A DNA stretch of 64,000 nucleotides, from positions 192,001 to 256,000 of the forward strand of contig CBDFLQ010000007.1 of NCBI GenBank assembly GCA_965249275.1, read 5' to 3'. The notes beneath the pieces are model-generated. The model saw nothing but the letters and a program-made list of their open reading frames with translations. It ran no database searches and was not told where the DNA came from. This document shows positions 1-64,000 of the stretch, piece by piece (within the stretch, counting starts at the first letter, position 1; each line of letters begins with the position of its first letter). Made by a program: the position numbers and the translations under genes. This stretch comes from Dehalococcoidia bacterium (GTDB taxonomy: Bacteria > Chloroflexota > Dehalococcoidia > Plut-88900).

Positions 1-843
1 TTTCGAGCCCCAACTCACGTCGGCGATGGCCTGCTCATAGGTCTCGGAGACGTAGGTGGGTCTGACGATGCAGAGCTTCTCCCCGAAAGGAACTTCGCGG
101 TTCTGGGACTGAGACAGCGCCTCGTTGTGGGTGGTCCAGGCCTCCTTAATCTTGCCGATGGATATGGACTGGCAAAAGACGCCCATGCCGCGGCTTCCAG
201 CGAACCTGTGGGAACCGGGGGAGTCGGCCATTTGCCAGATAGGGGGGTGGGGTTTCTGGAAGGGCTTGGGGTAGACGCCCATAGCCTTCAGCTCGCCGTC
301 AGGGCCGTGGTAGTCGGGATTCTGGACCATGGGGTTGGACTCTATCCAGCCGGGGACGGGGAACTTGTAGAACCTGCCCTCGTGCTGGAAGGCTTCCTGG
401 GTCCAGGCTCCGGTGATGACGTCTAGGGACTCGGCGAAGAGGGCGTAGTTGGACTCCTGGTTGCGCCTGTCGGCGTTGAGGTTGAACTGGATGGAGGCCC
501 GGGTGTCGATGCCCCGGGCGATACCGAAGTCGACGCGGCCCTTGGTGAACTGGTCCATGAGGGCGATGTCCTCAGCGACGCGGAGGGGGTGCCAGTCTGG
601 CAGGACAACGCCGCACTGTCCGAACCTGAGTCTGTCGCTGAGGCGGGACAGTTTTGTGCCCAAGAGGATCGGGTTGGGAGCGGAGTTGTACCAGCCATCC
701 CAGGCGAAGTGGTGTTCGGCCATCCAGAAGGTGGTGAAGCCGGCCTGGTCGGCGAATTTGACCTGGGTCTCGGCTTCGTCGACTATCTTTTCCCACGGGT
801 AGGCCTCGCCTACGTGGGTGTAGAGGGTGATGTCAAAGCGCAT
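1..843 (-). CDS. LLM-class flavin-dependent oxidoreductase (3' end truncated by window edge)
   Basis: Manual translation from ATG at 843: MRFDITLYTH...GFTTFWMAEHHF...PDWHPLRVAEDIALMDQFTKGRVDFGIARG...PKPFQKPHPPIW, typical luciferase-like motifs; not in the ORF track because it runs off the edge. Confidence 0.9.
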   Translation of the reverse strand, partial: MRFDITLYTHVGEAYPWEKIVDEAETQVKFADQAGFTTFWMAEHHFAWDGWYNSAPNPILLGTKLSRLSDRLRFGQCGVVLPDWHPLRVAEDIALMDQFTKGRVDFGIARGIDTRASIQFNLNADRRNQESNYALFAESLDVITGAWTQEAFQHEGRFYKFPVPGWIESNPMVQNPDYHGPDGELKAMGVYPKPFQKPHPPIWQMADSPGSHRFAGSRGMGVFCQSISIGKIKEAWTTHNEALSQSQNREVPFGEKLCIVRPTYVSETYEQAIADVSWGSK

Positions 844-957
844 GGATGGTCTCGGAGGATTGTGGGTGGTTTTGCATGGCTGCTGAGTGTATGGGGAGTG
901 TATCTTTGGGGTGGGGTGGCGTCAACGGGGGTGTCGGAGGCATAGACGTGATCCCCG

Positions 958-996
958 CCCCGCTCATACTTCAACGGGCTCAGCACGAGCGGCCCC
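958..996. repeat. REP-like palindrome, family CCGCTCATACTTCGAC..GCTCAGCACGAGCGG
   Basis: Same motif at about 9362, 20547, 21690-22010 (x4), 24374, 29936. Confidence 0.8.
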
Positions 997-1087
997 TCCC
1001 CCACCCCGCTCGACCCTTCGACTTGGCTTCCGCCTCAGCGGATCTGCGACAGGGTGGGCGGCCACTCCACCCCAGGGCAACCACTAG

Positions 1088-1219
1088 GAGCCTGTCTCAT
1101 AAGTCCGTTAGACACAGCCCGATTGGATATTCTTGACCAATGCGACGGGTGCCGTAGGCACGAATCCAAGTCGTATAAGAGCGGGAAGAGGGGCATGGGG
1201 CGACTTTTGAGACAGGCTC
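1088..1219. mobile_element. MITE (IS5-family-like ends), 132 bp
   Basis: TIRs GAGCCTGTCTCATAAGTC / GACTTTTGAGACAGGCTC, flanked by CTAG on both sides (1084-1087, 1220-1223); no transposase. Confidence 0.8.
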
Positions 1220-1309
1220 CTAGGGATTGTCCCCCTACAGGGGAGGGAGCCCGGCCCCTCCCGGGGATGGATTCCGGCTCGGGGGCCGGAATGACGGGGG
1301 GGGGTGGGG

Positions 1310-2188
1310 TTAGGAGAGGGCGGAGGTGATTTCGTTGTACTCCCTGAAGGCGTCCAGGTGCTTGGCTACGGAGTCGAAGCCGCAATGCATGGTCTCCAGG
1401 TAGAACTTTGATGCGCCGATCTCCTGCCAGCCTCTGACGTAGTCGGCGACGTCTGTCATGGGAACGGCTTCGAGATTGATCTGGACGGCGATGGCAATGT
1501 CCGAGGGGTCTCGGCCTGCTTCTCTAGCTGCCTCGTGGATCACTTGGATCTTCTGCTTGGCGTTGCCGGGTTGGTCGGTGGTGGGGAACCATGCGTCGCC
1601 AAGACGGCCGGTCCGCTTCAAAACGGGATTGGAGTCGCCCCCGATCCATAGCGGGATGGGCTGCTGGACAGGGAAGGGTTTGAGGCCTGCCTGTCTGATG
1701 GTGTGCCAGCGGCCCTGGTAGTTGACTACCTTCTTTGTCCAGAGTGCCCGCATCACGTCGATCTGTTCCTCGATGCGCTTGCCGCGGTTGTGGAAATCCT
1801 CGCCGAGGGCCTCGAACTCAACGGGGTTCCAACCAACTGCTATGCCGAGCACCAGACGGCCACCACTCAATACGTCTATCGCTGCCGCTTGTTTGGCCAC
1901 CAAGGTGGTCTGGCGTTGAGGCAGGATGACTATGCCGGTGATGAGCTTGATGCGCTGGGTGATGGCGGCGGCCCAACCCAGGAGCACGAAAATCTCGTGG
2001 AAGTTGCTGTCTATGTCGTAGAAGAAGTTGATGCCGCTGTTCTTGTAGAAGTCCGTGTTGGCGCCGAGGACGTGGTCATATACGACCAGGCCCTCGAAGC
2101 CCATCTGCTCGGTGGCCTGGATTAGCTCTTTGGCGTCCTTAGGGTCCGGGCCGATCTCAGTTTGTGGGAAGACTACTCCGAAATCCAT
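1310..2188 (-). CDS. LLM-class (probably F420-dependent) oxidoreductase
   Basis: MDFGVVFPQTEIG...YDHVLG...ILPQRQTTLVAKQAAAIDVLSGGRLVLGIAVGWNPVEF. Confidence 0.9.
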   Translation of the reverse strand: MDFGVVFPQTEIGPDPKDAKELIQATEQMGFEGLVVYDHVLGANTDFYKNSGINFFYDIDSNFHEIFVLLGWAAAITQRIKLITGIVILPQRQTTLVAKQAAAIDVLSGGRLVLGIAVGWNPVEFEALGEDFHNRGKRIEEQIDVMRALWTKKVVNYQGRWHTIRQAGLKPFPVQQPIPLWIGGDSNPVLKRTGRLGDAWFPTTDQPGNAKQKIQVIHEAAREAGRDPSDIAIAVQINLEAVPMTDVADYVRGWQEIGASKFYLETMHCGFDSVAKHLDAFREYNEITSALS

Positions 2189-2216
2189 GTCATCCTCCTA
2201 GGCGATGCAACTACGA

Positions 2217-3263
2217 TCATTTTCTGCCTGTAAGTATGAAGCGGGTGGGGAGGGGATGTTCTGGGGCTTTGACGTCCCGGAAGCCTGCGGAGTTTAGAAG
2301 GCTCCGCAACTCGCCCTGGGTAATCATACCGCAACCGACCAGGCCCTCGTGGAGCTGGACGCCGGCCATCATCTGGTATGCGGGGTTGCCACGGTAGTCC
2401 TTTGGTGAATCAGGATAAGGAAGTTCAGATACGACGACGACGCCCCCGGGACGAAGGGCTCGGTGGGCGCGGGAGAGGACGTTACGGTAGGAGTCGGGGC
2501 CACCGACCTCATGGAGTGTGACGTTCATGGTGACTACGTCGAAAGCGGAGTCGTAGTCCATGGCGTTGGCGTCGGCTTGGATTACCCGGGCGTTGTCACC
2601 GGATTCGGAGTCGGCGAGAGTTTGGGCGGCGAGGACAGCGCTGGGGGCGTCGTATTCGATGCCGAGTACTCGGGCCTTGGGGAAACGCTTTACATAGTGT
2701 ACGACCCCGTATCCTGCTCCAGAGCCAATGTCCAGAATGTCGATGTCCACGGCCGCCGGGTCGTCAGTATTCATGACTTGCGGGAGGACAGCGTCGGTGA
2801 TGACGGCGTAGTCGGGCTTGGTCATGTTCTTCAGAGCTTCGAGGAGCCAGGGATCGTGCTCGCTTCTGGGCCATACGCCGCCTGAGGGCAGGTATTTGGG
2901 GAAAGCGTGAAAGTCCTGGTGGAGGGCGGCGTTGAACTGGATCCTGCCTCCGAGGAAGAGGGGGTCGGTGGGATTCAGGAGGAGGGAGCCCATATGGGGT
3001 GCGAGTCGATAACCAGAGACCTCATCCCAGTCCAACATCTCGAAGGCGTAGGCGGCGCGGCACCAGATGCCGACGTAGCGGGGCGAGAAGCCGAGGGTCT
3101 CGGCGAGGGCATCTTCGGTCGTGCCTGGGGAGCCGGCCTCGGAGATGGCCTTAAACAGCCCCGCCTTCAGGCCGATATCGGTGATCCAGGTGGCCTGATA
3201 GCCGAGAATGTAGTCGACCAGCTTGTGCCAGGCGGCTTCCTTTGTGGGTTGCTGGGGTTTCAT
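2217..3263 (-). CDS. Class I SAM-dependent methyltransferase with N-terminal winged helix (Rv2258c-like)
   Basis: ILDIGSGAG motif I; N-terminal IGLKAGLF...LAETLG..RYV..W; start taken at ATG 3263. Confidence 0.85.
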   Translation of the reverse strand: MKPQQPTKEAAWHKLVDYILGYQATWITDIGLKAGLFKAISEAGSPGTTEDALAETLGFSPRYVGIWCRAAYAFEMLDWDEVSGYRLAPHMGSLLLNPTDPLFLGGRIQFNAALHQDFHAFPKYLPSGGVWPRSEHDPWLLEALKNMTKPDYAVITDAVLPQVMNTDDPAAVDIDILDIGSGAGYGVVHYVKRFPKARVLGIEYDAPSAVLAAQTLADSESGDNARVIQADANAMDYDSAFDVVTMNVTLHEVGGPDSYRNVLSRAHRALRPGGVVVVSELPYPDSPKDYRGNPAYQMMAGVQLHEGLVGCGMITQGELRSLLNSAGFRDVKAPEHPLPTRFILTGRK

Positions 3264-3353
3264 TGGCTGTCGAGGGGTGTGGTAGTCGATTGAACAAATC
3301 GGGCTGACGGGTAATAATACCCCGAAATCCAGCACGCAAGGCAAGGACTAGAC

Positions 3354-6300
3354 ATGTTCAAAATCGGAATCGACGTAGGGGGTACTTTCACCGACCTGGT
3401 GGTCACGAGACCGAGAGAAGCGCCCCGGTTGTACAAGACCCCCTCCACTCCGCAGGACCCCTCCGAGGGCGTCATGAACGGTCTGCTGGACGTGGCCCAA
3501 GACTATGGGCTGGGAATCACTGAACTGCTGTCCGGCACGTCGATGATCATTCACGGCACCACTGTGGCCACCAACACGCTGGTGGAGCGGAAGGGGGCCA
3601 AGGTGGGGCTGATCACCACGGGCGGGTTCAGAGACCTGCTGGAGATGCGGGAGGGGATGAAGGAGGACAGGTACAACCTGAGGATGAAGCAGATGGAGGC
3701 CCTGGTGCCTCGCTACCTGCGGATCGGGGTGCCGGAGCGTACTCGGGCAGATGGGTCGATAAAGAGGGAATTGGACGAGGCGGCGGTGGCGGAGGCTGTG
3801 AAAGGAATGCTGGAAGAGGGAGTCGAGGGGCTGGCGGTATGCTTCCTATTCTCGTATCTCAACCCGGAGCACGAGCGTCGGGTGGGTGAAATCATCGAGA
3901 GCCTTGCCCCGGGGCTGTACACGTCGCTTTCTCACGAGATCCTGCCGCAGATCAAGGAGTTCGACAGGCTGAGCACGACGGTGGTGAACTCGTATGTCGG
4001 GCCGGTCTTCGGAAGGTACTTGACCCGTCTAAATGAGCGGTTGGCAGCGTTCAGCGATTCCAACGATATCCTGATAATGCAGTCCAACGGCGGCGTGACA
4101 CCCATTGATGATGCGAAGAACCAGGCGGTGAAGGCGATCCTGTCGGGGCCGGCGGGGGGCGTGGCCGGGGCCAAGAGCTTCGGCGACCTGGTTGGAGAGG
4201 CCAACCTCATCGGATTCGATATGGGAGGCACCAGCACCGACATATCCCTGATAGAAGACGGCGTTCCTCATGTGACGACGGAGCAGTTCGAGGCTGGGTG
4301 GAAGATTGCGGTGCCGATGATCGACATTCACACCCTCGGGGCGGGGGGCGGAAGTATAGCGCGGGTCGATCCCGGGGGGATTTTGAGAGTTGGACCGGAG
4401 AGCGCGGGCGCCGAACCGGGCCCCGCCTGCTACGGCAAGGGCGGCGACAAGCCAACGGTAGCGGACTCCAACCTCGTGCTCGGGTTCCTTTCGGAGACGA
4501 ATTTCCTGGGTGGACGGGAGTCTTTGGACAAGGCCAAGGCAGAGGAGGCATTAGATAAAGAACTTGTCGGGCTGGGGATGTCGACGGTGGAGGCTGCGTT
4601 CGGGGTACATCAAGTTGTATCGACGAACATGGCGGAGGGGATACGGCTGCTGGCGGCGAGACGGGGTGTCGATCCACGGGACTTCTCATTGCTGGCCTTC
4701 GGGGGGTCGGCGGGGCTGCACGTAAGCGAGATGGCCCGTCAGCTACATATCGAGAGGATATATGTGCCATCCACGGCACCGGTGCAGTCTGCCTACGGAA
4801 TGCTCTCGACGGACCTCCGGTACGACTTCTCGCTGTCGCACCCGGTCAGCCTGGACAGCATCGACCTGGGGGAGGTGCGTAGGTTATCGGCCGAGATGGG
4901 AGAGAGGGGCAAAAACAGGCTGAGGGAGCAGGGTGTGTCGGACGAGGATATCAGCGTGTCGGTGTCTGCGGACATGCGGTACCTGGACCAGATATTTGAG
5001 GTCAACGTGCCGGTGCCGGACCTGACGCAGGATGACTCGGCGATATTGGAACAGTTGTCGGCGAACCTTCACAGGCGGTACCAGGAGCTGTACTCCTATC
5101 AGCAGTCGGACCAGGAGGTCAGGCTGGTGACGCTGCGGGCGTCGGTGTTTGGGGCCCTTGACCCGGTGGACTTGCCCAAGTCTGAGGGCAAGGGAAGGCT
5201 AGAGGATGCGCTGAAGGGTAAACGGAGCGTATACCTCGATGGGTGGGCAGATGTCCCGGTCTACGACATGGACAAGCTGCCCGCATCGTGGGAGATGGAG
5301 GGGCCGGCGATCGTGGAGTCGGATTTCACGACGATTTTGCTTCAACCTGGGGACAGGGCAGTGGCCGACGGCTACGGCGGCATGAGGATGCAGGTGGCTA
5401 TAGAAGAGGACGAGGTAGAGACCGACAAGGGTGAGGGTGTCAAGCCGGACCCGATCACCGTTGCCGTGGTTGAGAGCCGGTTGAACACCATTGCGCTGGA
5501 GATGGCGGAGGTGATGATCCGGACGTCGATGTCGCAGATCCTGAACTCCAGCCGGGACTTTTCGACGGCGATAATCGATGCGGACTGCCAGCTAGTGGCC
5601 CAGGGCGAGGGAATTCCAGTGCACATAAGCGCGTTACCCCTGGCTGCGGCAGCGGTCAAGCAGTATTTCGGAGATCGGATATACGATGGGGACATGTTTG
5701 CCCTGAACGATCCGTATTTCGGGGGAAGCCACATACCAGACATAACTGTCATCCAACCGATCTTCTATGAAGGCAAGCTCCGGTTCTTCGCTGTGAACCG
5801 CGCCCATCACAGCGATGTCGGCGGGGCGACGCACGGCGGGTACAACCCCTCGGCCAGTGAGATATACCAGGAGGGTATACGCATACCACCCCTGAAGCTG
5901 ATCGAGAGGGGAGTTGCCAGAGACGACGTGCTGCACATGCTCTCGGCGAACGTGCGTCACCCGGAGAACTTCCTCGGGGACTTCCAGGCGCAGTTTGGGT
6001 CGGTGAGGATAGCGGCTCGGCGGATCATTGCCATGCTGGAACGATATGGCGCAGAGGGGCTGAGTCGGGCAGTAGACGAGATCCTGCACGGGACTGAGGT
6101 GCAGGTGAGGGAAATGATCTCCAACTGGCCCGACGGCGTGTACAAGGGTGAATCGTTCATCGATGACGACGGTTTCGATGCCAAGATGGTGCCGATCCGG
6201 GCGACGGTGACCATTGCCGGGGACAGTATGACCATCGACCTGAGCGAGTCGAGCAAACAGGTCACGGGATTCATAAACAGCGCATATGCGAACACCAGGT

Positions 6301-7079
6301 CTTTGTCCCACGTATCGCTGATGTACATGGCGCCCTTTGACGTGGCGAGGAACGAGGGGTCGATGAGACCCATCACCGTGATCGCTCCGAAGGGACTGAT
6401 CGTGAATCCGTACCCGCCGGCCCCTGTGACGATGAGCACCAACCACTGCGGCGAAGAGATAGTCGAGGCGGTCTTCCGGGCCATGGTAAATGCCGTGCCC
6501 GACGCGGTGACCGCCGGGTTCTCCCGCCGCTTGAGGTACGCGATAACAGGCGAAGACCCCAAGACCGGCAGGAGGTTCATCTGGCACTTCTTCCTCGGGC
6601 GTGGGGGAGGGGGGGCGTCCGATGGGTTCGACGGGTGGTCGAACGTCGGGGAGATCAACGTGGCAGGGGGCATCAGGAGCCCCAGCGTGGAGGTTACCGA
6701 GGAGCGGTTTCCCTTCTTCATACCCCGCTACGAACTGCTGCCCGATTCCGCGGGGGATGGGCGGTGGAGGGGCGGTCTCGGGAGCGTGGTGGAGCTTGTC
6801 TATGAGGGGGAACCTGGAGCCAGGATGAACACGGCTGGAGACGGGATTGTTAACCCGCCTTTCGGGCTGCTGGGAGGCCGTCCGGGTTGGGCCCATCGAT
6901 ACAGCATCGTGTCGGAAGACGGCGGGGAGAGGGTGCTCCGTTCGAAGGAGACGGGTGTGCCGGTAAAGCCGGGAGACACGATACTTTGCTACGCGGCGGG
7001 GGGTGGGGGATACGGAGACCCGGCCCTGCGCGACGAGGACATAAGGGAACAGGACCTTAGGAATGGCTACTGTACATAA
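3354..7079 (+). CDS. Fused hydantoinase A/B (5-oxoprolinase-like) protein
   Basis: IGIDVGGTFTD, HGTTVATN, DMGGTSTD, then B-domain SRDFSTAI, NDPYFGGSHIPD, GGGGYGDP; 1241 aa. Confidence 0.92.
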   Translation: MFKIGIDVGGTFTDLVVTRPREAPRLYKTPSTPQDPSEGVMNGLLDVAQDYGLGITELLSGTSMIIHGTTVATNTLVERKGAKVGLITTGGFRDLLEMREGMKEDRYNLRMKQMEALVPRYLRIGVPERTRADGSIKRELDEAAVAEAVKGMLEEGVEGLAVCFLFSYLNPEHERRVGEIIESLAPGLYTSLSHEILPQIKEFDRLSTTVVNSYVGPVFGRYLTRLNERLAAFSDSNDILIMQSNGGVTPIDDAKNQAVKAILSGPAGGVAGAKSFGDLVGEANLIGFDMGGTSTDISLIEDGVPHVTTEQFEAGWKIAVPMIDIHTLGAGGGSIARVDPGGILRVGPESAGAEPGPACYGKGGDKPTVADSNLVLGFLSETNFLGGRESLDKAKAEEALDKELVGLGMSTVEAAFGVHQVVSTNMAEGIRLLAARRGVDPRDFSLLAFGGSAGLHVSEMARQLHIERIYVPSTAPVQSAYGMLSTDLRYDFSLSHPVSLDSIDLGEVRRLSAEMGERGKNRLREQGVSDEDISVSVSADMRYLDQIFEVNVPVPDLTQDDSAILEQLSANLHRRYQELYSYQQSDQEVRLVTLRASVFGALDPVDLPKSEGKGRLEDALKGKRSVYLDGWADVPVYDMDKLPASWEMEGPAIVESDFTTILLQPGDRAVADGYGGMRMQVAIEEDEVETDKGEGVKPDPITVAVVESRLNTIALEMAEVMIRTSMSQILNSSRDFSTAIIDADCQLVAQGEGIPVHISALPLAAAAVKQYFGDRIYDGDMFALNDPYFGGSHIPDITVIQPIFYEGKLRFFAVNRAHHSDVGGATHGGYNPSASEIYQEGIRIPPLKLIERGVARDDVLHMLSANVRHPENFLGDFQAQFGSVRIAARRIIAMLERYGAEGLSRAVDEILHGTEVQVREMISNWPDGVYKGESFIDDDGFDAKMVPIRATVTIAGDSMTIDLSESSKQVTGFINSAYANTRSLSHVSLMYMAPFDVARNEGSMRPITVIAPKGLIVNPYPPAPVTMSTNHCGEEIVEAVFRAMVNAVPDAVTAGFSRRLRYAITGEDPKTGRRFIWHFFLGRGGGGASDGFDGWSNVGEINVAGGIRSPSVEVTEERFPFFIPRYELLPDSAGDGRWRGGLGSVVELVYEGEPGARMNTAGDGIVNPPFGLLGGRPGWAHRYSIVSEDGGERVLRSKETGVPVKPGDTILCYAAGGGGYGDPALRDEDIREQDLRNGYCT

Positions 7080-8313
7080 CGGTAATAAAGACAAGAGCGG
7101 GAACACTTACGACCTGGTAGTGGTCGGTGCGGGAATCGCGGGGGCGAGTCTCGCCGTCTCTATGGCGAGAGCCGGGTATGGCGTACTGCTGGTCGAGGCG
7201 ACCACGGAGTTCAGGGACAGGGTCAGGGGGGAGTTCATCTTCCCGTGGGGCGTGGTCGAGGCGACAGCCTTGGGAATCTACGACGACATAGTCGGGGCGG
7301 GGGGACATCGGGTCCTGTGGCTGGATATGTACGGAGGCCCGAAGCGGATGTTCCACGGCGACTTGGTGAACGACACGGGCGCCGGTGTATCGGCGCTTAC
7401 GTTCTACCACCCGACGCTGCAGAAGAGTTTGATAGAGGCGGCAATTAGGGCAGGGGTTACGGTGTTGCGGGGAAGTCGGGTGAAGGAGTTGGAGAGGCAG
7501 GGTGGTGTGCTAACGGTGCGAGTCGATGGGGATAACTCCGAGAAGGTGAATTGCAGGATGCTGGTTGGGGCGGATGGCCGGGCCTCGCAGACCCGGGCAC
7601 TGGGCGGCTTTCAAGTGAACAAGGACCCGGAATCGAACCTCGTGGCCGGGCTGCTCTTCGACGACATGGGTGTCGCCGACGATGCAGCGCACCACTGGGC
7701 CAACCCCAATGCGGGGCTGGCGGCCATACTGTTTCCACAAGGCCTGGGTCGGGTGCGGGCCTACTTATGCCATCGATGGGATGCAGGTTATAGACTCAGC
7801 GGCGCGAAAGACGAAGAACGCTTCATCGAGGGGTTCCTGTCAACGGGCGCGCCGGAGGACGTATTTACGGGGGCGAGGCCTACGGGGCCTCTTGCCACTT
7901 TCGATGGGGCGCACGCGTGGGTCGATCACCCCTTTAAGGACGGTATTGCGTTAATCGGGGATGCGGCCTCGACGGGGGACCCGACGTGGGGACAAGGGCT
8001 TTCGACTAGTTTGCGGGATGCCCGGTTGTTGAGGGATGCTTTGGTCTCGAATCAGGATTGGGAGCAGGCGGGGCATTCGTATTCCGCTGCTCATGACGCG
8101 TTCTATGCGATCAACCACACTTTCGAGGTCTGGACGTCCCATCTGCTGATGGACCCCAAGTCTCGGGACCTGCGGGCCCGGGTGGTGCCCAAGATGAAGC
8201 TGGACCCCTTTGGACACCTCCACGCGTTCTACCTCGGGCCTGACAGGGCTCTCGACGAGCAGGCGCGTATCAATTTCTTCGCTGAGGTGGAGGATGTAAG
8301 TGTTCCGGGCTAG
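7063..8313 (+). CDS. FAD-dependent monooxygenase/oxidoreductase
   Basis: VVGAGIAG, GADGRAS, LIGDAA..DP..GQG motifs. Confidence 0.88.
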   Translation: MATVHNGNKDKSGNTYDLVVVGAGIAGASLAVSMARAGYGVLLVEATTEFRDRVRGEFIFPWGVVEATALGIYDDIVGAGGHRVLWLDMYGGPKRMFHGDLVNDTGAGVSALTFYHPTLQKSLIEAAIRAGVTVLRGSRVKELERQGGVLTVRVDGDNSEKVNCRMLVGADGRASQTRALGGFQVNKDPESNLVAGLLFDDMGVADDAAHHWANPNAGLAAILFPQGLGRVRAYLCHRWDAGYRLSGAKDEERFIEGFLSTGAPEDVFTGARPTGPLATFDGAHAWVDHPFKDGIALIGDAASTGDPTWGQGLSTSLRDARLLRDALVSNQDWEQAGHSYSAAHDAFYAINHTFEVWTSHLLMDPKSRDLRARVVPKMKLDPFGHLHAFYLGPDRALDEQARINFFAEVEDVSVPG

Positions 8314-8447
8314 GGATCTCTGCATACTCACCTTGCGGACAAATATTGAGGTGGAAGTGAGTTGCATTCCTAGTCGGGAATCCCCAACCCTAGATTCCCG
8401 ATTTCTCGGGAATGCCGGTTACATAAAAGCCCCATATATTGGGAATA

Positions 8448-9212
8448 ATGACCGCAAATAACCTGCAACGAACCTACCTGGACGGCCGGCATTACGATCT
8501 GGCCTATGGCAACTTTACGGAAGACGTCGATTTCTGGGTCGGGCAGGCGAGGCGTTATGGCGGGCCGGTCCTGGAGTTAGCTTGCGGTGCGGGTCGGATC
8601 GCGATACCGCTGGCCCACGAAGGGTTTGATGTGACGGGTATCGACCTTGCGGAGTCGATGCTGGAGCAGGCGGGGAGGAACTCCTCGGAGGAGGGGCTGG
8701 ACGTCGAGTGGGTGAAGGCAGATATGCGGTACTTTGACCTTGGGAAGACCTTTCCCCTAATCATCTGCCCATCCCAGAGCATCTCCCGTATGCTGACCAT
8801 TGAGGACCTGGAGGAGTGCCTGTCCCGGGTGAAGGAGCATCTAGCGCCGGGGGGTCTGTTCATAATGGAGCTGTATAACCCCTCGATGGAGATTCTGAAT
8901 CGGGGGGAGGGGGAGAGGTCGCCCTTCCTGGAATACGAACACCCCGACGGCGATGGAATAGTGCGGGTAGACTTCAGCAGCGTCTACGATACCGCGACCC
9001 AGGTGCAGCACCTGATGCTCCACTACTCGCTGCTCGGCGTGGAAGAGCAGCCGGCCGAGCAGATTAGCATTCGGATGTACTTCCCGCTGGAGCTGGAGGC
9101 TCTGCTCAAGTACAACGGGTTCGAGGTGCGGGCCAAGTATGGGGATTTTGAGTGCAAGTCTTTCGAGTCGGGGGATAATCACCAGATTCTGGTGTGTGGG
9201 GTGGGTGGGTAG
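8448..9212 (+). CDS. Class I SAM-dependent methyltransferase
   Basis: VLELACGAGR, GIDLAESML, ADMR.FDL. Confidence 0.9.
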   Translation: MTANNLQRTYLDGRHYDLAYGNFTEDVDFWVGQARRYGGPVLELACGAGRIAIPLAHEGFDVTGIDLAESMLEQAGRNSSEEGLDVEWVKADMRYFDLGKTFPLIICPSQSISRMLTIEDLEECLSRVKEHLAPGGLFIMELYNPSMEILNRGEGERSPFLEYEHPDGDGIVRVDFSSVYDTATQVQHLMLHYSLLGVEEQPAEQISIRMYFPLELEALLKYNGFEVRAKYGDFECKSFESGDNHQILVCGVGG

Positions 9213-9464
9213 GGCTTGAGCAGTTGCGCACTACTACCTTTGCTCCATCAATACAGGCGTACTCTTCACTTGGCATCTGATATCACCCTCACCGATCGAG
9301 GGGTCTTTGCGTAACTGCACAACAAGCCTCATTTGCTATTCTGATCGGCGTTTCCCCTCCACCGCTCATACTTCGACGGGGCTCAGCACGAGCGGCCCCG
9401 GCCGCTCCTGGACAGATTATGCAAAAGGGGCTTGTTGGGGGAGAGGGGATAGAGAAAGCGAGTA

Positions 9465-10712
9465 ATGACGGTAGATTCACAGGGCCTCGGCGTAGAGACT
9501 GAGGAGAAGATTGGGTTTCGGTGGGTGGTCTTAACTCACTTGGGGCTGGCCAATGGGACCGTGGTCCTGTTCGTATTGTCGCTGGGGGTTATGCTCCCCT
9601 CTATCTCCAAAGACCTTGGACTTTCTCCTACCATGCAGGGATTGCTGGGGTCGTCGGCGCTGTTCGGGAACCTCGTATTGGCGCTGCCGTTGAGTATCGT
9701 GCTGTCGCGGTACAGCGGGAGGATAGTCCTGCTGGGGGCGCTTGTTGCCATGAGCGTGTTCGGGGTCGGGCAGGCATGGGCGCCGGTGTTTGCAATATTG
9801 CTGATAAGCCGGTGGCTGTTCGGGCAGGCTGCCGCCGCGATGCATCCGGCGCGTACGCTGCTCATAAACCAGTGGTTCCCGAGGCGCGAGATCATCTTCG
9901 CCAATGGCTTATTCAACGGAACCTACGGCATCGCAGCTTTGATGGCCCTGGGGCTTCTTCCCTTTGTCCTGGAATGGCTGGATGGCAATTGGCGGTTGGT
10001 CATCCTGATAAGCTCACTGCCGATATTCGTATTTACAATCGCGTGGGCGGTGCAGGGCCGACGCCAGGGAGCGGCGGCGTCGGCGGCCCTGGGGGGTAAA
10101 GAGTCCCTCAACTTAGGCAAAACCCTCGGGCGGCACCGTGTTTTGTGGGTGGTAGGGCTGGGGATGATGGGCCTGAACCTGACGTGGAGTTCGCTGATCA
10201 CCTTTTGGCCCACACTGCTGCTGGAAGAGTACGGTTTTTCCGTCAAGACATCCGGGCAGATGTTTGCGATGGCGGCGATGTTGGAGGGCGCCGGGAGCGT
10301 GGCGGTCGGGTATTTCGTGGCTAAGTGGGCTCACAGGGACTTTATGGGCCCATCCATTGCGGTATTGGGGACATTGGTCTGTGTGGGCTCGGTGGGGATG
10401 GCCTGGACGGGAAACCTGCCGTTACTTATCATTTTCGCTCTCATGCACGGAATCGGGTTTTCCCTGGTCCCCTTTGTCTGGACGCTGCCCTACAGGCTCC
10501 CAGGTTTCGGGGCACGGGACATAGCCGTAGGCATAGGCTTCATCGAGACGTGCCTACTTGCCGGAGGGGCTATCGGCCCGGCCCTTACGGGCTTTCTGCA
10601 GGACTCGACCGGAGACTTGCGGCTGGCGATGATCATCACCTGCTCGTTCTCGGCGGCGATAGCCGTGTCCGGGGTCCTGGTGACCGCCAACGGATTCAGG
10701 CGGAAGAGCTAG
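9465..10712 (+). CDS. MFS transporter
   Basis: About 12 hydrophobic segments, 415 aa. Confidence 0.85.
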   Translation: MTVDSQGLGVETEEKIGFRWVVLTHLGLANGTVVLFVLSLGVMLPSISKDLGLSPTMQGLLGSSALFGNLVLALPLSIVLSRYSGRIVLLGALVAMSVFGVGQAWAPVFAILLISRWLFGQAAAAMHPARTLLINQWFPRREIIFANGLFNGTYGIAALMALGLLPFVLEWLDGNWRLVILISSLPIFVFTIAWAVQGRRQGAAASAALGGKESLNLGKTLGRHRVLWVVGLGMMGLNLTWSSLITFWPTLLLEEYGFSVKTSGQMFAMAAMLEGAGSVAVGYFVAKWAHRDFMGPSIAVLGTLVCVGSVGMAWTGNLPLLIIFALMHGIGFSLVPFVWTLPYRLPGFGARDIAVGIGFIETCLLAGGAIGPALTGFLQDSTGDLRLAMIITCSFSAAIAVSGVLVTANGFRRKS

Positions 10713-11845
10713 AGTCCGTAAATATCCCGGACGTTGAGGCCCATCACCTTTGCCTGATCGTCGGGGGAAAGCTCGCTGAGGCTCTCCCTTAGCCTTGCCA
10801 CGGGTTCCTCGCAGGAGTCGCTGTGGGGGTAGTCGAAGGCCCAGACCAGCCTGTCGGCGCCCATTAGCTTGGCCGTGGCGGCGCCGAGTTCGTCGTCGGG
10901 TTCCATGGAAATCCAGCCTCGTTCGTTGAAGTAATCGCTGGGCTTGTTCTTCAGGTCGGTCGTGAAGCCGATGAGCTCAAAGGTCTCGTCCATTCTTTCG
11001 AGGAAGTAGGGCATCCAGAGACAGCCTGATTCGAGGATGAGGATCTTGAGGTCGGGGAACCTGTCGAATACCGTGCCCTGGAAGAAGCTGCAGAAGCTGT
11101 TCATTAGCTCGGTGGACTCGACGGTGAAGGTCCACCATGAAGGGTGTTTGATCTCCGGGTGCAGCAGCTTCGATGCGGAAGTACCTGCGGAGCCGACGTG
11201 GAGGGAGACGGGGATGTCCTGTTCCTGGTGCTCGGCCCACAGGGCGTCCCAATGAGTCGAACCGAAAGATATGTCCTTGGCAGGACCAGAGGGGGCCTGA
11301 ACGGCCTTCTTTTCGAGGCCGGAGAAACGCTGCATCTCCCGGACGCTGAGGTCGACGTCGTGCCAGGGGAGGGTGAGAGCGGGCATAAGGCGGTCGGGGT
11401 GGGCTGAGCAGAAGTCGACGATCCAGTCGTTGTAGACGCTGCAGTAGGCGGCGGAGAGCTTGGCGTCTTCCATACGGGCGAAGGCGAGGCCGAGAGTGGG
11501 GTAGAGGATACTCATGTCGATGCCCTCGGAGGTCATCATCTTGACCCGCTCGTCGGGGTCCCAGGCTCCGGGGACATGGGAGAGGGCCTGCTCCCAGGTG
11601 ATGTCGCGCTTATCGAAGACGTGCTCCTTGCGCCACTCGCGGGTCGTGCCTATGGCGGCGACGTTGGCGCTTCGGCCCTTGGAGTAGGTGCTGATGGCCT
11701 TTCCATCGAAGCTCCAGAACTCAAGTCCCTCCTCGTCGATCTCGATGCGGAGAGCGCGGGACTTGAATTCGGGTGCGATGTTGTCGGACCAGAGGGAAGC
11801 GGGTTCGAGGATGTGGCCGTCTACGTCGATAACCTGGGCTGTCAT
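10709..11845 (-). CDS. Amidohydrolase family 2 protein
   Basis: IDVDGHILEP, HV, ESG, DYPHSD motifs. Confidence 0.9.
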   Translation of the reverse strand: MTAQVIDVDGHILEPASLWSDNIAPEFKSRALRIEIDEEGLEFWSFDGKAISTYSKGRSANVAAIGTTREWRKEHVFDKRDITWEQALSHVPGAWDPDERVKMMTSEGIDMSILYPTLGLAFARMEDAKLSAAYCSVYNDWIVDFCSAHPDRLMPALTLPWHDVDLSVREMQRFSGLEKKAVQAPSGPAKDISFGSTHWDALWAEHQEQDIPVSLHVGSAGTSASKLLHPEIKHPSWWTFTVESTELMNSFCSFFQGTVFDRFPDLKILILESGCLWMPYFLERMDETFELIGFTTDLKNKPSDYFNERGWISMEPDDELGAATAKLMGADRLVWAFDYPHSDSCEEPVARLRESLSELSPDDQAKVMGLNVRDIYGL

Positions 11846-11921
11846 GGTGTTGCCGCCTTTCGGGGTTTGGTGGGGTGGGCATTATGAGGGGAGCGTGGGG
11901 CTGAGAAACGTGAGTGGGCAA

Positions 11922-11953
11922 GTCCTAGATTCCTCGCGGAGCCGCGGAATGAC
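11922..11953. repeat. REP-like palindrome, family TAGATTCCTCGCGGAGCCTCGGAATGACA
   Basis: Copies at about 20296, 25521, 28574, and reversed at 48635 and 59285. Confidence 0.8.
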
Positions 11954-12030
11954 ATGGCTAAAGGAGCGTTCTTCGGATGGCAGGGTGTGAGGGACATTTG
12001 GGTGGTAATGCTAGACATAATGATAGTGAT

Positions 12031-12483
12031 TCAAGACTCGGGGGTGGGGGTGGGGCGGGTGCGGGGGTCGAGGCGGAGGGCGATGATGAAGAGTCCGCCG
12101 GTGGATGCGCCGACTACGGCGAAGATGCCAGCCCCTTCAAAGCCGCCGAGGAAACCGCCCACGACTGCGCCGATTACAGTGGCGACCGCGGCAATGAGGT
12201 ACTTAACGCCGATCCCCAGACTCGTCATCAGGACGGTCAAAATGCCGGCCAGGATGCCGATGACTATGCCGATGACTGCCACGGCCGCGGCAACCCGCAA
12301 TACTTCTGCTGAACCTCCCATGACGAGGCCCATTAGAGCGCCCAGAATAGCCCCTGATAGTGCCCCGGCAATCGCACCGACAACGAATCCGATTGCCAGC
12401 ACGAGGACGCCTTTGGACAGCCTGACGCCTATTGCCTGGAGGCGATGGGAGTTCGTGAGGGTGATGTTGTCTTGGGTGTTCAA
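12031..12483 (-). CDS. Hypothetical Gly-rich membrane protein
   Basis: 150 aa, about 4 TM helices with GxxxG zippers; start uncertain. Confidence 0.6.
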   Translation of the reverse strand: MNTQDNITLTNSHRLQAIGVRLSKGVLVLAIGFVVGAIAGALSGAILGALMGLVMGGSAEVLRVAAAVAVIGIVIGILAGILTVLMTSLGIGVKYLIAAVATVIGAVVGGFLGGFEGAGIFAVVGASTGGLFIIALRLDPRTRPTPTPES

Positions 12484-12633
12484 GTCGGCTTTGTTATTGG
12501 GGTACGGGTTTGTAGTGTCGGGGTTATCTTAAAGCACGGGGGAAAGGCACGCCAAGCGCGGGAAGGGTGGGGGGGTTGGCAACGATTGAGTCGGATTGAC
12601 TACCGGTTGACATGGGATTGGGTGCGATTGGGG

Positions 12634-12717
12634 GATGATTGGACTTGATTGAGGGACGATTGGACTTGATTGAAGGATGATTAGACTTGATTGAAGGATG
12701 ATTGGACTTGATTGAAG
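12634..12717. repeat. Tandem repeat, 4 x 21 bp (GATGATTGGACTTGATTGAAG)
   Basis: Units start at 12634, 12655, 12676, 12697, with 0-1 mismatches each. Confidence 0.9.
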
Positions 12718-12853
12718 CTCGATTGAATTCGTAGCTGTTTTGATTGAATGACGCCTGAAAGGAAAATAAAAGGCGGCAGAGCGGTTTTTGAGTGGGGGGA
12801 TGGGTGGTGGAGATTGACATAAGCGTAGTGGGGAAGGAGAGGGATGGAGGGGG

Positions 12854-13162
12854 TTAAAAGCTCAGGGCGCGTTGCAGTTTGTGGTTAAGGGCCTGAAGGG
12901 CAGAACGCCGGCGGGGATGATTGGCGGGGAGTTCGGAGATGAAGATGAGAGTTTCGATGATGGAGGCGGATGAGCCGCGTTGGGTCTTCTTGCTGCGGCG
13001 GGCGTTGCGCTGGAAGTTCAAAAACCAGCGATAGAGGTCGGGATAGGGGGCGAGGGCGGGAAGGAGGGTTTCCTGGACGTATTTGGATGCAAGGCCGTGT
13101 CGCAGGCGGTTTCGGTTTCCTCTAGGTGCGCCCGCTCCGGGGCGGGATCCTCCACTGGGCAT
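12854..13162 (-). CDS. Small basic protein with GAPxGNxN..HG motif (terminase small subunit N-terminus-like)
   Basis: AAGGAGG SD at 13174-13180, then ATG 13162: MPSGGSRPGAGAPRGNRNRLRHGLASK. Confidence 0.65.
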   Translation of the reverse strand: MPSGGSRPGAGAPRGNRNRLRHGLASKYVQETLLPALAPYPDLYRWFLNFQRNARRSKKTQRGSSASIIETLIFISELPANHPRRRSALQALNHKLQRALSF

Positions 13163-13183
13163 AGGGTTATGATCCTCCTTATT

Positions 13184-13245
13184 CGAATAAATGTTCTGTA
13201 ATGATAAGGCATACAGGGGCACGTGGCAAGGGGTTCGTGTCACAT
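13184..13245 (-). promoter_or_regulatory. Sigma70-like promoter (TTGCCA-17-TATCAT) with downstream LexA-like box and upstream GTGACACGAACCCC motif
   Basis: Minus strand reads ATGTGACACGAACCCC TTGCCA N17 TATCAT tac AGAACATTTATTCG. Confidence 0.6.
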
Positions 13246-13303
13246 GGGGGAGGGGGGTGTTAGACTAGCGCGCCCGAACTTTCAAGCAGGCGGTGTCCTA
13301 TTG

Positions 13304-14929
13304 ATGTTCAATCGTCTTCGTCGTATCCGAAAACCGATGTTTCTGGCCGTAGGTGTCGCCGTGGTCATGCTGGCGTCGCTGGGGGTGATTGCGGGGTGTG
13401 AGGGAGGAGGGGAGGACGAGGTGGCAACCCCTGTTGTAGAGCTGACACCGGTGGCGGTGTCGAGCCCCGGGGCTACGGAAGCTGCATCTACTGAAACGGC
13501 GACGCCTGCGATCTCGAAACCCGATCCCACTGTGTCGGCGGAGACGGGTGAGAGTGGGATGGTGGACCTGCTGCACCGGCTGAGCCAGGACCGGCTGAGC
13601 AACCCCGGAAATCTAACTGCTCAAACCGCCCTTCGGGAGATCGCGGATTCGGGGGACACGGCGCTTGTTGCTGCGCTGACGGACCTTATCCAGGTGCTGT
13701 TGACCCGTAATGAACTGCTCTTCAACGCGGAGCAGGTAATTCCCGTCATGCAACAGCTCTCGGGGCAGAGTTTCGAATATGACGGCAAGGCGTGGGTCGA
13801 ATGGCTGGCTCAACAACCCGACTTAGAGCTGCCAGAGGGATATTTCCAGTGGAAGGTGGACTTGCTGAGCGATATCGATCCCCCGTTCAGGAGCTACTTC
13901 ACCTCGGGTGACGGCGAACTGATAAACCCTGCGACGATAGATCTGGACCTGAGGTTTTTGGTATGGGGCGGGGTGTTACAGGACGATGGGTCGTCGAGAT
14001 CGATTCCTTCGCTGGTGAACCCGGCGATGGTCGAGGGGGATGAGGCGGCCTACCTGGAAAGCACCGACCGCGTCTTCGGGGTGTCCATAAACGGAGATGC
14101 AAGGGCCTATCCGTTGCGGATCATGAACTGGCACGAGATGGCGAACGACGTGGTGGGTGGGGTCCCGGTGGCGCTTGCCTACTGCACTCTCTGCGGTTCC
14201 GGCATTTTGTACGATACCGACGTGGACGGGCACACATACACATTCAGAAGCTCGGGGTTGCTGTATTTCAGCAACAAGCTGATGTACGACCTGACCACCG
14301 GCGGCCTGTGGAACCAGTTCACCGGCGTGCCAGTGACGGGGTCGCTGGTCGACTCGGGAGTGCGGCTGAATATACGGCCGGTGACTCTGACCACGTGGGG
14401 CGACTGGTTAGCCATGCATCCCGATACGCTGGCACTAGACATAAATACGGGATACCCGCGCAACTACTCGTCGGAAGGGGAGTTCGGGGCGGCGTACACG
14501 GACTACTTTGGGAGTGAGGAACTGTGGTTCCCTGTCGGTGAGTACGACGAACGGCTGCAAGTGAAGGACGTTGTGTACGGAATTGAAATAGACGGAAATG
14601 GTAAGGCTTATCCGGTGGAGGTTGTGGGTAGTGAAGGATTGGTGAACGATGAGATCGGCGGGACTGAACTAGTGCTTGTGGGGAATCCGGGGACAAATGC
14701 CGTAGTTGCATACGAGCGCGCGGGAGTGAGGTTCGTCAGCCTTCTTGGCGAGGAGGGAAGAACGACGCTGGTGGATGAGAACGGAGTAGAGTGGCTGGTG
14801 GGGGACGCAAGCCTGGAAGCGTTGGATGGCAGCGGCGACGAGCTGGCGCGGATTGCGGGCCGGACCAGTTTCTGGTTCGGGTGGCGGGCGTTCTTCCCGG
14901 AGACGGAGTTGTATGGGGGTGGGGGGTAG
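13304..14929 (+). CDS. DUF3179 domain-containing lipoprotein
   Basis: Lipobox-like IAGC; ARAYPLRIMNWHEMAND, YCTLCGSG, SGLLYFSNKLMYD, FWFGWRAFFP. Confidence 0.85.
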   Translation: MFNRLRRIRKPMFLAVGVAVVMLASLGVIAGCEGGGEDEVATPVVELTPVAVSSPGATEAASTETATPAISKPDPTVSAETGESGMVDLLHRLSQDRLSNPGNLTAQTALREIADSGDTALVAALTDLIQVLLTRNELLFNAEQVIPVMQQLSGQSFEYDGKAWVEWLAQQPDLELPEGYFQWKVDLLSDIDPPFRSYFTSGDGELINPATIDLDLRFLVWGGVLQDDGSSRSIPSLVNPAMVEGDEAAYLESTDRVFGVSINGDARAYPLRIMNWHEMANDVVGGVPVALAYCTLCGSGILYDTDVDGHTYTFRSSGLLYFSNKLMYDLTTGGLWNQFTGVPVTGSLVDSGVRLNIRPVTLTTWGDWLAMHPDTLALDINTGYPRNYSSEGEFGAAYTDYFGSEELWFPVGEYDERLQVKDVVYGIEIDGNGKAYPVEVVGSEGLVNDEIGGTELVLVGNPGTNAVVAYERAGVRFVSLLGEEGRTTLVDENGVEWLVGDASLEALDGSGDELARIAGRTSFWFGWRAFFPETELYGGGG

Positions 14930-14946
14930 CTCACCGGTAGTGAATT

Positions 14947-15309
14947 CTACGTACAGCTAGACGGGGTATTCAAGGAATTGTTATTACTGTCGTTTTTACT
15001 GGCGGCAATTAATTCATCGTAGTCTCTTCGCGCCTTTTCGTAGCGAGCCTCTGCTTGGTGTAATTCTGCTATGGTAAAATCCTTACCCTTTTCAATCTCT
15101 TGCCGATAGTTGTCACCGTGTTTACTCTTCATCTTGTGATGGTGCAAATGGCTCGATCGCGCAGCCTCGGCTTTCCTCCAATCGGAGAGCGCGTTGTGGG
15201 CGTTATTCTCGCAACCACTTAATCGACGAACAGCCTCATCGAGGCGGCGTCTCGCTTCATTGATATCCATACTCTTATCTATACGGCTTTCACAAGCGTA
15301 GATATTCAC
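14947..15309 (-). CDS. Hypothetical coiled-coil protein, AT-rich
   Basis: 120-aa ORF with visibly lower GC than its neighbours; start uncertain. Confidence 0.5.
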   Translation of the reverse strand: MNIYACESRIDKSMDINEARRRLDEAVRRLSGCENNAHNALSDWRKAEAARSSHLHHHKMKSKHGDNYRQEIEKGKDFTIAELHQAEARYEKARRDYDELIAASKNDSNNNSLNTPSSCT

Positions 15310-15350
15310 ATCTTCGAAATGGGACTATAGATTATGGGCAGGTTGGGTTT

Positions 15351-16295
15351 TCAGCGGTAGTGGACGTAGCCGCCGAGGCGGGATTCGACGGATTCGGCGA
15401 TTTCTTCTGCGAAGGAGGAGCCGACTCGGGAGAAGAGTTTTTGGAAGAGGGGTCGGCGGGGGCGAGCGTAGACGACCTTGGGGGGAACCTCGCCGAGCTC
15501 AGATGCGAGCTCGATGGCTCGGTCCATGTCGGCGACTTCGTCGATAAGGCGGTACTCGGCGGCCCTTCTGCCGGTGAAGACCTCGCCGGTGGCGTATTTG
15601 AGGACGTTGTCCCGGGACATGCCTCGGGACCTGGCGACAAGGTCGACGAAATTGTCGAAGAACTGGCCGATCAGCTCGTCCCGCTTCTTCAGCTCTTCAT
15701 TGGTCGGGTCGCGGTAAAGGGCGCCCATGTCCTTATAAGGCCCGCTCTTGGAGACGGTGACGTCGATCCCGATGCGCTTGAGCAGGTCTTTTGCCACCGG
15801 GCCGATGGAGATCACGCCAATGGAGCCGATGATGGAGCTGGGAAGTGCGATGATCTTGGTGGCCCCGCAGGCGACCATATACGACCCGGAAGCGCCAACG
15901 CCCCTGACAAAGGCGATTACGGGTTTCCTGGCAGCCAGGCGAGACACGGCTCCGTAGAGGTACTCGGAGGCAGGGGCAGAGCCGCCGGGGGAATCGATCT
16001 CGATGATGACGGCGCGGACACGCTTGTCGGTCTTGAGGGTATCAATAAGGCGAACGGACTCGCCGACCTTGGCGCCGCCCTGAATCGCGCCGAAAAGCTC
16101 GACGATGGCGATGCGGGGCTGTATAGGCAGCGCGAGGCCCCAGATCGAAGGGCGCGACTCCACGGTGGCGGAAGCGGCCTCGGCGTTGGGGACGTAGGCG
16201 GTTGCAGCCGAGGCAGCGCGTCGGACGACCTCATATCCTATTCCGGCGGCGGTAAGGCCGAGCGGAAGCAGGTACGAATCTTTTGGAAACTTCAT
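15351..16295 (-). CDS. sppA: Signal peptide peptidase SppA (S49)
   Basis: IDSPGGS, ASGSY, IIGSIGV, KSGPYKD, TGEVFTG. Confidence 0.9.
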   Translation of the reverse strand: MKFPKDSYLLPLGLTAAGIGYEVVRRAASAATAYVPNAEAASATVESRPSIWGLALPIQPRIAIVELFGAIQGGAKVGESVRLIDTLKTDKRVRAVIIEIDSPGGSAPASEYLYGAVSRLAARKPVIAFVRGVGASGSYMVACGATKIIALPSSIIGSIGVISIGPVAKDLLKRIGIDVTVSKSGPYKDMGALYRDPTNEELKKRDELIGQFFDNFVDLVARSRGMSRDNVLKYATGEVFTGRRAAEYRLIDEVADMDRAIELASELGEVPPKVVYARPRRPLFQKLFSRVGSSFAEEIAESVESRLGGYVHYR

Positions 16296-16765
16296 TGGTC
16301 CTCCCGATGGGTGACGTTAGATTTTAGAAATTGTCTGAGCAATATATGAAGGGCGGTGGGGTTGTCGCGACGTAAGGAAAGGAGTCGAAGGAGATAGACA
16401 AAGGCGGCAAATCCAATCACCCCACCCCCAACACCGAAGCCGAGGACATCGTAAAGGCATCCGTCCCAGAATCGGACACCCGTGCCCTCTGGGCAGAGAA
16501 GGGTATCGGCGATGAAGACTCCGAGCACACCAAAGGCAAAGATAAAAAACAATGCCGCCATAAATCGTTCTACGCTCCAGGCTCTCAGATGGGCCCCTAA
16601 CCTGGAGGAGAGCGCCTTGAGCAGTCTGTGCCGGTAGACGGGGCGTGGGACGACAGCACGCTGCGGCGGAGCAAAGAGTGCTTCTCTCCGGTTTGGAGGC
16701 GCGTCGTCGGCGATTTCAGCTGGGGTAGTGTCTCCGTTGGGGTTGTTTTCTGGCAAACCGATCAT
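16292..16765 (-). CDS. Hypothetical membrane protein
   Basis: Two TM segments; stop overlaps the sppA start. Confidence 0.55.
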   Translation of the reverse strand: MIGLPENNPNGDTTPAEIADDAPPNRREALFAPPQRAVVPRPVYRHRLLKALSSRLGAHLRAWSVERFMAALFFIFAFGVLGVFIADTLLCPEGTGVRFWDGCLYDVLGFGVGGGVIGFAAFVYLLRLLSLRRDNPTALHILLRQFLKSNVTHREDQ

Positions 16766-16775
16766 CTTCCTGAGG

Positions 16776-18257
16776 TCAGTGGGCAGGTGTCATGGGTCCG
16801 GGGCCACCCTCCTCCCGCCTTGGCGGACTTTCAGCTAATTCTACATCAGCAGGGACGCGTTTCATAAAGAAAGCCGGGACCAAGGCGAGCAGTGACACGA
16901 CAAATGCTACGAGGAAGAAGCCTTCGAAGACGGAAAGGCCGGCCTCCGAGACACGGGAGACGTAGTCTGGGTCGGTGAAGGGGAGGTCGATGTCACGGAC
17001 GAGAATGTCGAATCGGTCGGTACCCCAGGCGGCGATAGCTGCAAGGCCGACGGTCATTCCCATGAGGCGCATAACGGTAAGAAGACCAGAGGCCGACCCT
17101 CGATGGGCAGAGGGGGAGGAGTCGACTGCGGCGGCGGCAATTGGTGCGATGACGAGGCCGAACCCGAACCCGCCGATTACGAGGTGTATGGTCAGCGCGG
17201 GGTCGGTGAGGGAGGTGTCCCAGCCCATCATCAAGAAGAAGGAGACGGCAGCCAGGGCAAGGCCAAGGGCTGTCGGGAGCCGGTAACCTAGTTTCGATAC
17301 CGCAAGGCCACCGAGTATTCCGCCGACGGGGATCGCAGCGGTGAACCGCACCAGCCTGAGGCCGCCCTCCAGGGGTTCTTTGCCCATTACCGTGTCGGTG
17401 ATGAGGGGAACGTTGACCATGGCGATTATAAGGCCGATCCCGACCAGGAAGTGGGTGAGGTTCGCACCGGAGAACGTGGCACGGCGAAACAGGGCCGGAG
17501 GGATGAGGGGATAAGGAATCCGACTTTCTCGCCAGATGAAACCGGCGGCGAGGACGACGGAAAGGACGATGCCGGCGGCGGCGAGGGGTGGGTAGTCGGG
17601 CCAACGGGATATGGACAGGGTAAACAGGACCAGGCTGAGCATGATCCATATGCCGCCCAGGTAGTCTACGGGGGTCTTCCGGCCCGTTCCTCCGGGCACC
17701 AGGAGGAGCAGGAGCAGGATGGAAGCGGCTACGAGGGGGACGTTAATCCAGAAGACCCATCGCCAGTCGAGGAAGTGGTCGAGGAGCGCGCCCCACATCG
17801 GCCCGATGACGCCGCCGAACTCCGCGGAGGCGCCGAGTAGGCCGAGGGCGGGGGCTCGGCGTCCAGGGGGGAACAGGTGGCCGATCATGGCGATAGTGAC
17901 GGGAATGACCGCACCTCCTCCGACAGCCTGGATAACCCGGTAGGCGACGAGGGGCCAGAGGTTATTGGCGATGGCGCAGAGCACGGAACCGACGGCGAAC
18001 AGGAGCATAGCTGAGACGTAGACGGTGCGGTGGCCGTAGACGTCGGAGAGCTTGCCGATGAGGGGCATGCCGCAGGTGTAGCCAAGCAGGTAACCGGTGA
18101 TGATCCAGGAGACCTGGCTAAGGTCGTCGACACCCAGACGGAAGTCACCCATGATGCTGGGTAGGATGGTGACGACGACTACCTGGTCGTCGGCGGCAAT
18201 GAATACGCCGAAGCAGGCGGCGAGGATGGGGATGTAGGGTGAGCGGGTGCGGATCAT
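16776..18257 (-). CDS. MFS DHA2 (14-TM) exporter, Rv1410c/P55-like
   Basis: WIITGYLLGY...PLIGKLSDVYG, WRWVFWINVP. Confidence 0.85.
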   Translation of the reverse strand: MIRTRSPYIPILAACFGVFIAADDQVVVVTILPSIMGDFRLGVDDLSQVSWIITGYLLGYTCGMPLIGKLSDVYGHRTVYVSAMLLFAVGSVLCAIANNLWPLVAYRVIQAVGGGAVIPVTIAMIGHLFPPGRRAPALGLLGASAEFGGVIGPMWGALLDHFLDWRWVFWINVPLVAASILLLLLLVPGGTGRKTPVDYLGGIWIMLSLVLFTLSISRWPDYPPLAAAGIVLSVVLAAGFIWRESRIPYPLIPPALFRRATFSGANLTHFLVGIGLIIAMVNVPLITDTVMGKEPLEGGLRLVRFTAAIPVGGILGGLAVSKLGYRLPTALGLALAAVSFFLMMGWDTSLTDPALTIHLVIGGFGFGLVIAPIAAAAVDSSPSAHRGSASGLLTVMRLMGMTVGLAAIAAWGTDRFDILVRDIDLPFTDPDYVSRVSEAGLSVFEGFFLVAFVVSLLALVPAFFMKRVPADVELAESPPRREEGGPGPMTPAH

Positions 18258-18298
18258 GGGGTTTTGGGGGTGTGTGGGTGTTGGTGTAGTCTTTGGAT

Positions 18299-18339
18299 CA
18301 CCCTCACCCTAGCCCTCTCCCATCAAAGGGAGAGGGGAC
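18299..18339. repeat. REP-like hairpin, family CACCCTCACCCTAGCCCTCTCCC..GGGAGAGGGG
   Basis: Copies at about 25332, 27121, 28456, 29884, 55981. Confidence 0.8.
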
Positions 18340-18373
18340 TGGACCCTCCCTCACCTCCTCCGGCAATGAGTGG

Positions 18374-19129
18374 TTAAGAATTAGAACTGATATCAGGTGG
18401 GGCGATTTCGGCGGGGATATCGAAGTCTGAGGGGAGGATGGTCCTGGTGATGTTTGGATCCTCGTCGGAGGACATGGGGCCGAACATGTGGATTTTGTAG
18501 ACCAGGGAGTCGTCTATCCCGACCCAGATACCGACATCTATGGGGAGGCCGGGCTCAGCGGTGGGGGCGATGGAGGTGAGCTGGCCGGAGTCGATGACCG
18601 AGGTGATGTGGTAGGTGGAGATACCTTCGAGAGAGGCCTCACCCTCCAGAACGGGGTCCTTGGCGTCTCGGATGATGCCGCTGATTCCGGTTGCGGGGTC
18701 GAGCAGGGCTGAACTGACGATTCCCCTCTCTATCAGCTCGAATTCATCGGTGAATGGGTTGGTGAGCCAGGTTTCCTCACCTATGGCGATAAGGGAGACG
18801 TCGAAGAAGAATCCACCAGCCCAGGCGCCGACCTCGGCCTCGAGGCGGTCAGGTGCTACGACCTGGCCTGTGACGTCTTCCATCAGAAGGCCAAAGGCGA
18901 TGGGTGTACCGCCGTTTTCGTGGGTCATGGTGAAGGTGAAGAATTGGAGCGCTTGGAAGCGGTCGGCGGCGGCCTGGAGGATGACGGATGGGTCGGGGGG
19001 TGGGGTGGGGGAGGGGGGGGTGGTGGCGACCTCCTGCCCACCCATGCCGCATGCTGCGGCAACAAGAACGCAAGTTAGAGCGGCTATGGCGATGACCGAG
19101 AGAGCGGGATGGAGTGTTGTTTTGCGCAT
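18374..19129 (-). CDS. LppX/LprAFG-family lipoprotein
   Basis: Lipobox AAAC, Pro-rich linker, LLDPATGI..II and C-terminal SDFDIPAEIAPP typical of the family. Confidence 0.75.
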   Translation of the reverse strand: MRKTTLHPALSVIAIAALTCVLVAAACGMGGQEVATTPPSPTPPPDPSVILQAAADRFQALQFFTFTMTHENGGTPIAFGLLMEDVTGQVVAPDRLEAEVGAWAGGFFFDVSLIAIGEETWLTNPFTDEFELIERGIVSSALLDPATGISGIIRDAKDPVLEGEASLEGISTYHITSVIDSGQLTSIAPTAEPGLPIDVGIWVGIDDSLVYKIHMFGPMSSDEDPNITRTILPSDFDIPAEIAPPDISSNS

Positions 19130-19272
19130 TTTAGAAGTGCCTCTGAGTCATCATGTTAGCACTCTTGGTTTGGGGGCCACAATTAGGTAGGGAGCGGGGA
19201 GTCGGGGCTGCTATGTTAGAATGACCCGCCTCCCCTGTGCGCATTTTGCACCCCTTCGAACAGGAGCGTTCT

Positions 19273-19911
19273 ATGGACGAAGCCACCATCCAAGCGTTGA
19301 TACCCATTGCAATCGCGGCTTACGTGATTGGCTCGATTCCGACAGCAGTCATAGTGGTAAAACGGTTCACGGGGCGGGATGTGATGTCCCTGGGTACGGG
19401 GAACGTCGGGACGATGAACACGCTGAGGGCAACGAACTCGAAGAAGTTGACGCTGGTGGTGCTGCTGGGCGACATGGGCAAGGGGGCGCTGGCGCTGCTG
19501 CTGGGGTGGGGGGTGGCGGTGGGGTTCGGCTATGAACCGGAGCTGGCGATGACTGTGGGAGGGATCACGGCGATAGTCGGGCACAACTACTCGATCTTCC
19601 TGAAGCTGAAGGGTGGCAAAGGGTTAGCGACGGCGGCCCCGGTCCTTCTGTTCATAGAGCCGGCGTTGGCGGGAGTGTGGATTCCGACGTTCCTGGTAAC
19701 CGTCGCGTTGACGAGGCTGATGGTCGCGGGTCAAATATTGGGGACGGTGGCGGCGGCGTTGGTCGGGGTATTCGTCTTCCCGGACACGGCGATACCGGTG
19801 GGGATCTTGTCGGCGATCATCTTCATAAAACACGCGCCGAGAATCAAGAACATCATCGATGGGACGGAGCCCCGGATGTACTACAAGATAAAGAAGTCGG
19901 GGGAGGGTTGA
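19273..19911 (+). CDS. plsY: Glycerol-3-phosphate acyltransferase PlsY
   Basis: AYVIGSIP, GTGNVGTMN, DMGKG, GHNYS, KGGKGLAT, KH..I..I..GTE. Confidence 0.88.
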   Translation: MDEATIQALIPIAIAAYVIGSIPTAVIVVKRFTGRDVMSLGTGNVGTMNTLRATNSKKLTLVVLLGDMGKGALALLLGWGVAVGFGYEPELAMTVGGITAIVGHNYSIFLKLKGGKGLATAAPVLLFIEPALAGVWIPTFLVTVALTRLMVAGQILGTVAAALVGVFVFPDTAIPVGILSAIIFIKHAPRIKNIIDGTEPRMYYKIKKSGEG

Positions 19912-20652
19912 GGGGGGTGTCGAATTTGCGAAAGCGTTGACATAAGCCCTGTGTGCAACATAATGGCCCTTAATCTACCGCGTTTTTGCTCTTTCGGGGG
20001 TTGGTCATCTGGCGGAAGGCTAGTCTCCGGGGTCCGTTAAGAAGTTGAAATCGTGGCTAAAGATGAGGATGATTGGGTAGTTGGACATGGTTGACATCGG
20101 GAAGGTGTATGGGAATTCAGGGGGCTAGGTTGACAACAGTTATATGTGTCCTTATGTCTAGCGATTAGTGCTTTAAGTGTATATGGGAGACATAACAGAT
20201 ATAGTGCGAAGTGCTATAGGGGTGTGTTAGTGGTGGGGGGAGGGGGGGTTTAAGAAGTGGGGGAAAGGGGTTGTGTGGGTGGTGGGCTGATGCCTTAGAT
20301 CCCTCGCGGGGCCTCGGGATGACACGACTAAGGGGGCTGGGCAGTCACTGGGTGTCTAGGGGTCAGGGACAGCGGGAGCTATCAGGGAATGCCCCTGCTC
20401 TTGAGACCCTTTGACGGAGCTCAGGGCGAGCGGAACCCCCGCCCCTTCTGTTCTTGTGGTTTGGCGGACCCTGGATTCCCGATTACTCGGGAATTTCGGT
20501 TATTTGGAGGTGACGCCTCGGTGCACGGGCAAAGTACAACCTCCCCCCGCTCATACTTCGAGAGCCTCAGCACGAGCGGCCCCCCGGGATGGATTCCCGA
20601 TCGGGGTCGGGAATGACGGATATGGAGAGGGGGGAGGGGATAGGTACAGGTC

Positions 20653-21633
20653 CTAGGGGTGGGTTTTGGGGTTGAGGATGGCCTGGAGGACGGTTTGGGC
20701 AGCGGTGTGGGGGTCCAGGGTGGCAGATTCGACTTGTTGGACGAGGGCGGAGAGGTCGGGGTTGGAGGAGATGACGAGGTGAGCCTCCTGGTCGACTCTG
20801 TCTCTGATGATTTCGAAGAGTTCCTGCTTGCGGCGTTCGCTTCTTCGCCGGGCCAGGAGCCCCGACTTCTCCCCGGCTCCCTTGTGCTCGCCTATGAAGT
20901 CGACCAGCTTGTCGATTCCTACATTCTCGACGGCCCTGGTGGACAGGACACGGGGGATCCATTCCCGCGGACGGGTGTCCCAGCTGATGACGGCGGAGAT
21001 GTCTCGGACGACGGCGTCGGCGCCGGGGCGGTCGGCTTTGTTGACGACGAAGAGGTCGGCGATCTCCATGAGGCCGGCCTTCATGGCCTGCATCGCATCG
21101 CCGCCTTCGGGGACGAGGGCCACGATGACGGTATCGGCGAGGCCCATGATATCAAGCTCAGCCTGCCCGACGCCCACCGTCTCGACGATGGTTACGTCCG
21201 TGCCGTAGACGTCGAGGAGCTTAATGGCGTCTCGGGTGGACCTGGGAAGGCCGCCCTGGCTGCCTCTGGTGGCCATGCTGCGGATGTAGACGCCGGGGTC
21301 CCTGTAGTGGCGCTGCATGCGGACACGGTCGGCGAGGATGGCGCCGCCGGTGAAGGGGCTGGTGGGGTCGGCGGCAAGGATGCCGACCTTTGGGTCGGAA
21401 GAGCCGTTCCAGCCCCTGGTCCTGAGGTCGGAGGTTATTCTATCGACCAAGGTGCTTTTGCCCGCGCCGGGGGGGCCTGTGATGCCGATGGTGTAGGAGC
21501 GACCAACGTGGGCGCTGATGCTGTGGATGAGGTCTCGGGCGGCGGGGCCGGAGCGTTCGACGATGGTGATGGCTCGGGCGAGGGCGCGCTTGTCTCCGGC
21601 GAGGAGATTTTCTATGAGTTGGGGGTTGGTCAT
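20653..21633 (-). CDS. meaB: Methylmalonyl-CoA mutase-associated GTPase MeaB
   Basis: GITGPPGAGKST, DPTSPFTGGAILADRVRM, IRSMATRG, ETVGVGQ, NKAD. Confidence 0.93.
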   Translation of the reverse strand: MTNPQLIENLLAGDKRALARAITIVERSGPAARDLIHSISAHVGRSYTIGITGPPGAGKSTLVDRITSDLRTRGWNGSSDPKVGILAADPTSPFTGGAILADRVRMQRHYRDPGVYIRSMATRGSQGGLPRSTRDAIKLLDVYGTDVTIVETVGVGQAELDIMGLADTVIVALVPEGGDAMQAMKAGLMEIADLFVVNKADRPGADAVVRDISAVISWDTRPREWIPRVLSTRAVENVGIDKLVDFIGEHKGAGEKSGLLARRRSERRKQELFEIIRDRVDQEAHLVISSNPDLSALVQQVESATLDPHTAAQTVLQAILNPKTHP

Positions 21634-21687
21634 TTCGATTGCAGGCTCACTCTCCTCAGCGATTCTTCGATTCTAGCCCTTTCCCAC

Positions 21688-22010
21688 CCCCCCGCTCATA
21701 CTTCGACTAAGCTCAGCACGAGCGGCCCCACGCCACCTTGCGCGTACTTCGATCCTGTTTGTTCCATCCAGATCGCCTACCTCCCCCGCTCATACTTCGA
21801 CTAAGCTCAGCACGAGCGGCCTCACGCCACCCTGCGCGTACTTCGATCCTGTTGTTCCATCCAGATCGCCTACCTCCCCCCGCTCATACTTCGACTAAGC
21901 TCAGCACGAGCGGCCTCACGCCACCCTGCGCGTACTTCGATCCTGTTGTTCCATCCAGATCGCCTACCTCCCCCCGCTCATACTTCGACTAAGCTCAGCA
22001 CGAGCGGCCC
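21688..22010. repeat. Tandem REP array (BIME-like), 94-bp period, 4 REP copies
   Basis: GCTCATACTTCGACTAAGCTCAGCACGAGCGG starts at 21694, 21788, 21882, 21976; intervening sequences nearly identical. Confidence 0.92.
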
Positions 22011-22041
22011 CTCCAACACCGGTAATGCCACAGGTCTCTTG

Positions 22042-22959
22042 TCATGAAGAGGGGATAGGGAAACCTACCTTGGCCCAAGTTAGGGAGAAGGAGAGGAATT
22101 CTCTCTGGAGTCGGGTTGGGGGGGTTCTGTCGAGATATGTTATGTATAGTTGACGTTTGAGGGGTACGCCTTCGATTCTTAGGCCGGAGATGCGTCGGGA
22201 GGCGATGGCAGAGCGGGCGGCGAACTCTGAGACGAAGGCGACGCCCAGGCCCGCTTCCACGGCGGAGATGATGGCCTGGGTGCTCCCGAAAACCTGGGCA
22301 TGCCGCCAGATGCGAGCGTCGAAGCCTGCTTTTTCGAGCATGGCGTATACGTTCTGCATGGTCCCGGAGCCCCGTTCGCGGGTGATGAGGCGCTCCTGCC
22401 CCAAGTCGGCGATGGCGATGCTTTTCTTCTCCGCAAGCGGGTGTGAGGAGGGAACGATCAGGACCAACTCATCTTCGAGGAAAGGCTCCAGCTTCATCCC
22501 TCGATGTGAGACCCGGGCGCCGACAAATCCAAGGTCACACTCGGCGGTGCGGACCATATCGGTGATGTTGCCGGTGTCTCCAATTTCGACGGAGGCCTCG
22601 ACTGCGGGATGGAGGGCAATGAAGGCGGCAAGGAGGCCGGGGAGAATGAACTCGCCGGGGACGGTGCTTGCTCCCAAGGCGAGACGGCCACTGACCTGGC
22701 CGGTGAGGTCTTTGAGCTTCTCATCGAAGTCGGAGCGGGCGGCGAGGACTCGGGATGCGAAACGCTGAAACTCTCGCCCGGCGCCGGTCATGACGACGCG
22801 GCGTTCCCGTCGGTCGAGAAGAGGTACTCCTACATCATTCTCCAGCCGTCGGACCTGCTGGCTGACGCCGGGTTGGGTGAGGCCGAGATGCTTGGCAGCG
22901 CCCGAGAAAGAGCCACGTTTGACCACTTCCAGGTAGGTTGTCATGTGATCGATGTTCAT
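22042..22959 (-). CDS. LysR-family regulator (CysL/selenium-metabolism-associated type)
   Basis: SFSGAAKHLGLTQPGVSQQV, GASTVPGEFILP, RERGSGT. Confidence 0.9.
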   Translation of the reverse strand: MNIDHMTTYLEVVKRGSFSGAAKHLGLTQPGVSQQVRRLENDVGVPLLDRRERRVVMTGAGREFQRFASRVLAARSDFDEKLKDLTGQVSGRLALGASTVPGEFILPGLLAAFIALHPAVEASVEIGDTGNITDMVRTAECDLGFVGARVSHRGMKLEPFLEDELVLIVPSSHPLAEKKSIAIADLGQERLITRERGSGTMQNVYAMLEKAGFDARIWRHAQVFGSTQAIISAVEAGLGVAFVSEFAARSAIASRRISGLRIEGVPLKRQLYITYLDRTPPTRLQREFLSFSLTWAKVGFPIPSS

Positions 22960-23111
22960 TAGGGGTAAGGCTGTCTTTGGGTCGGCGAGTGGGCGCTTAT
23001 TACTCGGGGAGATTATATAGCAAGGGCGGGGTGGGGCCGGGGGCTGGTGTAGAATGAGACGCTAGTTGGGTCTCGGAACCTGTGCGTCAACCTGAGAGGA
23101 GAACGGAACAG

Positions 23112-24314
23112 ATGAACCACGTCGAATACATGCGATTGCTTCGGAACGGCCCGATTGAAAAGGAGCTTCCCTTCACGCAGGAGGAGTACGACGAGCGGGT
23201 GGCGAAGGTCCGGGGGGAGATGGGGAATGACGGGCTGGATGGGCTGATAGTGGTCTCGCCGGCGAACTTGCACTATCTATCGGGGTACTACACGTTTTCG
23301 ATCTCCAACCTGACGGCTCTTGTGATTCCGGCAGATGGGGAACCGGGCGTGGTGACGGCGTCGTGCGAGATACCCGCGGCGATCCTATCGGGATGGGTTG
23401 AGGATGTGGTCAGCTTTGCCTGGAACGAAGGCGATTTGATCGCATCCAAGGTGGCAGGGATGCTTGAAGCTCGGGGCCTGGGAGGCAAGAGGCTGGGAAT
23501 AGAGATGGCGCGTGGGGGCCCGATCCCCGGCCTGGTAGAGGAATTGGCTCGAGCGGTGCCTAATGCCTCTTTTGTCGACGCATCCGGAGTCGTGGAGAGG
23601 GTGCGGAAGATCAAGTCGGCCAAGGAGATTGCATACATGCGGGAGGCGGGTCGGATGACGGTTGAGGGGATCAATGCGTCGCTCCAGGCGATAGCGCCGG
23701 GGGTCACCGACAACGACCTGGCGGAGGTCGGGTATGCGAAGCTTATCGGTGGTGGTAGTGAGTTTATGTCAACACCGCCAATCGTGACGACCGGGTATCG
23801 GACCAGCTGGCACCACACGACATTCCGAAGGCTGGCCCTTAACGAAGGAGAGGTGGCATTCTTCGAGTACAGCGGGTGCTACCACAGGTACAACGCCCCG
23901 ATGATGAGGAGCGGTGTGCTGGGAGAGCCGTCGGACGAGGTGAGGAAAATCGGGGAGGCGGTGAAAACGACGCTCGACCTGGTAATAGAGGGGGCAAAGG
24001 CCGGACGAACGTCGCACGACGTGGCTCGGGATGCACACAAGGGGTACGCGGGGCTGGAAGATGAGATGTGGTTTATGGGGATCTGCGGGTACAGTGTAGG
24101 GGCGGGGTTTCCTCCGACCTGGGCAGACGGGGCGACGTTCATAGCGGAGGGGAATGACGAGGTCCTGCAGCCGGGGATGACGTTCCACCTGCCGATCATG
24201 TTCCGGGTGCCGCGCAAGTTCGGGGTGGGGTTGAGTGAGACGATTGCAATTACGGAGGACGGGTGTGAGGTGTTGACGGAGGAGGCGCGGGAGTTGTACG
24301 TGGCGGGGGGTTAG
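23112..24314 (+). CDS. M24 family hydrolase (creatinase/ectoine hydrolase-like)
   Basis: RKIKSAKEI.YMR, YHRYNAPMMRS, GYSVG.GFPP.W, PGMTFH, GLSETI; lacks the typical metal-binding His motif. Confidence 0.85.
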   Translation: MNHVEYMRLLRNGPIEKELPFTQEEYDERVAKVRGEMGNDGLDGLIVVSPANLHYLSGYYTFSISNLTALVIPADGEPGVVTASCEIPAAILSGWVEDVVSFAWNEGDLIASKVAGMLEARGLGGKRLGIEMARGGPIPGLVEELARAVPNASFVDASGVVERVRKIKSAKEIAYMREAGRMTVEGINASLQAIAPGVTDNDLAEVGYAKLIGGGSEFMSTPPIVTTGYRTSWHHTTFRRLALNEGEVAFFEYSGCYHRYNAPMMRSGVLGEPSDEVRKIGEAVKTTLDLVIEGAKAGRTSHDVARDAHKGYAGLEDEMWFMGICGYSVGAGFPPTWADGATFIAEGNDEVLQPGMTFHLPIMFRVPRKFGVGLSETIAITEDGCEVLTEEARELYVAGG

Positions 24315-24526
24315 GGGCACACTCAGCCGCCCAGTGGTGGATTCTCGACCCTAGTCCTTTTTGCGTCCCGCCCCCGCTCATACTTCGACGGGGCTCCCGC
24401 CTCGGCGGATCTACGACTGCACGAGCGGCCCCTAGGGCAACCATTGGCGTTGTTCTACGGGAATGGGGAGGGCGACCGCCGGTCGCCCCTACGGGGATGG
24501 AGGGGAGGGGGATTGAGGAGGGGAGT

Positions 24527-25294
24527 TTATTGGGCGGTCCAGCCGCCGTCTACGGGCATGGCGTGGCCGGTGACGAAGGATGCGGCGTCTGAGCAGAGCC
24601 AGACTACGGTCTCGCCGATCTCTTCGGGGCGGCCCATTCTGCCGGAAGGGGAGAGGCCCGAAACCCAGGACTCAAGGCCGGGGTCGTCTTTCATGAGCTG
24701 TTTCACGGAGGTGGTGGGGACGTGGGCGGGGCAAACGGCGTTGACTCGTACACCTTGGTCGGCGTATTCGAGGGCGGCAGCCTTGGTAAGTCCGACGACC
24801 CCGTGCTTTCCAGCAACGTAAGCGGCTGTGCCGACTGCCCCGGCGATGCCGTAAATCGAAGAGGTGTTTACTATGGCCCCCGCGCCCTGTTCGAGCATTA
24901 TGGGAATCTCGCGCCTCATGCAGTACCAGATGCTGTTCAGGTTTATTTCGATTACGTGAAGCCAATCCTGTACGGCAACCTGGTGGGTCATGGGTCGGCC
25001 CAGACCGCCACCGCCGCCTGCGTTGTTGTGAGCGCAGTCGAGACGGCCGTAGAGGTCGATAGTATTGGCGATAAGGGCGTCAACCTGTTCTACGCTAGTG
25101 ACGTCGCAGGGGACGAAGGTTGCTTCGCCACCGGCTTCTCGAATCAGGCTGACGGTTTCCGTGCCGCCGGTCTCGTCCATGTCGGAGACGACGACTTGGG
25201 CGCCTTCACGGGCGAAGATTATGGCGGAGGCTCGGCCGAGGCCGGAGCCTGCGCCGGTGACGAGGGCTACTTTGCCGGTCATTGTTTGTGTCAT
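24527..25294 (-). CDS. SDR oxidoreductase
   Basis: TGAGSGLG, NNAG, YVAGK, PVDGG. Confidence 0.92.
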   Translation of the reverse strand: MTQTMTGKVALVTGAGSGLGRASAIIFAREGAQVVVSDMDETGGTETVSLIREAGGEATFVPCDVTSVEQVDALIANTIDLYGRLDCAHNNAGGGGGLGRPMTHQVAVQDWLHVIEINLNSIWYCMRREIPIMLEQGAGAIVNTSSIYGIAGAVGTAAYVAGKHGVVGLTKAAALEYADQGVRVNAVCPAHVPTTSVKQLMKDDPGLESWVSGLSPSGRMGRPEEIGETVVWLCSDAASFVTGHAMPVDGGWTAQ

Positions 25295-25355
25295 GTCGTG
25301 CCTCCCGGGAATTGTACCAACGGCTCGGAACACCCTCTCCTTGACCCTCTCCCAT

Positions 25356-25372
25356 TGTACAGACCGGGGACA
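25356..25372 (+). mobile_element. Isolated IS481-type terminal repeat stub
   Basis: TGTACAGACCGGGGACA matches the IS481 ends at 27155 and 56007 and follows the same CCCTCTCCCAT target. Confidence 0.6.
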
Positions 25373-25705
25373 AGACTCTGCATGGAACCGCTCGACCTTC
25401 GATTCTCCAGAGGCGGACTTTAAGCTAGCTTAGGGTGAGGGGGGGAGGGCGATTCACGAATCGCCCATACGTGGGAGGGGATGGGAGTGTCGAGGGAGAG
25501 AAATGTGAGTGGATAAGTCCTAGATTCCTCGCGGAGCCTCGGAATGACAGGGTAAAGGGCGAGGGTTTGGGATGACAGGGGTGGTTGGGGGAGGGGGAAG
25601 GCGACCAGCCGGTCGCCCCTACGGGGGGAGGGAGCTGAGGGAGGATGACCACGAGAGTTGCCACTACGGGGGAGCGGGGAGGGATGTTTTCAGGGTATGC
25701 CTTCG

Positions 25706-27037
25706 CTATGCCGATGGGCCTGTCGAGTAGGAGCGGTTTTTGAGGGAGTCGGTGAGTTGATTTCGGAAGTTGGGATGAGCGATGTTTGTGAGGGCTCTGG
25801 CGCGCTGTGATGTGGTCTTGCCCAGGAGGGAGGCGACGCCGTATTCGGTGACCACGTAGTCGGCGAGGGTGCGGGGGATGGTGACGCTGGCCCCGGCGTC
25901 GAGGAAGGGTACAATTCTTGACTGGCCGTGCTGAGTCGTGGAGCGAAGAACGGTTATGGAGCGGCCACCTCTCGAGGCCAGGGCCCCGATGACGAACTCC
26001 TGCTGACCGCCGGGCCCGTTGATGGGATGAGACCCCTCGGCGGACTCAACGTTTATCTGACCGGACAGGTCCACGGATGCGGCCCCGTTGATGGCTACCA
26101 TGTTGTCGTGGGCTGAGATGACCCGGAGGTCGTTCGTGTAGTCGACATCCCGGACCTCGACTTTGGGGTTGTTTGCGGCGAGGTCCGTTTCCCGGCCTGC
26201 GCCTGCCAGGGCAGACGTGACGGCCTTGCCTCGATCCTGAGTCTTACGACTGCCGTTGATCACGCCCTCCTCGACGAGGGGGAGCATTCCGGGGGCCATG
26301 ACTTCGCTGTGTATGCCAAGGTCCTTTTTCCCGTCGAAGATACCGGCTCGGGGCAGGGACATGCCGACACGGCCCCAGCCAATCTGAATGGTATCGCCAT
26401 CGTGGATCAGTGCGCTCACGTGGCGGCCCATCTCCCGCACGGCGTCATCAGGATCCGGGATTGAGTGGTAGAGCACGGGGCCGGTGTCCGGGTTTTCGAC
26501 GAAGCAGTCGATGTCCGTCACGTGGATGCTGTTCGTGCCGTAAGTCCTCATTGTGCGCGGGTCGACCTCTACGATGACCATGCGAGCACTGGCGGCGAAG
26601 GAGCGTTTGTTCCACAGGCTGTGGCCAAAGCTGCAGAAGCCGTTCTGGTCAGGCGGGGAGACGACCGCGAAGAACACGTCGGGGCGCTGTTCTTCCAGGC
26701 CACGCTCCTCGATACCCTTGAACATTAGGGTGAAAAGGGAGGGCAGGTACTCGGCGCGGCCGTCGTCGAGGAAGGGGCGGTAGGTGTAACGGTAGGAGTT
26801 CTGGACCTGGACGTTGAAGGAGGAGTCGACGCCGGGGTCGAACCAGCCGAGCTCGTTGGCGGGGCCCGCGCACTGGATGATGACGTTTTCTATATCGCCG
26901 GCTCGGGCCTGTAGGCCTGAGGCCAAGAGCCTAGGTTCTTCGCCGAGGGTGATGGCGACTCGGTCTCCCGAACGTACGTGGGAGACGGCTTCTTCCAAGG
27001 GGACTGTTCTGGAGCGGTAATGTTCGGGCCAGCCCAT
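25706..27037 (-). CDS. Acetyl-CoA hydrolase/CoA-transferase family
   Basis: VSPPD..GFCSFG, GDTIQIG, DLGIHSE, DLSGQ, GGQQEF, VVTEYG. Confidence 0.9.
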   Translation of the reverse strand: MGWPEHYRSRTVPLEEAVSHVRSGDRVAITLGEEPRLLASGLQARAGDIENVIIQCAGPANELGWFDPGVDSSFNVQVQNSYRYTYRPFLDDGRAEYLPSLFTLMFKGIEERGLEEQRPDVFFAVVSPPDQNGFCSFGHSLWNKRSFAASARMVIVEVDPRTMRTYGTNSIHVTDIDCFVENPDTGPVLYHSIPDPDDAVREMGRHVSALIHDGDTIQIGWGRVGMSLPRAGIFDGKKDLGIHSEVMAPGMLPLVEEGVINGSRKTQDRGKAVTSALAGAGRETDLAANNPKVEVRDVDYTNDLRVISAHDNMVAINGAASVDLSGQINVESAEGSHPINGPGGQQEFVIGALASRGGRSITVLRSTTQHGQSRIVPFLDAGASVTIPRTLADYVVTEYGVASLLGKTTSQRARALTNIAHPNFRNQLTDSLKNRSYSTGPSA

Positions 27038-27154
27038 GTTATGTGATTCCTAGCGGGCTTTCGGACTGGTTGGTGCGTTGTTTCATTGGGGGTTTGTGTA
27101 ATTGCTCTTTTGGGACGGGATCACCCTCACCCCCTCGAGGGACTCGGGGCAGGC

Positions 27155-28455
27155 TGTACGACCGGGGACATGGGTAACAGTTAGACCGAGGACATAGGTA
27201 ACACTTTGACTGGGGTTTTGTCGACCCTTCTGGTGGGGTCATCAAGGAGTCCGATGATGAGTGGCCCGAACTGTATGGACCAGGTTCGTTCGTCTATCTG
27301 GACCAGGCCGATGGGTTCGCCCTTGAGGGACTCGCTCACGTAGAGCATATCTCCCTTCCACTTGATCTGTCCGTTGCTGCGGACACTACGTACGGTGACA
27401 CCGGCGTTGTACTCGGGCGAGCTGATACGTGTGGGATAGGGTCTGATCGAGGGCGTGTACAGCCGGCTTGGTGGTTGCTGCCCCAGGGCCTCATGTGGCC
27501 TCTCGAAGTTGTAGGTGTGTCTGAAGCGTTCGAGGGCTCTGCGTTGTCGTCTCCAGTTGGCCTTTGGAGGTGTTGCGGTCTCGGCCTTGAGGGTCCGGTG
27601 AAGGCGCTCGATGCGTCCATTCTGTTCGGGGTGACCGGGCTCTATGCGTTCGGGTACGATCCCGAGCTTGACCCACCATGCTGAGAGTGGTGAGAGGCTG
27701 CCCAGACCCACACTGGCGAAGGGCGGACCATTGTCGGTGCGTATGGCCCGAGGGATGCCGTACTCTCGGAAGGTTCTCTCCAGAGAGCGCTTGACTTCCG
27801 GGCCGGCAGGGCGGTCGAGAGGGTCGCATACCAGTAAGTAGCGGGACATGGCGTCCTGGGCTGTAAGGGGGTCTATCCGCATTCCGTCATCCGTGCGGAA
27901 CCAGCCCTTCAGGTCGATGGCCCACACGTCATTGGGGTGCCGGGCGTGGGCGAAGGGCTCGCCCCAGCGTGTAGCCCTGCGCCGCCGCTTGCGCCGCCTC
28001 ACCAGACCCACACGGTCCAGTATGGCGCCCGCAGTACTGGAGGAAGGCCAGGGCACGTAGGGCTCGATGGAATGCAACCAGGCGACGATCTTCTTCGGGC
28101 CCCATGTGGGATGGGTGCGCTTCGCCTCGATGATACGCTTAGCCACCTCTATGGAAGTGGCGTTGGGATGGCTGTGAGGAGCCCGGCTTAGGTCAAGTAG
28201 ACCGTCCTCACCATACGCCTCGTATCGGCCGATTATCTTGTAGCCCGTCTTGCGGCTGATCCCGGACCGGCGGCACAGCTCAGCAATAGTCTCCTCTCCC
28301 GCAGTGTGACGCTCGATGAACTGCAACCGCTCCGATTCTATGCTCGTGTCTTTCCAAGGCAACACATCTTCCTCCTCTGGGATTGCCTAATACAATCCCA
28401 CGATGTGTTACCCATGTCCCCGGTTTATGTGTTACCTTTCTGCCCGGTCTGTACC
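27155..28455 (-). mobile_element. IS481-family insertion sequence
   Basis: Ends TGTACGACCGGGGACATGGGTAACA and ...GTTACCTTTCTGCCCGGTCTGTAC, with repeated GGTAACA subterminal boxes. Confidence 0.88.
27181..28365 (-). CDS. IS481-family DDE transposase
   Basis: PWK.., GISRKTGYK, WGPKK, WAIDLKG, RTDNGPPF, NGRIERLHRTLK, YNFERPHEAL. Confidence 0.93.
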   Translation of the reverse strand: MLPWKDTSIESERLQFIERHTAGEETIAELCRRSGISRKTGYKIIGRYEAYGEDGLLDLSRAPHSHPNATSIEVAKRIIEAKRTHPTWGPKKIVAWLHSIEPYVPWPSSSTAGAILDRVGLVRRRKRRRRATRWGEPFAHARHPNDVWAIDLKGWFRTDDGMRIDPLTAQDAMSRYLLVCDPLDRPAGPEVKRSLERTFREYGIPRAIRTDNGPPFASVGLGSLSPLSAWWVKLGIVPERIEPGHPEQNGRIERLHRTLKAETATPPKANWRRQRRALERFRHTYNFERPHEALGQQPPSRLYTPSIRPYPTRISSPEYNAGVTVRSVRSNGQIKWKGDMLYVSESLKGEPIGLVQIDERTWSIQFGPLIIGLLDDPTRRVDKTPVKVLPMSSV

Positions 28456-28655
28456 CACCCTAGCCCTCTCCCATCGAGGGAGAGGGGATAGGACCTCCCA
28501 ACTGCCCCAGGGCAACCACGAGGGTTGTGTAACGGTATCATAGAGGGAGTTGGAGGTGTGAGTGGGCAAGTCCTAGATTCCTCGCGGAGCCTCGGAATGA
28601 CAGGGTAAGGGTGGGGCCTTGGGATGGGAGGGGGGCGAGAGGGAGGGAGGGGGGG

Positions 28656-29801
28656 CTAGGCGACAGCGGTGGTTGAGAGCTTGTCGACTATTAGCTTTCT
28701 GAGGTCGGGGAGGCCGGTTCCACGGAGGGCGGAGATGGCTACCATGTCCTCGGGCATGCCCCACCAGTCAGGGTCAGGGGCGCCGTTGGAGGGACTGCTT
28801 CCGTTGGTAGGGAAAAGGTCCATCTTGTTGAGGACGACTATGGCGGGCTTGTGAGACAGGTTGAGCTCTCCGAGGATTTTCTGAACTTCTTCGACGTGCT
28901 CAGGAGCGTTTGGGTGGACTACGTCGACGACGTGGAGGAGAAGGTCGGCGTCTGCAAGCTCTTCCAGGGTTGCGCGGAAGGCGGCTACCAGGATGGCGGG
29001 GAGCTTTTGGATGAAGCCGACGGTGTCGGTCAAGAGGACCTGACCTAGGGGATCGATGTGCCAGCGGCGGGTGACGGGATCGAGGGTGGCGAATAGCTTG
29101 TCGGCGGCGAGAACTCCGGCGCCGGTCAAGGTGTTTAACAGGGTGCTCTTGCCGGAGTTGGTGTAGCCTACGAGGGCTACGATTGGCAGGCCTCGCCTGC
29201 GCCTATCCTCCCGATAGAGGTTGCGGTGAGTCCTGACGTCCTCGATTTCCTGCTTGAGGCGATGGATCTTGTTTCTAACGAGGCGGCGGTCGGTCTCCAG
29301 CTGGGACTCGCCGGGGCCTCGGGTGCCGATTCCTCCGCCGAGCCGTTCGAGGTGCTTCCACTGGCCCGCGAGCCGCGGGAGGAGGTATTCGTGCTGAGCA
29401 AGCTCGACCTGGAGGCGGCCTTCTCGGGTGCGGGCTCGGGAGGCGAAAACGTCGAGGATGAGGGCTGTGCGGTCGATGACCTTTGTTTTGAGCCTATCTT
29501 CGAGGACTCTCTGTTGGGATGGGGTAAGCTCGTCGTCTACGATGACGGTCTGGTAGTGAAGCTCGCCTTTCAGGTTCTTAACTTCTTCCAGTCTGCCCTT
29601 GCCGAGATAGGTGTGGCTGGGTCTCGGGAGTCGCTGGGAGACGATGCCCACTACCTCTGCGCCGGCGCTTTTGGTGAGGAGGGCGAGCTCGTCGAGGGAG
29701 TCCTGGAGGCGCCAAAGGCTTTCGACGCCTCTGACGGAGGCCCCGATAAGGAGGGCCTTCTCGGGGGACGGGTAGGTCGAGATGGAGTTGCTACGGCCTA
29801 T
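28656..29801 (-). CDS. hflX: GTPase HflX (probable ATA start)
   Basis: GGIGTRGPGESQLETDRR, GYTNSGKST, LFATLDP, DTVGF; the conserved N-terminus extends 50 codons upstream of the GTG at 29651. Confidence 0.92.
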   Translation of the reverse strand: MGRSNSISTYPSPEKALLIGASVRGVESLWRLQDSLDELALLTKSAGAEVVGIVSQRLPRPSHTYLGKGRLEEVKNLKGELHYQTVIVDDELTPSQQRVLEDRLKTKVIDRTALILDVFASRARTREGRLQVELAQHEYLLPRLAGQWKHLERLGGGIGTRGPGESQLETDRRLVRNKIHRLKQEIEDVRTHRNLYREDRRRRGLPIVALVGYTNSGKSTLLNTLTGAGVLAADKLFATLDPVTRRWHIDPLGQVLLTDTVGFIQKLPAILVAAFRATLEELADADLLLHVVDVVHPNAPEHVEEVQKILGELNLSHKPAIVVLNKMDLFPTNGSSPSNGAPDPDWWGMPEDMVAISALRGTGLPDLRKLIVDKLSTTAVA

Positions 29802-30078
29802 GGGGACCTCCGGTTTTGGTTGCGCTTATGTTAACCAACCTTTGTCGTAGGACTTTGGCGTGAATGCTGTTTAGGATTAGATTCACCCTCACCCTAGCCC
29901 TCTCCCGTCAAGGGAGAGGGGATTGGACCACCGCCCCGCTCATACTTCGACGGGGCTCCCGCCTCGGCGGATCTATGACAGCACGAGCGGCCCCGGCCCC
30001 TTTGACATTCGGCATAGAAAGGTCTCATCAAGGGAGAGAGACATATACGCTGAGGGTTGGGATAAGAAAGTATAGAGG

Positions 30079-31239
30079 TCACGAGGCTAGGGATTCTATG
30101 CGGGCTAGGGCTTCGTCGATGCGGTCGTCTGGGAGGGACATGGAGAGTCGGATATAGCCTTCTCCCTGCTTGCCGTACCCGGAACCGGGGGTGACGACGA
30201 CGGCTACCTCGTCGATGAGCTTGGCGCAGTACTCGGCGGAAGTGTAGCCCTCCGGGACACGGGCCCAGAGGTAGAAACTGGCCTGGGGGGGCAGCACTCG
30301 AAGTCCGAGTTTCGCCAGCCCTGCGACCAGCTTGTCGCGGCGGCGCTGGTATATGGCTACATTCTCGTCGACGCAGTCCTGGGGGCCTTCAAGGGCCTCG
30401 AGGGCCATGTACTGGATGGCCTGGGGCAGGCCGGAGTCCATGTTGGACTTCACGGTGTTCAGGGCGTTGATGAGCTCAGCGTTGCCGACGGCCATGGCGA
30501 CTCGCCACCCGGTCATGTTGTAGGTCTTGGAGAAGGAGTGGAACTCAATGCCAACGTCCTTGGCGCCCTCCGCTTCCAGGAAGCTGGCGGGCCGGTAGCC
30601 GTCGAAACCGATCTCACTGTAGGGGGCGTCGTTGCAGACGGCGATGTCATGCTTCTTGGCGAATTCGACTACACGAGAGTAGAAGTCCACGTCGGCTATT
30701 GCGCCAGTGGGGTTGTTAGGGTAGTTGATCCAGAGGACCTTGGCGCGCTGGAGAATCTCGGAAGGGATGTCTTCGAGGTCGGGCAGGTAGCCGTTCTCCT
30801 CCATGAGGGGGACGGGATAGCTCTCTCCGCCTGCGAAGAGGGTGCCCATCGAATATACGGGGTAGGCGGGATCGGGGACGAGGGCGATGTCTCCGGGGTC
30901 GATGAGGCAAAAGGCGACGTGGGCGATGCCCTCCTTGGAGCCGATGAGTGAGATGACCTCAGAGTTGGGGTCTAGGTCGACATTGAACCTGGACTTGTAC
31001 CAATCGGCGACGCCCTTGCGGAACTCGGGGAGGCCGTCGGACTCTGGGTAGCGGTGATTGGCGGGGTTGTGGCTCTCCTTGTACAGCCGGTCAAGGATGT
31101 GGGGCGGGGTGGGGAGATCGGGGTCGCCGATGGCGAAACTTATGACGTCATGGCCCTCAGCCTTCTTCTGAGCGATTTTCTGGTTGATGGCGACGAACAG
31201 GTAGGGCGGGATGGCATCAAGCCTTTTTGCTATCCTCAA
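30079..31239 (-). CDS. dapL: LL-diaminopimelate aminotransferase (class I/II PLP)
   Basis: IPPYLF, GSKEGI, NYPNNPTG, HSFSKTYNMTGWR; directly downstream of dapF; TTG start. Confidence 0.82.
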   Translation of the reverse strand: MRIAKRLDAIPPYLFVAINQKIAQKKAEGHDVISFAIGDPDLPTPPHILDRLYKESHNPANHRYPESDGLPEFRKGVADWYKSRFNVDLDPNSEVISLIGSKEGIAHVAFCLIDPGDIALVPDPAYPVYSMGTLFAGGESYPVPLMEENGYLPDLEDIPSEILQRAKVLWINYPNNPTGAIADVDFYSRVVEFAKKHDIAVCNDAPYSEIGFDGYRPASFLEAEGAKDVGIEFHSFSKTYNMTGWRVAMAVGNAELINALNTVKSNMDSGLPQAIQYMALEALEGPQDCVDENVAIYQRRRDKLVAGLAKLGLRVLPPQASFYLWARVPEGYTSAEYCAKLIDEVAVVVTPGSGYGKQGEGYIRLSMSLPDDRIDEALARIESLAS

Positions 31240-31240
31240 T

Positions 31241-32107
31241 TTAGTTTCCTCCGACGCCGGGCTCTTCCCAGACGCCTGTAAACACGTATTCGGCGGGGCC
31301 GGAGAGGAACACGTCACCCTCGCCATCCCACTCGATGACCAGGGAACCGCCAGGAAGTTGGACGTTGACGAGGCTATCGGTGAGGCCGTGAAGGCAGGAG
31401 GCGACGGCAATGGCGCAAGCACCCGTGCCGCAGGCAAGGGTCTCGCCGACGCCGCGCTCCCAGACTCGAGCTCTGACGTGACTTCTATCGATTATGTTAA
31501 CTATTTCGAAATTGACGCGTGCGGGGAAGAATGGGTGGTTTTCGACTCGGGGGCCGACGTCTGAGAGGGGGAACTCGTCGACGGGGATGTCGGTGAAGTG
31601 GACTGCGTGGGGGTTGCCCATCGATACGCAGGTCACGGGCACCGTCCGGTCGCCGAGCTCTACCGGGTAGTCCTTGACGACAGCGGGGCCGTCAGAAAGG
31701 GCGACGGGGACCTGGGATGGGCGGAGCCGGGCCGGGCCCATGGAGGCGCGCACGGAAGAGACGCTGCCGTTGTTACGGGAGAGTTCAATCTTTCCTACGG
31801 CGCCGAGGGTCTGGACTACAAGCCGGTCTTCCGGTGCGGATACGACACCCTGCTCGACGACGTACTTGGAGAACATACGGATGCCGTTGCCGCAGGCCTC
31901 GGCCTCCGAGCCGTCTGGGTTGTAGATCTGCATGCGGCAGTCGGCCACGTCGGATTCCCTGATGAGGAGGATGCCGTCGCCACCGACGCCGAAATGTCGG
32001 TCACAGATGTCGACGGCGACCTGGGACCAGTCTTTTTCGACTTGGCGGGCGTCGATGAGGATGTAGTCGTTGCCGATTCCGTGCATCTTGGTGAAGCTGA
32101 TGGTCAT
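31241..32107 (-). CDS. dapF: Diaminopimelate epimerase
   Basis: FTKMHGIGND, EACGNG, SMGNPH, ERGVGETLACGTG. Confidence 0.96.
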   Translation of the reverse strand: MTISFTKMHGIGNDYILIDARQVEKDWSQVAVDICDRHFGVGGDGILLIRESDVADCRMQIYNPDGSEAEACGNGIRMFSKYVVEQGVVSAPEDRLVVQTLGAVGKIELSRNNGSVSSVRASMGPARLRPSQVPVALSDGPAVVKDYPVELGDRTVPVTCVSMGNPHAVHFTDIPVDEFPLSDVGPRVENHPFFPARVNFEIVNIIDRSHVRARVWERGVGETLACGTGACAIAVASCLHGLTDSLVNVQLPGGSLVIEWDGEGDVFLSGPAEYVFTGVWEEPGVGGN

Positions 32108-32139
32108 GGGACAGTGTTCTCCGGTTATTCAGTCAGGTC

Positions 32140-33066
32140 TTATATTTGCGTCTCAGATACGAATTCTGACACCCGTTCGGTTACGGGGCCGGTGAAGTCT
32201 TTGCTTATATCATACCAGTCTATTCTAGGGTCTCCGGGCTTGAACCAGGCGGCTTGATGACGAATGAGCCGATGGGTCTCGGTCTTGGTCTTTTCTACTG
32301 CGGCTTCCAGGGTGCATTCGCCTTTCAGGTACGAGCCGAGCTGTTTATAACCCACTCCCGACATGGATGGCAAGCCCAGACCATAGCCACGGCCCAGCAG
32401 GTCGCTGACTTCCTCCACGAAGCCGGCTTCGATCATGGAGTCGACGCGGGAGTCGGTGCGGAGGTGAAGGGTGTCTCGGGGGGCGTTGAGGCCGATGACA
32501 AGGATGGGATAGTCGAGGCCTTTTTTCTGGACCTGCTTGGAGAAGGGCACACCGGAGACTTCGAAGACTTCGAGGGCGCGGACTACGCGGCGGATGTTTC
32601 GGGCGTCGATGGAGGCGGCAGCGTCGGGGTCAACGGTGTTGAGGCGGTCGTGGAGGGATTGGGGACCGAGGGTGGCGGCCTCTTCTGCCAGGCGGGCGCG
32701 GAGGTCGGGGTTGGGGGGGACGTGGGGAATGGCCATGCCCTCCAGGAAACCCCAGACATAGAGGCCGCTTCCGCCGACGAGGATGGGGACTCGGCTTCTG
32801 GAATAGATGTCGTCTACGGCGAGGTTGGCCTGTTGCAGGTAGAGGGCCAGGTTGAAGGGCTCGTCGGGGTCCACGATGTCGTAGAGATGGTGGGGGACGC
32901 GGGCGAAGTCCTGGGGCGGGGGTTTGGCGGTGCCGATATCCATGTGCCGGTAGACCTGTCGGCTGTCGGCGTTGATTATCTCGCCGCCGAGGGTCTCGGC
33001 GAGGTGGAGTGCCAGGCCACTCTTGCCCGTGGCCGTAGGCCCGACGATGGCGACCAGTCCGGCCAA
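32140..33066 (-). CDS. miaA: tRNA dimethylallyltransferase
   Basis: GPTATGKS, ADSRQVYR.MDIGTAKP, RRVVRALEV. Confidence 0.96.
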   Translation of the reverse strand: MAGLVAIVGPTATGKSGLALHLAETLGGEIINADSRQVYRHMDIGTAKPPPQDFARVPHHLYDIVDPDEPFNLALYLQQANLAVDDIYSRSRVPILVGGSGLYVWGFLEGMAIPHVPPNPDLRARLAEEAATLGPQSLHDRLNTVDPDAAASIDARNIRRVVRALEVFEVSGVPFSKQVQKKGLDYPILVIGLNAPRDTLHLRTDSRVDSMIEAGFVEEVSDLLGRGYGLGLPSMSGVGYKQLGSYLKGECTLEAAVEKTKTETHRLIRHQAAWFKPGDPRIDWYDISKDFTGPVTERVSEFVSETQI

Positions 33067-33068
33067 GG

Positions 33069-33839
33069 TCAGTCCGGCCGGGCCTGGGAGGTTGCCGACA
33101 CGATGCCGGAAAAGTCGTCGGGGTCGAGGCTCGCTCCTCCGACGAGGGCTCCGTCGATATCATCGGACGTTATGAAGTCGCCGATGTTGGAGGACTTGAC
33201 GCTGCCGCCGTAGAGGATGCGCGTGTTACCTGCGGTTTGTTCGCCAAGTTGCTGCGAGATAGTTTGGCGGATAAGGGCAATGGCTTGCTCAGCGTCGGAG
33301 GCGGAGGCGGCTTTGCCGGTGCCGATTGCCCAGACTGGTTCGTAGGCGACAACGAAGTCGGCGTCTGGGGCCACGTCTTTGAGGCCGCCAATGACCTGTC
33401 GGGTGAGGACTTCTTCGGTGGTGTTGGCCTCGCGCTGGGCAAGGGTCTCACCGACGCAGAGGATGGGAGTTATGTCATGTGCCAAGGCTGAATGGAACTT
33501 GCGGTTTACGAAATCGTCGTCCTCTCCAAAGAGGGCACGGCGCTCTGAGTGGCCGACGATGACGTAGTCACAAAGACCGGAGAGCATGGTCGGGGAGACT
33601 TCGCCGGTGAATGCACCTTTGGGCTCGGGGTGGAGGTTCTGGGCACCTAGTTTGAGGGTGGAGCCGGATGTCTCGGCGCCGACGGTTGTGAGGGATATGA
33701 AGGGCGGGCATAGGAGGACTTCCACGCGGGGCGCGCCGTTCAGGTCCGAGGCTAGGGCTTTGGCGAGGGCGCGGGCTTCGTCGACGGTGGTGTTCATTTT
33801 CCAGTTGCCGGCGATGAGGGGGAGTCGGGTGTTGGGCAT
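33069..33839 (-). CDS. tpiA: Triosephosphate isomerase
   Basis: AGNWKMN, GHSERR, AYEPVWAIGTG, GALVGGASL. Confidence 0.97.
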   Translation of the reverse strand: MPNTRLPLIAGNWKMNTTVDEARALAKALASDLNGAPRVEVLLCPPFISLTTVGAETSGSTLKLGAQNLHPEPKGAFTGEVSPTMLSGLCDYVIVGHSERRALFGEDDDFVNRKFHSALAHDITPILCVGETLAQREANTTEEVLTRQVIGGLKDVAPDADFVVAYEPVWAIGTGKAASASDAEQAIALIRQTISQQLGEQTAGNTRILYGGSVKSSNIGDFITSDDIDGALVGGASLDPDDFSGIVSATSQARPD

Positions 33840-33858
33840 TGAAGCCTCTCTCTTTTGG

Positions 33859-35070
33859 TTAGGCGCCGAATTTGATTAGTTTGCCGGCGTGGGCGAGGGC
33901 CAAGGGCATGACGTCTGTTGCGGCGAATTCGCCGAGGACGCCTTGGGCGCAGGCGCGTTCGCTGAACTTGGTCACGGTGTCGGGGCGGGCCCAGCGGCTC
34001 CACATCATGAAGGGGACGGGATGCCAGCTGTGGTTTGCCCAGATGGCGGGAGTCGAGTGGTCTCCGGCGACGACGAAAACGTCGGGGCGGAGGTCGATGA
34101 TTCTTTGTAGAGGGGCGTCGACTTCCTCCAGGGCTCGGACTTTGGCCTCGAAGTTGCCGTCTTCGCCTGCGGTGTCTGCGCCCTTGTAGTGGATGAAAAA
34201 GAAGTCGTGGTCGTCGTAGTTGGCGATCATTTCGTCGACGACATTAGTGAAACTCGGGCCCTTGGCCATGACTTTCATACCTACAAGTCGGGCGAGGCCG
34301 CGGTACATGGGGTAGGTGGCGATTCCAAGGGGGTTGAGCTTGTAAACCTCAGACATGGAAGGCATGTCCGGGAGCTTGGAGAAGCCCCGAAGGGTGAGCA
34401 TGTTGGCGGGGCTTCCAGCGTCTTTCAGGACGTCTTTGATTTTCTCGACGGCGGCGTTGACGATGTCGGCGGTGGGCTGTGCGTCGGGGTGGGTGGGGCG
34501 GACGGGCGGGGGAACGACGCCGTTGACCTGTTCATCGGTGTCGGCGAGGTCTTCGCTGAGACCCGGGCCACGGAAGACGATTACGAACCGGTGAGACTCT
34601 ACGGGATGGACATCGACCCGTGCGCCGTCGACCTCGATATTATTCAAGAGGCGGCAGAGCTCTCGGGACTCGCTGGAGGGGAGACGTCCGGCGCGGCGGT
34701 CGGTGATTACGCCCTCGGTGTTGACGGTGCAGAAGTTGCCGCGCACTGCGAGGTCGTCGGGAGTGAGGTCTATGCCAATACCGGCGGCTTCAAGGACTCC
34801 GCGCTTGATTAGGTTGGCTACCGGGTCGTAGCCGAAAAGAGCCAGGTGGCCGGGGCCGCTGCCGGGGATGATTCCGGGGGCCACGGGTACGGTGAGTCCG
34901 CACATGGAGAGGGAGGCGAGACGATCAAGGTTGGGAGTTGATGCGGTCTCAAGCTCGGCTTTGCCGGTGTCGGGGTGGGGGAGACCACCGAGGCCGTCGA
35001 TCACGAGAAAGACGATCTTGGAGTCGGTGGACCGGGAGACTTGAGAAATGAGCTGGTGGCTTTTGTTCAT
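33859..35070 (-). CDS. apgM: 2,3-BPG-independent phosphoglycerate mutase (archaeal-type ApgM)
   Basis: IDGLGG, PGSGPGHLALFGYDP, DRRAGR, YPMYRGLA, GDHSTP. Confidence 0.92.
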   Translation of the reverse strand: MNKSHQLISQVSRSTDSKIVFLVIDGLGGLPHPDTGKAELETASTPNLDRLASLSMCGLTVPVAPGIIPGSGPGHLALFGYDPVANLIKRGVLEAAGIGIDLTPDDLAVRGNFCTVNTEGVITDRRAGRLPSSESRELCRLLNNIEVDGARVDVHPVESHRFVIVFRGPGLSEDLADTDEQVNGVVPPPVRPTHPDAQPTADIVNAAVEKIKDVLKDAGSPANMLTLRGFSKLPDMPSMSEVYKLNPLGIATYPMYRGLARLVGMKVMAKGPSFTNVVDEMIANYDDHDFFFIHYKGADTAGEDGNFEAKVRALEEVDAPLQRIIDLRPDVFVVAGDHSTPAIWANHSWHPVPFMMWSRWARPDTVTKFSERACAQGVLGEFAATDVMPLALAHAGKLIKFGA

Positions 35071-36257
35071 GTAGCGTCCATTAGGGCGGCGACACCGGGG
35101 AGGGTGCTTCCGCCGAGAAATTCGAGGGATGCGCCGCCGCCGGTGGAGACGTGATTCATGCGGTCGGCTAGGCCGAAGGCGGCGACGGCGTCGGCGGTGG
35201 AGCCGCCACCTACCACGGTGACGGCGTCGGAATCTGCGAGGGCCTGGGCCATGTCTCGGGTGCCCGCAGAGAAGGCTGGGAACTCGTAGACGCCCATCGG
35301 GCCGTTCCAGAAGACGGTTTTGGCGCGCGTTATGTAATCTTTGAAGAGGGAAACGGTCTTGGGCCCGATGTCCAAGATTAGGGAATCGGGGGGGACGGCG
35401 TAGGCGGGGATGGTCTCGGGGGAGGCGTCAGGGCTGAACTCACCGGCCACCACGACGTCGATAGGTAAGGCAACGGTGACGTTACCCTGTTCCCCTTGAG
35501 CCATGATGCCCGACACGAAGTCGAGGCTCTGTTCTTCGTAGATGGAGCGGCCTATTTCCTGGCCCTTGGACTTGAAGAAGGTGGCGCACATACCTCCGCC
35601 CACCAGAAGTACGTCCAGTTTTTCCATGAGCCGTTCAACGACGGCGATTTTATCGCTGATCTTTGCGCCGCCGAGGAGGACGGTGAGGGGTCGGGCGGGG
35701 TTTTCGGAGGCCATGCCGAGGTATTTCAACTCCCGATCAAGGAGAAGGCCGGCGACGGAGGGGAGATGGTGGGCGACGCCCTCGGTGGAGGCGTGGGCCC
35801 TGTGGGCTGTGCCAAAGGCGTCGTTGACGAATATGTCGGCAAGGTTGGCGAGGGAGGCGGCGAATTCGGGGTCGTTGGCTTCCTCACGGAAGTCGAAACG
35901 GAGGTTTTCGAGGAAGAGGATGTCACCGGCGGAAAGGGACTCGGCCTGGGAAGCGACCCCATCACCGACTACAACGTCTGCCATTTGGACAGGTCGGCCA
36001 ATGAGGTCGGAGAGGCGTCGGGCGACGGGGGCGAGCCTGAGTTTGTCGTCCACCTTGCCTTTGGGCCGACCCATGTGTGAGCAGAGCACGAGGCTCGCTT
36101 CCCGGTCCAGAAGGAGTTGGATGGTGGGGAGGGAGGCCCTGATGCGGCTATCGTCGAGGATTGCGCCGGTCTCGGGGTCCAGGGGAACGTTGAAGTCCAC
36201 CCTGACAAGGACTCGCTTGCCGTTCACGTCTATCTCATTGACTGTTTTCTTGGTCAT
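35067..36257 (-). CDS. pgk: Phosphoglycerate kinase
   Basis: RVDFNVP, SHMGRP, LENLRF, NDAFGTAHRAHAS, STGGGASLE. Confidence 0.97.
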   Translation of the reverse strand: MTKKTVNEIDVNGKRVLVRVDFNVPLDPETGAILDDSRIRASLPTIQLLLDREASLVLCSHMGRPKGKVDDKLRLAPVARRLSDLIGRPVQMADVVVGDGVASQAESLSAGDILFLENLRFDFREEANDPEFAASLANLADIFVNDAFGTAHRAHASTEGVAHHLPSVAGLLLDRELKYLGMASENPARPLTVLLGGAKISDKIAVVERLMEKLDVLLVGGGMCATFFKSKGQEIGRSIYEEQSLDFVSGIMAQGEQGNVTVALPIDVVVAGEFSPDASPETIPAYAVPPDSLILDIGPKTVSLFKDYITRAKTVFWNGPMGVYEFPAFSAGTRDMAQALADSDAVTVVGGGSTADAVAAFGLADRMNHVSTGGGASLEFLGGSTLPGVAALMDAT

Positions 36258-36271
36258 AGTCAGGGGTCGGC

Positions 36272-36895
36272 TTAGTGTGCCACGGGAAGGCCGCACACCT
36301 CTTCGATAGCGGTGTGGGGAATTATGCCCTCTCTGAGGATGGCAGGTCTTTCGCCCGATACGTCTACGATGGTGGAGGGTTGGGCGCCGGGGCACGGGCC
36401 CCGGTCGATTATCAAGTCGACCTTGCCGTCGAGCTGATCGGCGACTTCCTGGGCGGTGACGGGATTTGGGCCTCCGGCAATGTTGGCGCTGGTGCCGGTT
36501 ATAGGGGCGGAGAGGGCGGCGGCGAGCTGCCTGGGGACAGAGTGGTCGGGGACTCTCACGGCGACTGTCGAGCCCCAGCCATTGACGAGGCTAGGGATGT
36601 CAGGTCTGCAGCGGACGACGAGGGTCAGGGCACCGGGCCAGAATGCCTCGGCGAGGGCACGGGCGAGACCCCCGGTCTGGTCGGAGACGAGGGAGAGGTC
36701 GGCGACGGAGGATAGGAGAAGAGGGACGGGTTTGGAGTCGGGTCTTCCCTTGGCGTCGTAGAGCCTGCGCACGGCGGACTCAATGAAAGGGTGTGCGCCG
36801 AGTCCGTAAAGGGTGTCGGTAGGGAAAGCGACGAGGCCGCCGCTTTGAAGAATCGAGATAGCCTGTTCGATGTCGGTTGCGCCGGAGGTTGACAT
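36272..36895 (-). CDS. tsaC: Threonylcarbamoyl-AMP synthase (TsaC/Sua5)
   Basis: FPTDTLYGLG, KGRP..KP, FWPGALT, TSANI, PSTIVD. Confidence 0.93.
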   Translation of the reverse strand: MSTSGATDIEQAISILQSGGLVAFPTDTLYGLGAHPFIESAVRRLYDAKGRPDSKPVPLLLSSVADLSLVSDQTGGLARALAEAFWPGALTLVVRCRPDIPSLVNGWGSTVAVRVPDHSVPRQLAAALSAPITGTSANIAGGPNPVTAQEVADQLDGKVDLIIDRGPCPGAQPSTIVDVSGERPAILREGIIPHTAIEEVCGLPVAH

Positions 36896-36988
36896 TGAGC
36901 AGTCGGGAGGACGGATATTACGGCGGAATTTACCTTGACTCAGTATATCACGGGTGCTAGGCTGAATCAGAGATCAACAGGAGGTTCC

Positions 36989-38671
36989 TTGGCGGAAGAG
37001 GGAGCCACAAATCTTAGCCGCAGAGTTGCGGCCACCGACGATCTAGAAGTCTCCACCTACCTTGAGATTGCGGGCAGTAAGGTAGGCCAAGCAGAGACTC
37101 CCCACCCCGACGCGCAGGTGGAACGCGCCTACCAACCGGAGTCCGTCGTCGTCCTGGATTTCGGGTCACAGTACAGTATGCTGATTGCCCGGCGGGTGCG
37201 CGAGTGCCACGTTTACTGCGAAATTCTCCCCTACAACGCACCGGCGGAGCAGGTTGCCAAGCTCAACCCCAGAGGATTCATTCTTTCCGGGGGGCCGGCG
37301 AGCGTATACGAGCCCTCGGCGCCGATGGCTCCGGCCTACATCTACGAAAGCGGGGTCCCGATCCTGGGAATCTGCTACGGCATGCAAGCCCTGACCCATC
37401 AGCTGGGGGGTAAGGTGTCGTCGGGGTTGAAGAGGGAGTACGGGCACGCAGTCCTACGTCAGAACGTGGCCGATCACCCGATCTTCAAGGGACTGCCCCT
37501 GGAGATGCCGGTTTGGATGAGCCACGGGGACGAGATCTCGGAGCCGCCACCCGGTTTCTCGAGCCTGGCGTACACCGACAACGCCCCGGTTGCAGTGCTG
37601 GGGAACGAGCGGGGGATTATCGGGCTGCAGTTTCATCCGGAGGTGTCCCACACGCCGAACGGGGCGGACATCCTCAAGAACTTCCTCTACGAGGTCTGCG
37701 GCTGCAAAGGGACTTGGACGCCTGCGAGCTTCATAACCGAGGCCACCGACAGGATTCGGGAGCAGGTGGGCGGAGGCAAGGTGATCTGCGCGCTGTCCGG
37801 GGGAGTGGACTCGGCGGTGACGGCGGCGCTGGTGCAAAAGGCAATCGGGGACCAGCTGACGTGCATCTTCGTGGACAACGGGCTGCTAAGGAGGGAGGAG
37901 TCGGAGAGGGTGAGGGGGGTGTTCGAACGGCACCTGAACCTGAACCTGATATACGTAGACGCGGTGGACAGATTCCTGGAGAGGCTGGAAGGGGTTACCG
38001 ACCCGGAGAGGAAGCGGCACATCATCGGGGAGGAGTTCATCCGGGTGTTCGAGGAGGAGGCGGGAGAGTTGGGCGAAGTGAACTACCTGGCGCAGGGGAC
38101 GCTGTACCCCGATGTAATCGAGAGCCTGCCCCCGGCGGACGCGCCCTCGGTGACGATCAAGACGCACCACAACGTCGGAGGACTCCCGGATGTGATGAAG
38201 CTGTCGCTGGTCGAGCCATTGCGGCAGCTGTTCAAGGATGAGGTTCGGGAAGTTGGGGATGAGCTGGGGATGCCCGAGGAGATGGTGTACCGGCAGCCGT
38301 TCCCGGGCCCTGGGTTGGCTATCCGAATAATCGGGGAGGTGACGAGGGAGCGGCTGGAGGTGCTTCGGAGCGCTGACTGGATAGTGATGGATGAGATCAA
38401 AGCCAGCGGGCTGTACGGTAAGCTGTGGCAGAGCTTCGCGGTGCTGACGCCACTTCATACGGTAGGTGTTATGGGAGACTTTCGCACCTATGGGAGCATA
38501 GTCGCGATCCGGGCGGTGACCAGTGAGGACGCGATGACCGCGGACTGGGCTCGGTTGCCGTACGACGTACTAGCGCAGATTTCCAGCCGTATAGTGAACG
38601 AGGTGCCGGGGGTGAACCGGGTGGTCTACGACATTTCCAGCAAGCCGCCTTCGACCATTGAGTGGGAGTAG
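36989..38671 (+). CDS. guaA: GMP synthase (glutamine-hydrolysing)
   Basis: [35 protein letters not shown]; GGAGG SD precedes TTG 36989. Confidence 0.97.
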
Positions 38672-38704
38672 ACCAGAAGGGGCATCGACCTGGGTGAAGC
38701 TATC

Positions 38705-39988
38705 GTGAACATCCTGGTTGTTGGGAACGGAGGTCGGGAGCACGCGTTGGTTTGGAAGCTGGCGCAAAGCCATCGAACTGGAAAACTGTTTGTCGCGCCC
38801 GGGAATGGGGGCACGAGACAAGCAGCCGAGAATCTGGGCATTTCCGCGACGGATATTGATGGGCTGGCGTCGGCCGTGGATAAGCACAGGATTGACCTGA
38901 CGGTGGTCGGGCCGGAGGCTCCTCTGGCCGAGGGAATCGTGGACAGGTTCGAGGGGCTGGGAATCCCGGTGTTTGGGCCGAGCAAGGCCGCGGCTCGGCT
39001 GGAGTCGTCCAAGATATTCGCCAAAGAGGTGATGGAGAGGGCCGGGGTGGCGTGCGCCAAGGGAAAAGGGTTCTCTTCTGTGGAAGAGGCGCATCGTTAT
39101 GTAGAGCAGGTCGGGGGGGCGGTGGTTGTGAAGGCTGACGGTCTGGCTGCGGGCAAGGGTGTCACTGTCGCAGAGACGGTTGAGGAAGCGCACAGGGCAG
39201 TGGACGAGGCGATGGTGAGTCGGGTGTTTGGGGAGGCGGGGGACAGGGTTGTGATTGAGGAGTGTCTGAGGGGTCGGGAAGTGAGCCTTTTTGTATTTGC
39301 GGATGCGGATACGGTGTCGGCGCCGGTGACCGCGTGCGATTACAAGCGACAATTGGACGGAGACAAGGGCCCCAACACCGGCGGGATGGGCTGCTACAGC
39401 CCCGCAGAGTTCCTGGACGAGGCGCAGTCGTGGGAGCTCAGGGATACGGTTGCGGTGCCTGTAATCAAGGCTATGGCCGCAATGGGGTGCCCTTACAAAG
39501 GTGTGCTATACGTCGGGGTGATGATGACGGAGGACGGGCCGAGGGTGCTGGAGTTCAACGTCAGGCTCGGGGACCCGGAGGCGCAGGTGGTGTTGCCGAG
39601 GCTGGAGTCGGACCTGGTGGAAATCGTCGATGCGGTGGCGCACGACCGGCTGTCGGAGGTTGAAGTGAAGTGGAGCGGGGATGCGGCAGTGGCGGTTGTT
39701 CTGGCCTCGGGGAGGTATCCGGGCAAGTACCGGACAGGGTTTGCTATCTCCGGGCTGGACTCTCTGGACGGAGAAACCCTAGCCTTCCATGCAGGAACAT
39801 TTTATGATGAAGGGTCGAAAGAACTTAAGACTTCCGGCGGCCGCGTACTGAGCGTGGTGGGTCGGGGGAGGAGTTTGGAGGAGGCTCGGGTGCGGGCGTA
39901 TGACAACGTGGGAAGGGTGGGGTTTGAGGGACGGCAATATCGAAAGGACATTGGCCTCGTTGGTGAGGCCGTATCGGCAGGAGAGTGA
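38705..39988 (+). CDS. purD: Phosphoribosylamine-glycine ligase
   Basis: [38 protein letters not shown]. Confidence 0.97.
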
Positions 39989-39989
39989 C

Positions 39990-40454
39990 ATGCCTTTAGT
40001 TGGAATAGTGATGGGCAGCCCATCAGACGAACCCTATGCAAAAGAGACGACGGATATCCTGGACAAGCTGGGAATATCCTACGAGCTGAACTTCATATCC
40101 GCACACAGGACACCGGAGAAGGCCAGAGAGTACGGGATAACGGCGAGGGAGCGGGGGCTGGAGGTGATTATCGCGGGGGCCGGAATGGCGGCGCACCTGC
40201 CGGGTGTGATGGCCAGCTGGACCACCCTCCCGATAATCGGAGTGCCGCTGCCGGGGAGCGACCTGGACGGGCTGGATGCACTGCTGGCTATTGTGCAGAT
40301 GCCGGGAGGAATTCCGGTGGCGACGGTGGCGATAGGGAAGGCGGGTGCGAGGAACGCGGCGTTCTTCGCGGCGCAGATACTCGGGCTCAAACATCCGGAA
40401 ATTGCCAAGGCGCACGAGGAGCACCGGGCGCGCCTGAACTCGGGACAGCGATAA
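39990..40454 (+). CDS. purE: N5-CAIR mutase
   Basis: [34 protein letters not shown]. Confidence 0.96.
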
Positions 40455-41770
40455 TGATTCCTCGGTATTCAAGGCCGGCGATGTCTCGGGTGTGGGAAGA
40501 CGACGCCCGTTATGACAAGTGGCTCCAGATAGAGGTCGCCGTTTGCGAGGCGTGGACGGAAGAGGGAGTCATCCCCGAATCGGAGATGGAGCTAATCCGC
40601 GGCGCCACCTACGATCTGGCGATATTCGATGAGGCTATGAAGGAGACCAAGCACGACATGACCGCGTTCCTGCGGGCCATGTACCCGAGCGTCGGGAGCG
40701 GGGCGAGGTATCTGCACCTGGGTTTGACTACCTCCGACGTGTGGGACACTGCTCTGAGCATGCAGATGGTGGAGGCGGTGGGGCTGCTGCTGGGGGAAGT
40801 TGACCGGCTGATCCGTGCACTGGAGTCGAAAGCCCGGGAGCACAAGGACACGGTGATGATCGGGCGGACACACGGTGTGCACGCCGAGCCGATCACATTC
40901 GGGCTAAAGCTGGCGCTTTGGGTCGACGAGATGAGGCGGAACCGGGAGAGGATGGAGAGGTTGAAGGGGTCGGTGGGGGTGGGGAAGATCTCGGGGGCGG
41001 TGGGGACGTATGCCTTGGTGTCGCCGGAGATAGAGGAGCGGGTGTGCCGGAGGCTGGGCCTAACGCCGGCGCGGATTTCGAGCCAGATAGTTCAGCGGGA
41101 CATCCACGCCGAGTTTTCCATGACCCTGGCCTTGGTCGGGGCTTCTTTGGAGAAGTTTGCAACGGAGTTAAGGGGACTGCAACGCACGGAGATCCTGGAA
41201 GTCGAGGAGCCGTTCGGCAAGGGACAGACGGGGTCGTCGGCGATGCCGCACAAGCGCAATCCGATCATCTGTGAAAGGATATGCGGGCTGGCCCGGGTGA
41301 TGCGCGGGCACGTTGTGGCAGCGTTGGAGGACGTGGCGCTCTGGAACGAGAGGGACATCAGCCATTCGTCGGTGGAACGGATTATTATGCCGGACTCCTG
41401 CCTGGCGCTGGACTATTGTCTCGACCTGTTCACGGGGGTCATCGAAGGTATGACGGTCCATAGCGAGAACATGACTAGGAACCTGGAGTCGACGCGGGGG
41501 CTGGTGTTTTCGCAGAGGGTGTTGACCCGGCTTATCGAGTCGGGGCTGGACCGGAACGAGGCCTACGGGGTCGTGCAGAAGCATTCTTTGGAGTCCTGGG
41601 CAGAAGGCAAAGATTTTCGCAAGCTGCTCCTTGATGACTCACAGGTGACGGATCGGGTGCCTGCGGAGGAATTGCGATCATTGTTCGAGTACGGGTTCTA
41701 TGTACGCCACGTCGACGAGGTCTTTCGTCGGCTAGGCTTGAATAACGGCGTAACAGGTGAAGCAAAATGA
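40454..41770 (+). CDS. purB: Adenylosuccinate lyase
   Basis: MIPRY, GRTHGVHAEP, GSSAMPHKRNP, ERDISHSSVER. Confidence 0.97.
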   Translation: MIPRYSRPAMSRVWEDDARYDKWLQIEVAVCEAWTEEGVIPESEMELIRGATYDLAIFDEAMKETKHDMTAFLRAMYPSVGSGARYLHLGLTTSDVWDTALSMQMVEAVGLLLGEVDRLIRALESKAREHKDTVMIGRTHGVHAEPITFGLKLALWVDEMRRNRERMERLKGSVGVGKISGAVGTYALVSPEIEERVCRRLGLTPARISSQIVQRDIHAEFSMTLALVGASLEKFATELRGLQRTEILEVEEPFGKGQTGSSAMPHKRNPIICERICGLARVMRGHVVAALEDVALWNERDISHSSVERIIMPDSCLALDYCLDLFTGVIEGMTVHSENMTRNLESTRGLVFSQRVLTRLIESGLDRNEAYGVVQKHSLESWAEGKDFRKLLLDDSQVTDRVPAEELRSLFEYGFYVRHVDEVFRRLGLNNGVTGEAK

Positions 41771-42666
41771 TAACTCTCACAGACTCGGCGCTGCCCAATA
41801 TCCTGTACCGGGGCAAGGTTAGGGACACCTACGAAGTAAAAGGCAAGCTGCTGATGGTGGCTACGGACCGGATCTCGGCGTTCGACATTGTATTGCCGAG
41901 CGGGATACCGGGTAAGGGTAAGATACTGTCCCTGATGTCGGCGTTCTGGTTCCTACGAACGGGACAGCTGGTGCCGAACCACTATATCGCAATGGCGGGG
42001 GATGCGGAGGGGTTGGGGGAGCTGGCCGGAGCGGTGGAGGCGATGGGTGTGCCGACCGAGGTAGCCGACAGGGCGATGGTGGTGAAGAAGGCGGAGAGGA
42101 TCGACATTGAGTGCATAGTGAGGGGTCACATCACGGGGTCGGCTTGGTCGGAGTACAAGAGACAGGGCACGGCGGGAACATTGCCGATGCCGGCGGGACT
42201 GTTAGAGTCCCAGAAGTTCCCGGAGCCGCTCTTCACGCCGACGACCAAGGCAGAGACGGGCCACGATGAGAACATGACGTACCAGCAGGTGCAGGACATG
42301 GTCGGCGATGAGATGGCCGACAGGCTTCGGGACACGAGCATCGCGGTGTACGCTTTCGCTCGGGACTACGCGGCGGAGCGGGGAATAATCATCGCAGACA
42401 CGAAGATGGAGTTCGGGATAATTGACGGTCAGCTGTACCTTATCGACGAATTGCTGACACCGGACTCGAGCAGGTTCTGGGATGCGGAGCAATTTGAGGT
42501 TGGCAGGTCGCAGCAGAGCTTCGACAAGCAGTACGTGAGGGACTGGTTGATAGAGTCGGGTTGGGACCGGGAACCTCCCGCTCCTCCCCTCCCTGATGAT
42601 GTGGCAAACAAAACTGCAGAGCGCTACGAAGAGGCTTACATGCGGTTGACAGGGAAAAAGCTATAA
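41767..42666 (+). CDS. purC: SAICAR synthetase
   Basis: GKVRDTY, TDRISAFD, ADTKMEFG, DELLTPDSSRFW. Confidence 0.96.
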   Translation: MITLTDSALPNILYRGKVRDTYEVKGKLLMVATDRISAFDIVLPSGIPGKGKILSLMSAFWFLRTGQLVPNHYIAMAGDAEGLGELAGAVEAMGVPTEVADRAMVVKKAERIDIECIVRGHITGSAWSEYKRQGTAGTLPMPAGLLESQKFPEPLFTPTTKAETGHDENMTYQQVQDMVGDEMADRLRDTSIAVYAFARDYAAERGIIIADTKMEFGIIDGQLYLIDELLTPDSSRFWDAEQFEVGRSQQSFDKQYVRDWLIESGWDREPPAPPLPDDVANKTAERYEEAYMRLTGKKL

Positions 42667-42708
42667 TGGGATACTTGATTGTGAACTTAAGTACGAATAG
42701 AGGATAAT

Positions 42709-43344
42709 TTGGCAAGACGTAGAGGTCCGGTCGGGCCGCCCAGCGGCAAATCTTTCTGGCAGAAATATCAGTGGTTCATCATAGCCGGAGTGGCGCTTTT
42801 CTTTGTGATTACGGTGATCGCGCCGGCGTTGACCAACACTCCGGAGCAGCCGGAGGAAACGAATGAAGGCACTGCACCGGATGCGGTAGCCGGGGCCACG
42901 GTTCCGGGAGAGTTCTACTTCAAGTCCACGTCGGCCGAGCACATCCCCGTTGGATCCAGGGGCTCAGGGTACGCCTCCGACCCGCCCACCTCGGGTCAGC
43001 ATTGGTCCGAGCAGGGTCTGGCCCCCATTAGCTGGGGCCTCTACGGCGACATCGTTCCCGATGAAGTGCTGATTCACAACATGGAGCACGGAGGGATAAT
43101 TGCTTACTACCGTCCCTCGGCGCCGCCAGCGGAGGTGGAGCAACTCAGGCAGTTCATGATGGCGCAGCCCGGATACCCAAAGGGTTACATAGTGGCGCCG
43201 CGTGCTACGTTGCCGGCGGACATTACCCTGGCCGCTTGGGAATATTATCTGCCGCTGTTCCAGTACAATGAGGCCACGATAACATCATTCATCAACGCAC
43301 ACTATGATCAGGGCCCGGAGACGGTGGACGGACAGCTGAGATAG
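42709..43344 (+). CDS. DUF3105 domain membrane-anchored protein
   Basis: TM segment then Y.SDPPTSG.HW, HNMEHGG, AAW, GPE. Confidence 0.82.
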   Translation: MARRRGPVGPPSGKSFWQKYQWFIIAGVALFFVITVIAPALTNTPEQPEETNEGTAPDAVAGATVPGEFYFKSTSAEHIPVGSRGSGYASDPPTSGQHWSEQGLAPISWGLYGDIVPDEVLIHNMEHGGIIAYYRPSAPPAEVEQLRQFMMAQPGYPKGYIVAPRATLPADITLAAWEYYLPLFQYNEATITSFINAHYDQGPETVDGQLR

Positions 43345-43363
43345 ACGGCGCAGACACGAGGGA

Positions 43364-43612
43364 ATGTACCTAGCGAAAGTCCACGTAACGCTGAAACCGA
43401 CCGTGAACGACCCCCAGGGACTCACAATCCTGGGGGCTCTTCATTCTTTGGGATTTGCGTCAGCGCGGGAGGTGAGGGCGGGGAAGTATATTGAGGTCAG
43501 GGTGGACGAGGGGACTCAAGAGGCGGCTGAGGCGCAGGTTGGGGAGATGTGCAGGAAGCTGCTGGCCAACCCGGTGATTGAGAGTTTTTCGTTCGAGGTT
43601 TTGGAGGGGTAG
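43364..43612 (+). CDS. purS: FGAM synthase subunit PurS
   Basis: VTLKPTVNDPQG, VRAGKYIE, MC.KLLANPVIE. Confidence 0.95.
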   Translation: MYLAKVHVTLKPTVNDPQGLTILGALHSLGFASAREVRAGKYIEVRVDEGTQEAAEAQVGEMCRKLLANPVIESFSFEVLEG

Positions 43613-43820
43613 GACTCCCCTCAACCCCCCGTCATCACGTGTCCCCGCTATGAATCTGAGGGACAGCGTCCTCTCCGTCATTCCGGCCGCCGAGAGTCGG
43701 TCGAAGATGCGCCGAGGCGTGAATCCATCCTTGGGGAGAGGCCGCTCATCCTGAGCACCGTCGAAGGGTCGAGCGGGGGGCGGTCCCGCACTGCCAATCC
43801 GTCGTGCCCGTCCCCCAAAA

Positions 43821-43864
43821 GTGACACGAACCCCTTGACTGTATGCGTACATGTGTACTATTAT
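43821..43864 (+). promoter_or_regulatory. Promoter of structured element copy 1 (TTGACT-18-TATTAT, GTAC-N4-GTAC box)
   Basis: Same spacing conserved in copies 2 and 3. Confidence 0.6.
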
Positions 43865-44495
43865 CCCCCTCGACTAGCTCGTCACACACCTAAACCCAAG
43901 GAGGAACCAAAAACCCAGGGGAAGCCCACCCGATCCACCCGAGGACTCAACGCCTCAGCCCATCCCAACGGCCCATACACGGGGCCCGCGGCTCAAGCGA
44001 AAGTCGCCATCTCCTCATCCCACGGGTCCCGTGCACCCTTCCCTGATCCCCAGGCGATGGAAGGTCCACAGACTATGCTCGGCAGGCCCCGTCCAACGAC
44101 GCACCTGCCGATTCAACGCTCCACATCATCGGATGCGTTTGTCCCGGCCCATTGCGCGCCGGTTTCCCGGGTAGGTCAACCGACCCCCGGTTTAGCAAGG
44201 CCCTCGTGCCTTGTTTGTCCCGCCGTCCCTGCCATCCGTCTACCCGGCGGATGCACCGGGACGCCGGTTATGAAAGTCCGCCTCAGGCGGCATCTTCCCC
44301 GTCAGCGGTCCGGTCAAGTGCCGCTGCCGGTGGGATCGGCCCCACACAACCCTGACCACAGCCGACAACGTGTGGGGATAATCCAGACCGGCGCCGACGG
44401 CTCGGCAGCAACCTCCGGCCTGGTTTCTAGTTACCGGGCCTTCCATCGCAGACCCTCCCAAACAAAACCGAAACCAACACCCCAAAACCCAATCG
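43821..44495 (+). ncRNA. Putative large structured ncRNA, copy 1 (coordinates include promoter)
   Basis: Homologous to 55112-55766 and 58573-59263; long-range helix 44054-44067/44436-44449; no conserved reading frame. Confidence 0.65.
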
Positions 44496-44673
44496 AATTT
44501 GCTGCAAGTGGAACACCCGCCTATGGAGGGCAGAACGTCCGCCTGGGGAGGTCCGCCTCAGGAGGACTAAAGAAAAACCCGGTGTGTCACTAATCTATCG
44601 AACGAGTACACCATATTGACCCCACTCCCCCCACCCCTTACCATTCCCACGCCGACCCACCAGGAGCACACCC

Positions 44674-46203
44674 TTGCCATCCACCGACTATGACGTAATC
44701 ATCATCGGCGCGGGCCACAACGGGCTCACCGCCGCCGCATATCTCGCCAAAGCCGGCCTCCGAGTCCTATCCCTCGAACGCCGCAGCGTCCTCGGCGGCG
44801 CAACCCTCACCGACGAGATATTTCCCGGCTACCGCCTTCCCCGCTATTCCTATGCCGCCCTCCTTCTAGAAGGCAAAGTTGTGCAGGACCTAGACCTCGA
44901 ATCCCACGGCCTCAAGGTCCTCCCCGTCGACCCCGAACGCATCCACCCCTTCCCCGACGGTCGAGCCGTACGAGTCTGGAACGACGACGCCCAGGTCGCC
45001 GAGGAAATCGCCCGCATCTCGCCCCCTGATGCCGACGCCTACCTCAAATGGGTCGACTTCTGGGTGAGGGCCGCCCACATCATTCACCCTTATATGCTTA
45101 CCTCCCCTCCCACCCTCGCCGAGGTCATGGCCTCCGTCCAGGGCACCGACGACGAGGCAGTCCTCGAACGTATCCTCTTCGGCTCCGCCTACGACATGCT
45201 CGACCAGTTCTTCGAGTCGGAGCAGGTCAAGGCGCTCTTCGCCTGGTCCTTCAACGACGCCCCCCTCTTCTTCGCTCGCCTGGAGACCTCCCGCTTCGGC
45301 GACCCCCGATACCAGGGCATCCTCCAGGGTGGCATGGGCAGCCTTCCCCGTTCCATCGAAGGAGCCGCCCGCTCCTACGGCGCTCAGTTCGAGACCAGCG
45401 CCGAGGTCCGACGTGTCCTCATTGAAAACTGCTCGGCCATCGGCGTAGAGCTTACCGACGGTCGTCAGATCAGGGCCGGGACGGTAGTCTCCAACCTCGA
45501 CCCCAAGCGCTCCCTCCTGGACATTGTCGACGAGGGACACCTCCCCTCCGACTTCCGGGCCCGCATCCGCTCCCTAAAGAACATGCGCGCCTCCATGAAG
45601 CTCCACGCCTCCCTCTCCGAGCCCCCTGACCTGAGCCACTACTTTGGCGGGGACTGGGACCTCGGATACCTGGGCCGTGTCAGGATGTGCCCTAGCCTCG
45701 ACCATGTGCGCGCCGGTCGCGCCGACGCCGATGCCGGCCGTCTCCCCCAGCACCCCTCCATGATCATGCAAATCCCTTCCGTCTACGACCCCTCAATGGC
45801 CCCCGAGGGCAAACACTGCATGTCGGTATGGGTCGAGACTGCCGCCTTCGAGCTAGCCGACGGCTCCTGGGACGACGCCCGGGAACAGGTCGCTGACATC
45901 ATCGTCGACGCCCTTTCCGTCTACGCCCCCAACATCAAGGACGCCATCATCGATAGGCAGGTCGTTACGCCCTTGGACCTCGTCCGCGAGGTCGGCCTCA
46001 CCAACGGCGACATCCTCCACTTGGATATGACCCCTCAACAGTTCTTCGCCTCTCGGCCCCTCCGAGGCTGGAACAGCTATCGCACCCCAATCGGAAACTA
46101 CTATCTCTGCGGAGCCGGGACCCATCCGGGCGGCTACGTGTCCGGGGCCCCGGGCCACAACGCCGCCCATGCCATCCTCCGAGACATGGAGCTCGCTTCT
46201 TGA
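44674..46203 (+). CDS. Phytoene dehydrogenase-like FAD oxidoreductase
   Basis: IGAGHNGL.AAAYLAKAG, GGMG, YLCGAGTHPGG.VSGAPGHNAA. Confidence 0.9.
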   Translation: MPSTDYDVIIIGAGHNGLTAAAYLAKAGLRVLSLERRSVLGGATLTDEIFPGYRLPRYSYAALLLEGKVVQDLDLESHGLKVLPVDPERIHPFPDGRAVRVWNDDAQVAEEIARISPPDADAYLKWVDFWVRAAHIIHPYMLTSPPTLAEVMASVQGTDDEAVLERILFGSAYDMLDQFFESEQVKALFAWSFNDAPLFFARLETSRFGDPRYQGILQGGMGSLPRSIEGAARSYGAQFETSAEVRRVLIENCSAIGVELTDGRQIRAGTVVSNLDPKRSLLDIVDEGHLPSDFRARIRSLKNMRASMKLHASLSEPPDLSHYFGGDWDLGYLGRVRMCPSLDHVRAGRADADAGRLPQHPSMIMQIPSVYDPSMAPEGKHCMSVWVETAAFELADGSWDDAREQVADIIVDALSVYAPNIKDAIIDRQVVTPLDLVREVGLTNGDILHLDMTPQQFFASRPLRGWNSYRTPIGNYYLCGAGTHPGGYVSGAPGHNAAHAILRDMELAS

Positions 46204-47021
46204 CCACCTCCCATCACCCCACCGACCCCGAACTTTTTACGTCCGAGTCCATCCGTAACAACCTCAACACTTCCTTCATGGGCCGCGACCTTCTTTTCTA
46301 CGACACCCTTCCCACCACCATGGATGTCGCCGATATGAAGGCCATGGCAGGCGCTTCCGAGGGCACTGTCATCCTCGCCGACGACCAGACGGCAGGCCGG
46401 GGCCGCTTCGACCGACAGTGGGTCGTCGAGAAAGGTGCTGCCATTGCAGTCTCGATCATCCTTCGTCCTCCACCCCCCGTCTCCGCCCGTCTCCATATAG
46501 TCTGCTCTCTCGCCGTGGCCCGTGCCGCCGAGACCGCCGCCGGACTCAAACCCGCCATCAAATGGCCCAACGATGTCCTTATCGACGGCAAAAAGACCTC
46601 CGGAATACTCCTCACTTCCAACCGGGACCGAGATGGCAAGTTATATGTGAACGCGGGTATCGGCATCAACGTCAACCAGACCGCCGAGTCCCTCTCCGAA
46701 ATCACCCCGCCCGCCACCAGCCTCCGCGTGCAGGCGGGCCAACCCGTCTCCCGTTTAGAAGTCTTCTGCGCCCTGCTCCATCACTTGGAAAAGCTCTATC
46801 TCGAAGCCGTCTCAGGCAGCGATCTGCTCGACCTGTGGCGCTCCTATCTCATCACCCTCGGCCAGCACGTTCGTGTACAATGGCGCAGAGAGGACATGCT
46901 CGGTTTCGTGGAGGAAGGCCGTGCCGAAGACATCGACGAATTCGGCCGCCTCCTCCTCCGCACCGACGAAGGCGAGCTGAAAACCCTGGTATCCGGAGAA
47001 GTTACGCTGCACGGCCAATAG
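46200..47021 (+). CDS. birA: Biotin-protein ligase (no N-terminal HTH)
   Basis: QTAGRGR, KWPNDVLI.GKK.SGIL, GIGINV. Confidence 0.92.
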   Translation: MTTSHHPTDPELFTSESIRNNLNTSFMGRDLLFYDTLPTTMDVADMKAMAGASEGTVILADDQTAGRGRFDRQWVVEKGAAIAVSIILRPPPPVSARLHIVCSLAVARAAETAAGLKPAIKWPNDVLIDGKKTSGILLTSNRDRDGKLYVNAGIGINVNQTAESLSEITPPATSLRVQAGQPVSRLEVFCALLHHLEKLYLEAVSGSDLLDLWRSYLITLGQHVRVQWRREDMLGFVEEGRAEDIDEFGRLLLRTDEGELKTLVSGEVTLHGQ

Positions 47022-47057
47022 CGGCCACAACCCAATCCCTTCTACACTGGTCACAAT

Positions 47058-47870
47058 ATGACGGACGCATACGATTTTTCAGGACGCGTGGCCCTTGTAA
47101 CAGGCGGAGGCTCAGGCCTCGGTAGAGAGGTCGCCGTGGCCCTTGCCAAGCTTGGCGCCGACGTCGTTGCCGCAGGCCGAAGGCCGGGCCCCATCCAGGA
47201 GACTGTCGACACCATCCTGGCCAATGGCGGCAGGGCCATCGCCGTCTCCACCGACGTGACCGACTCCCAAAAGGTCGACTCCCTTGTCGAGCGCACCGTC
47301 TCCGAGTTCGGCCGCATCGACATCCTCGTCAACAACGCCGGCATCTCCGGCGCAGATGACCCTGAGAAACCAGTATGGGAAATCACCGACGAGGTATGGC
47401 ACCGTGGCATTGACGGCGAGCTAACCGGCTCCTTCTTCTGTGCCCGTGCCGCGGGCAAGCACATGGTCGGTCAGCGCTACGGCAAGATCGTCAACGTCTC
47501 CTCCGGATTTGGTTATGGCACCCAGCGCGGCCAAGTCATGTACGGCGTCGCCAAGGCGGGCGTCATTCAGCTGACCCGAGTCCTCGCCATGCAGTGGGCC
47601 CGAGACAACGTCAACGTCAACTGCATCGTTCCCGGCCTCTTCTACACCCTCCCCGAGGAGATGGAGCGAACCATAGAAGAGCGCGGGCACCGCTTCATCC
47701 CCGTCGGTTTCGTAGCCACGGCCAAAGACCTCGTCGACCTCGTCCTCCTGCTCTGCTCCGACGCCTCGTCCTACATGACCGGCGAGAACATCATGGTCGA
47801 TGGCGCTGCTCTCATCGGCGCTTACGCTCCCTGGGGCTACCAGCCCCTCACCCCGACCCCGGAGGCCTGA
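47058..47870 (+). CDS. SDR oxidoreductase
   Basis: TGGGSGLG, NNAG, YGVAK. Confidence 0.92.
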   Translation: MTDAYDFSGRVALVTGGGSGLGREVAVALAKLGADVVAAGRRPGPIQETVDTILANGGRAIAVSTDVTDSQKVDSLVERTVSEFGRIDILVNNAGISGADDPEKPVWEITDEVWHRGIDGELTGSFFCARAAGKHMVGQRYGKIVNVSSGFGYGTQRGQVMYGVAKAGVIQLTRVLAMQWARDNVNVNCIVPGLFYTLPEEMERTIEERGHRFIPVGFVATAKDLVDLVLLLCSDASSYMTGENIMVDGAALIGAYAPWGYQPLTPTPEA

Positions 47871-47871
47871 C

Positions 47872-48585
47872 ATGTCCCCCGCTCCTTTCAATCTTAAGGG
47901 CAGAAACGCAGTCCTTGTGACACGGGGTGGCATCAATGCCCCCGCCCTCGCTGCCGCACTCACAGATGCAGGTGCAAGCCTCGCAGTGGTCCACCCCGAG
48001 TCGACCACCCCACCCCCCACCCCCAAGGCTGTGTCCTGGCCCGGTGACACGGATGGCCTCGAAGATGCGGTTTCCAGTGCCATTTTCGACCTCGGCGGCA
48101 TAGACATTCTTGTAAACGACCTCGCTGCCGACTTCGCCAAGCCCCTCGCCGATATGACCTATGCAGAATGGCGCACCACCATAGACCTGAACCTGGACTC
48201 GGTGTTCCTCTCCTGCAAAGCAGCCGCGAGCCACATGCTGGCACAGCAGAGGGGACGCATAGTAAACATCGCCTCGGGTCTCGGGGCACGCGTGGTGGTC
48301 AACCAGAGCGCCTTTTCGGCGGCCGAGGCCGGGGTCATCCACCTCACACGCGCCCTGGGCCTCGAGTGGGCCCGAGACAACGTTCGTGTCAATGCCATCG
48401 TCGGCGGCTGGATCGTCGACTCCGATGACGCACTCCCCGACAAGATTCGCCGCTACGTTCCCATGCAGCGCTGGGGCAGGCCCGAGGACCTCGGCGGCAC
48501 CCTCATCTACCTCGCCTCCGACTCCTGCGCCTTCACCACCGGCGAACCCGTCTTCATAGACGGCGGCATCATGATCCGAACGTAG
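47872..48585 (+). CDS. SDR-fold protein lacking catalytic motifs
   Basis: SDR C-terminal motifs (IVNIAS, EWARDNVRVNAI, FTTGE..IDGG) present, but TRGGINAP replaces TGxxxGxG and FSAAE replaces YxxxK. Confidence 0.82.
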   Translation: MSPAPFNLKGRNAVLVTRGGINAPALAAALTDAGASLAVVHPESTTPPPTPKAVSWPGDTDGLEDAVSSAIFDLGGIDILVNDLAADFAKPLADMTYAEWRTTIDLNLDSVFLSCKAAASHMLAQQRGRIVNIASGLGARVVVNQSAFSAAEAGVIHLTRALGLEWARDNVRVNAIVGGWIVDSDDALPDKIRRYVPMQRWGRPEDLGGTLIYLASDSCAFTTGEPVFIDGGIMIRT

Positions 48586-48819
48586 GATATGCCTGCCACT
48601 TGTGAAGTTCTGTTCCACTCGACTCTCTTTTACCTGTCATTCCGAGGCTCCGCGAGGAATCTAAAGCATTATTTCGCAGCCCAGACTTAAATACCCTCAC
48701 AGCTTCGTCTACCAGCGCCGGCTTCCCCCTCCCCGTAGGGGCGACCGGCCAGTCGCCTTGACTCCCCACCCACCCTGGCCCTCTGGAAAACAAACCCAAT
48801 AGTACAAGGAGAACCCGAC

Positions 48820-49236
48820 ATGGCCACCAAGAAAGCCCTCCCTCTATCCGACGCCCCAGACCGCAGCCACGTTTTCAACTGGGGCCTCAAGGTTTCCGGC
48901 TTCAGCGAGCTCCTCCTCCTCACCGGCCAGATCGACGCCGACCGCGATGGCAACGTCCGACACCCAGGCGACGCCGTAGCACAGACCGAGGCCGTCTTCG
49001 ACTCCCTGGTCGGAATGCTCGAAGCTGAGGGCTGGTCCGTCGACGACGTCATCCGCGTCGAACCGACGATTACCGTGGACTCGGACTCGCCTGAGAATCG
49101 TGAAGGCATATACGCCGTCTGGGCAAACTGCTTCAAAGACGTGGCCGTGAAGCCCGCCGCAGGCACCCTGAGACTCATCAGCGCCCTCGCCCGACCCGGA
49201 TTCTTCGTAGAATTCGAATTCCTCTGCGCCCGTTAG
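48820..49236 (+). CDS. RidA/YjgF family protein
   Basis: LTGQ, GDAVAQTE.VF, LARPGFFVEFE. Confidence 0.85.
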   Translation: MATKKALPLSDAPDRSHVFNWGLKVSGFSELLLLTGQIDADRDGNVRHPGDAVAQTEAVFDSLVGMLEAEGWSVDDVIRVEPTITVDSDSPENREGIYAVWANCFKDVAVKPAAGTLRLISALARPGFFVEFEFLCAR

Positions 49237-49275
49237 GGGGCACCCCTTCGTCTGGACATAAATCGCCCTGGACAT

Positions 49276-49320
49276 AAGGCATCGGCGGGAGCAATGTCTG
49301 CTCCCGCCGATGCCTTTTTT
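49276..49320 (+). terminator. Rho-independent terminator
   Basis: AAGGCATCGGCGGGAGCA-ATGTC-TGCTCCCGCCGATGCCTT followed by a T run, after the RidA gene. Confidence 0.8.
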
Positions 49321-49786
49321 CATTTCCGCGCAATTCTCCCCACTCCCACAACTCCCTTCTCCTTCGACGGTTCTTTGTGGATCCGTATTGCACCCTTTCC
49401 TGCGTCATTCCGGGCCCCGAGCCGGAATCCATCATCTCCCACCCTCTCTGTCCCTCCACTGTACGGGCATCCACGAGGGTTGCTCTAGGGGCGGGGGAAT
49501 CCGTTCACCCTAGGCCTAAGTCGAAGGACAAGTGGATTCCTGGCGCGCTTCAGTCCCCTCTCCCTCAGTGGGTCGCAGATGCTGCAAGTGCGTCTTTGGC
49601 GCACGCCGAGGCGTGAGAGGGCTGGGGTGACTCCCTTCTACCTCTCCAGCTACAAAACACCCTCTATTGCAACCCATACCCCATGTTGCTATCCCCTACC
49701 CATTGCCACCTGTATCCTGCTATGCAATCCCCCGCCCCTTGCCACCCGACTTCCTACGTGCTACCTTCCCGCCGTAAGGAGGTCCC

Positions 49787-50119
49787 ATGCCCCAATCCCT
49801 CACCTGCTGGGAGACCGCCCGACGCCTGAACGTCAAACCTCTATGGGTCCACAGGCTCATCGACAGGGGAGACCTGAAGGTCGTTGGAGACGGCGTCACC
49901 GAGGAGTCCGTCAAGAAGCTCTTGCGCCGCCGCGAGGCACGGAAACGCCCCGCCGGCTACGTCAGCATCAAGCGTGCCTCAGTATTTCTCGGAGTCTCAC
50001 GGCAGCGGGTCCAGCAGCTCTGCGACTCGGGCGCCCTCCGCTCCAAGTCCGTAGAAGGCCGAGTCTGGATCGATGGAGAGAGCGTATTCAAGCGCGCGGA
50101 GGCCCAGCCCCGCCAATAG
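49787..50119 (+). CDS. Small protein with two excisionase/MerR-like HTH repeats
   Basis: AAGGAGG SD; LTCWETARRLNV...V.RLI..GDL and VSIKRASVFLGVSRQRVQQLC.SGAL. Confidence 0.72.
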   Translation: MPQSLTCWETARRLNVKPLWVHRLIDRGDLKVVGDGVTEESVKKLLRRREARKRPAGYVSIKRASVFLGVSRQRVQQLCDSGALRSKSVEGRVWIDGESVFKRAEAQPRQ

Positions 50120-50236
50120 ATACCTATCATTGGAGCAATCCAACTCCCGCCCTCATTTACTGGCCTTTGGCCTTAATGTAGAATTCATCATGCTTAAACT
50201 CATGATTAGACTGTTGAATAACGCTCCGCCGAGACC

Positions 50237-51256
50237 ATGCTCCGCATAGCCCTGCCCAGCAACGCCGACTGGCTGGACCCTACCCTTGATTTCCTGAACT
50301 CATGCGGCCTCCCCGTTAAGAGGGTCACTGCCCGGCGTTATACGGGCCGCATGCCCGCTGTTCCCGGCGCTGTCGTACTTTTTCAGCGCTCCGCCGACAT
50401 CCCTCGCCAGGTGGAAGCTGGCGCCGCCGAGATCGGCCTTGCGGGCCTCGACCAGTTCCTCGAAGCTCACGCGGATGATGGGCCCGGGTTGCTCCTCGTC
50501 AAAAGCCTGCGCTTCCGTGGCGCAGATCTGGTAATCGCCGTCCCCGACTCCTGGGATGACGTCATCTCCGCCGAGGATCTGGCCAACCGCTCCAGGCAGT
50601 ACGAAAACGAGGGGAAATCCCTACGCGTAGCCACGAAGTACCCGCAGCTCACCAGGAGATATCTGGAAGACCAGGGCGCGGTCAACTTCTCTATCATCGA
50701 TGCCGGTGGCACCCTCGAAGCCGCTCCCGCTATGGGCTATGCCGACTTCATCGTCGACATCACTTCCACCGGCAACACCCTCCGGGAGAACCAGCTCAAA
50801 ACAATATCCGGTGGGACGGTTGTGAAGTCCCAGGCCTGCCTATTTGCCAACAAGGACCTCCTGAGCCGGGATCCCGACGCCCTCGCCGGTGTCCGCATCC
50901 TCCTTGAGCTCATCGAAGCCCGACTCCGTGCCTCCGAGTACTACAGCATCATTGCCAACATTCAGGGGGAATCCCCCGCCCAGATTGCAGGCCACATCCA
51001 ATCCCACCCCGAGATCGCAGGCATCGAGGGGCCTACCGTCTCCCAGGTCTTCAGCAAGGACGGCGAGACAGGCTGGTACGCCGTCACCATGGTCGTCGAG
51101 CGCGACAAGGTAATTACCGCCGTCGACCATATCCGAGGCATAGGTGGGAACGGCATCATCGTTTTCCCCACTACCTACGTGTTCGAAGCCAAGTGCACAA
51201 CCTACGACAACCTGCTCGAACAGCTGGGGCGCGCCCCGGTGGAAACGTCGGTTTAG
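50237..51256 (+). CDS. hisG: ATP phosphoribosyltransferase (long form)
   Basis: RIALP, RSADIP, VATKYP, GTLEAAP, DITSTGNTLREN, GPTVS. Confidence 0.94.
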   Translation: MLRIALPSNADWLDPTLDFLNSCGLPVKRVTARRYTGRMPAVPGAVVLFQRSADIPRQVEAGAAEIGLAGLDQFLEAHADDGPGLLLVKSLRFRGADLVIAVPDSWDDVISAEDLANRSRQYENEGKSLRVATKYPQLTRRYLEDQGAVNFSIIDAGGTLEAAPAMGYADFIVDITSTGNTLRENQLKTISGGTVVKSQACLFANKDLLSRDPDALAGVRILLELIEARLRASEYYSIIANIQGESPAQIAGHIQSHPEIAGIEGPTVSQVFSKDGETGWYAVTMVVERDKVITAVDHIRGIGGNGIIVFPTTYVFEAKCTTYDNLLEQLGRAPVETSV

Positions 51257-51260
51257 TGGG

Positions 51261-52007
51261 ATGCCCAACTCCTCGCTCCATATCTCCTTCGCCGACGACG
51301 CTGCCAGGGCCCTCGGCCACCCCCTCCTGACCGACTACTCAGGCAGCTACCTTCTCGGCTCCACGGCCCCCGACGTCCGGAACCTCGCCGGCTGGGACCG
51401 ATACCGCACCCACTTCTTCGACCTTGCCAACGACCAGCCCGGCAAAGGCATTCAGGGCCTCTTCGATACCTATCCTGAGCTCTCTGACGCCGCAAAACTC
51501 GGCAACGAGACCCGTGCCTTCGTCCTCGGCTATATGTGCCACCTGGTCACCGACGAGCACTGGATCGCCGGCGTCTACCGCCCCTATTTCGGCAAAAAGA
51601 CTTCCGCCGACCCGCTCACCAACGTCCTCGACCGAGTCCTCCAGTTCGAATTGGACAAGCGTGAGCGCAATGGCATCCGGGACCTTGATGGCGTACTGGA
51701 GGCCCTTAAGGACGCCGACACCGGTGTCAACGTCTCCTTCATTGACGCCGACCTCCTGCGCCGCTGGAGGGACGTGATGACGGAGCGCACCTCCATGGAT
51801 CTCGGCTGGGACCACCTGAGGCGATTTGTACGAAAGGCCCTCCCCCAGCATCTGAAAGATGACGAGGGTACTATGACCTCCGTCATTGCCCAGGGCCCCG
51901 AGCTTCTCTCCCGAGCCAAGGAGCAGGCCCCCGACCACGTCATCGCTTCCTTCAGAGCCAAGGCCATCGACAAGTTCGTTGACATCGCAGGGGAATACCT
52001 CTCTTGA
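51261..52007 (+). CDS. Zn-dependent phospholipase C/S1-P1-like fold protein
   Basis: MP...H, LGSTAPD, THF, GY.CHL.TD..W. Confidence 0.75.
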   Translation: MPNSSLHISFADDAARALGHPLLTDYSGSYLLGSTAPDVRNLAGWDRYRTHFFDLANDQPGKGIQGLFDTYPELSDAAKLGNETRAFVLGYMCHLVTDEHWIAGVYRPYFGKKTSADPLTNVLDRVLQFELDKRERNGIRDLDGVLEALKDADTGVNVSFIDADLLRRWRDVMTERTSMDLGWDHLRRFVRKALPQHLKDDEGTMTSVIAQGPELLSRAKEQAPDHVIASFRAKAIDKFVDIAGEYLS

Positions 52008-53350
52008 GAGTCATCACCGACCTAACCGAGGCCCGTGACTTCCTCAGTCGGCTCCACGGCGGCCCCGACGCCCCTTTGAGTCCCAAAGTCGCCGCCGGCA
52101 TTGAACGCGTATTCGGCGAACCTCTATCTCTTCCCGAAGCCGTCACCGGCATCCTCGATGACGTCCGTACCAAAGGTGACGCCGCTCTCTTCGACTACCT
52201 CCGCCGCATCGACAACATTTCCCCCGACCACCTGGAAGTCCCCCAAAGCGCCCTTGATGCCACCCTGGATAAAATCCCCCCCAATGTCGCCGACTCCCTG
52301 AGATTTGCCGCCTGCCGCATCCAGGATTACCAGACCGAGTTAGCCCGGCACACCATCCGGGATTTCACAAGCAACGGCCTCGGCCAGAGAGTCACCGCCC
52401 TGGACAGGGTCGGCCTCTACGTTCCCGGCGGCACCGCCGTTTATCCTTCCACCGTGCTAATGACTGCCATTCCCGCCCGAGTCGCGGGCGTCCGGGAGAT
52501 CATTCTGGTAACTCCCCCCCGCCCCAATGGCTCAATCGCGCCCGTCGTCCTTGCGGCCGCGGCAATCGCCCGAGTCGATAGAGTCTTCGCCATCGGCGGC
52601 GCACAGGCCATAGCCGCCCTCGCTTACGGCACCGAGTCCATCCCCGCCGTCGACAAGATTTTTGGCCCCGGCAACGTCTTCGTACAGACCGCCAAGCGCA
52701 TGGTTTTCGGCACCGTAGGCGTCGACACCATCCAGGGCCCCACCGAGGCCGTCACCGTCGCCGATGACCACATTTCACCCTCCTGGTGCGCCGCCGACAT
52801 CCTCGCCCAGGCCGAGCACGACCCAGATTCCGTATCCATTCTCATTACCGATTCCCCGTCCCTCGCCGAGCGGGTCGAATCGGAGCTCACCGACCTACGT
52901 CAGCGTTCCCAGCGTCTCGATATCCTCACCCAGTCCATGGACGCCAATGGCGCTATTATCGTCACCGAATCCATTGAGCAGGCCATTGATCTATCCAACC
53001 TCTACGCCCCGGAACACCTCTGCCTCATGGTCCGCAACGCCGACCGCTATGTTGACCTAGTTAAGAACGCCGGGGCCCTGTTCCTGGGAGACCACTCTCC
53101 CCACGTTCTCGGGGACTACGTCGCAGGCCCGAGCCACGCCCTCCCCACGGCAGGCGCCGCCCGTTACAGCTCTGCCCTCGGCGTTAATGACTTTCTGAAA
53201 TCCATGTCTATAATCTCCCTGTCGGAAGAAGAGGCGGGCCCCCTTCTGGCGCACGGCATAGCGATTGCCCGACAGGAGGGCTTCGAGTCCCACGCCCGCT
53301 CCCTGGAAGTCCGCACCGCCCAGCATTCCGTTAGCAGCGCCGGAGACTGA
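52004..53350 (+). CDS. hisD: Histidinol dehydrogenase
   Basis: GLYVPGG, GGAQAIAALAYGT, AQAEH, APEHL, GDYVAGPSH. Confidence 0.96.
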   Translation: MRVITDLTEARDFLSRLHGGPDAPLSPKVAAGIERVFGEPLSLPEAVTGILDDVRTKGDAALFDYLRRIDNISPDHLEVPQSALDATLDKIPPNVADSLRFAACRIQDYQTELARHTIRDFTSNGLGQRVTALDRVGLYVPGGTAVYPSTVLMTAIPARVAGVREIILVTPPRPNGSIAPVVLAAAAIARVDRVFAIGGAQAIAALAYGTESIPAVDKIFGPGNVFVQTAKRMVFGTVGVDTIQGPTEAVTVADDHISPSWCAADILAQAEHDPDSVSILITDSPSLAERVESELTDLRQRSQRLDILTQSMDANGAIIVTESIEQAIDLSNLYAPEHLCLMVRNADRYVDLVKNAGALFLGDHSPHVLGDYVAGPSHALPTAGAARYSSALGVNDFLKSMSIISLSEEEAGPLLAHGIAIARQEGFESHARSLEVRTAQHSVSSAGD

Positions 53351-53352
53351 AC

Positions 53353-54480
53353 ATGGATACGGAAAAGTCTCGACCCTCAATCCGAGACCTCATGCGCCCC
53401 GACCTCCGTCACCTCGCGGGCTACACCCCCGTCGTCCCTGTCGAGCGCCTGGTCGCCGAGACCGCAGCCTCATCTGGGGTGGCGCTGACCCCGGTCAAGC
53501 TGGACGCCAACGAAAACCCCTACGGCCCCTCTCCCCGCGTCCTCCAGGCCATATCTGAAAGCGAGGCCCTCCACACCTACCCCGACGCTGAGCAGCGCAC
53601 CCTCCGCGCCGCCCTCGCCGAGTACGCCGGGCTCGCCACCGAGAACATAATTGTCGGCAACGGCTCTGACGAAGTCCTCGACATGATTATCCGTCTCCTC
53701 CTGGAACCGGGTGATCGAGTGCTCAGCTGTATCCCCACATTCGGCATGTACAAGTTCCTCACCGACGTTGCCGGCGGCCAACTCATTGAGCTCCAACGCA
53801 CACCTGATTACGGGATTGACCTCGACGCCATAAAAGCCGCCACCGACGAACGTACCAAGCTCATCTTCCTCGCCTCCCCCAACAACCCCACCGGCAACAG
53901 TGTCCCGCGGGATAAGGTGATAGCCCTCCTGGAAATGGGCCTTTATGTTGTCATCGACGAGGCCTACTTCGAGTTTGCAGGCCACACCGTCGCCGACCTG
54001 GTCAAAGACTACGAAAACCTGATGGTAGTTAGGACATTCAGCAAGTGGGCGGGTCTCGCCGGCGTTCGAATCGGCTACGCCATCGTCTCCCCCGAGGTCT
54101 GTGCCTGCCTCAACCAGATCAAGCAGCCCTACAACATCAGCGTATTTGCCCAGATAGCCGCTTTGGAGTCTCTACGGGACCGGGATTACCTGATGCGCAA
54201 CGTCCAGGCCCTTGTGAAGGAAAGAGCCCGGCTCTTCGATTTCCTGCAGGGTCTCGACTACCTCTCTCCCGTCCCCTCTGAGGGCAACTACATCCTCTGC
54301 AACGTCATCCGTGGGAACGGCGAGCAGGTCTTCAACCTGCTGAAACAGCGTAATATATTCGTCCGGTATTATGATAGACCTAACTTGAAAAACTGCTTCC
54401 GAATCAGCGTCGGCAAGCCGGACGAAACCGACCGCCTCGTCGACGCCCTCGCAGAGATTGGCTTGGAATTGAATGGCTGA
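53353..54480 (+). CDS. hisC: Histidinol-phosphate aminotransferase
   Basis: [37 protein letters not shown]. Confidence 0.95.
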
Positions 54481-55072
54481 CAGACACGCCCTGCTCGAAC
54501 GAAAGACCGGTGAGACCGACATATCCATTGAGGTCGAGATCGACGGCACGGGCCAGTACACCGTCGACACCGGAGTCCCGATGCTCGACCACATGCTTTC
54601 CCAGCTAGCCCGTCACGGCGCTTTCGACCTCAATATCAGTGCCCGGTCCTCCACAGACCCCGACGGCCACCACACAGTCGAGGACGTTGCCATTCTCCTT
54701 GGAAGGGCCTTTGGCCAGGCTCTCGGGGACCGCACGGGCATCGTCAGGATGTCCCATGCCCTTGTACCCCTCGACGAGGCCCTCGCCCTTGTTGCTCTGG
54801 ACCTCGGCGGCCGAGGCTACGCCCAGGTCGACCTATCCTTCACCCAGCCCGTAGTAGGCGGCCTCACCTCCGACATGGCTCGGCACTTCCTGGAGTCCTT
54901 CGCCATCGAAGGCCGCTTCAACATCCATGCCAAAATTGAAGCTGGCACGAACGACCACCACAAAATCGAGGCCCTATTCAAAGCCCTCGCCAAATCCATG
55001 GACGCCGCCTCCCGCATAGACTCCCGCACCGCCTCCCAAGTCCCCAGCACCAAAGGCGTCATAGAAACCTAG
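54473..55072 (+). CDS. hisB: Imidazoleglycerol-phosphate dehydratase
   Basis: [31 protein letters not shown]. Confidence 0.96.
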
Positions 55073-55111
55073 AACGTCCGGGGGCCGCTTAGACCTTCTC
55101 TGGGAGGAGGG

Positions 55112-55766
55112 TATTCAGTTGTGGAGGGAAACTCGGTTTTGCTTGTTTGGATTGTTGGGAGGGGGAAGGCGATGGAAGGTCCGGGACTCGAGGGCAGGGG
55201 CGGGAGGCCAGCCTGCGATTACCCCACCTGTCTCTGCTGTGGCGGACGAGAGAGGCGGGGTGTCTCGTCCACAAGAGGGCACTCGACCATTCGGAGGGAT
55301 GGGAGTGCGACTCAACTTCCGCCGCTGGGTGGGAATCTCCGAGGGAACGACGGTGGAGTCGGAGCCTGGGGCACGAAGGCCCCTGGCCAGCCCTACATTA
55401 GCGGGCTCGTATATTCGCGTGCTATGCGCATAGCGTTGACTCAAATGCTTCGGGTGAGGGAGCGTTGAATCGGCTGGCGTTGTAAGGGTGGATGCCCTTA
55501 GAGTCTATGGACCTACCATCGCCTGATGGTCAGGGAAGGGATAGCCGGGGCCTTTAGTATGAGGAGATGGCGACTTTCGCTTGAGCCGGAGGGCGTCGCG
55601 CGGCGCACCTGCGGGATGGGCTAGGACGTTGAGTCCTCTGCTATGTGGGCCGGGGCTGGGGTTCCCCCTGGGTATTGGCGCCTCCTTTGGGATTAGGGTG
55701 AGTGATTGGCCTATCGAGGGTGAATATAGCACAAGTGTTTTGCTTGAGTCAAGGGGTTCGCGTCAC
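55112..55766 (-). ncRNA. Putative large structured ncRNA, copy 2 (coordinates include promoter)
   Basis: Reverse complement aligns block by block with copies 1 and 3; helix 55509-55522/55169-55182; TTGACT-18-TATATT promoter. Confidence 0.65.
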
Positions 55767-56006
55767 TCGCTTCAGCGAGTCTTCGACCCCATCCCCTTTC
55801 ATGCGGGAGGGGACGCCACCCCATTCCGCTCTTGAGACCCTTCGACTCGGCTCACGCCACGGCGCATCTTCGACAGGGCGAGCGGAATACCCTGCCCCCA
55901 GGAATGGAAAGGGCGTATTTCGTGAGCCGGTTCAGGGGAGGGGGGGTGCGACCACGAGAGTCGTTCCTAGGGGGGAGGGATCACCCTCACCCTAGCCCTC
56001 TCCCAT

Positions 56007-57212
56007 TGTATAGACCGGGGACATAGGTAACAGTTGTTCGGAGACATGGGTTACACCATAAGGCATGATAAATCTGATTCAGGAGGGTTTTCATGCCATG
56101 GAAGGTTGCAAGTGCCATGTCTCAACGCGAAGAGTTCGTCGCCCTGGCGCAGTCCGAGGATGTGAATATGAGCGAGCTGTGTCTGCGCAGTGGGATCAGC
56201 CGCAAGACCGGCTACAAGTGGCTGAGACGATGCCTTGAAGGCGGAGAGCAGAGTCTGGATGATCTCCCGAAGCGTCCCCGTCACTCCCCGAACCGCACGG
56301 GCGCCGAGATGGAGCAGCTCGTCGTAGACCTTCGTAGGGAGCACCCCACCAAGGGAGGACACGTACTGGCCAGGATGCTCAAGGATAGTGGTCACAACGG
56401 CGTGCCGTCCAAGAGCACGGTCACGGCCATCCTCAGGCGACATCGACTTATAGAGCCGGCCGACAGCCTCAAGCACAAGCCGTACAGGCGCTTCGAGCAC
56501 CAACGGCCCAACGACCTTTGGCAAATGGACTTCAAGGGGCATATCCCAGTAGACAGTGGTGGACGGTGTCACCCACTGACGGTACTGGACGACCATTCGA
56601 GGTTCTCCCTGGGCGTGAGGGCTTGTGCAGACGAGAAGACTCAGACCGTCCATGACCATCTCACGTCCATCTTCCGCCGCTACGGCATGCCCAACACGAT
56701 ACTGGTAGACAATGGCTCCCCCTGGGGCAGCGACTTCTACCACCCCTTCACCCCGCTCACCGTCTGGCTGGTGCACCTGGGAGTCAGGGTGGTCCATAGC
56801 AGGCCATACCATCCCCAGACTCTCGGCAAGCTTGAACGCTTCCACAGGTCCCTCAAGACGGAACTGCTCCAGGGAAGTAAATACACCGACCTGTCCCACT
56901 GCCAGAGCAGCTTTGACAGGTGGAGAGACTTCTACAACCTCCAGCGGCCTCACCACGCCCTGGACCTCGATACCCCTGCCAGCAGATACACCATCAGCCC
57001 TCGGCCTTTCCCGGAGACCCTTCCGGCCGTCGAGTACGATGCCGATGACCAGGTACGCTCCGTCGATGTCAACGGCCGAATATCCTTCCTGGGCAGATCA
57101 CTTCCCATCGGTAAAGCCTTCAGAAACAGGCGGGTCGCGCTGAGGCCCACGGCCAACGATGGCACATGGAAGGTCTTTTTCTCCGTACAGCCCATCGCTA
57201 CCATAGATCTAG
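56007..57212 (+). mobile_element. IS481-family element, right end truncated by IS5
   Basis: Left end TGTATAGACCGGGGACATAGGTAACA; no matching right end found beyond the IS5. Confidence 0.82.
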
Positions 57213-57223
57213 GAAACCTCTGA
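56093..57223 (+). CDS. IS481-family DDE transposase
   Basis: MPWK, GISRKTGYKW, WQMDFKG, LDDHSR, DNGSPW, HPQTLGKLERFHRSLK. Confidence 0.92.
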   Translation: MPWKVASAMSQREEFVALAQSEDVNMSELCLRSGISRKTGYKWLRRCLEGGEQSLDDLPKRPRHSPNRTGAEMEQLVVDLRREHPTKGGHVLARMLKDSGHNGVPSKSTVTAILRRHRLIEPADSLKHKPYRRFEHQRPNDLWQMDFKGHIPVDSGGRCHPLTVLDDHSRFSLGVRACADEKTQTVHDHLTSIFRRYGMPNTILVDNGSPWGSDFYHPFTPLTVWLVHLGVRVVHSRPYHPQTLGKLERFHRSLKTELLQGSKYTDLSHCQSSFDRWRDFYNLQRPHHALDLDTPASRYTISPRPFPETLPAVEYDADDQVRSVDVNGRISFLGRSLPIGKAFRNRRVALRPTANDGTWKVFFSVQPIATIDLGNL

Positions 57224-58408
57224 ACAAGTCTAAGGGCATAGGTAATAGGTAAGATAGGGAGAGTAAGGCCAAAGCTGAGGTGAGATTTGATGGAGCAGCC
57301 GACATTTGCAGACTTGGAATACGAGGGCAAGAAGCGAAAGACCCGCCGGGAGATATTTCTGGAGCGGATGGAGGACCTGGTTCCATGGGGAAAGTTAGAG
57401 GAGCGAATCCGGCCCTACTATTCCAGGGCGGGCCGTGGACGGAGGCCCTACGAGTTGTCGGTGATGCTGCGGATACACTGCGTGCAGCTGTTCTACAACC
57501 TGAGCGATCCGGGCATGGAGGACATGCTCTACGAGGTGGAGTCGGTGAGGCGGTTCGCAGGTCTGAGGCTGTCCGGCCCCTTGCCTGACGAGACTACGAT
57601 ACTGAACTTCCGCCATCTGCTGGAAGAGCAGGAGTTGGGTCGGGGGCTGTTCGAGGAGATCAACCGTCATCTGGAGTCTCGGGGACTGAGGCTCAGGGAG
57701 GGTACGATTGTGGATGCGAGCATCATCGAGGCGCCGGCGTCTACGAAGAACCGTGCTGGAGAGCGAGACCCCGATATGCACCAAGTGAAGAAGGGGAAGG
57801 AGTGGCACTTCGGTATGAAAGTGCACATTGGTGCAGACGCTGACACGGGGGTGGTGCACAGTATGAGTACGACAGCTGCGAACGTGCATGACGTGACGGA
57901 GGCGCACCGGCTGCTGCATGGAGGGGAGAGGCGAGTGTGGGGAGATGCGGGATATCAGGGAGTGGAGAAGCGGGCGGAGAATCGGGATATGGATGTGGAG
58001 TGGCGGGTGGCGATGAGACCTGGACGGCGTCGGAAACTGAGGGCGGGGAGCTGCGAGGCCTTAGCGGAGAAGAGCAAATCATCCATCAGGGCTAAGGTGG
58101 AGCATCCGTTCCTGTACGTGAAACGGCACTTCGGCTACGCCAAGGTCCGCTACAGGGGCTTGTACAAGAACACGCAACGGGTGGCGATGCTGCTGGGGCT
58201 GGCCAACTTGGTAAGGGCCGAGCGCCACTTAGCGGTGTGACGGAGGAGCAGTGTGGTCAAATCCGGGTCGATGGTGACTGGATGCCCTGACAGGCCAGAA
58301 CATAGGATGCAAATAAGCCACCGAGACGCAACATTACGACCCAACCTCTCCCCAAAACTCCATGCAAGACAACCTAAGCTGGTTTACAGTGAGTTGTTCA
58401 GAGCTTCC
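57213..58408 (+). mobile_element. IS5-family element (1196 bp)
   Basis: TIRs GAAACCTCTGAACAAGTC / GAGTTGTTCAGAGCTTCC; CTAG on both sides. Confidence 0.9.
57290..58240 (+). CDS. IS5-family transposase
   Basis: RKTRREIFL..M, PDETTILNFRHLLE, VDASII, WHFGMK.HIG, GDAGYQG, RAKVEHPF. Confidence 0.95.
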   Translation: MEQPTFADLEYEGKKRKTRREIFLERMEDLVPWGKLEERIRPYYSRAGRGRRPYELSVMLRIHCVQLFYNLSDPGMEDMLYEVESVRRFAGLRLSGPLPDETTILNFRHLLEEQELGRGLFEEINRHLESRGLRLREGTIVDASIIEAPASTKNRAGERDPDMHQVKKGKEWHFGMKVHIGADADTGVVHSMSTTAANVHDVTEAHRLLHGGERRVWGDAGYQGVEKRAENRDMDVEWRVAMRPGRRRKLRAGSCEALAEKSKSSIRAKVEHPFLYVKRHFGYAKVRYRGLYKNTQRVAMLLGLANLVRAERHLAV

Positions 58409-58464
58409 CTAGGACTTGTCCTCTCACGCCCTTCCTAGTCTTCCTTCCCCTCCCCCCTGGTAAC

Positions 58465-58505
58465 GACATATCAGCAATGTTGCAAGGCAACATTGCTGAT
58501 ATGTC
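58465..58505. repeat. Perfect 19-bp inverted repeat
   Basis: GACATATCAGCAATGTTGC-AAG-GCAACATTGCTGATATGTC. Confidence 0.85.
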
Positions 58506-58572
58506 AATAAAACAGGGCGGGTGGGCGGGACTCAATATATCCCTGAGGGTGGTGGGGGGGCCTCTCCCAAAT

Positions 58573-59263
58573 GTGACACGAACCCCTTGACCTAATTGGA
58601 ACGTGTGTACTATTATTCCTCTCGACTAGCTCGTCACCCATTCCTAACGTAAAGGAGGAACCACAACACAGGGGGAATCCCAGCCCCGGCCCACACGAGG
58701 ACTCAACGTCCAAGCCCATCCCGCCGAGCGGCGTTAGCCGCTCCTAGGCTCAAGCGAAAGCCGCCATCTTCTCATACCATAGGCCCCGGCTTATCCTTCC
58801 CCCACCATCCACGCGATGGAAGGTCCGTAGACTATAAGCGGCAAGCCCTGTCCAAGGGCCCCTGCCGATACAACGCTCCCCTCATCAGGAGCGTATACCT
58901 CGCCCTCGCAGGCGAATACGCTGACCCCGCCAATGGCCGGGCTTAGATACAGGGCCTTTGAGCCCATAACCGACTCCCCCGCCGACGCCTTCGGAGAGGC
59001 ACGCGCACCCCTCGGCGGCTCCGAGTCCCGCTCCCATCCCTCTGCATGGTCGAGCACTTCTGGTGGTCGGGACGCCCCACACCGAGAATCCCTCGGGTCC
59101 CCTCCACATCCTCTCAGAAGCTAGGGGCTGTCCTGTGCAGGCAGTCGACGCCCACAGGCACCGGCACAGGCCTAACCGCCTCCCTGCCCAACACTCTCGG
59201 ACCTTCCATCGCCACCCTCCCCACACCAAACAAAAATCCAGAGTCCCAACTCCCAACTGAATA
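58573..59263 (+). ncRNA. Putative large structured ncRNA, copy 3 (coordinates include promoter)
   Basis: TTGACC-18-TATTAT promoter with GAAC-N4-GTAC; perfect helix 58813-58826/59199-59212; homologous to copies 1 and 2. Confidence 0.65.
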
Positions 59264-59355
59264 ACCGACGGCCTCCCGCTCCCCTGTCATTCCGAGGCTC
59301 CGCGAGGAATCTAGGACTTGCCCACCCACATCCTTCATAGCCTTCCCCCAACCCC

Positions 59356-60423
59356 CTATCCCGGGAAATGCGGCATCACCTCCCTCGCAAACAACCGCAT
59401 CGAGCTCCGAGTCTTCCGCGCGTCCATCCCCCCGATCTGCATCCACGCCAGTATGTGCGTTGCCCCGCGGGCCTGGTCCTCCTCCACCGCACGGCACACG
59501 TCATCGGGCGTCCCGACCATGAACGGTTTGCCCAGGAAATGCACCTTCCCTAACTCTGCAAGATCGGGTAATTCCTCCGCACTCGGCAAAGGCAGCATCC
59601 CGAACATCTCCCCCGCCATAGAATCGAATATGCCCGCCTCCGTGTACTTGGGCAGATAGCCGCGCATCTGCGCCAGGGCATGTGGGGCGTAGTCCCTCCA
59701 CGCCTGCTCCTTCGTCTCCCCGACATAGCAGTTCCGTATAACGTTCCTGAAATACTGTCCCGGGTCCCGACCGTACTTTCTCAGCGCCCGTTCGTACGGC
59801 CCGAGCATGTTCGCATCCCGGGGCCCGGTCAGGTGACAGCCGTACCTCGCCGCCCGATCTATTGCCGGCGGTATCTCATCCCCCACCGGCCTCTTCTCCG
59901 CCGCAACCCATATGGGTGGGTGTGGTTTCTGTACGGGACGGGGCAGCATCGTCACCCCATCGAAGTGAAAGTGGCGGCCCTTGAAAGTGAAGTTCTCTTC
60001 CGTGAACAACCCAATGATCGACTGCAGTCCCTCCTCCATCCTCCGTCCCCGCTCACTCCTCGGCACGTCCAGCGTATCGAATTCCGTCTTCTCGTACCCG
60101 ATCCCCAGGCCCAGGTCGAACCGACCATTGGACAACACGTCCACCATCGCCGCGTTCTCCGCAATTATCAGCGGATGATGCAGGGGCAAGATGCTGATAT
60201 TCGTCCCGATCCTTATCCGACTCGTCCTTGCGGCCATCGCTGCGCAGAGGATAAAGGGGTTGGGTGGGTACTGGGCGTCGAAGTGGTGCTCGGCAGTCCA
60301 CACTTGGTCGAAACCCAGGTCCTCTGCCAGCTCGGTGAGCTCCAGTACCTGCTGATAGTTCTCAGTGTCGGGAGTGCGAAACTCGGCCGGGTTCTCTGCG
60401 AAAAAGAACAGTCCAAACTTCAT
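59356..60423 (-). CDS. LLM-class flavin-dependent oxidoreductase
   Basis: MKFGLF, WTAEHHF, LPLHHPL.IAE, LSNGRFDLGLG.GY, PRPVQKPHPPIW. Confidence 0.92.
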   Translation of the reverse strand: MKFGLFFFAENPAEFRTPDTENYQQVLELTELAEDLGFDQVWTAEHHFDAQYPPNPFILCAAMAARTSRIRIGTNISILPLHHPLIIAENAAMVDVLSNGRFDLGLGIGYEKTEFDTLDVPRSERGRRMEEGLQSIIGLFTEENFTFKGRHFHFDGVTMLPRPVQKPHPPIWVAAEKRPVGDEIPPAIDRAARYGCHLTGPRDANMLGPYERALRKYGRDPGQYFRNVIRNCYVGETKEQAWRDYAPHALAQMRGYLPKYTEAGIFDSMAGEMFGMLPLPSAEELPDLAELGKVHFLGKPFMVGTPDDVCRAVEEDQARGATHILAWMQIGGMDARKTRSSMRLFAREVMPHFPG

Positions 60424-60493
60424 ACTTAGGTTCTCCGTTCTGACATGGATTCAAGCCTGCTTAGGCTTGCTCTCCGAAGAATAGCAGGCAACC

Positions 60494-61732
60494 TCATCTC
60501 ACCCTCCGGATCCCGGACTGCGTCACCACCGTAAGGAGCACCACCCCCAGGAAAGCTATGCTGCTATATGTCACCGCCCTCTGCACCCCAATCCACTCCG
60601 CTAAGCCTCCCATGTACAGCATGCCCAACGGCAATGATCCAATCGCCATTGCCACCGCCCCCATCGCCCGACCCCTCATCTCCGGCGACGAAACTGTCGT
60701 CGCTATGGTGGTCTGCATCGTGGTGAATCCCGACTGCCCTAGACCGGCAAATAGCAAAGGCAGAAGAGCCAGCCAGTAGACCGGGGCAAAGCTGAACAAC
60801 AGCACCCCCACACCTAATATCAACGAACCTATTATGAAAATCTCTCCCCTGTATCTCATACTCCCCAACGCCGCAATGACCACCGCCCCAATCATAGAGC
60901 CCATGCCATCCATCCCGCTCATGAATCCCAACCCCGTCCCCCCGACCCCGTAGACGTCCCGCGCGAAAACGGGATGCAGTTGTATGTGAGGAAACACCAG
61001 CGTGTTGGCCGCCAGGGTGATCATCAATAACCCCCTCATGGCCCCATTGCGCCACACATACTTCAACCCAAGGACAATGCCTTTCACCATTGGCTCTCGA
61101 TTGGTGTCCTCTTGCCTCGGCGAGGGCACCGGGACCCTGATTACGAACAGCAGTCCCAGCAGCACCGATACCGCGATGAAGAAGTAGGCCTCCCCCGGTC
61201 CCGCAACGTCCAGCATCCACCCCGCCACCCACCTCCCCACCATCGCCGAACCCATCCACGAGGCCACATTTATCGCCATGGCATTGACTACGACTTTTTC
61301 GGGGACAACATCTCGGATTATCGAATGCCTGACCGGGTAATCGATCGCCCAGGCAATGCCGATCAGAAACGCACCCAGGTACATCTGCCACAGGTTCAGC
61401 AAGTCCAGGAACAGCGTGACTCCCATCCCCGCCGATAGCACGAAGTTCAGGAACTGCGCCCCCATCAGCATCCGCTTGCGTGGCCACCTGTCTGCCTGGG
61501 CCCCAGCCACAAAGCCCAGCGTCCCCATCGGCAGCAACCGAAACGCCCCGACCAGCGCCACTAGGAAAGGCGAGTCCGTTCGTTCCAGCACCACCCACCC
61601 TAGAATGATGTAGTCCATCCAGAACGGCAGATGCCAGAGCTGGCTTACGAACCACAGCTTCCTCCAGTCCCGATGCTCCAGCGATCTGAGAGCTCGGGAG
61701 CGGGTTAACCAGCCGGACCGGTTCTGCTGCAC
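60494..61732 (-). CDS. MFS transporter (DHA3/EntS-like)
   Basis: RSL.HRD.R, GW.V...TDSP..V, GA.ADRWPRK, EMRGRAMG. Confidence 0.88.
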   Translation of the reverse strand: MQQNRSGWLTRSRALRSLEHRDWRKLWFVSQLWHLPFWMDYIILGWVVLERTDSPFLVALVGAFRLLPMGTLGFVAGAQADRWPRKRMLMGAQFLNFVLSAGMGVTLFLDLLNLWQMYLGAFLIGIAWAIDYPVRHSIIRDVVPEKVVVNAMAINVASWMGSAMVGRWVAGWMLDVAGPGEAYFFIAVSVLLGLLFVIRVPVPSPRQEDTNREPMVKGIVLGLKYVWRNGAMRGLLMITLAANTLVFPHIQLHPVFARDVYGVGGTGLGFMSGMDGMGSMIGAVVIAALGSMRYRGEIFIIGSLILGVGVLLFSFAPVYWLALLPLLFAGLGQSGFTTMQTTIATTVSSPEMRGRAMGAVAMAIGSLPLGMLYMGGLAEWIGVQRAVTYSSIAFLGVVLLTVVTQSGIRRVR

Positions 61733-61919
61733 TCTGCTATTGCCTCGGCCCGAGGGTATCTGCGGCTAGGATTGCGCATGAGACGGGTAGGTCTCACAAG
61801 AAAGGGCGGTTGCCGTATTCTATAGGAAGCCCCTGCCCTATCCAAATCACCCAGGGTTTGACCCTCCACCCGAGTGCACCTATTATCTGATAGCCCCGCC
61901 CCTTGCCCCCTACCTGCTT

Positions 61920-63395
61920 ATGGACTGGCGACAACACTACCGAAAAAACCTGGTCACCCCTGACGAAGCGGTCTCTACCATCGCCTCTGGCGACGGAGTG
62001 ACCGTTTCCGTCAATCCCCATCCTAACCTTATATTGGATGCTCTCGCCGCCCGTCGAGGTGAGTTGCGAGGCGTAAGGCTCCACCTCCTGGGGCCTCACT
62101 ACGACCCCGGCTGGCTCCAACCCGGCTGGGACGACTCTTTCCCCATCACCATCATGTTCTACCTCGGCGACGTCGCCCGACCCGCCCACGACCAGCGTTA
62201 CGTCGACTTCCAGCCCATGCTCCTCTCAACCGCCATGAAACCCTTCGACGAGGAAGCCCGTCAGCCCCATGTCGTCGACTACCTGTTCATCGTCGTCTCC
62301 CCACCCGACGATCACGGCTTCTGCAGTTTCGGCGCCGAGCTTTGGGACAAGCGCCGCGTCGCTAAATACGCATCCAGCGTCATCGCTGAAGTCGACGAGA
62401 ACCAGGTCCGGACCTACGGCTCCAACTATATCCACGTTTCGGAAATCGACCGATTCGTCGAACATACGCCTCCCGCCCTATCCATCAAAGCAGGACAGAA
62501 GCTCCTGGATACCCTTCCCGAGGGCGAACTCAGATCAGAGCTCGAGAGAATCTCGCCGCTTATGTCTGATGTACAGCGCCAGGAGGCCATCCCCACTCTG
62601 ATGCGCGTCAACATCTCGCAGGTCCGCGGTTGGGCCCGCTGGGCAGGTTGGGTCCCTCCTCCCGAGCCAATACTGAAGATTGCCGAATACGTCCATGGCC
62701 TCGTCCATGACGGAGATTCCGTTCAGATCGGCGTCGGCACTCCGGGCGTATACCTTCCGGGCCTGGGCGTATTCGACGACAAGAAAGACCTCGGCTGGCA
62801 CGCCGAGATGTCGGCCCCCGGCATCCTCTCTCTCGTCGAAAGGGGCATAGTCAACGGCAGCCGAAAGACCATTCACCAGGGCAAGGCCGTCTTTTCCGGC
62901 CTGATGGGCAGCACCCCCGCCGAGGTTGAGTTCGCTAAGGAAAACCCGCTGGTGGAGCTCTGGGACGCCGACCACATCCTCGACATGCGGAACATCGCTT
63001 CCAACCCCAACCACGTCGCCATCAACAACGCCATCTCCATAGACCTGACCGGCCAGATCAACTCCGAGACCCTGTTCGGTGGCAGGCTCTACAACGGCAC
63101 CGGCGGCCAGCCCGAACTCCACATGGGGGCCATCTTTTCCGAAGGGGGCCGAGCCTTAACCCTGCTCACCTCCACGGCTCTCGGAGGCGCAGTGTCCAAG
63201 ATTGTCGCCCAGCACGAAGAAGGCGCCGCTATTACCATTCCGCGCACCTTTGCCGACTATGTGGTCACCGAGTACGGTGTCGCCCGACTCCTCGGCAAGT
63301 CCGTACGGGAGCGCGCCCGAGCCCTCATTAGCATCGCCCATCCCGACTTCCGCCCCGAGTTGGAGAGGGTCGCCAAACAGTTGTATTATCCCTAA
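61920..63395 (+). CDS. Acetyl-CoA hydrolase/CoA-transferase family
   Basis: VSPPDDHGFCSFG, GDSVQIGVG, WHAE, DLTGQ, GTGGQ, VVTEYG. Confidence 0.9.
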   Translation: MDWRQHYRKNLVTPDEAVSTIASGDGVTVSVNPHPNLILDALAARRGELRGVRLHLLGPHYDPGWLQPGWDDSFPITIMFYLGDVARPAHDQRYVDFQPMLLSTAMKPFDEEARQPHVVDYLFIVVSPPDDHGFCSFGAELWDKRRVAKYASSVIAEVDENQVRTYGSNYIHVSEIDRFVEHTPPALSIKAGQKLLDTLPEGELRSELERISPLMSDVQRQEAIPTLMRVNISQVRGWARWAGWVPPPEPILKIAEYVHGLVHDGDSVQIGVGTPGVYLPGLGVFDDKKDLGWHAEMSAPGILSLVERGIVNGSRKTIHQGKAVFSGLMGSTPAEVEFAKENPLVELWDADHILDMRNIASNPNHVAINNAISIDLTGQINSETLFGGRLYNGTGGQPELHMGAIFSEGGRALTLLTSTALGGAVSKIVAQHEEGAAITIPRTFADYVVTEYGVARLLGKSVRERARALISIAHPDFRPELERVAKQLYYP

Positions 63396-63410
63396 CGAGG
63401 TGAACCATCC

Positions 63411-64000
63411 ATGAAATTCGGCATCTTCTACCAGATCCCCTGCCACGCCGACCAGTACGCCCCCGACAGATATCGCGAAGTCCTCTACCAGATCGAACTC
63501 GCCGAAGACCTCGGCTTCGACTCCGTCTGGCTGGGAGAACTCCACTTCGATGCTGCCCTCGGCATCATGCCCTCCATCAACATCATGGCCGGCGCCATTG
63601 CCCAGCGCACCTCTCGGATGCGCATCGGCCTTGGCGTGAGTATCATCCCCATGCACGACCCCCTTCTCAACGCCGAGGAAGCCGCTATGGTGGACAACTT
63701 GAGCGATGGCAGGCTGGAATTCGGAGTTGGGCGTGGCGTCCTCACCTTCTACGATCCTTTCCGAATCAAGCCCCAGGAGAGCCGCGAGCGTTACGCCGAA
63801 GCGCTGGACATAATCGTCGGGGCCTGGACCCAAGACCCCTTCTCCTACGAAGGCAAGCATTTCCAGGTGCGTGAAGCATCTCTGGTGCCCAAGCCCGTCC
63901 AGCAGCCCCACCCACCCCTCACCGTCGCCGCCAGTGGCAGCCAGGGCGTTTTCGACGTAGCCGCTAAGCGAGGCATGGGCGTGATGGCCGGACTCTTCCT
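63411..64000 (+). CDS. LLM-class flavin-dependent oxidoreductase (3' end truncated by window edge)
   Basis: MKFGIFYQIP...AEDLGFDSVWLGELHF...DNLSDGRLEFGVGRG...PKPVQQPHPP. Confidence 0.9.
   Translation, partial: MKFGIFYQIPCHADQYAPDRYREVLYQIELAEDLGFDSVWLGELHFDAALGIMPSINIMAGAIAQRTSRMRIGLGVSIIPMHDPLLNAEEAAMVDNLSDGRLEFGVGRGVLTFYDPFRIKPQESRERYAEALDIIVGAWTQDPFSYEGKHFQVREASLVPKPVQQPHPPLTVAASGSQGVFDVAAKRGMGVMAGLF

Follow-up and report, generated by a model that had tools for sequence, protein, structure and literature searches.

A common promoter module ahead of three structured RNA elements and a small ORF in Dehalococcoidia DNA

We analyse here four promoters in a 64-kb stretch of Dehalococcoidia DNA (64,000 nucleotides, called the window below), which precede three RNA elements and a small ORF. 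We will argue, with a probability of roughly 55%, that all four are promoters of the sigma-70 type sharing one lineage-specific module, in which an activator-type site is combined with the operator of a repressor. A link of these promoters to LexA, on the other hand, is not supported so far.

The promoter module in the window and in related genomes

With up to two mismatches allowed, the 17-mer GTGACRCGAACCCCTTG occurs four times in the window, compared to 0.02 copies expected, and none of 100 shuffled sequences gave four copies (Table 1). Allowing three mismatches adds one more site of this kind, at 7827-7843, within a coding region. Searches with each half of the 17-mer alone stay at background level in the window apart from the four sites, so the motif is all-or-nothing there. 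In each of the four, the motif ends in the TTG of the -35 hexamer. An earlier note on this DNA had placed the motif on the -35 at these loci and had proposed that a common promoter architecture, with an extra upstream element, links the three RNA elements to the small ORF. The coordinates and strands are right, the motif is neither random nor detached from the -35, the link lies far above chance, and the extra element is present as a 14-bp sequence 5' of the -35.

The three RNA copies can be located by patterns of the RNA core, independently of the motif, and all three carry the 17-mer. Only one substitution is found in the 51 positions of their 17-mers, whereas the mean column identity of the RNA bodies is 68%.

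Table 1. Features of the window, with positions counted from its first letter.
Feature	Positions	Strand	Remark
Small ORF, 102 aa	12854-13162	-	SD AAGGAGG just 5'
String AGAACATTTATTCG, small-ORF locus	13184-13197	-	3' of -10, outside spacer
Small-ORF promoter, TTGCCA-17-TATCAT	13201-13229	-	sigma-70 scan 10/12; spacer without conserved dyad
17-mer GTGACACGAACCCCTTG, small ORF	13227-13243	-	exact match; 'TTGC' subtype
17-mer GTGACACGAACCCCTTG, RNA element 1	43821-43837	+	exact match
Promoter of RNA element 1, TTGACT-18-TATTAT	43835-43864	+	sigma-70 scan 10/12
Spacer dyad GTACATGTGTAC, RNA element 1	43847-43858	+	flush against -10
RNA element 1, non-coding, about 630 nt	43871-44500	+	both ends inferred; SD-like AAGGAGG at 43898-43904; long-range helix strands 44054-44067 and 44436-44449; C/A-rich tail to about 44500
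RNA element 2	55105-55716	-	ends approximate; helix strands 55509-55522 and 55169-55182
Promoter of RNA element 2, TTGACT-18-TATATT	55723-55752	-	sigma-70 scan 10/12; TG before -10
Spacer dyad AAACACTTGTGC, RNA element 2	55729-55740	-	pattern match
17-mer GTGACGCGAACCCCTTG, RNA element 2	55750-55766	-	exact match
17-mer GTGACACGAACCCCTTG, RNA element 3	58573-58589	+	exact match
Promoter of RNA element 3, TTGACC-18-TATTAT	58587-58616	+	sigma-70 scan 10/12
Spacer dyad GAACGTGTGTAC, RNA element 3	58599-58610	+	pattern match
RNA element 3	58623-59264	+	ends approximate; helix strands 58813-58826 and 59199-59212; tail end 59252-59264

The promoter pattern was also scanned against 185,579 reference genomes, taking exact matches only, with one free position. 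At least 103 loci were found, 37 of them on three closed Dehalococcoidia chromosomes (17, 8 and 12), the other 66 being singletons or orthologous coding sites. Among the matches listed, the free position is A in all 37 Dehalococcoidia loci, as against 14 of the 66 elsewhere. Because an exact-match scan is blind to RNA copies with a decayed motif, part of the 17-mer's invariance in these 37 loci is a matter of ascertainment. The four window sites and the at least 37 Dehalococcoidia sites make up the 41 listed promoters used below, 38 of which are full promoters; the G at the R position of the 17-mer is seen only in the copy of RNA element 2.

The window's RNA family lies downstream of 32 of the listed promoters and a sister family that shares its closing helix downstream of five, which means that 37 of the 41 head this RNA superfamily. 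Copies of the superfamily with the module number three in the window and at least 34 in the three related chromosomes. On this census, the 17-mer promoter is the signature promoter of a many-copy structured RNA family in some uncultured Dehalococcoidia. The other four promoters are that of the small ORF and those of loci L006, L036 and L066, where L006 has the full module ahead of a sequence from outside the superfamily. The case for a regulon wider than one repeat family is a thin one, since just these four of the 41 are non-RNA promoters and two of them, L036 and L066, have poor -10 candidates.

We now turn our attention to the anatomy of the promoters. All four window sites have hexamers near TTGACA and TATAAT that are 17 or 18 bp apart, in line with the 16-18 bp of the sigma-70 type. 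The full module starts with a C-run and an A-run (about -60 to -51), followed by the invariant 14-bp element GTGACRCGAACCCC (about -50 to -37), which is fused to a -35 of the form TTGAC(C/T). Next come an 18-bp spacer, whose -10-proximal half is the dyad RWAC-N4-GTRC (ideally GTACA-NN-TGTAC), and the -10, TAT(A/T)(T/A)T. A cut-down module, consisting of the 17-mer then TTGC without the dyad, precedes a few protein genes including the 102-aa ORF; this 'TTGC' subtype is found at the small ORF, L036 and L066, and CC[CA]TGTGACACGAACCCCTTGC is all that the three have in common.

By its position, flush with the TTG, the 14-bp element is a candidate class II activator site, a kind of site that abuts or overlaps the -35. 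No dyad or clear direct repeat was seen within it, and because it is neither palindromic nor clearly direct-repeated, it resembles no familiar dimeric activator site. UP elements are A/T-rich sequences at -40 to -60. This candidate was rejected, as nine of the 14 bases are G or C and the only A/T-rich part is an A-run of four bases (about -54 to -51).

The pattern RWACRYNYGTRC finds only the three RNA-promoter sites in the 64 kb (four matches, one site matching on both strands, versus 0.72 expected). The dyads of these promoters are one homologous, conserved dyad, with a core that is invariant in all 38 listed related promoters. Among positions unselected by the scan, A28, C29, G34, T35, C37 and the -10 positions T38, A39 and T43 do not vary in any of the 38 listed full promoters, while spacer positions 20-27 hold only 0.15-1.0 bit, A22 excepted. 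Even in L032, the sole promoter with a spacer 1 nt shorter, the dyad is flush with the -10. This arrangement, an invariant dyad against the -10 in an otherwise drifting spacer, fits an operator. The right half-site is GTAC in 25 of the 38 promoters, GTGC in 12 and GTTC in one, and the left half-site is most often AAAC.

The earlier note had seen a palindrome like GAAC-N4-GTTC at each of the four loci. Its coordinates hold, and at the three RNA promoters the palindrome is the conserved dyad; the small-ORF string AGAACATTTATTCG, however, lies 3' of the -10 and is at chance level. It has one mismatch to GAAC-N4-GTTC and an A where the three dyads have the invariant G. A perfect 12-bp palindrome, TTATTCGAATAA, was seen by eye to overlap it.

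The RNA elements and the small ORF

No conserved ORF was found in the alignment of the RNA elements, and its indels are not multiples of three. The alignment fold has compensatory pairs, a long-range helix is present, and RNA element 1 has a fold z-score of -4.69. On these grounds the downstream elements are assigned as structured non-coding RNAs of ~630-650 nt that are paralogous to each other.

The Rfam 15 covariance models gave no match at the gathering threshold in the window and nothing better than E = 7.7 for RNA element 1, and 20 related loci returned only two tRNAs. Judged by these searches, the RNA superfamily is unclassified and without an Rfam match. The RNA element had no match in phage and plasmid collections either, and neither terminal repeats nor target duplications were seen at it.

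The small ORF has 10 homologous clusters, which in the alignment are 55-88% identical to the window protein, and the N-terminal GGxRPGAGAPxGNRNRLRHG is invariant. No match to a protein family was found for it. The ORF is a real, conserved gene.

Proposed mechanism and alternative explanations

In the explanation that we favour, the module would be the native promoter of the multicopy structured RNA superfamily, inherited with the RNA genes, so that each RNA copy would have received it by descent, and reused at a few protein genes. The 14-bp element would be a recognition site that gives the promoters a common positive input, placed at a position used by class II activators or by promoter-specific sigma/alpha contacts. 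The dyad, over -24 to -13, would serve as operator for a dimeric repressor blocking RNA polymerase, and the predicted repressor would act only at the RNA genes and at L006, the one other full-module promoter. The invariance of the module against a drifting background points to selection on it. Gene conversion among the copies could add to its uniformity. Only tentatively do we go further, to a dedicated circuit with its own activator-type site and repressor operator, whose main output would be dozens of ~650-nt RNA copies of an undescribed superfamily. The RNA may then be a domesticated or still mobile element, co-induced with the small, terminase-small-subunit-like basic protein by stress, possibly DNA damage.

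The LexA of Dehalococcoides binds the motif GAAC-N4-GTTC, and the earlier note had taken the dyad to be a LexA box and the RNAs and the small ORF to form a DNA-damage-inducible (SOS) regulon. The dyad has several features of such a site: it is 12 bp long, its AC-N4-GT core is shared by two LexA boxes, GAAC-N4-GTTC and GTAC-N4-GTAC, and the dyad is placed over the promoter, as repressor sites are. In PMC3323433, GAAC-N4-GTTC is the motif given for LexA in Firmicutes and Actinobacteria, and PMC3091678 gives AGTACWNWTGTACT as the cyanobacterial consensus, whose core GTACACATGTAC is present in six of the 38 listed promoters. However, none of the 38 is an exact match to GAAC-N4-GTTC (nine have one mismatch and 28 have two) or to the cyanobacterial 14-mer RGTACNNNDGTWCB (10 and 16, respectively), and in 37 of them the right half-site is not GTTC but GTAC or GTGC. 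In the window, sites within one mismatch of GAAC-N4-GTTC are at chance level (24 versus 24.5 expected) and include only two of the four sites considered here. The small-ORF promoter lacks the conserved dyad; its site is differently placed and breaks an invariant base. SOS genes, moreover, were found neither in the 64-kb window nor in the flanks of 27 related loci, and the invariant 14-bp element, which is absent from LexA sites, is left unexplained. The dyad, as read from these comparisons, is not a canonical LexA box, and we consider the SOS regulon improbable.

LexA is one candidate for the dyad, then, and not the favoured one. The dyad does not name its protein, since its consensus GTACA-NN-TGTAC fits the CopY/BlaI-type operator TACANNTGTA at least as well, and a short palindrome of the GAAC/GTAC type says little on which repressor binds.

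A rather unlikely alternative is pure common descent. In this view, the motif is simply the promoter of an RNA element that is repeated and possibly mobile, the protein-gene copies are reused fragments of this element and there is no dedicated regulator. As many as 37 of the 41 listed promoters belong to one RNA superfamily, and the hybrid leader of L102 shows that copies recombine. Short repeats and an IS481-like element are clustered next to the promoters, and L052, L081 and L102 each have a second, decayed motif in tandem, 28 nt 5' of the true one. Near-identical promoters reused before unrelated genes are also described in PMC3575422. Neutral descent, however, fails to account for a 17-mer and a dyad core that stay invariant next to a variable spacer and upstream region, with 68% column identity in the RNA bodies. 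The three copies before protein genes, which come from two genomes, stop at the same point (TTGC), unlike random fragments, and the lack of visible terminal repeats, target duplications and phage or plasmid matches speaks against mobility.

The last option considered is that the 17-mer is a DNA-level recombination, transposition or insertion-target site whose overlap with the -35 is accidental. Several unrelated upstream blocks do meet the promoters just 5' of the motif, an IS-like end abuts it in L017, L054, L063 and L099, and the same IS, 97% identical, is found 210 nt 5' of RNA element 2. But no inverted or direct partner of the 17-mer was found at the other end of any element (up to three mismatches, both strands), and the distance to the -10 is fixed, with T38, A39 and T43 invariant as in a working promoter. 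We regard this option as very improbable.

Significance and comparison with known systems

The module offers a way into an unclassified large RNA that is present in many copies in a poorly known class of bacteria. The exact 17-mer plus the dyad finds the RNA genes, and it gives two putative protein-binding sites to be used as bait. If one regulator pair does control at least 8 to 17 RNA genes per genome, this would be among the larger non-coding regulons known and would indicate when the RNAs are required. Should the module be just inherited with the repeat, it would still illustrate cleanly how a promoter is reused at a few protein genes.

OLE, GOLLD, ROOL, HEARO and raiA are large bacterial non-coding RNA classes held in Rfam. 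The RNA described here is likewise several hundred nt long and structured, with covarying helices, but it matches no Rfam 15 family, is multicopy, and has its own invariant promoter and exchangeable 5' domains. Small-RNA gene families with common upstream activating sequences are also known, such as rsmX/Y/Z with the GacA box and the Qrr genes with LuxO/sigma-54 sites. There, as here, paralogous non-coding RNA genes of one genome have the same element 5' of the core promoter, which implies a common input. The present RNAs are, however, about 650 nt instead of about 100 nt long and are found in at least 8 to 17 copies per genome, and the element, which is not palindromic, directly adjoins the -35.

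The operators of CopY/CopR and BlaI/MecI are given as TACANNTGTA, refined to RNYKACANNYGTMRNY, in PMC7253601, according to which the 10-mer alone does not predict binding. The 10-mer is present exactly in seven of the 38 listed promoters and KACANNYGTM in eight, and the dyad is likewise located between the -35 and the -10. The 16-base RNYKACANNYGTMRNY, on the other hand, is never matched with fewer than three mismatches in the 38 listed promoters (three of them reach this value), and genes for copper or beta-lactam functions are absent nearby; a CopY/BlaI/MecI operator was rejected as an assignment on the 16-mer.

The putative mobile promoters of PMC3575422 are near-identical promoters that precede unrelated, non-homologous sequences and have transposable elements close by. 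The similarity is evident, as the full module stands before both the RNA superfamily and L006, and the 17-mer before three unrelated protein genes. The protein-gene copies differ in that they share the 17-mer only and not the whole promoter, and most of the copies here belong to one RNA family.

The 17-mer and its promoters in the window

The 17-mer GTGACRCGAACCCCTTG is present in four copies in the 64-kb window, against an expectation of 0.02, and none of 100 shuffles reached four. At all four sites the final three bases of the motif form the TTG of a -35 hexamer, the -10 hexamer follows after 17 or 18 bp, and the sigma-70 scan gives a score of 10/12 (see the table). The claim of the earlier note that the 17-mer sits on the -35 at four loci is thus confirmed, with exact coordinates. 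No copies with one or two mismatches exist in the window, and with three mismatches allowed only one further site appears, located within a coding region. Either half of the motif, when searched singly, is found at background level outside the four sites. Because near-copies are missing and the half-motifs are at background, we treat the 17-mer as a discrete motif, and the same observations speak against a general degenerate promoter element of the organism. A terminal inverted repeat of the 17-mer was not found in the window.

Motif promoters, RNA elements and neighbouring features of the window. For promoters, the position is that of the 17-mer; ends of the RNA elements are approximate.
Feature	Position	Strand	-35, spacer, -10	Sigma-70 score
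Promoter of the small ORF (13.2 kb)	13227-13243	-	TTGCCA-17-TATCAT	10/12
Small ORF, 102 aa	12854..13162	-		
Promoter of RNA element 1 (43.8 kb)	43821-43837	+	TTGACT-18-TATTAT	10/12
RNA element 1	43871..44500	+		
Mini hairpin (also alignment A3, columns 149-198, and class C leaders of L057, L059, L082)	44511-44544			
Promoter of RNA element 2 (55.8 kb)	55750-55766	-	TTGACT-18-TATATT	10/12
RNA element 2	55105..55716	-		
IS481-like element	55977-57208			
Perfect 19-bp inverted repeat with 3-nt loop, then AATAAAACAGGGCGGGTGGGCGGGAC	58465-58505			
Promoter of RNA element 3 (58.6 kb)	58573-58589	+	TTGACC-18-TATTAT	10/12
RNA element 3	58623..59264	+		

The four promoters are set among ordinary chromosomal housekeeping genes (purine, histidine, glycolysis), together with two IS481-like and one IS5-like transposase genes; no SOS genes are found among the genes of the window. 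Up to 44 kb the GC skew has strongly positive values of about +0.1 to +0.3; beyond that it is negative, with a short return towards zero across the IS-rich 54-58 kb. The switch near 44000, beside RNA element 1, may mark a replication terminus or origin.

Related promoters in other genomes

A scan of the reference genomes with the pattern GTGACNCGAACCCCTTG returned at least 103 loci. By our own arithmetic, 16 fixed bases over 596 Gb and two strands would give ca 277 matches by chance, and 66 of the 103 listed loci look as chance predicts, i.e. they are singletons in unrelated phyla or an orthologous coding site shared within a genus, with the free base of the pattern scattered over A, C, G and T. 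The remaining 37 all lie on three closed chromosomes named 'Dehalococcoidia bacterium' (17 loci on OZ240215.1, 8 on OY760104.1 and 12 on OZ244800.1), and here the free base is A in every case (37/37). The genome of the window is distinct from those of the three chromosomes yet related to them; the IS481-like elements of the window and of locus L063 share 97% identity, and between the RNA copies of the window and theirs the identity is 76-90%.

With the four promoters of the window added to the 37, a set of 41 is obtained. We aligned the 38 full promoters, excluding three of the 'TTGC' subtype described below and placing position 0 at the initial G of the 17-mer. The -35 hexamer then occupies positions 14-19 and the -10 hexamer positions 38-43, where T38, A39 and T43 are invariant, which is the classic pattern of a presumably working -10. 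Within the 18-bp spacer, the first half drifts, at 0.15-1.0 bit per position with the exception of A22, whereas the second half is occupied by the dyad R26 W27 A28 C29 A30 C31 N32 T33 G34 T35 R36 C37, in which A28, C29, G34, T35 and C37 are invariant in 38/38. The left half-sites are AAAC (14), GTAC (11), GAAC (8), GCAC (4) and AGAC (1), and the right ones GTAC (25), GTGC (12) and GTTC (1). At L032, the sole promoter with a spacer shorter by 1 nt, the dyad is still flush with the -10. Upstream of the 17-mer, a C-run followed by AAAA is seen in about 30 of the 41 promoters.

It is important to distinguish here between selected and unselected positions. The scan selected none of the -10, dyad, spacer or upstream positions, and we argue for constraint because such positions are invariant beside drifting neighbours. 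The invariance of the 17-mer itself in the 37 loci is ascertained by the scan pattern; unbiased evidence of its conservation comes solely from the RNA copies of the window (3/3, with 1 change in 51 positions) and from the free scan position.

Most of the promoters, 32 of 41, head the RNA family of the window, which uses two exchangeable 5′ leaders and includes one hybrid copy (L102). Five more head a sister RNA family that has a different 5′ domain, shares the closing helix and internal blocks, and shows gap lengths that are not multiples of three. At L006 (OY760104.1), the full promoter and dyad are followed by a leader of ~600 nt with tandem repeats and then by an ORF. This is the sole non-RNA locus with full promoter and dyad; the repeats, four to five of ~75 nt each, lie 130-560 nt past the motif, and the ORF is acidic with no Pfam match. 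The 'TTGC' subtype consists of L036 (M24 peptidase), L066 (metallo-beta-lactamase-fold hydrolase) and the small ORF of the window, which have CC[CA]TGTGACACGAACCCCTTGC and a C-rich spacer in common and nothing more. L036 (about 1600-1690) and L066 (reverse strand), both on OY760104.1, also have a common 5′ leader block, AAACAATCAAAWTTYGTGCCTGAG, with repeated CAATCAAA; this block is not present in the window and has no Rfam match. At L052, L081 and L102, a decayed second 17-mer of the TTGC subtype (e.g. GTGACCTGAACCTCTTGCCCCC) stands in tandem ~28 nt upstream of the intact one.

The RNA elements and the small ORF

The three RNA elements of the window are paralogous and can be aligned over ~690 nt from the 17-mer, with a mean column identity of 68%, and two conserved patterns from the RNA core, searched in the window, retrieve exactly these three copies. 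A protein-coding reading was rejected: only RNA element 1 has an open frame of 252 aa, the indels (1, 2 and 4 nt) are not multiples of three, and the long class C frames are rich in Arg, Pro and Ser and have no Pfam match. When 30 copies of the 5′ domain are aligned, a consensus of 20 base pairs results, and at three of these the compensatory changes are numerous; one pair, for example, is GC in 12 sequences and AU in 10. A closing helix of ~14 bp, GCGAUGGAAGGUCC paired with GGACCUUCCAUCGC, encloses a domain of ~380 nt in all three window copies. Its 5′ strand is found by pattern in 16 of 23 full-length copies, 12 of which have a 3′ strand complementary to it at no fewer than 14 of 16 positions. 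The fold z-score of RNA element 1 is -4.69. No match to Rfam 15 families was obtained for the window or for RNA element 1, and 20 related loci gave two tRNAs and nothing else.

The 3′ tails are C/A-rich and G-poor and, to our eye, look like Rho-entry sites. No intrinsic terminators are found at the inferred 3′ ends of the three elements; one terminator-like match lies ~120 nt past the inferred end of RNA element 2, within the chance count. A stable-RNA promoter was rejected as an explanation of the motif, as no tRNA gene lies downstream of it at the 37 loci (the sole two tRNA genes, at L057, are upstream on the other strand) and Rfam gives no matches. As to mobile carriage of the RNA, RNA element 1 has no match in the phage and plasmid collections.

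Two further features of the RNA copies were observed. L052 and L093 lack most of the conserved 5′ domain, so that the leader runs directly into the closing-helix strand, and are evidently deletion variants that retain the promoter. A mini hairpin of ~25 nt, GGAAC(A/G)TCCGCC-N4-GGCGGA, is variably present at several places within or after the RNA copies and in this resembles a tiny insertion element; its pattern has 7 matches in the window against 1.85 expected.

The small ORF is preceded by a good Shine-Dalgarno sequence, and its homologues form ten clusters of ~102 aa that are 55-88% identical to the window protein in the alignment, with an invariant N-terminal GGxRPGAGAPxGNRNRLRHG. The ORF is a genuine gene. 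Pfam, PHROG and NCBIfam hold no family for it. The structure model, with a pLDDT of 67, is of modest confidence and consists of helices throughout, and Foldseek against the PDB returned nothing at E <= 0.001 (best E = 3.7). Profile searching retrieved 405 representatives at E <= 0.001, which places the protein in a large uncharacterised family of small proteins. When 56 of the 150 listed matches were scanned, none had a Pfam family and 5 gave weak PHROG matches to phage terminase small subunit, confined to a short GNxN..HG stretch; the Atlas gives Chloroflexota hypotheticals only, plus a 0.77 lead to Phage_terminase. The apparent likeness to terminase small subunits is a lead and no more. With tblastn, the small ORF has no match in any of the 103 listed loci.

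Reading of the promoter module

The module has three parts, namely a conserved core of sigma-70 type, a 14-bp element that spans about -50 to -37 and is invariant, and the conserved dyad at about -24 to -13. We propose that the dyad would be the operator of a dimeric repressor competing with RNA polymerase, and that the 14-bp element would be a positive recognition site, bound either by an activator in class II position or by the polymerase in a promoter-specific contact. This positive role is proposed because no other part of the module is retained at the three protein-gene promoters, where the -35 is weaker. The module would be carried by the RNA genes through descent and kept by selection. 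To this combined reading, which is built on sequence comparison, we assign a probability of about 0.55.

Two other regulatory readings were rejected by eye against the general consensus sequences. With GAAC taken as the -35 of an ECF sigma factor, no conserved ECF-type -10 lies at the right distance. A MerR-type promoter would have its dyad centred in a long spacer, but here 12 bp separate the dyad centre from the -35 and 6 bp separate it from the -10.

Promoters simply inherited or reused, with no dedicated regulator, would account for the membership of 37 of 41 in a single RNA superfamily and for the crowding of insertion elements and repeats around them. Left unexplained would be why invariant positions stand in such sharp contrast to drifting ones, and why the three protein-gene copies end at a common point; we consider this reading unlikely. 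It is far less probable still that the 17-mer is a site acting at the DNA level, for instance the end of an element or a target for insertion. Differing upstream blocks and an IS-like end do meet just before it, but no partner end is found and the promoter geometry is conserved.

As to the surroundings of the promoters, the IS481-like element of the window recurs at L063, L049, L017, L054 and L099, upstream of motif promoters at distances between 12 nt (L063) and 210 nt (window), and its end nearly abuts the 17-mer in L017, L054, L063 and L099. This suggests that it prefers insertion beside motif promoters. The perfect inverted repeat of the window lies ~70-110 nt upstream of RNA element 3, and the G-run block with the distal repeat arm recurs upstream of five related promoters (L002, L012, L032, L097, L098). 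In the 120 nt upstream, a G-quadruplex pattern (G3+ N1-7, four times) is seen at 18 of 41 promoters, compared with a single one of 93 equally sized background segments.

The earlier note had taken the palindromes as LexA boxes, and the three RNAs and the small ORF as a DNA-damage regulon. Of the 90 flanking ORFs picked at the related loci, 69 were scanned, the other 21 overlapping or adjoining the promoter and RNA regions; among the 69, no neighbour is conserved and neither lexA nor recA occurs. At L036, the gene divergent from the motif promoter (238-1434, minus strand) encodes an IrrE/ImmA-type M78 peptidase domain, a single case to which we give no weight; such peptidases are tied elsewhere to damage-triggered repressor cleavage.

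The dyad has the AC-N4-GT core in common with LexA boxes of the GAAC-N4-GTTC and GTAC-N4-GTAC types. The former is the LexA motif of Firmicutes and Actinobacteria according to PMC3323433, and six of the 38 dyad copies match the core of the cyanobacterial LexA consensus given in PMC3091678. Exact matches are absent from the 38 promoters both for GAAC-N4-GTTC (0/38), a Firmicutes/Actinobacteria consensus, and for the cyanobacterial LexA 14-mer (0/38), neither being derived from the host genome. With up to one mismatch, GAAC-N4-GTTC has 24 matches in the window against 24.5 expected, and two of the four loci reach that level. The palindrome of the small ORF lies past the -10, does not preserve the invariant G and shares bases with an unrelated perfect palindrome. 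The CopY/BlaI/MecI-type TACANNTGTA is exact within the dyad in 7 of the 38 promoters; the paper refining that operator warns that such CopY/BlaI-type 10-mers do not predict the binding protein (PMC7253601). For the canonical consensus the sites thus score at background, an outcome that the earlier note had itself named as refuting its reading. The 17-mer observation stands and the LexA label, for now, does not; control of these promoters by LexA appears quite improbable.

The full-text literature, which is not searchable by sequence, yielded no paper on such an RNA or motif, which is weak evidence that none exists. Promoters that combine an upstream site with an operator are known as a kind; judged from Rfam and the literature searches, what is new here is this particular module, together with its exactness, copy number and cargo. 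The multicopy RNA superfamily marked by the module is the more interesting object.

Follow-up and report, generated by a model that had tools for sequence, protein, structure and literature searches.

A genus-restricted family of terL-derived, promoter-bearing repeats in uncultured Dehalococcoidia, probably transcribed into structured RNA

Background

The Correia elements of Neisseria are short, non-autonomous, promoter-bearing MITEs whose copy numbers run from tens to hundreds; relatives differ in having or lacking individual copies, and the transcripts fold into long helices. Plant Pack-MITEs are non-autonomous repeats carrying a captured or retained host-gene fragment. Rfam also holds several large, ornate non-coding RNAs (OLE, GOLLD, ROOL, HEARO and raiA), none of which is known to occur dispersed in tens of copies within one genome.

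The units described here, three of which lie in the window analysed (64,000 nt of contig CBDFLQ010000007.1 of a Dehalococcoidia bacterium), are like Correia elements interspersed, non-autonomous and promoter-bearing, with presence/absence differences among relatives and predicted long-helix transcripts. They exceed Correia elements in length by a factor of 4-6, however, and their terminal inverted repeats are weak. The long helix lies inside the unit rather than being built from its ends, no cognate transposase came to light, and the units add a conserved 5' RNA domain of several helices as well as a variable cassette of gene origin. With Pack-MITEs they share a host-gene fragment inside a non-autonomous repeat, but they are bacterial and always contain the same part of one gene, in about 12 classes and within a conserved RNA fold. 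Like the large Rfam RNAs they are several hundred nucleotides long and multi-domain, with conserved junctions and variable hairpins; unlike them, they match no covariance model, are gene-derived and behave as DNA insertions. Compared with phage terL (PHROG 5909, 5713 and 9), the domain between the closing-helix arms is homologous to TerL-like residues ~230-365, whereas in the window copies the ATPase half and the final part of the nuclease domain are missing, stops and frameshifts are present, and the fragment is fused to a different 5' domain.

Organization of the window copies

All three stretches reported by the first-pass annotation were found at the coordinates and on the strands given there, with every block that it listed, and could be aligned end to end (mean column identity 72% over 829 columns, alignment A1 of the three window copies). 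Copy 1 was located correctly, but its 3' end lies further on, at about 44611, with an extra hairpin module and TCGAACGAGTACA.

43822..43864 (+): copy 1, upstream block GTGACACGAACCCC and promoter (promoter scan, copy conservation); -35 TTGACT 43835-43840, 18-nt spacer, -10 TATTAT 43859-43864
43871..44053 (+): copy 1, 5' domain (conservation in 100 copies, RNAalifold, covariance model R1)
43898-43904 (+): copy 1, SD-like AAGGAGG, invariant
43916-43924 with 44037-44046 (+): copy 1, helix P1, CAGGGGAAG with CCCTTCCCTG
43941-43945 with 44011-44015 (+): copy 1, helix P2, GAGGA with TCCTC
44054..44449 (+): copy 1, 3' domain (class 0) between the closing-helix arms, a frameshifted, decayed TerL-like gene relic
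44054-44067 and 44436-44449 (+): copy 1, arms GCGATGGAAGGTCC and GGGCCTTCCATCGC
44450..44611 (+): copy 1, A/C-rich tail ending in CAATCGAAT (to 44498), then 3' extension
44598-44610 (+): copy 1, terminal motif TCGAACGAGTACA (R3 motif match at C7:236598)
55112..55766 (-): copy 2 (class 6), whole unit (sequence read, alignment, arm pairing, promoter scan)
55752-55747 and 55728-55723 (-): copy 2, promoter -35 and -10
55522-55509 and 55182-55169 (-): copy 2, arms GCGATGGTAGGTCC and GGACCTTCCATCGC
55120-55112 (-): copy 2, tail end AACTGAATA
58573..59263 (+): copy 3 (class 11), whole unit (sequence read, alignment, 14/14 arm pairs, promoter scan)
58587-58592 and 58611-58616 (+): copy 3, promoter -35 and -10
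58813-58826 and 59199-59212 (+): copy 3, arms GCGATGGAAGGTCC and GGACCTTCCATCGC
58818..59252 (+): copy 3, terL relic (TerL residues 232-378; 2 stops in frame, 2 or more frameshifts)
59255-59263 (+): copy 3, tail end AACTGAATA

The 5' domain of copy 1 scored 171.5 bits with covariance model R1; it also contains a variable hairpin and GGCTCAAGC..GCC. The 3' extension consists of repeated small hairpins (..CCGCCTATGGAGGG.., TCCGCCTCAGGAGGA) followed by GTGTGTCAC. Tail and extension are common to about half of the copies in the genome, and in this part of copy 1 the similarity to the orthologous locus in two related genomes (G002, G005) picks up again. The unit is laid out as a conserved sigma-70-type promoter with an upstream GTGACAC block, a conserved 5' RNA domain of ~180 nt, a variable domain of 350-500 nt enclosed by a 14-bp helix, and an A/C-rich tail, about half of the copies ending in a 3' hairpin module with the terminal motif.

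Size and distribution of the family

Three paralogs had been counted at first; nhmmer recovered 54 strong 5' modules from the 2.9-Mb genome (G000), and 18 further loci sharing only the promoter part. The proposed covariance-model search across genomes (model R1) yielded at least 54 copies in this genome, at least 23-71 in each of 8 congeners and 0 in 3 sister genera, these counts being lower bounds from scoring that covered 150 candidates per genome. All 8 other species of the genus carry the 5' module; searches of 3 sister genera and 29 other families did not recover it. BLAST matches came from 9 of 41 genomes, all nine within the genus, and an exact-pattern scan gave at least 79 loci, the matches listed all being in six "MAG: Dehalococcoidia bacterium" chromosome records. 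The repeat family is restricted to one genus of uncultured Dehalococcoidia and has at least fifty members in this genome. Its units are interspersed and ~650-900 bp long, with a variable domain diversified into about 12 classes. The earlier view that this is not a recognised RNA was upheld: Rfam gave no match in the window at gathering thresholds, and in E-value mode nothing credible was obtained for copy 1 or for 19 loci (classes 0-4, 6, 7 and 11).

Promoter and 5' domain

One sigma-70-like promoter site (10/12 matches, 18-nt spacer) was identified per window copy, as against 0.2-0.3 such sites expected in shuffled sequence (0.3 for copy 1), in agreement with the annotation of a separate promoter for each. 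The position of the promoter was invariant across 100 copies, and conservation among copies begins abruptly at GTGAC. Start sites predicted about 7 nt past the -10 boxes lie near 43871, 55716 and 58623, the first of these being deduced from the -10 position of copy 1.

Across 100 aligned, distinct copies drawn from this genome and its relatives (at least 7 genomes), the invariant or nearly invariant blocks AAGGAGG, GAGGACTCAACG, AGCCCATCC, GGCWCAAGC, CGCCATCTCCTC and GGCGATGG alternate with freely varying positions and variable-length hairpins. The remnant detectable by BLAST in distant congeners is the 5' core (query positions ~73-250), most matches being without the promoter part or the 3' domain. 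A "GC-GAAA-GY tetraloop" had been described in the 5' domain; the loop at this site is not a conserved GNRA loop, as it reads GAAAG, AAACG, GACCG, AACAG or AAAAG, and some copies have 22-nt hairpin insertions there.

AAGGAGG lies ~30 nt from the predicted start and is followed by no start codon. In Bacillus thuringiensis cry3A, as outlined in PMC4113751, a perfect SD-like sequence near the mRNA 5' end (STAB-SD) stabilises the message at a place with no translation start. The block would most likely act as a ribosome-binding 5' stabiliser of this type against RNase J, which is encoded in the genome (571 bits). On that account of cry3A, an SD-like sequence near the 5' end without a translation start is common to both, whereas here it would belong to a non-coding Chloroflexota RNA, and the stabilising role is a predicted one. 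AAGGAGG may instead pair with the downstream CUUCC, which was the choice of RNAalifold on alignment A4. No intrinsic terminator was found in scans of the three window copies and Rho was not found in the genome search, so that neither accounts for the A/C-rich tail.

Coding status

The near-invariance of AAGGAGG in the 100 copies would also suit translation of the window copies from this block at a non-canonical start, giving Pro/Thr/His-rich proteins, and copy 1 has a 252-aa open frame (43835-44593), while class-5 relatives, like those of class 4 and of the "MSR-type", retain open frames. This reading is highly improbable. No ATG, GTG or TTG is present 5-10 nt past the SD in the three window copies, the copy-1 frame is free of stops in only 2 of 24 class members, and long open frames arise by chance in C-rich sequence. 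Of the 62 distinct gap events in the copy-1 class, 14 have a length divisible by 3 and 48 do not. This class has no 3-periodicity (0.107/0.121/0.113), and the 5' domain contains the 22-nt insertions and hairpins of unequal length.

Most copies have stops in all frames. The frame from arm to arm is broken in classes 0-3 (40 copies), 6-8 (8 copies), 10 and 11, and is lost in all window copies (in copy 2 the TerL frame contains 1-2 stops and the arm distance is 1 modulo 3; the copy 3 translation has 2 in-frame stops), so the statement that indels break any shared frame was sound. As to a conserved ORF the outcome is divided: the window copies have no such frame, but two sister subfamilies retain a frame free of stops, with in-frame indels and without third-position excess. 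Twelve truncated "MSR-type" copies have SD plus ATG, 0 stops, in-frame indels and flat codon-phase diversity. Going by the open frames of class-4 and "MSR-type" relatives, part of the family may act as protein.

Origin from a terminase-like gene

An intact ORF of 462 aa, preceded by the promoter block of the elements, matched PHROG terminase large subunits (E 2.6e-6, 3.8e-6 and 2.5e-4) and was linked by tblastn to 18 element loci, including copy 3 and members of the copy-2 class. Copy 3 matched TerL with E 9.8e-5 (genome) and 4.7e-8 (window) and has two further TerL pieces in other frames, one of them 61% identical over 28 aa; other class-6 members gave E 1.4e-4 and 5.3e-4. For copy 2 itself, only colinear short pieces were obtained (APGSDSTVV and LPSLRMVE, E 4.4 each). 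The direct TerL piece of copy 1, GDGRSTDYARQA, is weak (E 2.6), and its 3' domain is homologous to that of copy 3 by nucleotide alignment. The tblastn and PHROG results show the arm-to-arm 3' domain to be a decayed TerL-like coding fragment, residues ~230-365, from the nuclease-domain part; its treatment as a free-standing RNA invention has to be abandoned.

The parent TerL-like gene is chromosomal, and intact copies of it follow the promoter block at other places in the genome. It had no Pfam family match at E below 0.1, but a few database homologs carry the terminase RNase-H-like domain (PF17289). In this genome it is accompanied by a small upstream gene. The family spans intact terS-like/terL-like cassettes, 5'-truncated copies with an open frame and, at the far end, the non-coding window copies.

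Conceivably the element RNAs act in trans on the terminase-like system, as decoys, cofactors or markers for the small-protein/TerL-like pair; alternatively they, or the truncated proteins of sister subfamilies, would interfere with packaging in invading phages; binding of an element RNA to the small subunit would be one example. We hold this to be quite improbable. Elements and intact cassettes have the promoter block in common, the end of the element tail looks by eye like the 5' UTR of the small-protein gene, and the variable domain exists in many diverged classes. An intact TerL-like gene is present in every one of 12 genomes of the taxonomic family, and in this genome no phage structural genes lie within 10 kb of it, which suggests a domesticated role, and the flat codon-phase diversity of the 12 "MSR-type" copies is compatible with diversifying selection. 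Yet neither experiment nor context connects RNAs and proteins, the element transcripts would have the same sense as terL and therefore cannot pair with its mRNA, and complementarity to other genome regions was not found beyond nested repeats. The gene also occurs in sister genera in which no elements were found, and therefore does not need them.

RNA structure and covariation

The structured character noted earlier was confirmed, folding being far stronger than in shuffled sequence (z -2 to -8). Sense-strand MFE z-scores were -5.1 to -7.8, and arm-to-arm values -2.0 to -7.7 (-6.0 for the copy 1 3' domain, which has stops in every frame); the corresponding stretch of the intact gene gave -2.2. 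In the class-0 consensus fold 130 pairs were 98% paired, compared with 30-46% with slid partners, and G.U outnumbered A.C by 168 to 30. Because the antisense consensus energy is the more negative (-186 versus -141 sense), the strand was assigned from the promoter, the G.U pattern and the z-scores.

The 14-bp closing helix is as first described: copy 3 pairs at all 14 positions, copy 1 scores 13.5 through its one G.U, and copy 2, with a single mismatch, scores 13. Two versions of the helix occur, both fully complementary (GGUCC/GGACC and GACGC/GCGUC), and G.U is frequent; the distal 6 bp had 4.8 paired versus 4.23+/-0.08 with permuted partners (115 elements). The long-range helix P1b of the 5' domain has four complementary sequence types, and recombinant copies with mismatched types pair poorly; one P1 pair was AU in 51, GC in 24 and GU in 7. 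P1, P2 and P4 are in the RNAalifold consensus. Covariation, which the annotation had proposed as a check, was obtained in part: P1b, the P1 pair and the closing helix pair through changed sequence, but the tool count on alignment A4 gave 0 compensatory pairs, a value equal to shuffles. Since the core helices P2, P4 and SD/CUUCC do not vary among copies and this count is 0, the case rests on anchor-aligned helices (aligned by our own scripts) and on type switches, which are common to related copies and thus not independent events.

These observations bear on whether the copies are dead paralogs only, that is, decaying terminase-like pseudogene fragments scattered by recombination and duplication, with promoters, conserved motifs and stable folds inherited or gene-converted and an RNA without a role. 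Their clear terL descent, the stops and frameshifts, the exchange of segments among paralogs and the conserved helices without covariation in the tool count all agree with this, and the intact gene stretch is already stabler than its surroundings (MFE -163 versus -114 to -127). It is nevertheless judged unlikely. Conservation is position-specific, with invariant blocks amid varying positions, and the 5' core is what stays detectable in distant congeners. A 6-bp complement in the intact gene (by eye) has become 14 bp with two compensating versions, P1b complementarity is kept in all four types, and derived copies out-fold the gene stretch. Moreover, unit-length insertions of already non-coding copies post-date the species split. 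The invariant motifs could in principle be maintained by gene conversion instead of selection.

Mobility as DNA

Movement or loss of the units as DNA was demonstrated in part. Among 17 evaluable syntenic positions 10 were occupied, 4 empty and 3 other; precise empty sites were found in G000 opposite L051, L042 and L044, and arm-to-arm cassettes were swapped at orthologous loci. Paralogs trade their variable domains through recombination in these conserved arms. The inserted unit takes in its own promoter and ~20 nt upstream. The two clean flanking duplications are of unequal length, one 6 nt and the other 3 nt, terminal inverted repeats match at ~7/12, and no autonomous partner sharing these ends turned up; "MITE-like" is for these reasons a behavioural label.

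An "RNA-based non-autonomous mobile element" had been suggested. Precise presence and absence between species fits the non-autonomous mobile part; the RNA-based part gained no support. An RNA-mediated (retro) element, or a guide RNA of a transposon nuclease (omega RNA, bridge RNA, retron, group II intron), could be imagined from a large, structured, multicopy RNA with a conserved scaffold and a variable part, but is very hard to credit here: the promoter and upstream bases lie inside the inserted unit, and the Rfam intron, retron and omega-RNA families were unmatched. As to the gene context proposed for inspection (RT, TnpB/IscB, HUH), the 87%-complete genome yielded no RT, TnpB, IS110 or Y1/HUH transposase (PF00078, PF07282, PF01548, PF01797). 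The palindrome targeted by the neighbouring IS481-family copies is a separate, REP-like one.

Transcription

In two metatranscriptome libraries, contigs matched the variable domain of copy 1, three of them with 0-2 mismatches; RNA-library contigs covered 43985-44386, and no contig in those two runs matched the adjacent genes (44536-47071). For copy 3, RNA-library or RNA-guessed contigs were found at 58923-59182. The metatranscriptome check thus gave RNA-library support as assembled contigs, which carry no strand, ends or level and may include DNA carry-over. With this support, the units are inferred to be transcribed into C-rich, highly structured RNAs of ~600-700 nt.

Overall interpretation

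The term "multicopy large ncRNA" remains apt in that the units are multicopy and Rfam-unmatched, with their own promoter and non-coding window copies, but the 3' domain is gene-derived. We favour, with moderate confidence, a reading as genus-restricted, terL-derived, promoter-bearing interspersed units that spread as DNA and are transcribed into structured RNA. As a working reading, they would be a selfish, gene-derived, MITE-like repeat in which the 5' domain is kept by RNA-level selection. The family is an unusual gene-derived repeat, and a larger one than first noted, with at least 54 copies and not three.

Organization, copy number and distribution of the units

The three stretches delineated in the first-pass annotation were aligned end to end with a mean column identity of 72%, and their sequence was found to be as described. 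Each carries its own promoter, as had been claimed, in the form of a single sigma-70-like site with an 18-nt spacer and 10 of 12 consensus matches; 0.2-0.3 comparable promoter-like sites are expected in shuffled versions of each copy's region.

Units in the window and their promoter sites
43821-44495, + strand: copy 1, TTGACT-18-TATTAT (10 of 12)
55112-55766, - strand: copy 2, TTGACT-18-TATATT (10 of 12)
58573-59263, + strand: copy 3, TTGACC-18-TATTAT (10 of 12)

The family is far larger than the three paralogs originally proposed. BLAST searches of the 2.9-Mb, seven-contig genome to which the window belongs gave 42 matches with copy 1 and 74 places with all three copies. With an iterated nhmmer profile covering the first 250 nt, 72 matches were obtained, comprising a strong set of 54 (127-239 bits) and a weak set of 18 (19-34 bits) in which mostly the first 50-86 nt, the promoter part, were matched. 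A covariance model for the 5' core, derived from 40 diverse copies, identified 54 matches in the same genome and 23 to 71 in each of eight other species of the genus, these counts being lower bounds since 150 candidates per genome were scored. The search of related genomes that the first-pass annotation had suggested recovered many copies within the genus and none in three other genera of the family. By BLAST, matches were found in nine of 41 genomes, all nine within the genus, and none in the three sister genera or in 29 other families of the class, each represented by one genome. An exact-pattern scan of species-representative genomes located at least 79 loci, which, among the matches listed, were all in six chromosome records named "MAG: Dehalococcoidia bacterium". 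The description "genus-restricted" accordingly applies to the 41 genomes searched by BLAST and the 12 searched with the covariance model, the latter up to family level.

The units are 650-900 bp in size, with 54 copies in 2.9 Mb. Conservation starts sharply at GTGACACGAACCCC, 14 nt upstream of the -35 box, and a 5' terminal motif (GATCCCGTTCACATAGAG) is found in about 20 copies, 20 nt upstream of the GTGACA block.

Parts of the unit, in order
Part 1: short leader, in three alternative palindromic versions
Part 2: AAGGAGG, nearly invariant
Part 3: core, about 165 nt long, that contains the invariant blocks GAGGACTCAACG, AGCCCATCC, GGCWCAAGC, CGCCATCTCCTC and GGCGATGG
Part 4: 5' arm of the closing helix
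Part 5: variable domain, 200-520 nt
Part 6: 3' arm of the closing helix
Part 7: A/C-rich tail of about 50 nt, ending in CCCCACAAYYGAAKA
Part 8: 3' module, in about half of the copies, made up of small hairpins (one to three), GTGTGTCAC and, at its end, CCGAACGAGTRCA

Based on sequence, the 62 variable domains of this genome fall into about 12 classes of 13, 11, 10, 6, 5, 5, 4, 2, 2, 2, 1 and 1 members. Copy 1 belongs to class 0 and possesses a 3' module, so that its end lies near 44611 rather than 44495, while copies 2 and 3 (classes 6 and 11) both end at the tail. One unit elsewhere in the genome (contig C6:81013-81800) has a TTGAC-N17-TAATAT site and a tRNA gene directly downstream.

Coding capacity

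Coding was examined in the class of copy 1 using 24 distinct copies from the same and related genomes, which are 77-96% identical. Substitution diversity by codon phase was 0.107, 0.121 and 0.113, revealing no three-base periodicity; 14 of 62 distinct gap events were divisible by three, and stops were present in every frame in most copies. In the 5' core, hairpins differ in length and 22-nt hairpin insertions occur in some copies. Based on the lack of periodicity, the out-of-frame gaps, the stops and the length changes of the core hairpins, the three window copies are non-coding. That they encode protein, to which the 252-aa frame of copy 1 could point, is very improbable, this frame being stop-free in two of the 24 class members.

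The frame running from arm to arm is broken in classes 0-3 (40 copies), 6-8 (8 copies), 10 and 11, and open in all five members of class 4 and all five of class 5. The claim that indels break any shared reading frame is thus correct for the window copies, with their stops and frameshifts, and does not extend to classes 4 and 5. No conserved ORF was found in the main unit classes, for which coding was rejected on the frame breaks and the absence of periodicity.

Secondary structure

In agreement with the first-pass annotation, the closing helix of 14 bp pairs perfectly in copy 3, while copy 1 has one G.U pair and copy 2 one mismatch. Within the family it exists in two fully complementary versions, three compensating pairs apart (..GAAGGUCC/GGACCUUC.. 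and ..GAAGACGC/GCGUCUUC..), and many copies contain G.U pairs, which would read A.C on the opposite strand. On average 4.8 of the distal six pairs were paired in 115 elements, versus 4.23 +/- 0.08 with permuted partners (maximum 4.50 in 500 permutations). In the 5' domain the long-range helix P1b pairs the segment after GGGAAG with the segment after CUCCUC and occurs as four complementary types (CAC-CC-GACCC/GGGUC-CC-GUG, AGCC-CC-GGCC/GGCC-CC-GGCU, CCGGAC/GUUCCGG and CCG-A-GACCCG/CGGGUC-C-CGU). Its mean duplex energy in 97 copies was -11.6 kcal/mol versus -8.2 kcal/mol with shuffled partners, pairing being poor in five copies with mismatched types. Type switching in P1b and the closing helix was scored with scripts of our own, and the switches, being common to related copies, are not independent events.

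RNAalifold analysis of 100 copies revealed compensatory change in three of 17 pairs. One pair of the 5' helix P1 reads AU:51, GC:24, GU:7, and the hairpin downstream of UCCUCAU has CG:60/AU:21 and GC:65/CG:25. Judged by eye, the hairpin between CCCAUCCCAA and GGCWCAAGC is represented by at least four unrelated hairpin-forming sequences. The class-0 consensus contained 130 pairs with 98% of cells paired, versus 30-46% with slid partners; compensatory change was seen in eight pairs, versus two to four when slid, and 168 G.U were counted versus 30 A.C. MFE z-scores of six copies ranged from -5.1 to -7.8 on the sense strand and from -2.1 to -5.2 on the antisense strand. The consensus energy was lower on the antisense strand (-186 vs -141), so that energy alone is not decisive and was discarded as a basis for strand assignment.

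A count over the conserved helices in an alignment of the copies gave 0 compensatory pairs, the observed value equalling that of the shuffles; covariation is absent from the conserved core helices because these never vary. Pure decay of the units, a reading with which this null count agrees, is unlikely, while still deserving serious consideration. The 5' rod (P1-P1b-P2) and its junction would, under an RNA-level constraint, be kept by selection.

The first-pass annotation did not recognise the element as RNase P, tmRNA, SRP, 6S or a group I/II intron, and no Rfam family was matched: a search against Rfam 15 gave 0 matches at gathering thresholds in the 64-kb window, and the permissive mode yielded a single 12-bit chance match on copy 1 (E 7.7). 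At 19 loci representing eight unit classes the only matches were a tRNA and 34-bit mir-2450 matches (gathering score 59) on a flanking palindrome. Neither tRNA nor tmRNA was found in the window. Membership in a known RNA family (RNase P, tmRNA, SRP, 6S, group I/II introns, OLE, GOLLD, ROOL, HEARO, retron or omega RNAs) was rejected, nothing usable being found in Rfam at gathering or E-value thresholds.

Transcription

Of 24 sequencing runs, 20 contain part of the stretch and two are recorded as RNA; the contigs of four were placed on the window. Runs with a small share of the stretch bear the label "sponge metagenome" in their records, which is not taken here as naming a habitat. Positions 43985-44386 of copy 1 are covered by metatranscriptome contigs, in records of 132, 85 and 92 nt with 0, 0 and 2 mismatches, and the second RNA run contributed a 253-nt record with 11 mismatches. 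Copy 3 is partly covered by one RNA-library contig and one contig from a run guessed to be RNA. These are assembled contigs that indicate presence, without strand or ends, and that may include DNA carry-over. No contig of the two RNA runs covers the two protein genes directly after copy 1 (44536-47071), a gap that is not evidence of silence.

A second promoter-like site (TTGACC-17-TACCAT, 9 of 12 matches) was observed at 44616-44644, directly after copy 1 and 30 nt before an amine-oxidase-like gene at 44674. This gene need not, therefore, depend on read-through and probably has its own promoter. Intrinsic terminators were absent from the regions of the three copies. The Rho_RNA_bind domain was sought in the genome and not found, and Rho-dependent termination at the A/C-rich tail was consequently dropped.

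The nearly invariant AAGGAGG (100 copies) lies about 30 nt from the predicted start, and no ATG, GTG or TTG follows it within 5-10 nt in the three window copies. These features are of the STAB-SD type, a mechanism outlined in PMC4113751 as an SD-like sequence acting as a 30S-binding 5' stabiliser. RNase J is encoded in the genome (571 bits). Transcription from the unit promoter would yield an RNA of about 600-750 nt, in which AAGGAGG would probably serve as such a stabiliser.

Origin from a terminase-like gene

The promoter-only nhmmer matches led to three loci at which the same promoter block drives real genes.

Gene cassettes behind the promoter block
C7:110680 (locus L136): promoter block followed by two genes at L136:508-2318 (C7:110807-112617)
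C5:3-1983: both genes
C6:411297-411650: small gene

The first gene of L136 encodes a 137-aa protein with no credible Pfam family and the second is an intact ORF of 462 aa. The small proteins of the cassettes span 117-146 aa and belong to no known family; the 462-aa partner follows in L136 and on C5. Searched against Pfam, the 462-aa ORF matched no model at E below 0.1, and a PDB sequence search gave only a chance match. Against PHROG it matched three terminase-large-subunit families, at residues 328-435 (E 2.6e-6 and 3.8e-6) and residues 6-165 (E 2.5e-4). Full-length, stop-free genes of this type were identified in 11 of 12 genomes of the family, at two to five per genome in the genus and one per sister genus (54-58% identity), the sister-genus copy in genome G010 containing one TGA. 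At least 3980 database homologs were found at E <=1e-30; among the best 120 of these, every named one is a "hypothetical protein", mostly from Dehalococcoidia/Chloroflexi MAGs, and three carry PF17289.

A tblastn search of the genome with the 462-aa protein identified 20 places: two near-full-length genes, ten copies with the promoter alone, named "MSR-type" from their first residues (38-52% identity, residues about 191-370), and eight other unit loci, six of them with the standard 5' module. Among these unit loci are copy 3, which matched the parent ORF at residues 232-364 (E 9.8e-5 in the genome search), and two members of the class of copy 2 (E 1.4e-4 and 5.3e-4). Searched within the window only, copy 3 gave E 4.7e-8 and two further pieces in other frames, which indicate frameshifts; copy 2 gave only short colinear pieces (E 4.4 each), and in copy 1 a single weak match fell on the 5' arm (E 2.6). 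Copy 1 is tied to the relic mainly by its nucleotide alignment with copies 2 and 3. Judged from these alignments, the variable domain is a relic of a terminase-large-subunit-like gene. The window copies were not found to hold a working terminase, covering only residues about 230-365 with stops and frameshifts and no intact ATPase or complete nuclease frame.

The 5' arm corresponds to the codons for G-K-G-R-F (about residue 230) and the 3' arm to those for G-P-S-I-V (about residue 363). By eye, the arm sites of the intact gene show only 6-bp complementarity (GGAAGG/CCTTCC), compared with 14 bp in the units. The z-scores from arm to arm were -2.0 to -7.7 for derived copies and -2.2 for the same stretch of the intact gene; other windows of that gene gave -0.2 to -2.0.

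The 12 MSR-type copies (C7:724391, C6:57505, C6:128785, C6:946494, C5:735580 and seven more, one of them in locus L139) all have AAGGAG-N4-ATG. Their ATG frame is free of stops in 12 of 12, the other frames having one to six, and of their 18 gap events 14 have a length divisible by three. Diversity by codon phase is flat (0.216, 0.223, 0.210), with no third-position excess. These truncated copies may be translated as fast-evolving proteins. One genome thus contains the gene in intact form together with truncated copies, which may be translated, and non-coding ones; in the window only the non-coding kind is found.

No phage structural genes were recognised with PHROG among the ten ORFs of at least 150 aa neighbouring the intact cassette in this genome. 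That the units are working RNAs tied to the terminase-like system, a reading for which the shared promoter block and this neighbourhood could be cited, is distinctly unlikely.

Cassette exchange and mobility

The locus of copy 1 was compared with its orthologs in two sister species. Flanking sequence is 91-93% identical and the 5' module has been preserved, but the segment that begins in the distal closing helix and runs to the end of the tail is of a different class; similarity returns in the 3' module. In a co-binned contig about 93% identical to C7:586-592k the swap ends exactly at both arms. Two small contigs, C4 (9.1 kb) and C3 (10.3 kb), share about 93% identity with stretches of C7 and C6 and seem to be fragments of a close relative that was binned together with this genome rather than true duplications; C4 differs from C7 in a cassette swapped from arm to arm. 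The conserved arms and the 5' module would provide the homology for exchange between paralogs. An invertible cassette was rejected, no minus-strand matches being found among the 62 variable domains; antisense targeting was likewise rejected, the variable domains matching only leftover copies and nested small repeats in the masked genome. Pieces of REP-like repeats and of a 146-nt unit that also occurs at window 1075-1223 are nested in some variable domains.

Whole units also differ in presence between genomes. At the positions of three foreign loci this genome has clean or nearly clean empty sites (L051 and L042, with L044 looser). At L051 the unit measures 875 bp and is bordered by ..CAAAAT and TGAGCC.., AAT (3 nt) being repeated, and the 764-bp unit of L042 has TTTCGT (6 nt) on both sides, the duplication length differing between the two. 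Under stricter flank rules, 17 foreign elements could be evaluated, a further 56 having no usable flanks; ten positions were occupied in this genome, four were empty and three held other sequence. The units turn over at the DNA level and exchange their cassettes.

The first-pass annotation had offered an RNA-based non-autonomous mobile element as one of two readings, and had proposed checking the gene context for RT, TnpB/IscB and HUH. No RT, TnpB, IS110 or Y1 family was found in the genome (PF07282, PF01548, PF00078 and PF01797, 0 matches; the genome is 87% complete and absence is unproven), the same searches being positive in 3-8 of 14 control genomes. The inserted units include their promoter, which, together with the lack of an RT, argues for DNA-level events and against the suggestion. 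Retroelement and guide-RNA partnerships (TnpB/IscB, IS110 bridge RNA, retron, group II intron) were rejected because the cognate families were not found in this 87%-complete genome, and a retro or guide-RNA element, for all the structure of the units, is highly improbable.

Small size, many copies and the absence of an internal transposase are features that the units share with MITEs. Terminal inverted repeats matching an autonomous element were not found, the two end motifs, GATCCCGTTCACATAGAG and CCGAACGAGTRCA, agreeing at only about 7 of 12 positions when inverted. Each is present in about 20 copies, the widest spacing of any pair being 890 bp, so that no autonomous version was seen.

The interval that separates copies 2 and 3 contains two IS elements, one with an IS481-family rve transposase (55977-57250) and one with a DDE_Tnp_1 transposase (57287-58240). 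A separate IS481-family element of 1056 bp, with at least 11 copies in the genome (including C7:521098-522153), inserts in the REP-like palindrome GTCATTCC|GAGGCTCCGCGAGGAATC, which is often found just upstream of units. The IS481-family element, although often situated just upstream of copies, was rejected as a partner since its terminal inverted repeats and ends differ and its target is this separate palindrome. A near-perfect palindrome of about 55 nt (GACATATCAGCAATGTTGC..GCAACATTGCTGATATGTC then AATAAAACAGGG) at 58460-58515 recurs upstream of some units (e.g., C7:453337); spurious permissive mir-2450 matches fall on a similar palindrome near other copies, a link made by eye only. REP-like repeats (GTCGAAGATGCGCCG.GGCGTGA, GTCGAAGGGTC and CCTGTCATTCCGAGGCTCCGCGAGGAATC) flank the units at 43700-43790, 55830-55900 and 59280-59320.

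Of the 43 copies whose skew is clear, 32 have their sense strand on the strand that is locally C-rich; long ORFs are split 207:172. Within 42000-45000 the sign of the GC skew flips near 43.5 kb (about +0.2 to the left of this point, about -0.2 to its right), regardless of gene strand, and the cumulative skew peaks there, with copy 1 exactly at the switch. Such a peak is usually read as a replication terminus or a rearrangement boundary. In the related genomes G001 and G007 the sequences on either side of this point are inverted and separated by about 10 kb.

Nature of the family

Every copy has a promoter-like site, and the family is further marked by a conserved 5' core and a helix-closed cassette derived from a gene. 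We consider it probable, with some reserve, that the units are a selfish, gene-derived repeat under RNA-level constraint. Promoter-bearing MITEs, repeats that carry gene fragments and large structured ncRNAs are the known kinds that they resemble. A full-text literature search found no description of such elements, and no Rfam family was matched; the combination of a conserved multi-helix 5' RNA domain, an exchangeable cassette from one specific part of a terminase-like gene, and tens of copies per genome in one genus is without precedent among the descriptions found.

A more elaborate proposal is that a piece of a domesticated terminase-like gene was exapted as a new multicopy class of structured RNA genes, in which the conserved 5' domain and the exchangeable terL-derived cassette would together work with the pair, conserved throughout the family, formed by the small protein and the terminase-like protein. 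This is a long shot. Under this exaptation the units might mark the chromosome for packaging or recognition, act as RNA cofactors for a machinery of DNA transfer or, in concert with the truncated paralogs whose frame is open, form a diversifying decoy system against phage terminases.

Should the units be merely a decaying repeat family, they would be useful markers of strain and species history in the genus, of limited general interest. The family draws attention to a terminase-like gene that is widely conserved in Dehalococcoidia and, where the databases name it, has no functional name; in the genome studied here it has just a small partner gene beside it. It is also a large source of repeats that break short-read assemblies of these symbionts, and has become visible now that closed genomes exist. 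If the RNA-level reading is true, the family would be a clear natural case of a protein-coding fragment turned into a structured, promoter-driven RNA, amplified to an estimated >1% of the genome (from about 54 copies, each about 650 bp long, in 2.9 Mb), with all stages, the intact gene, the truncated open frame and the non-coding fold, coexisting in one genome.
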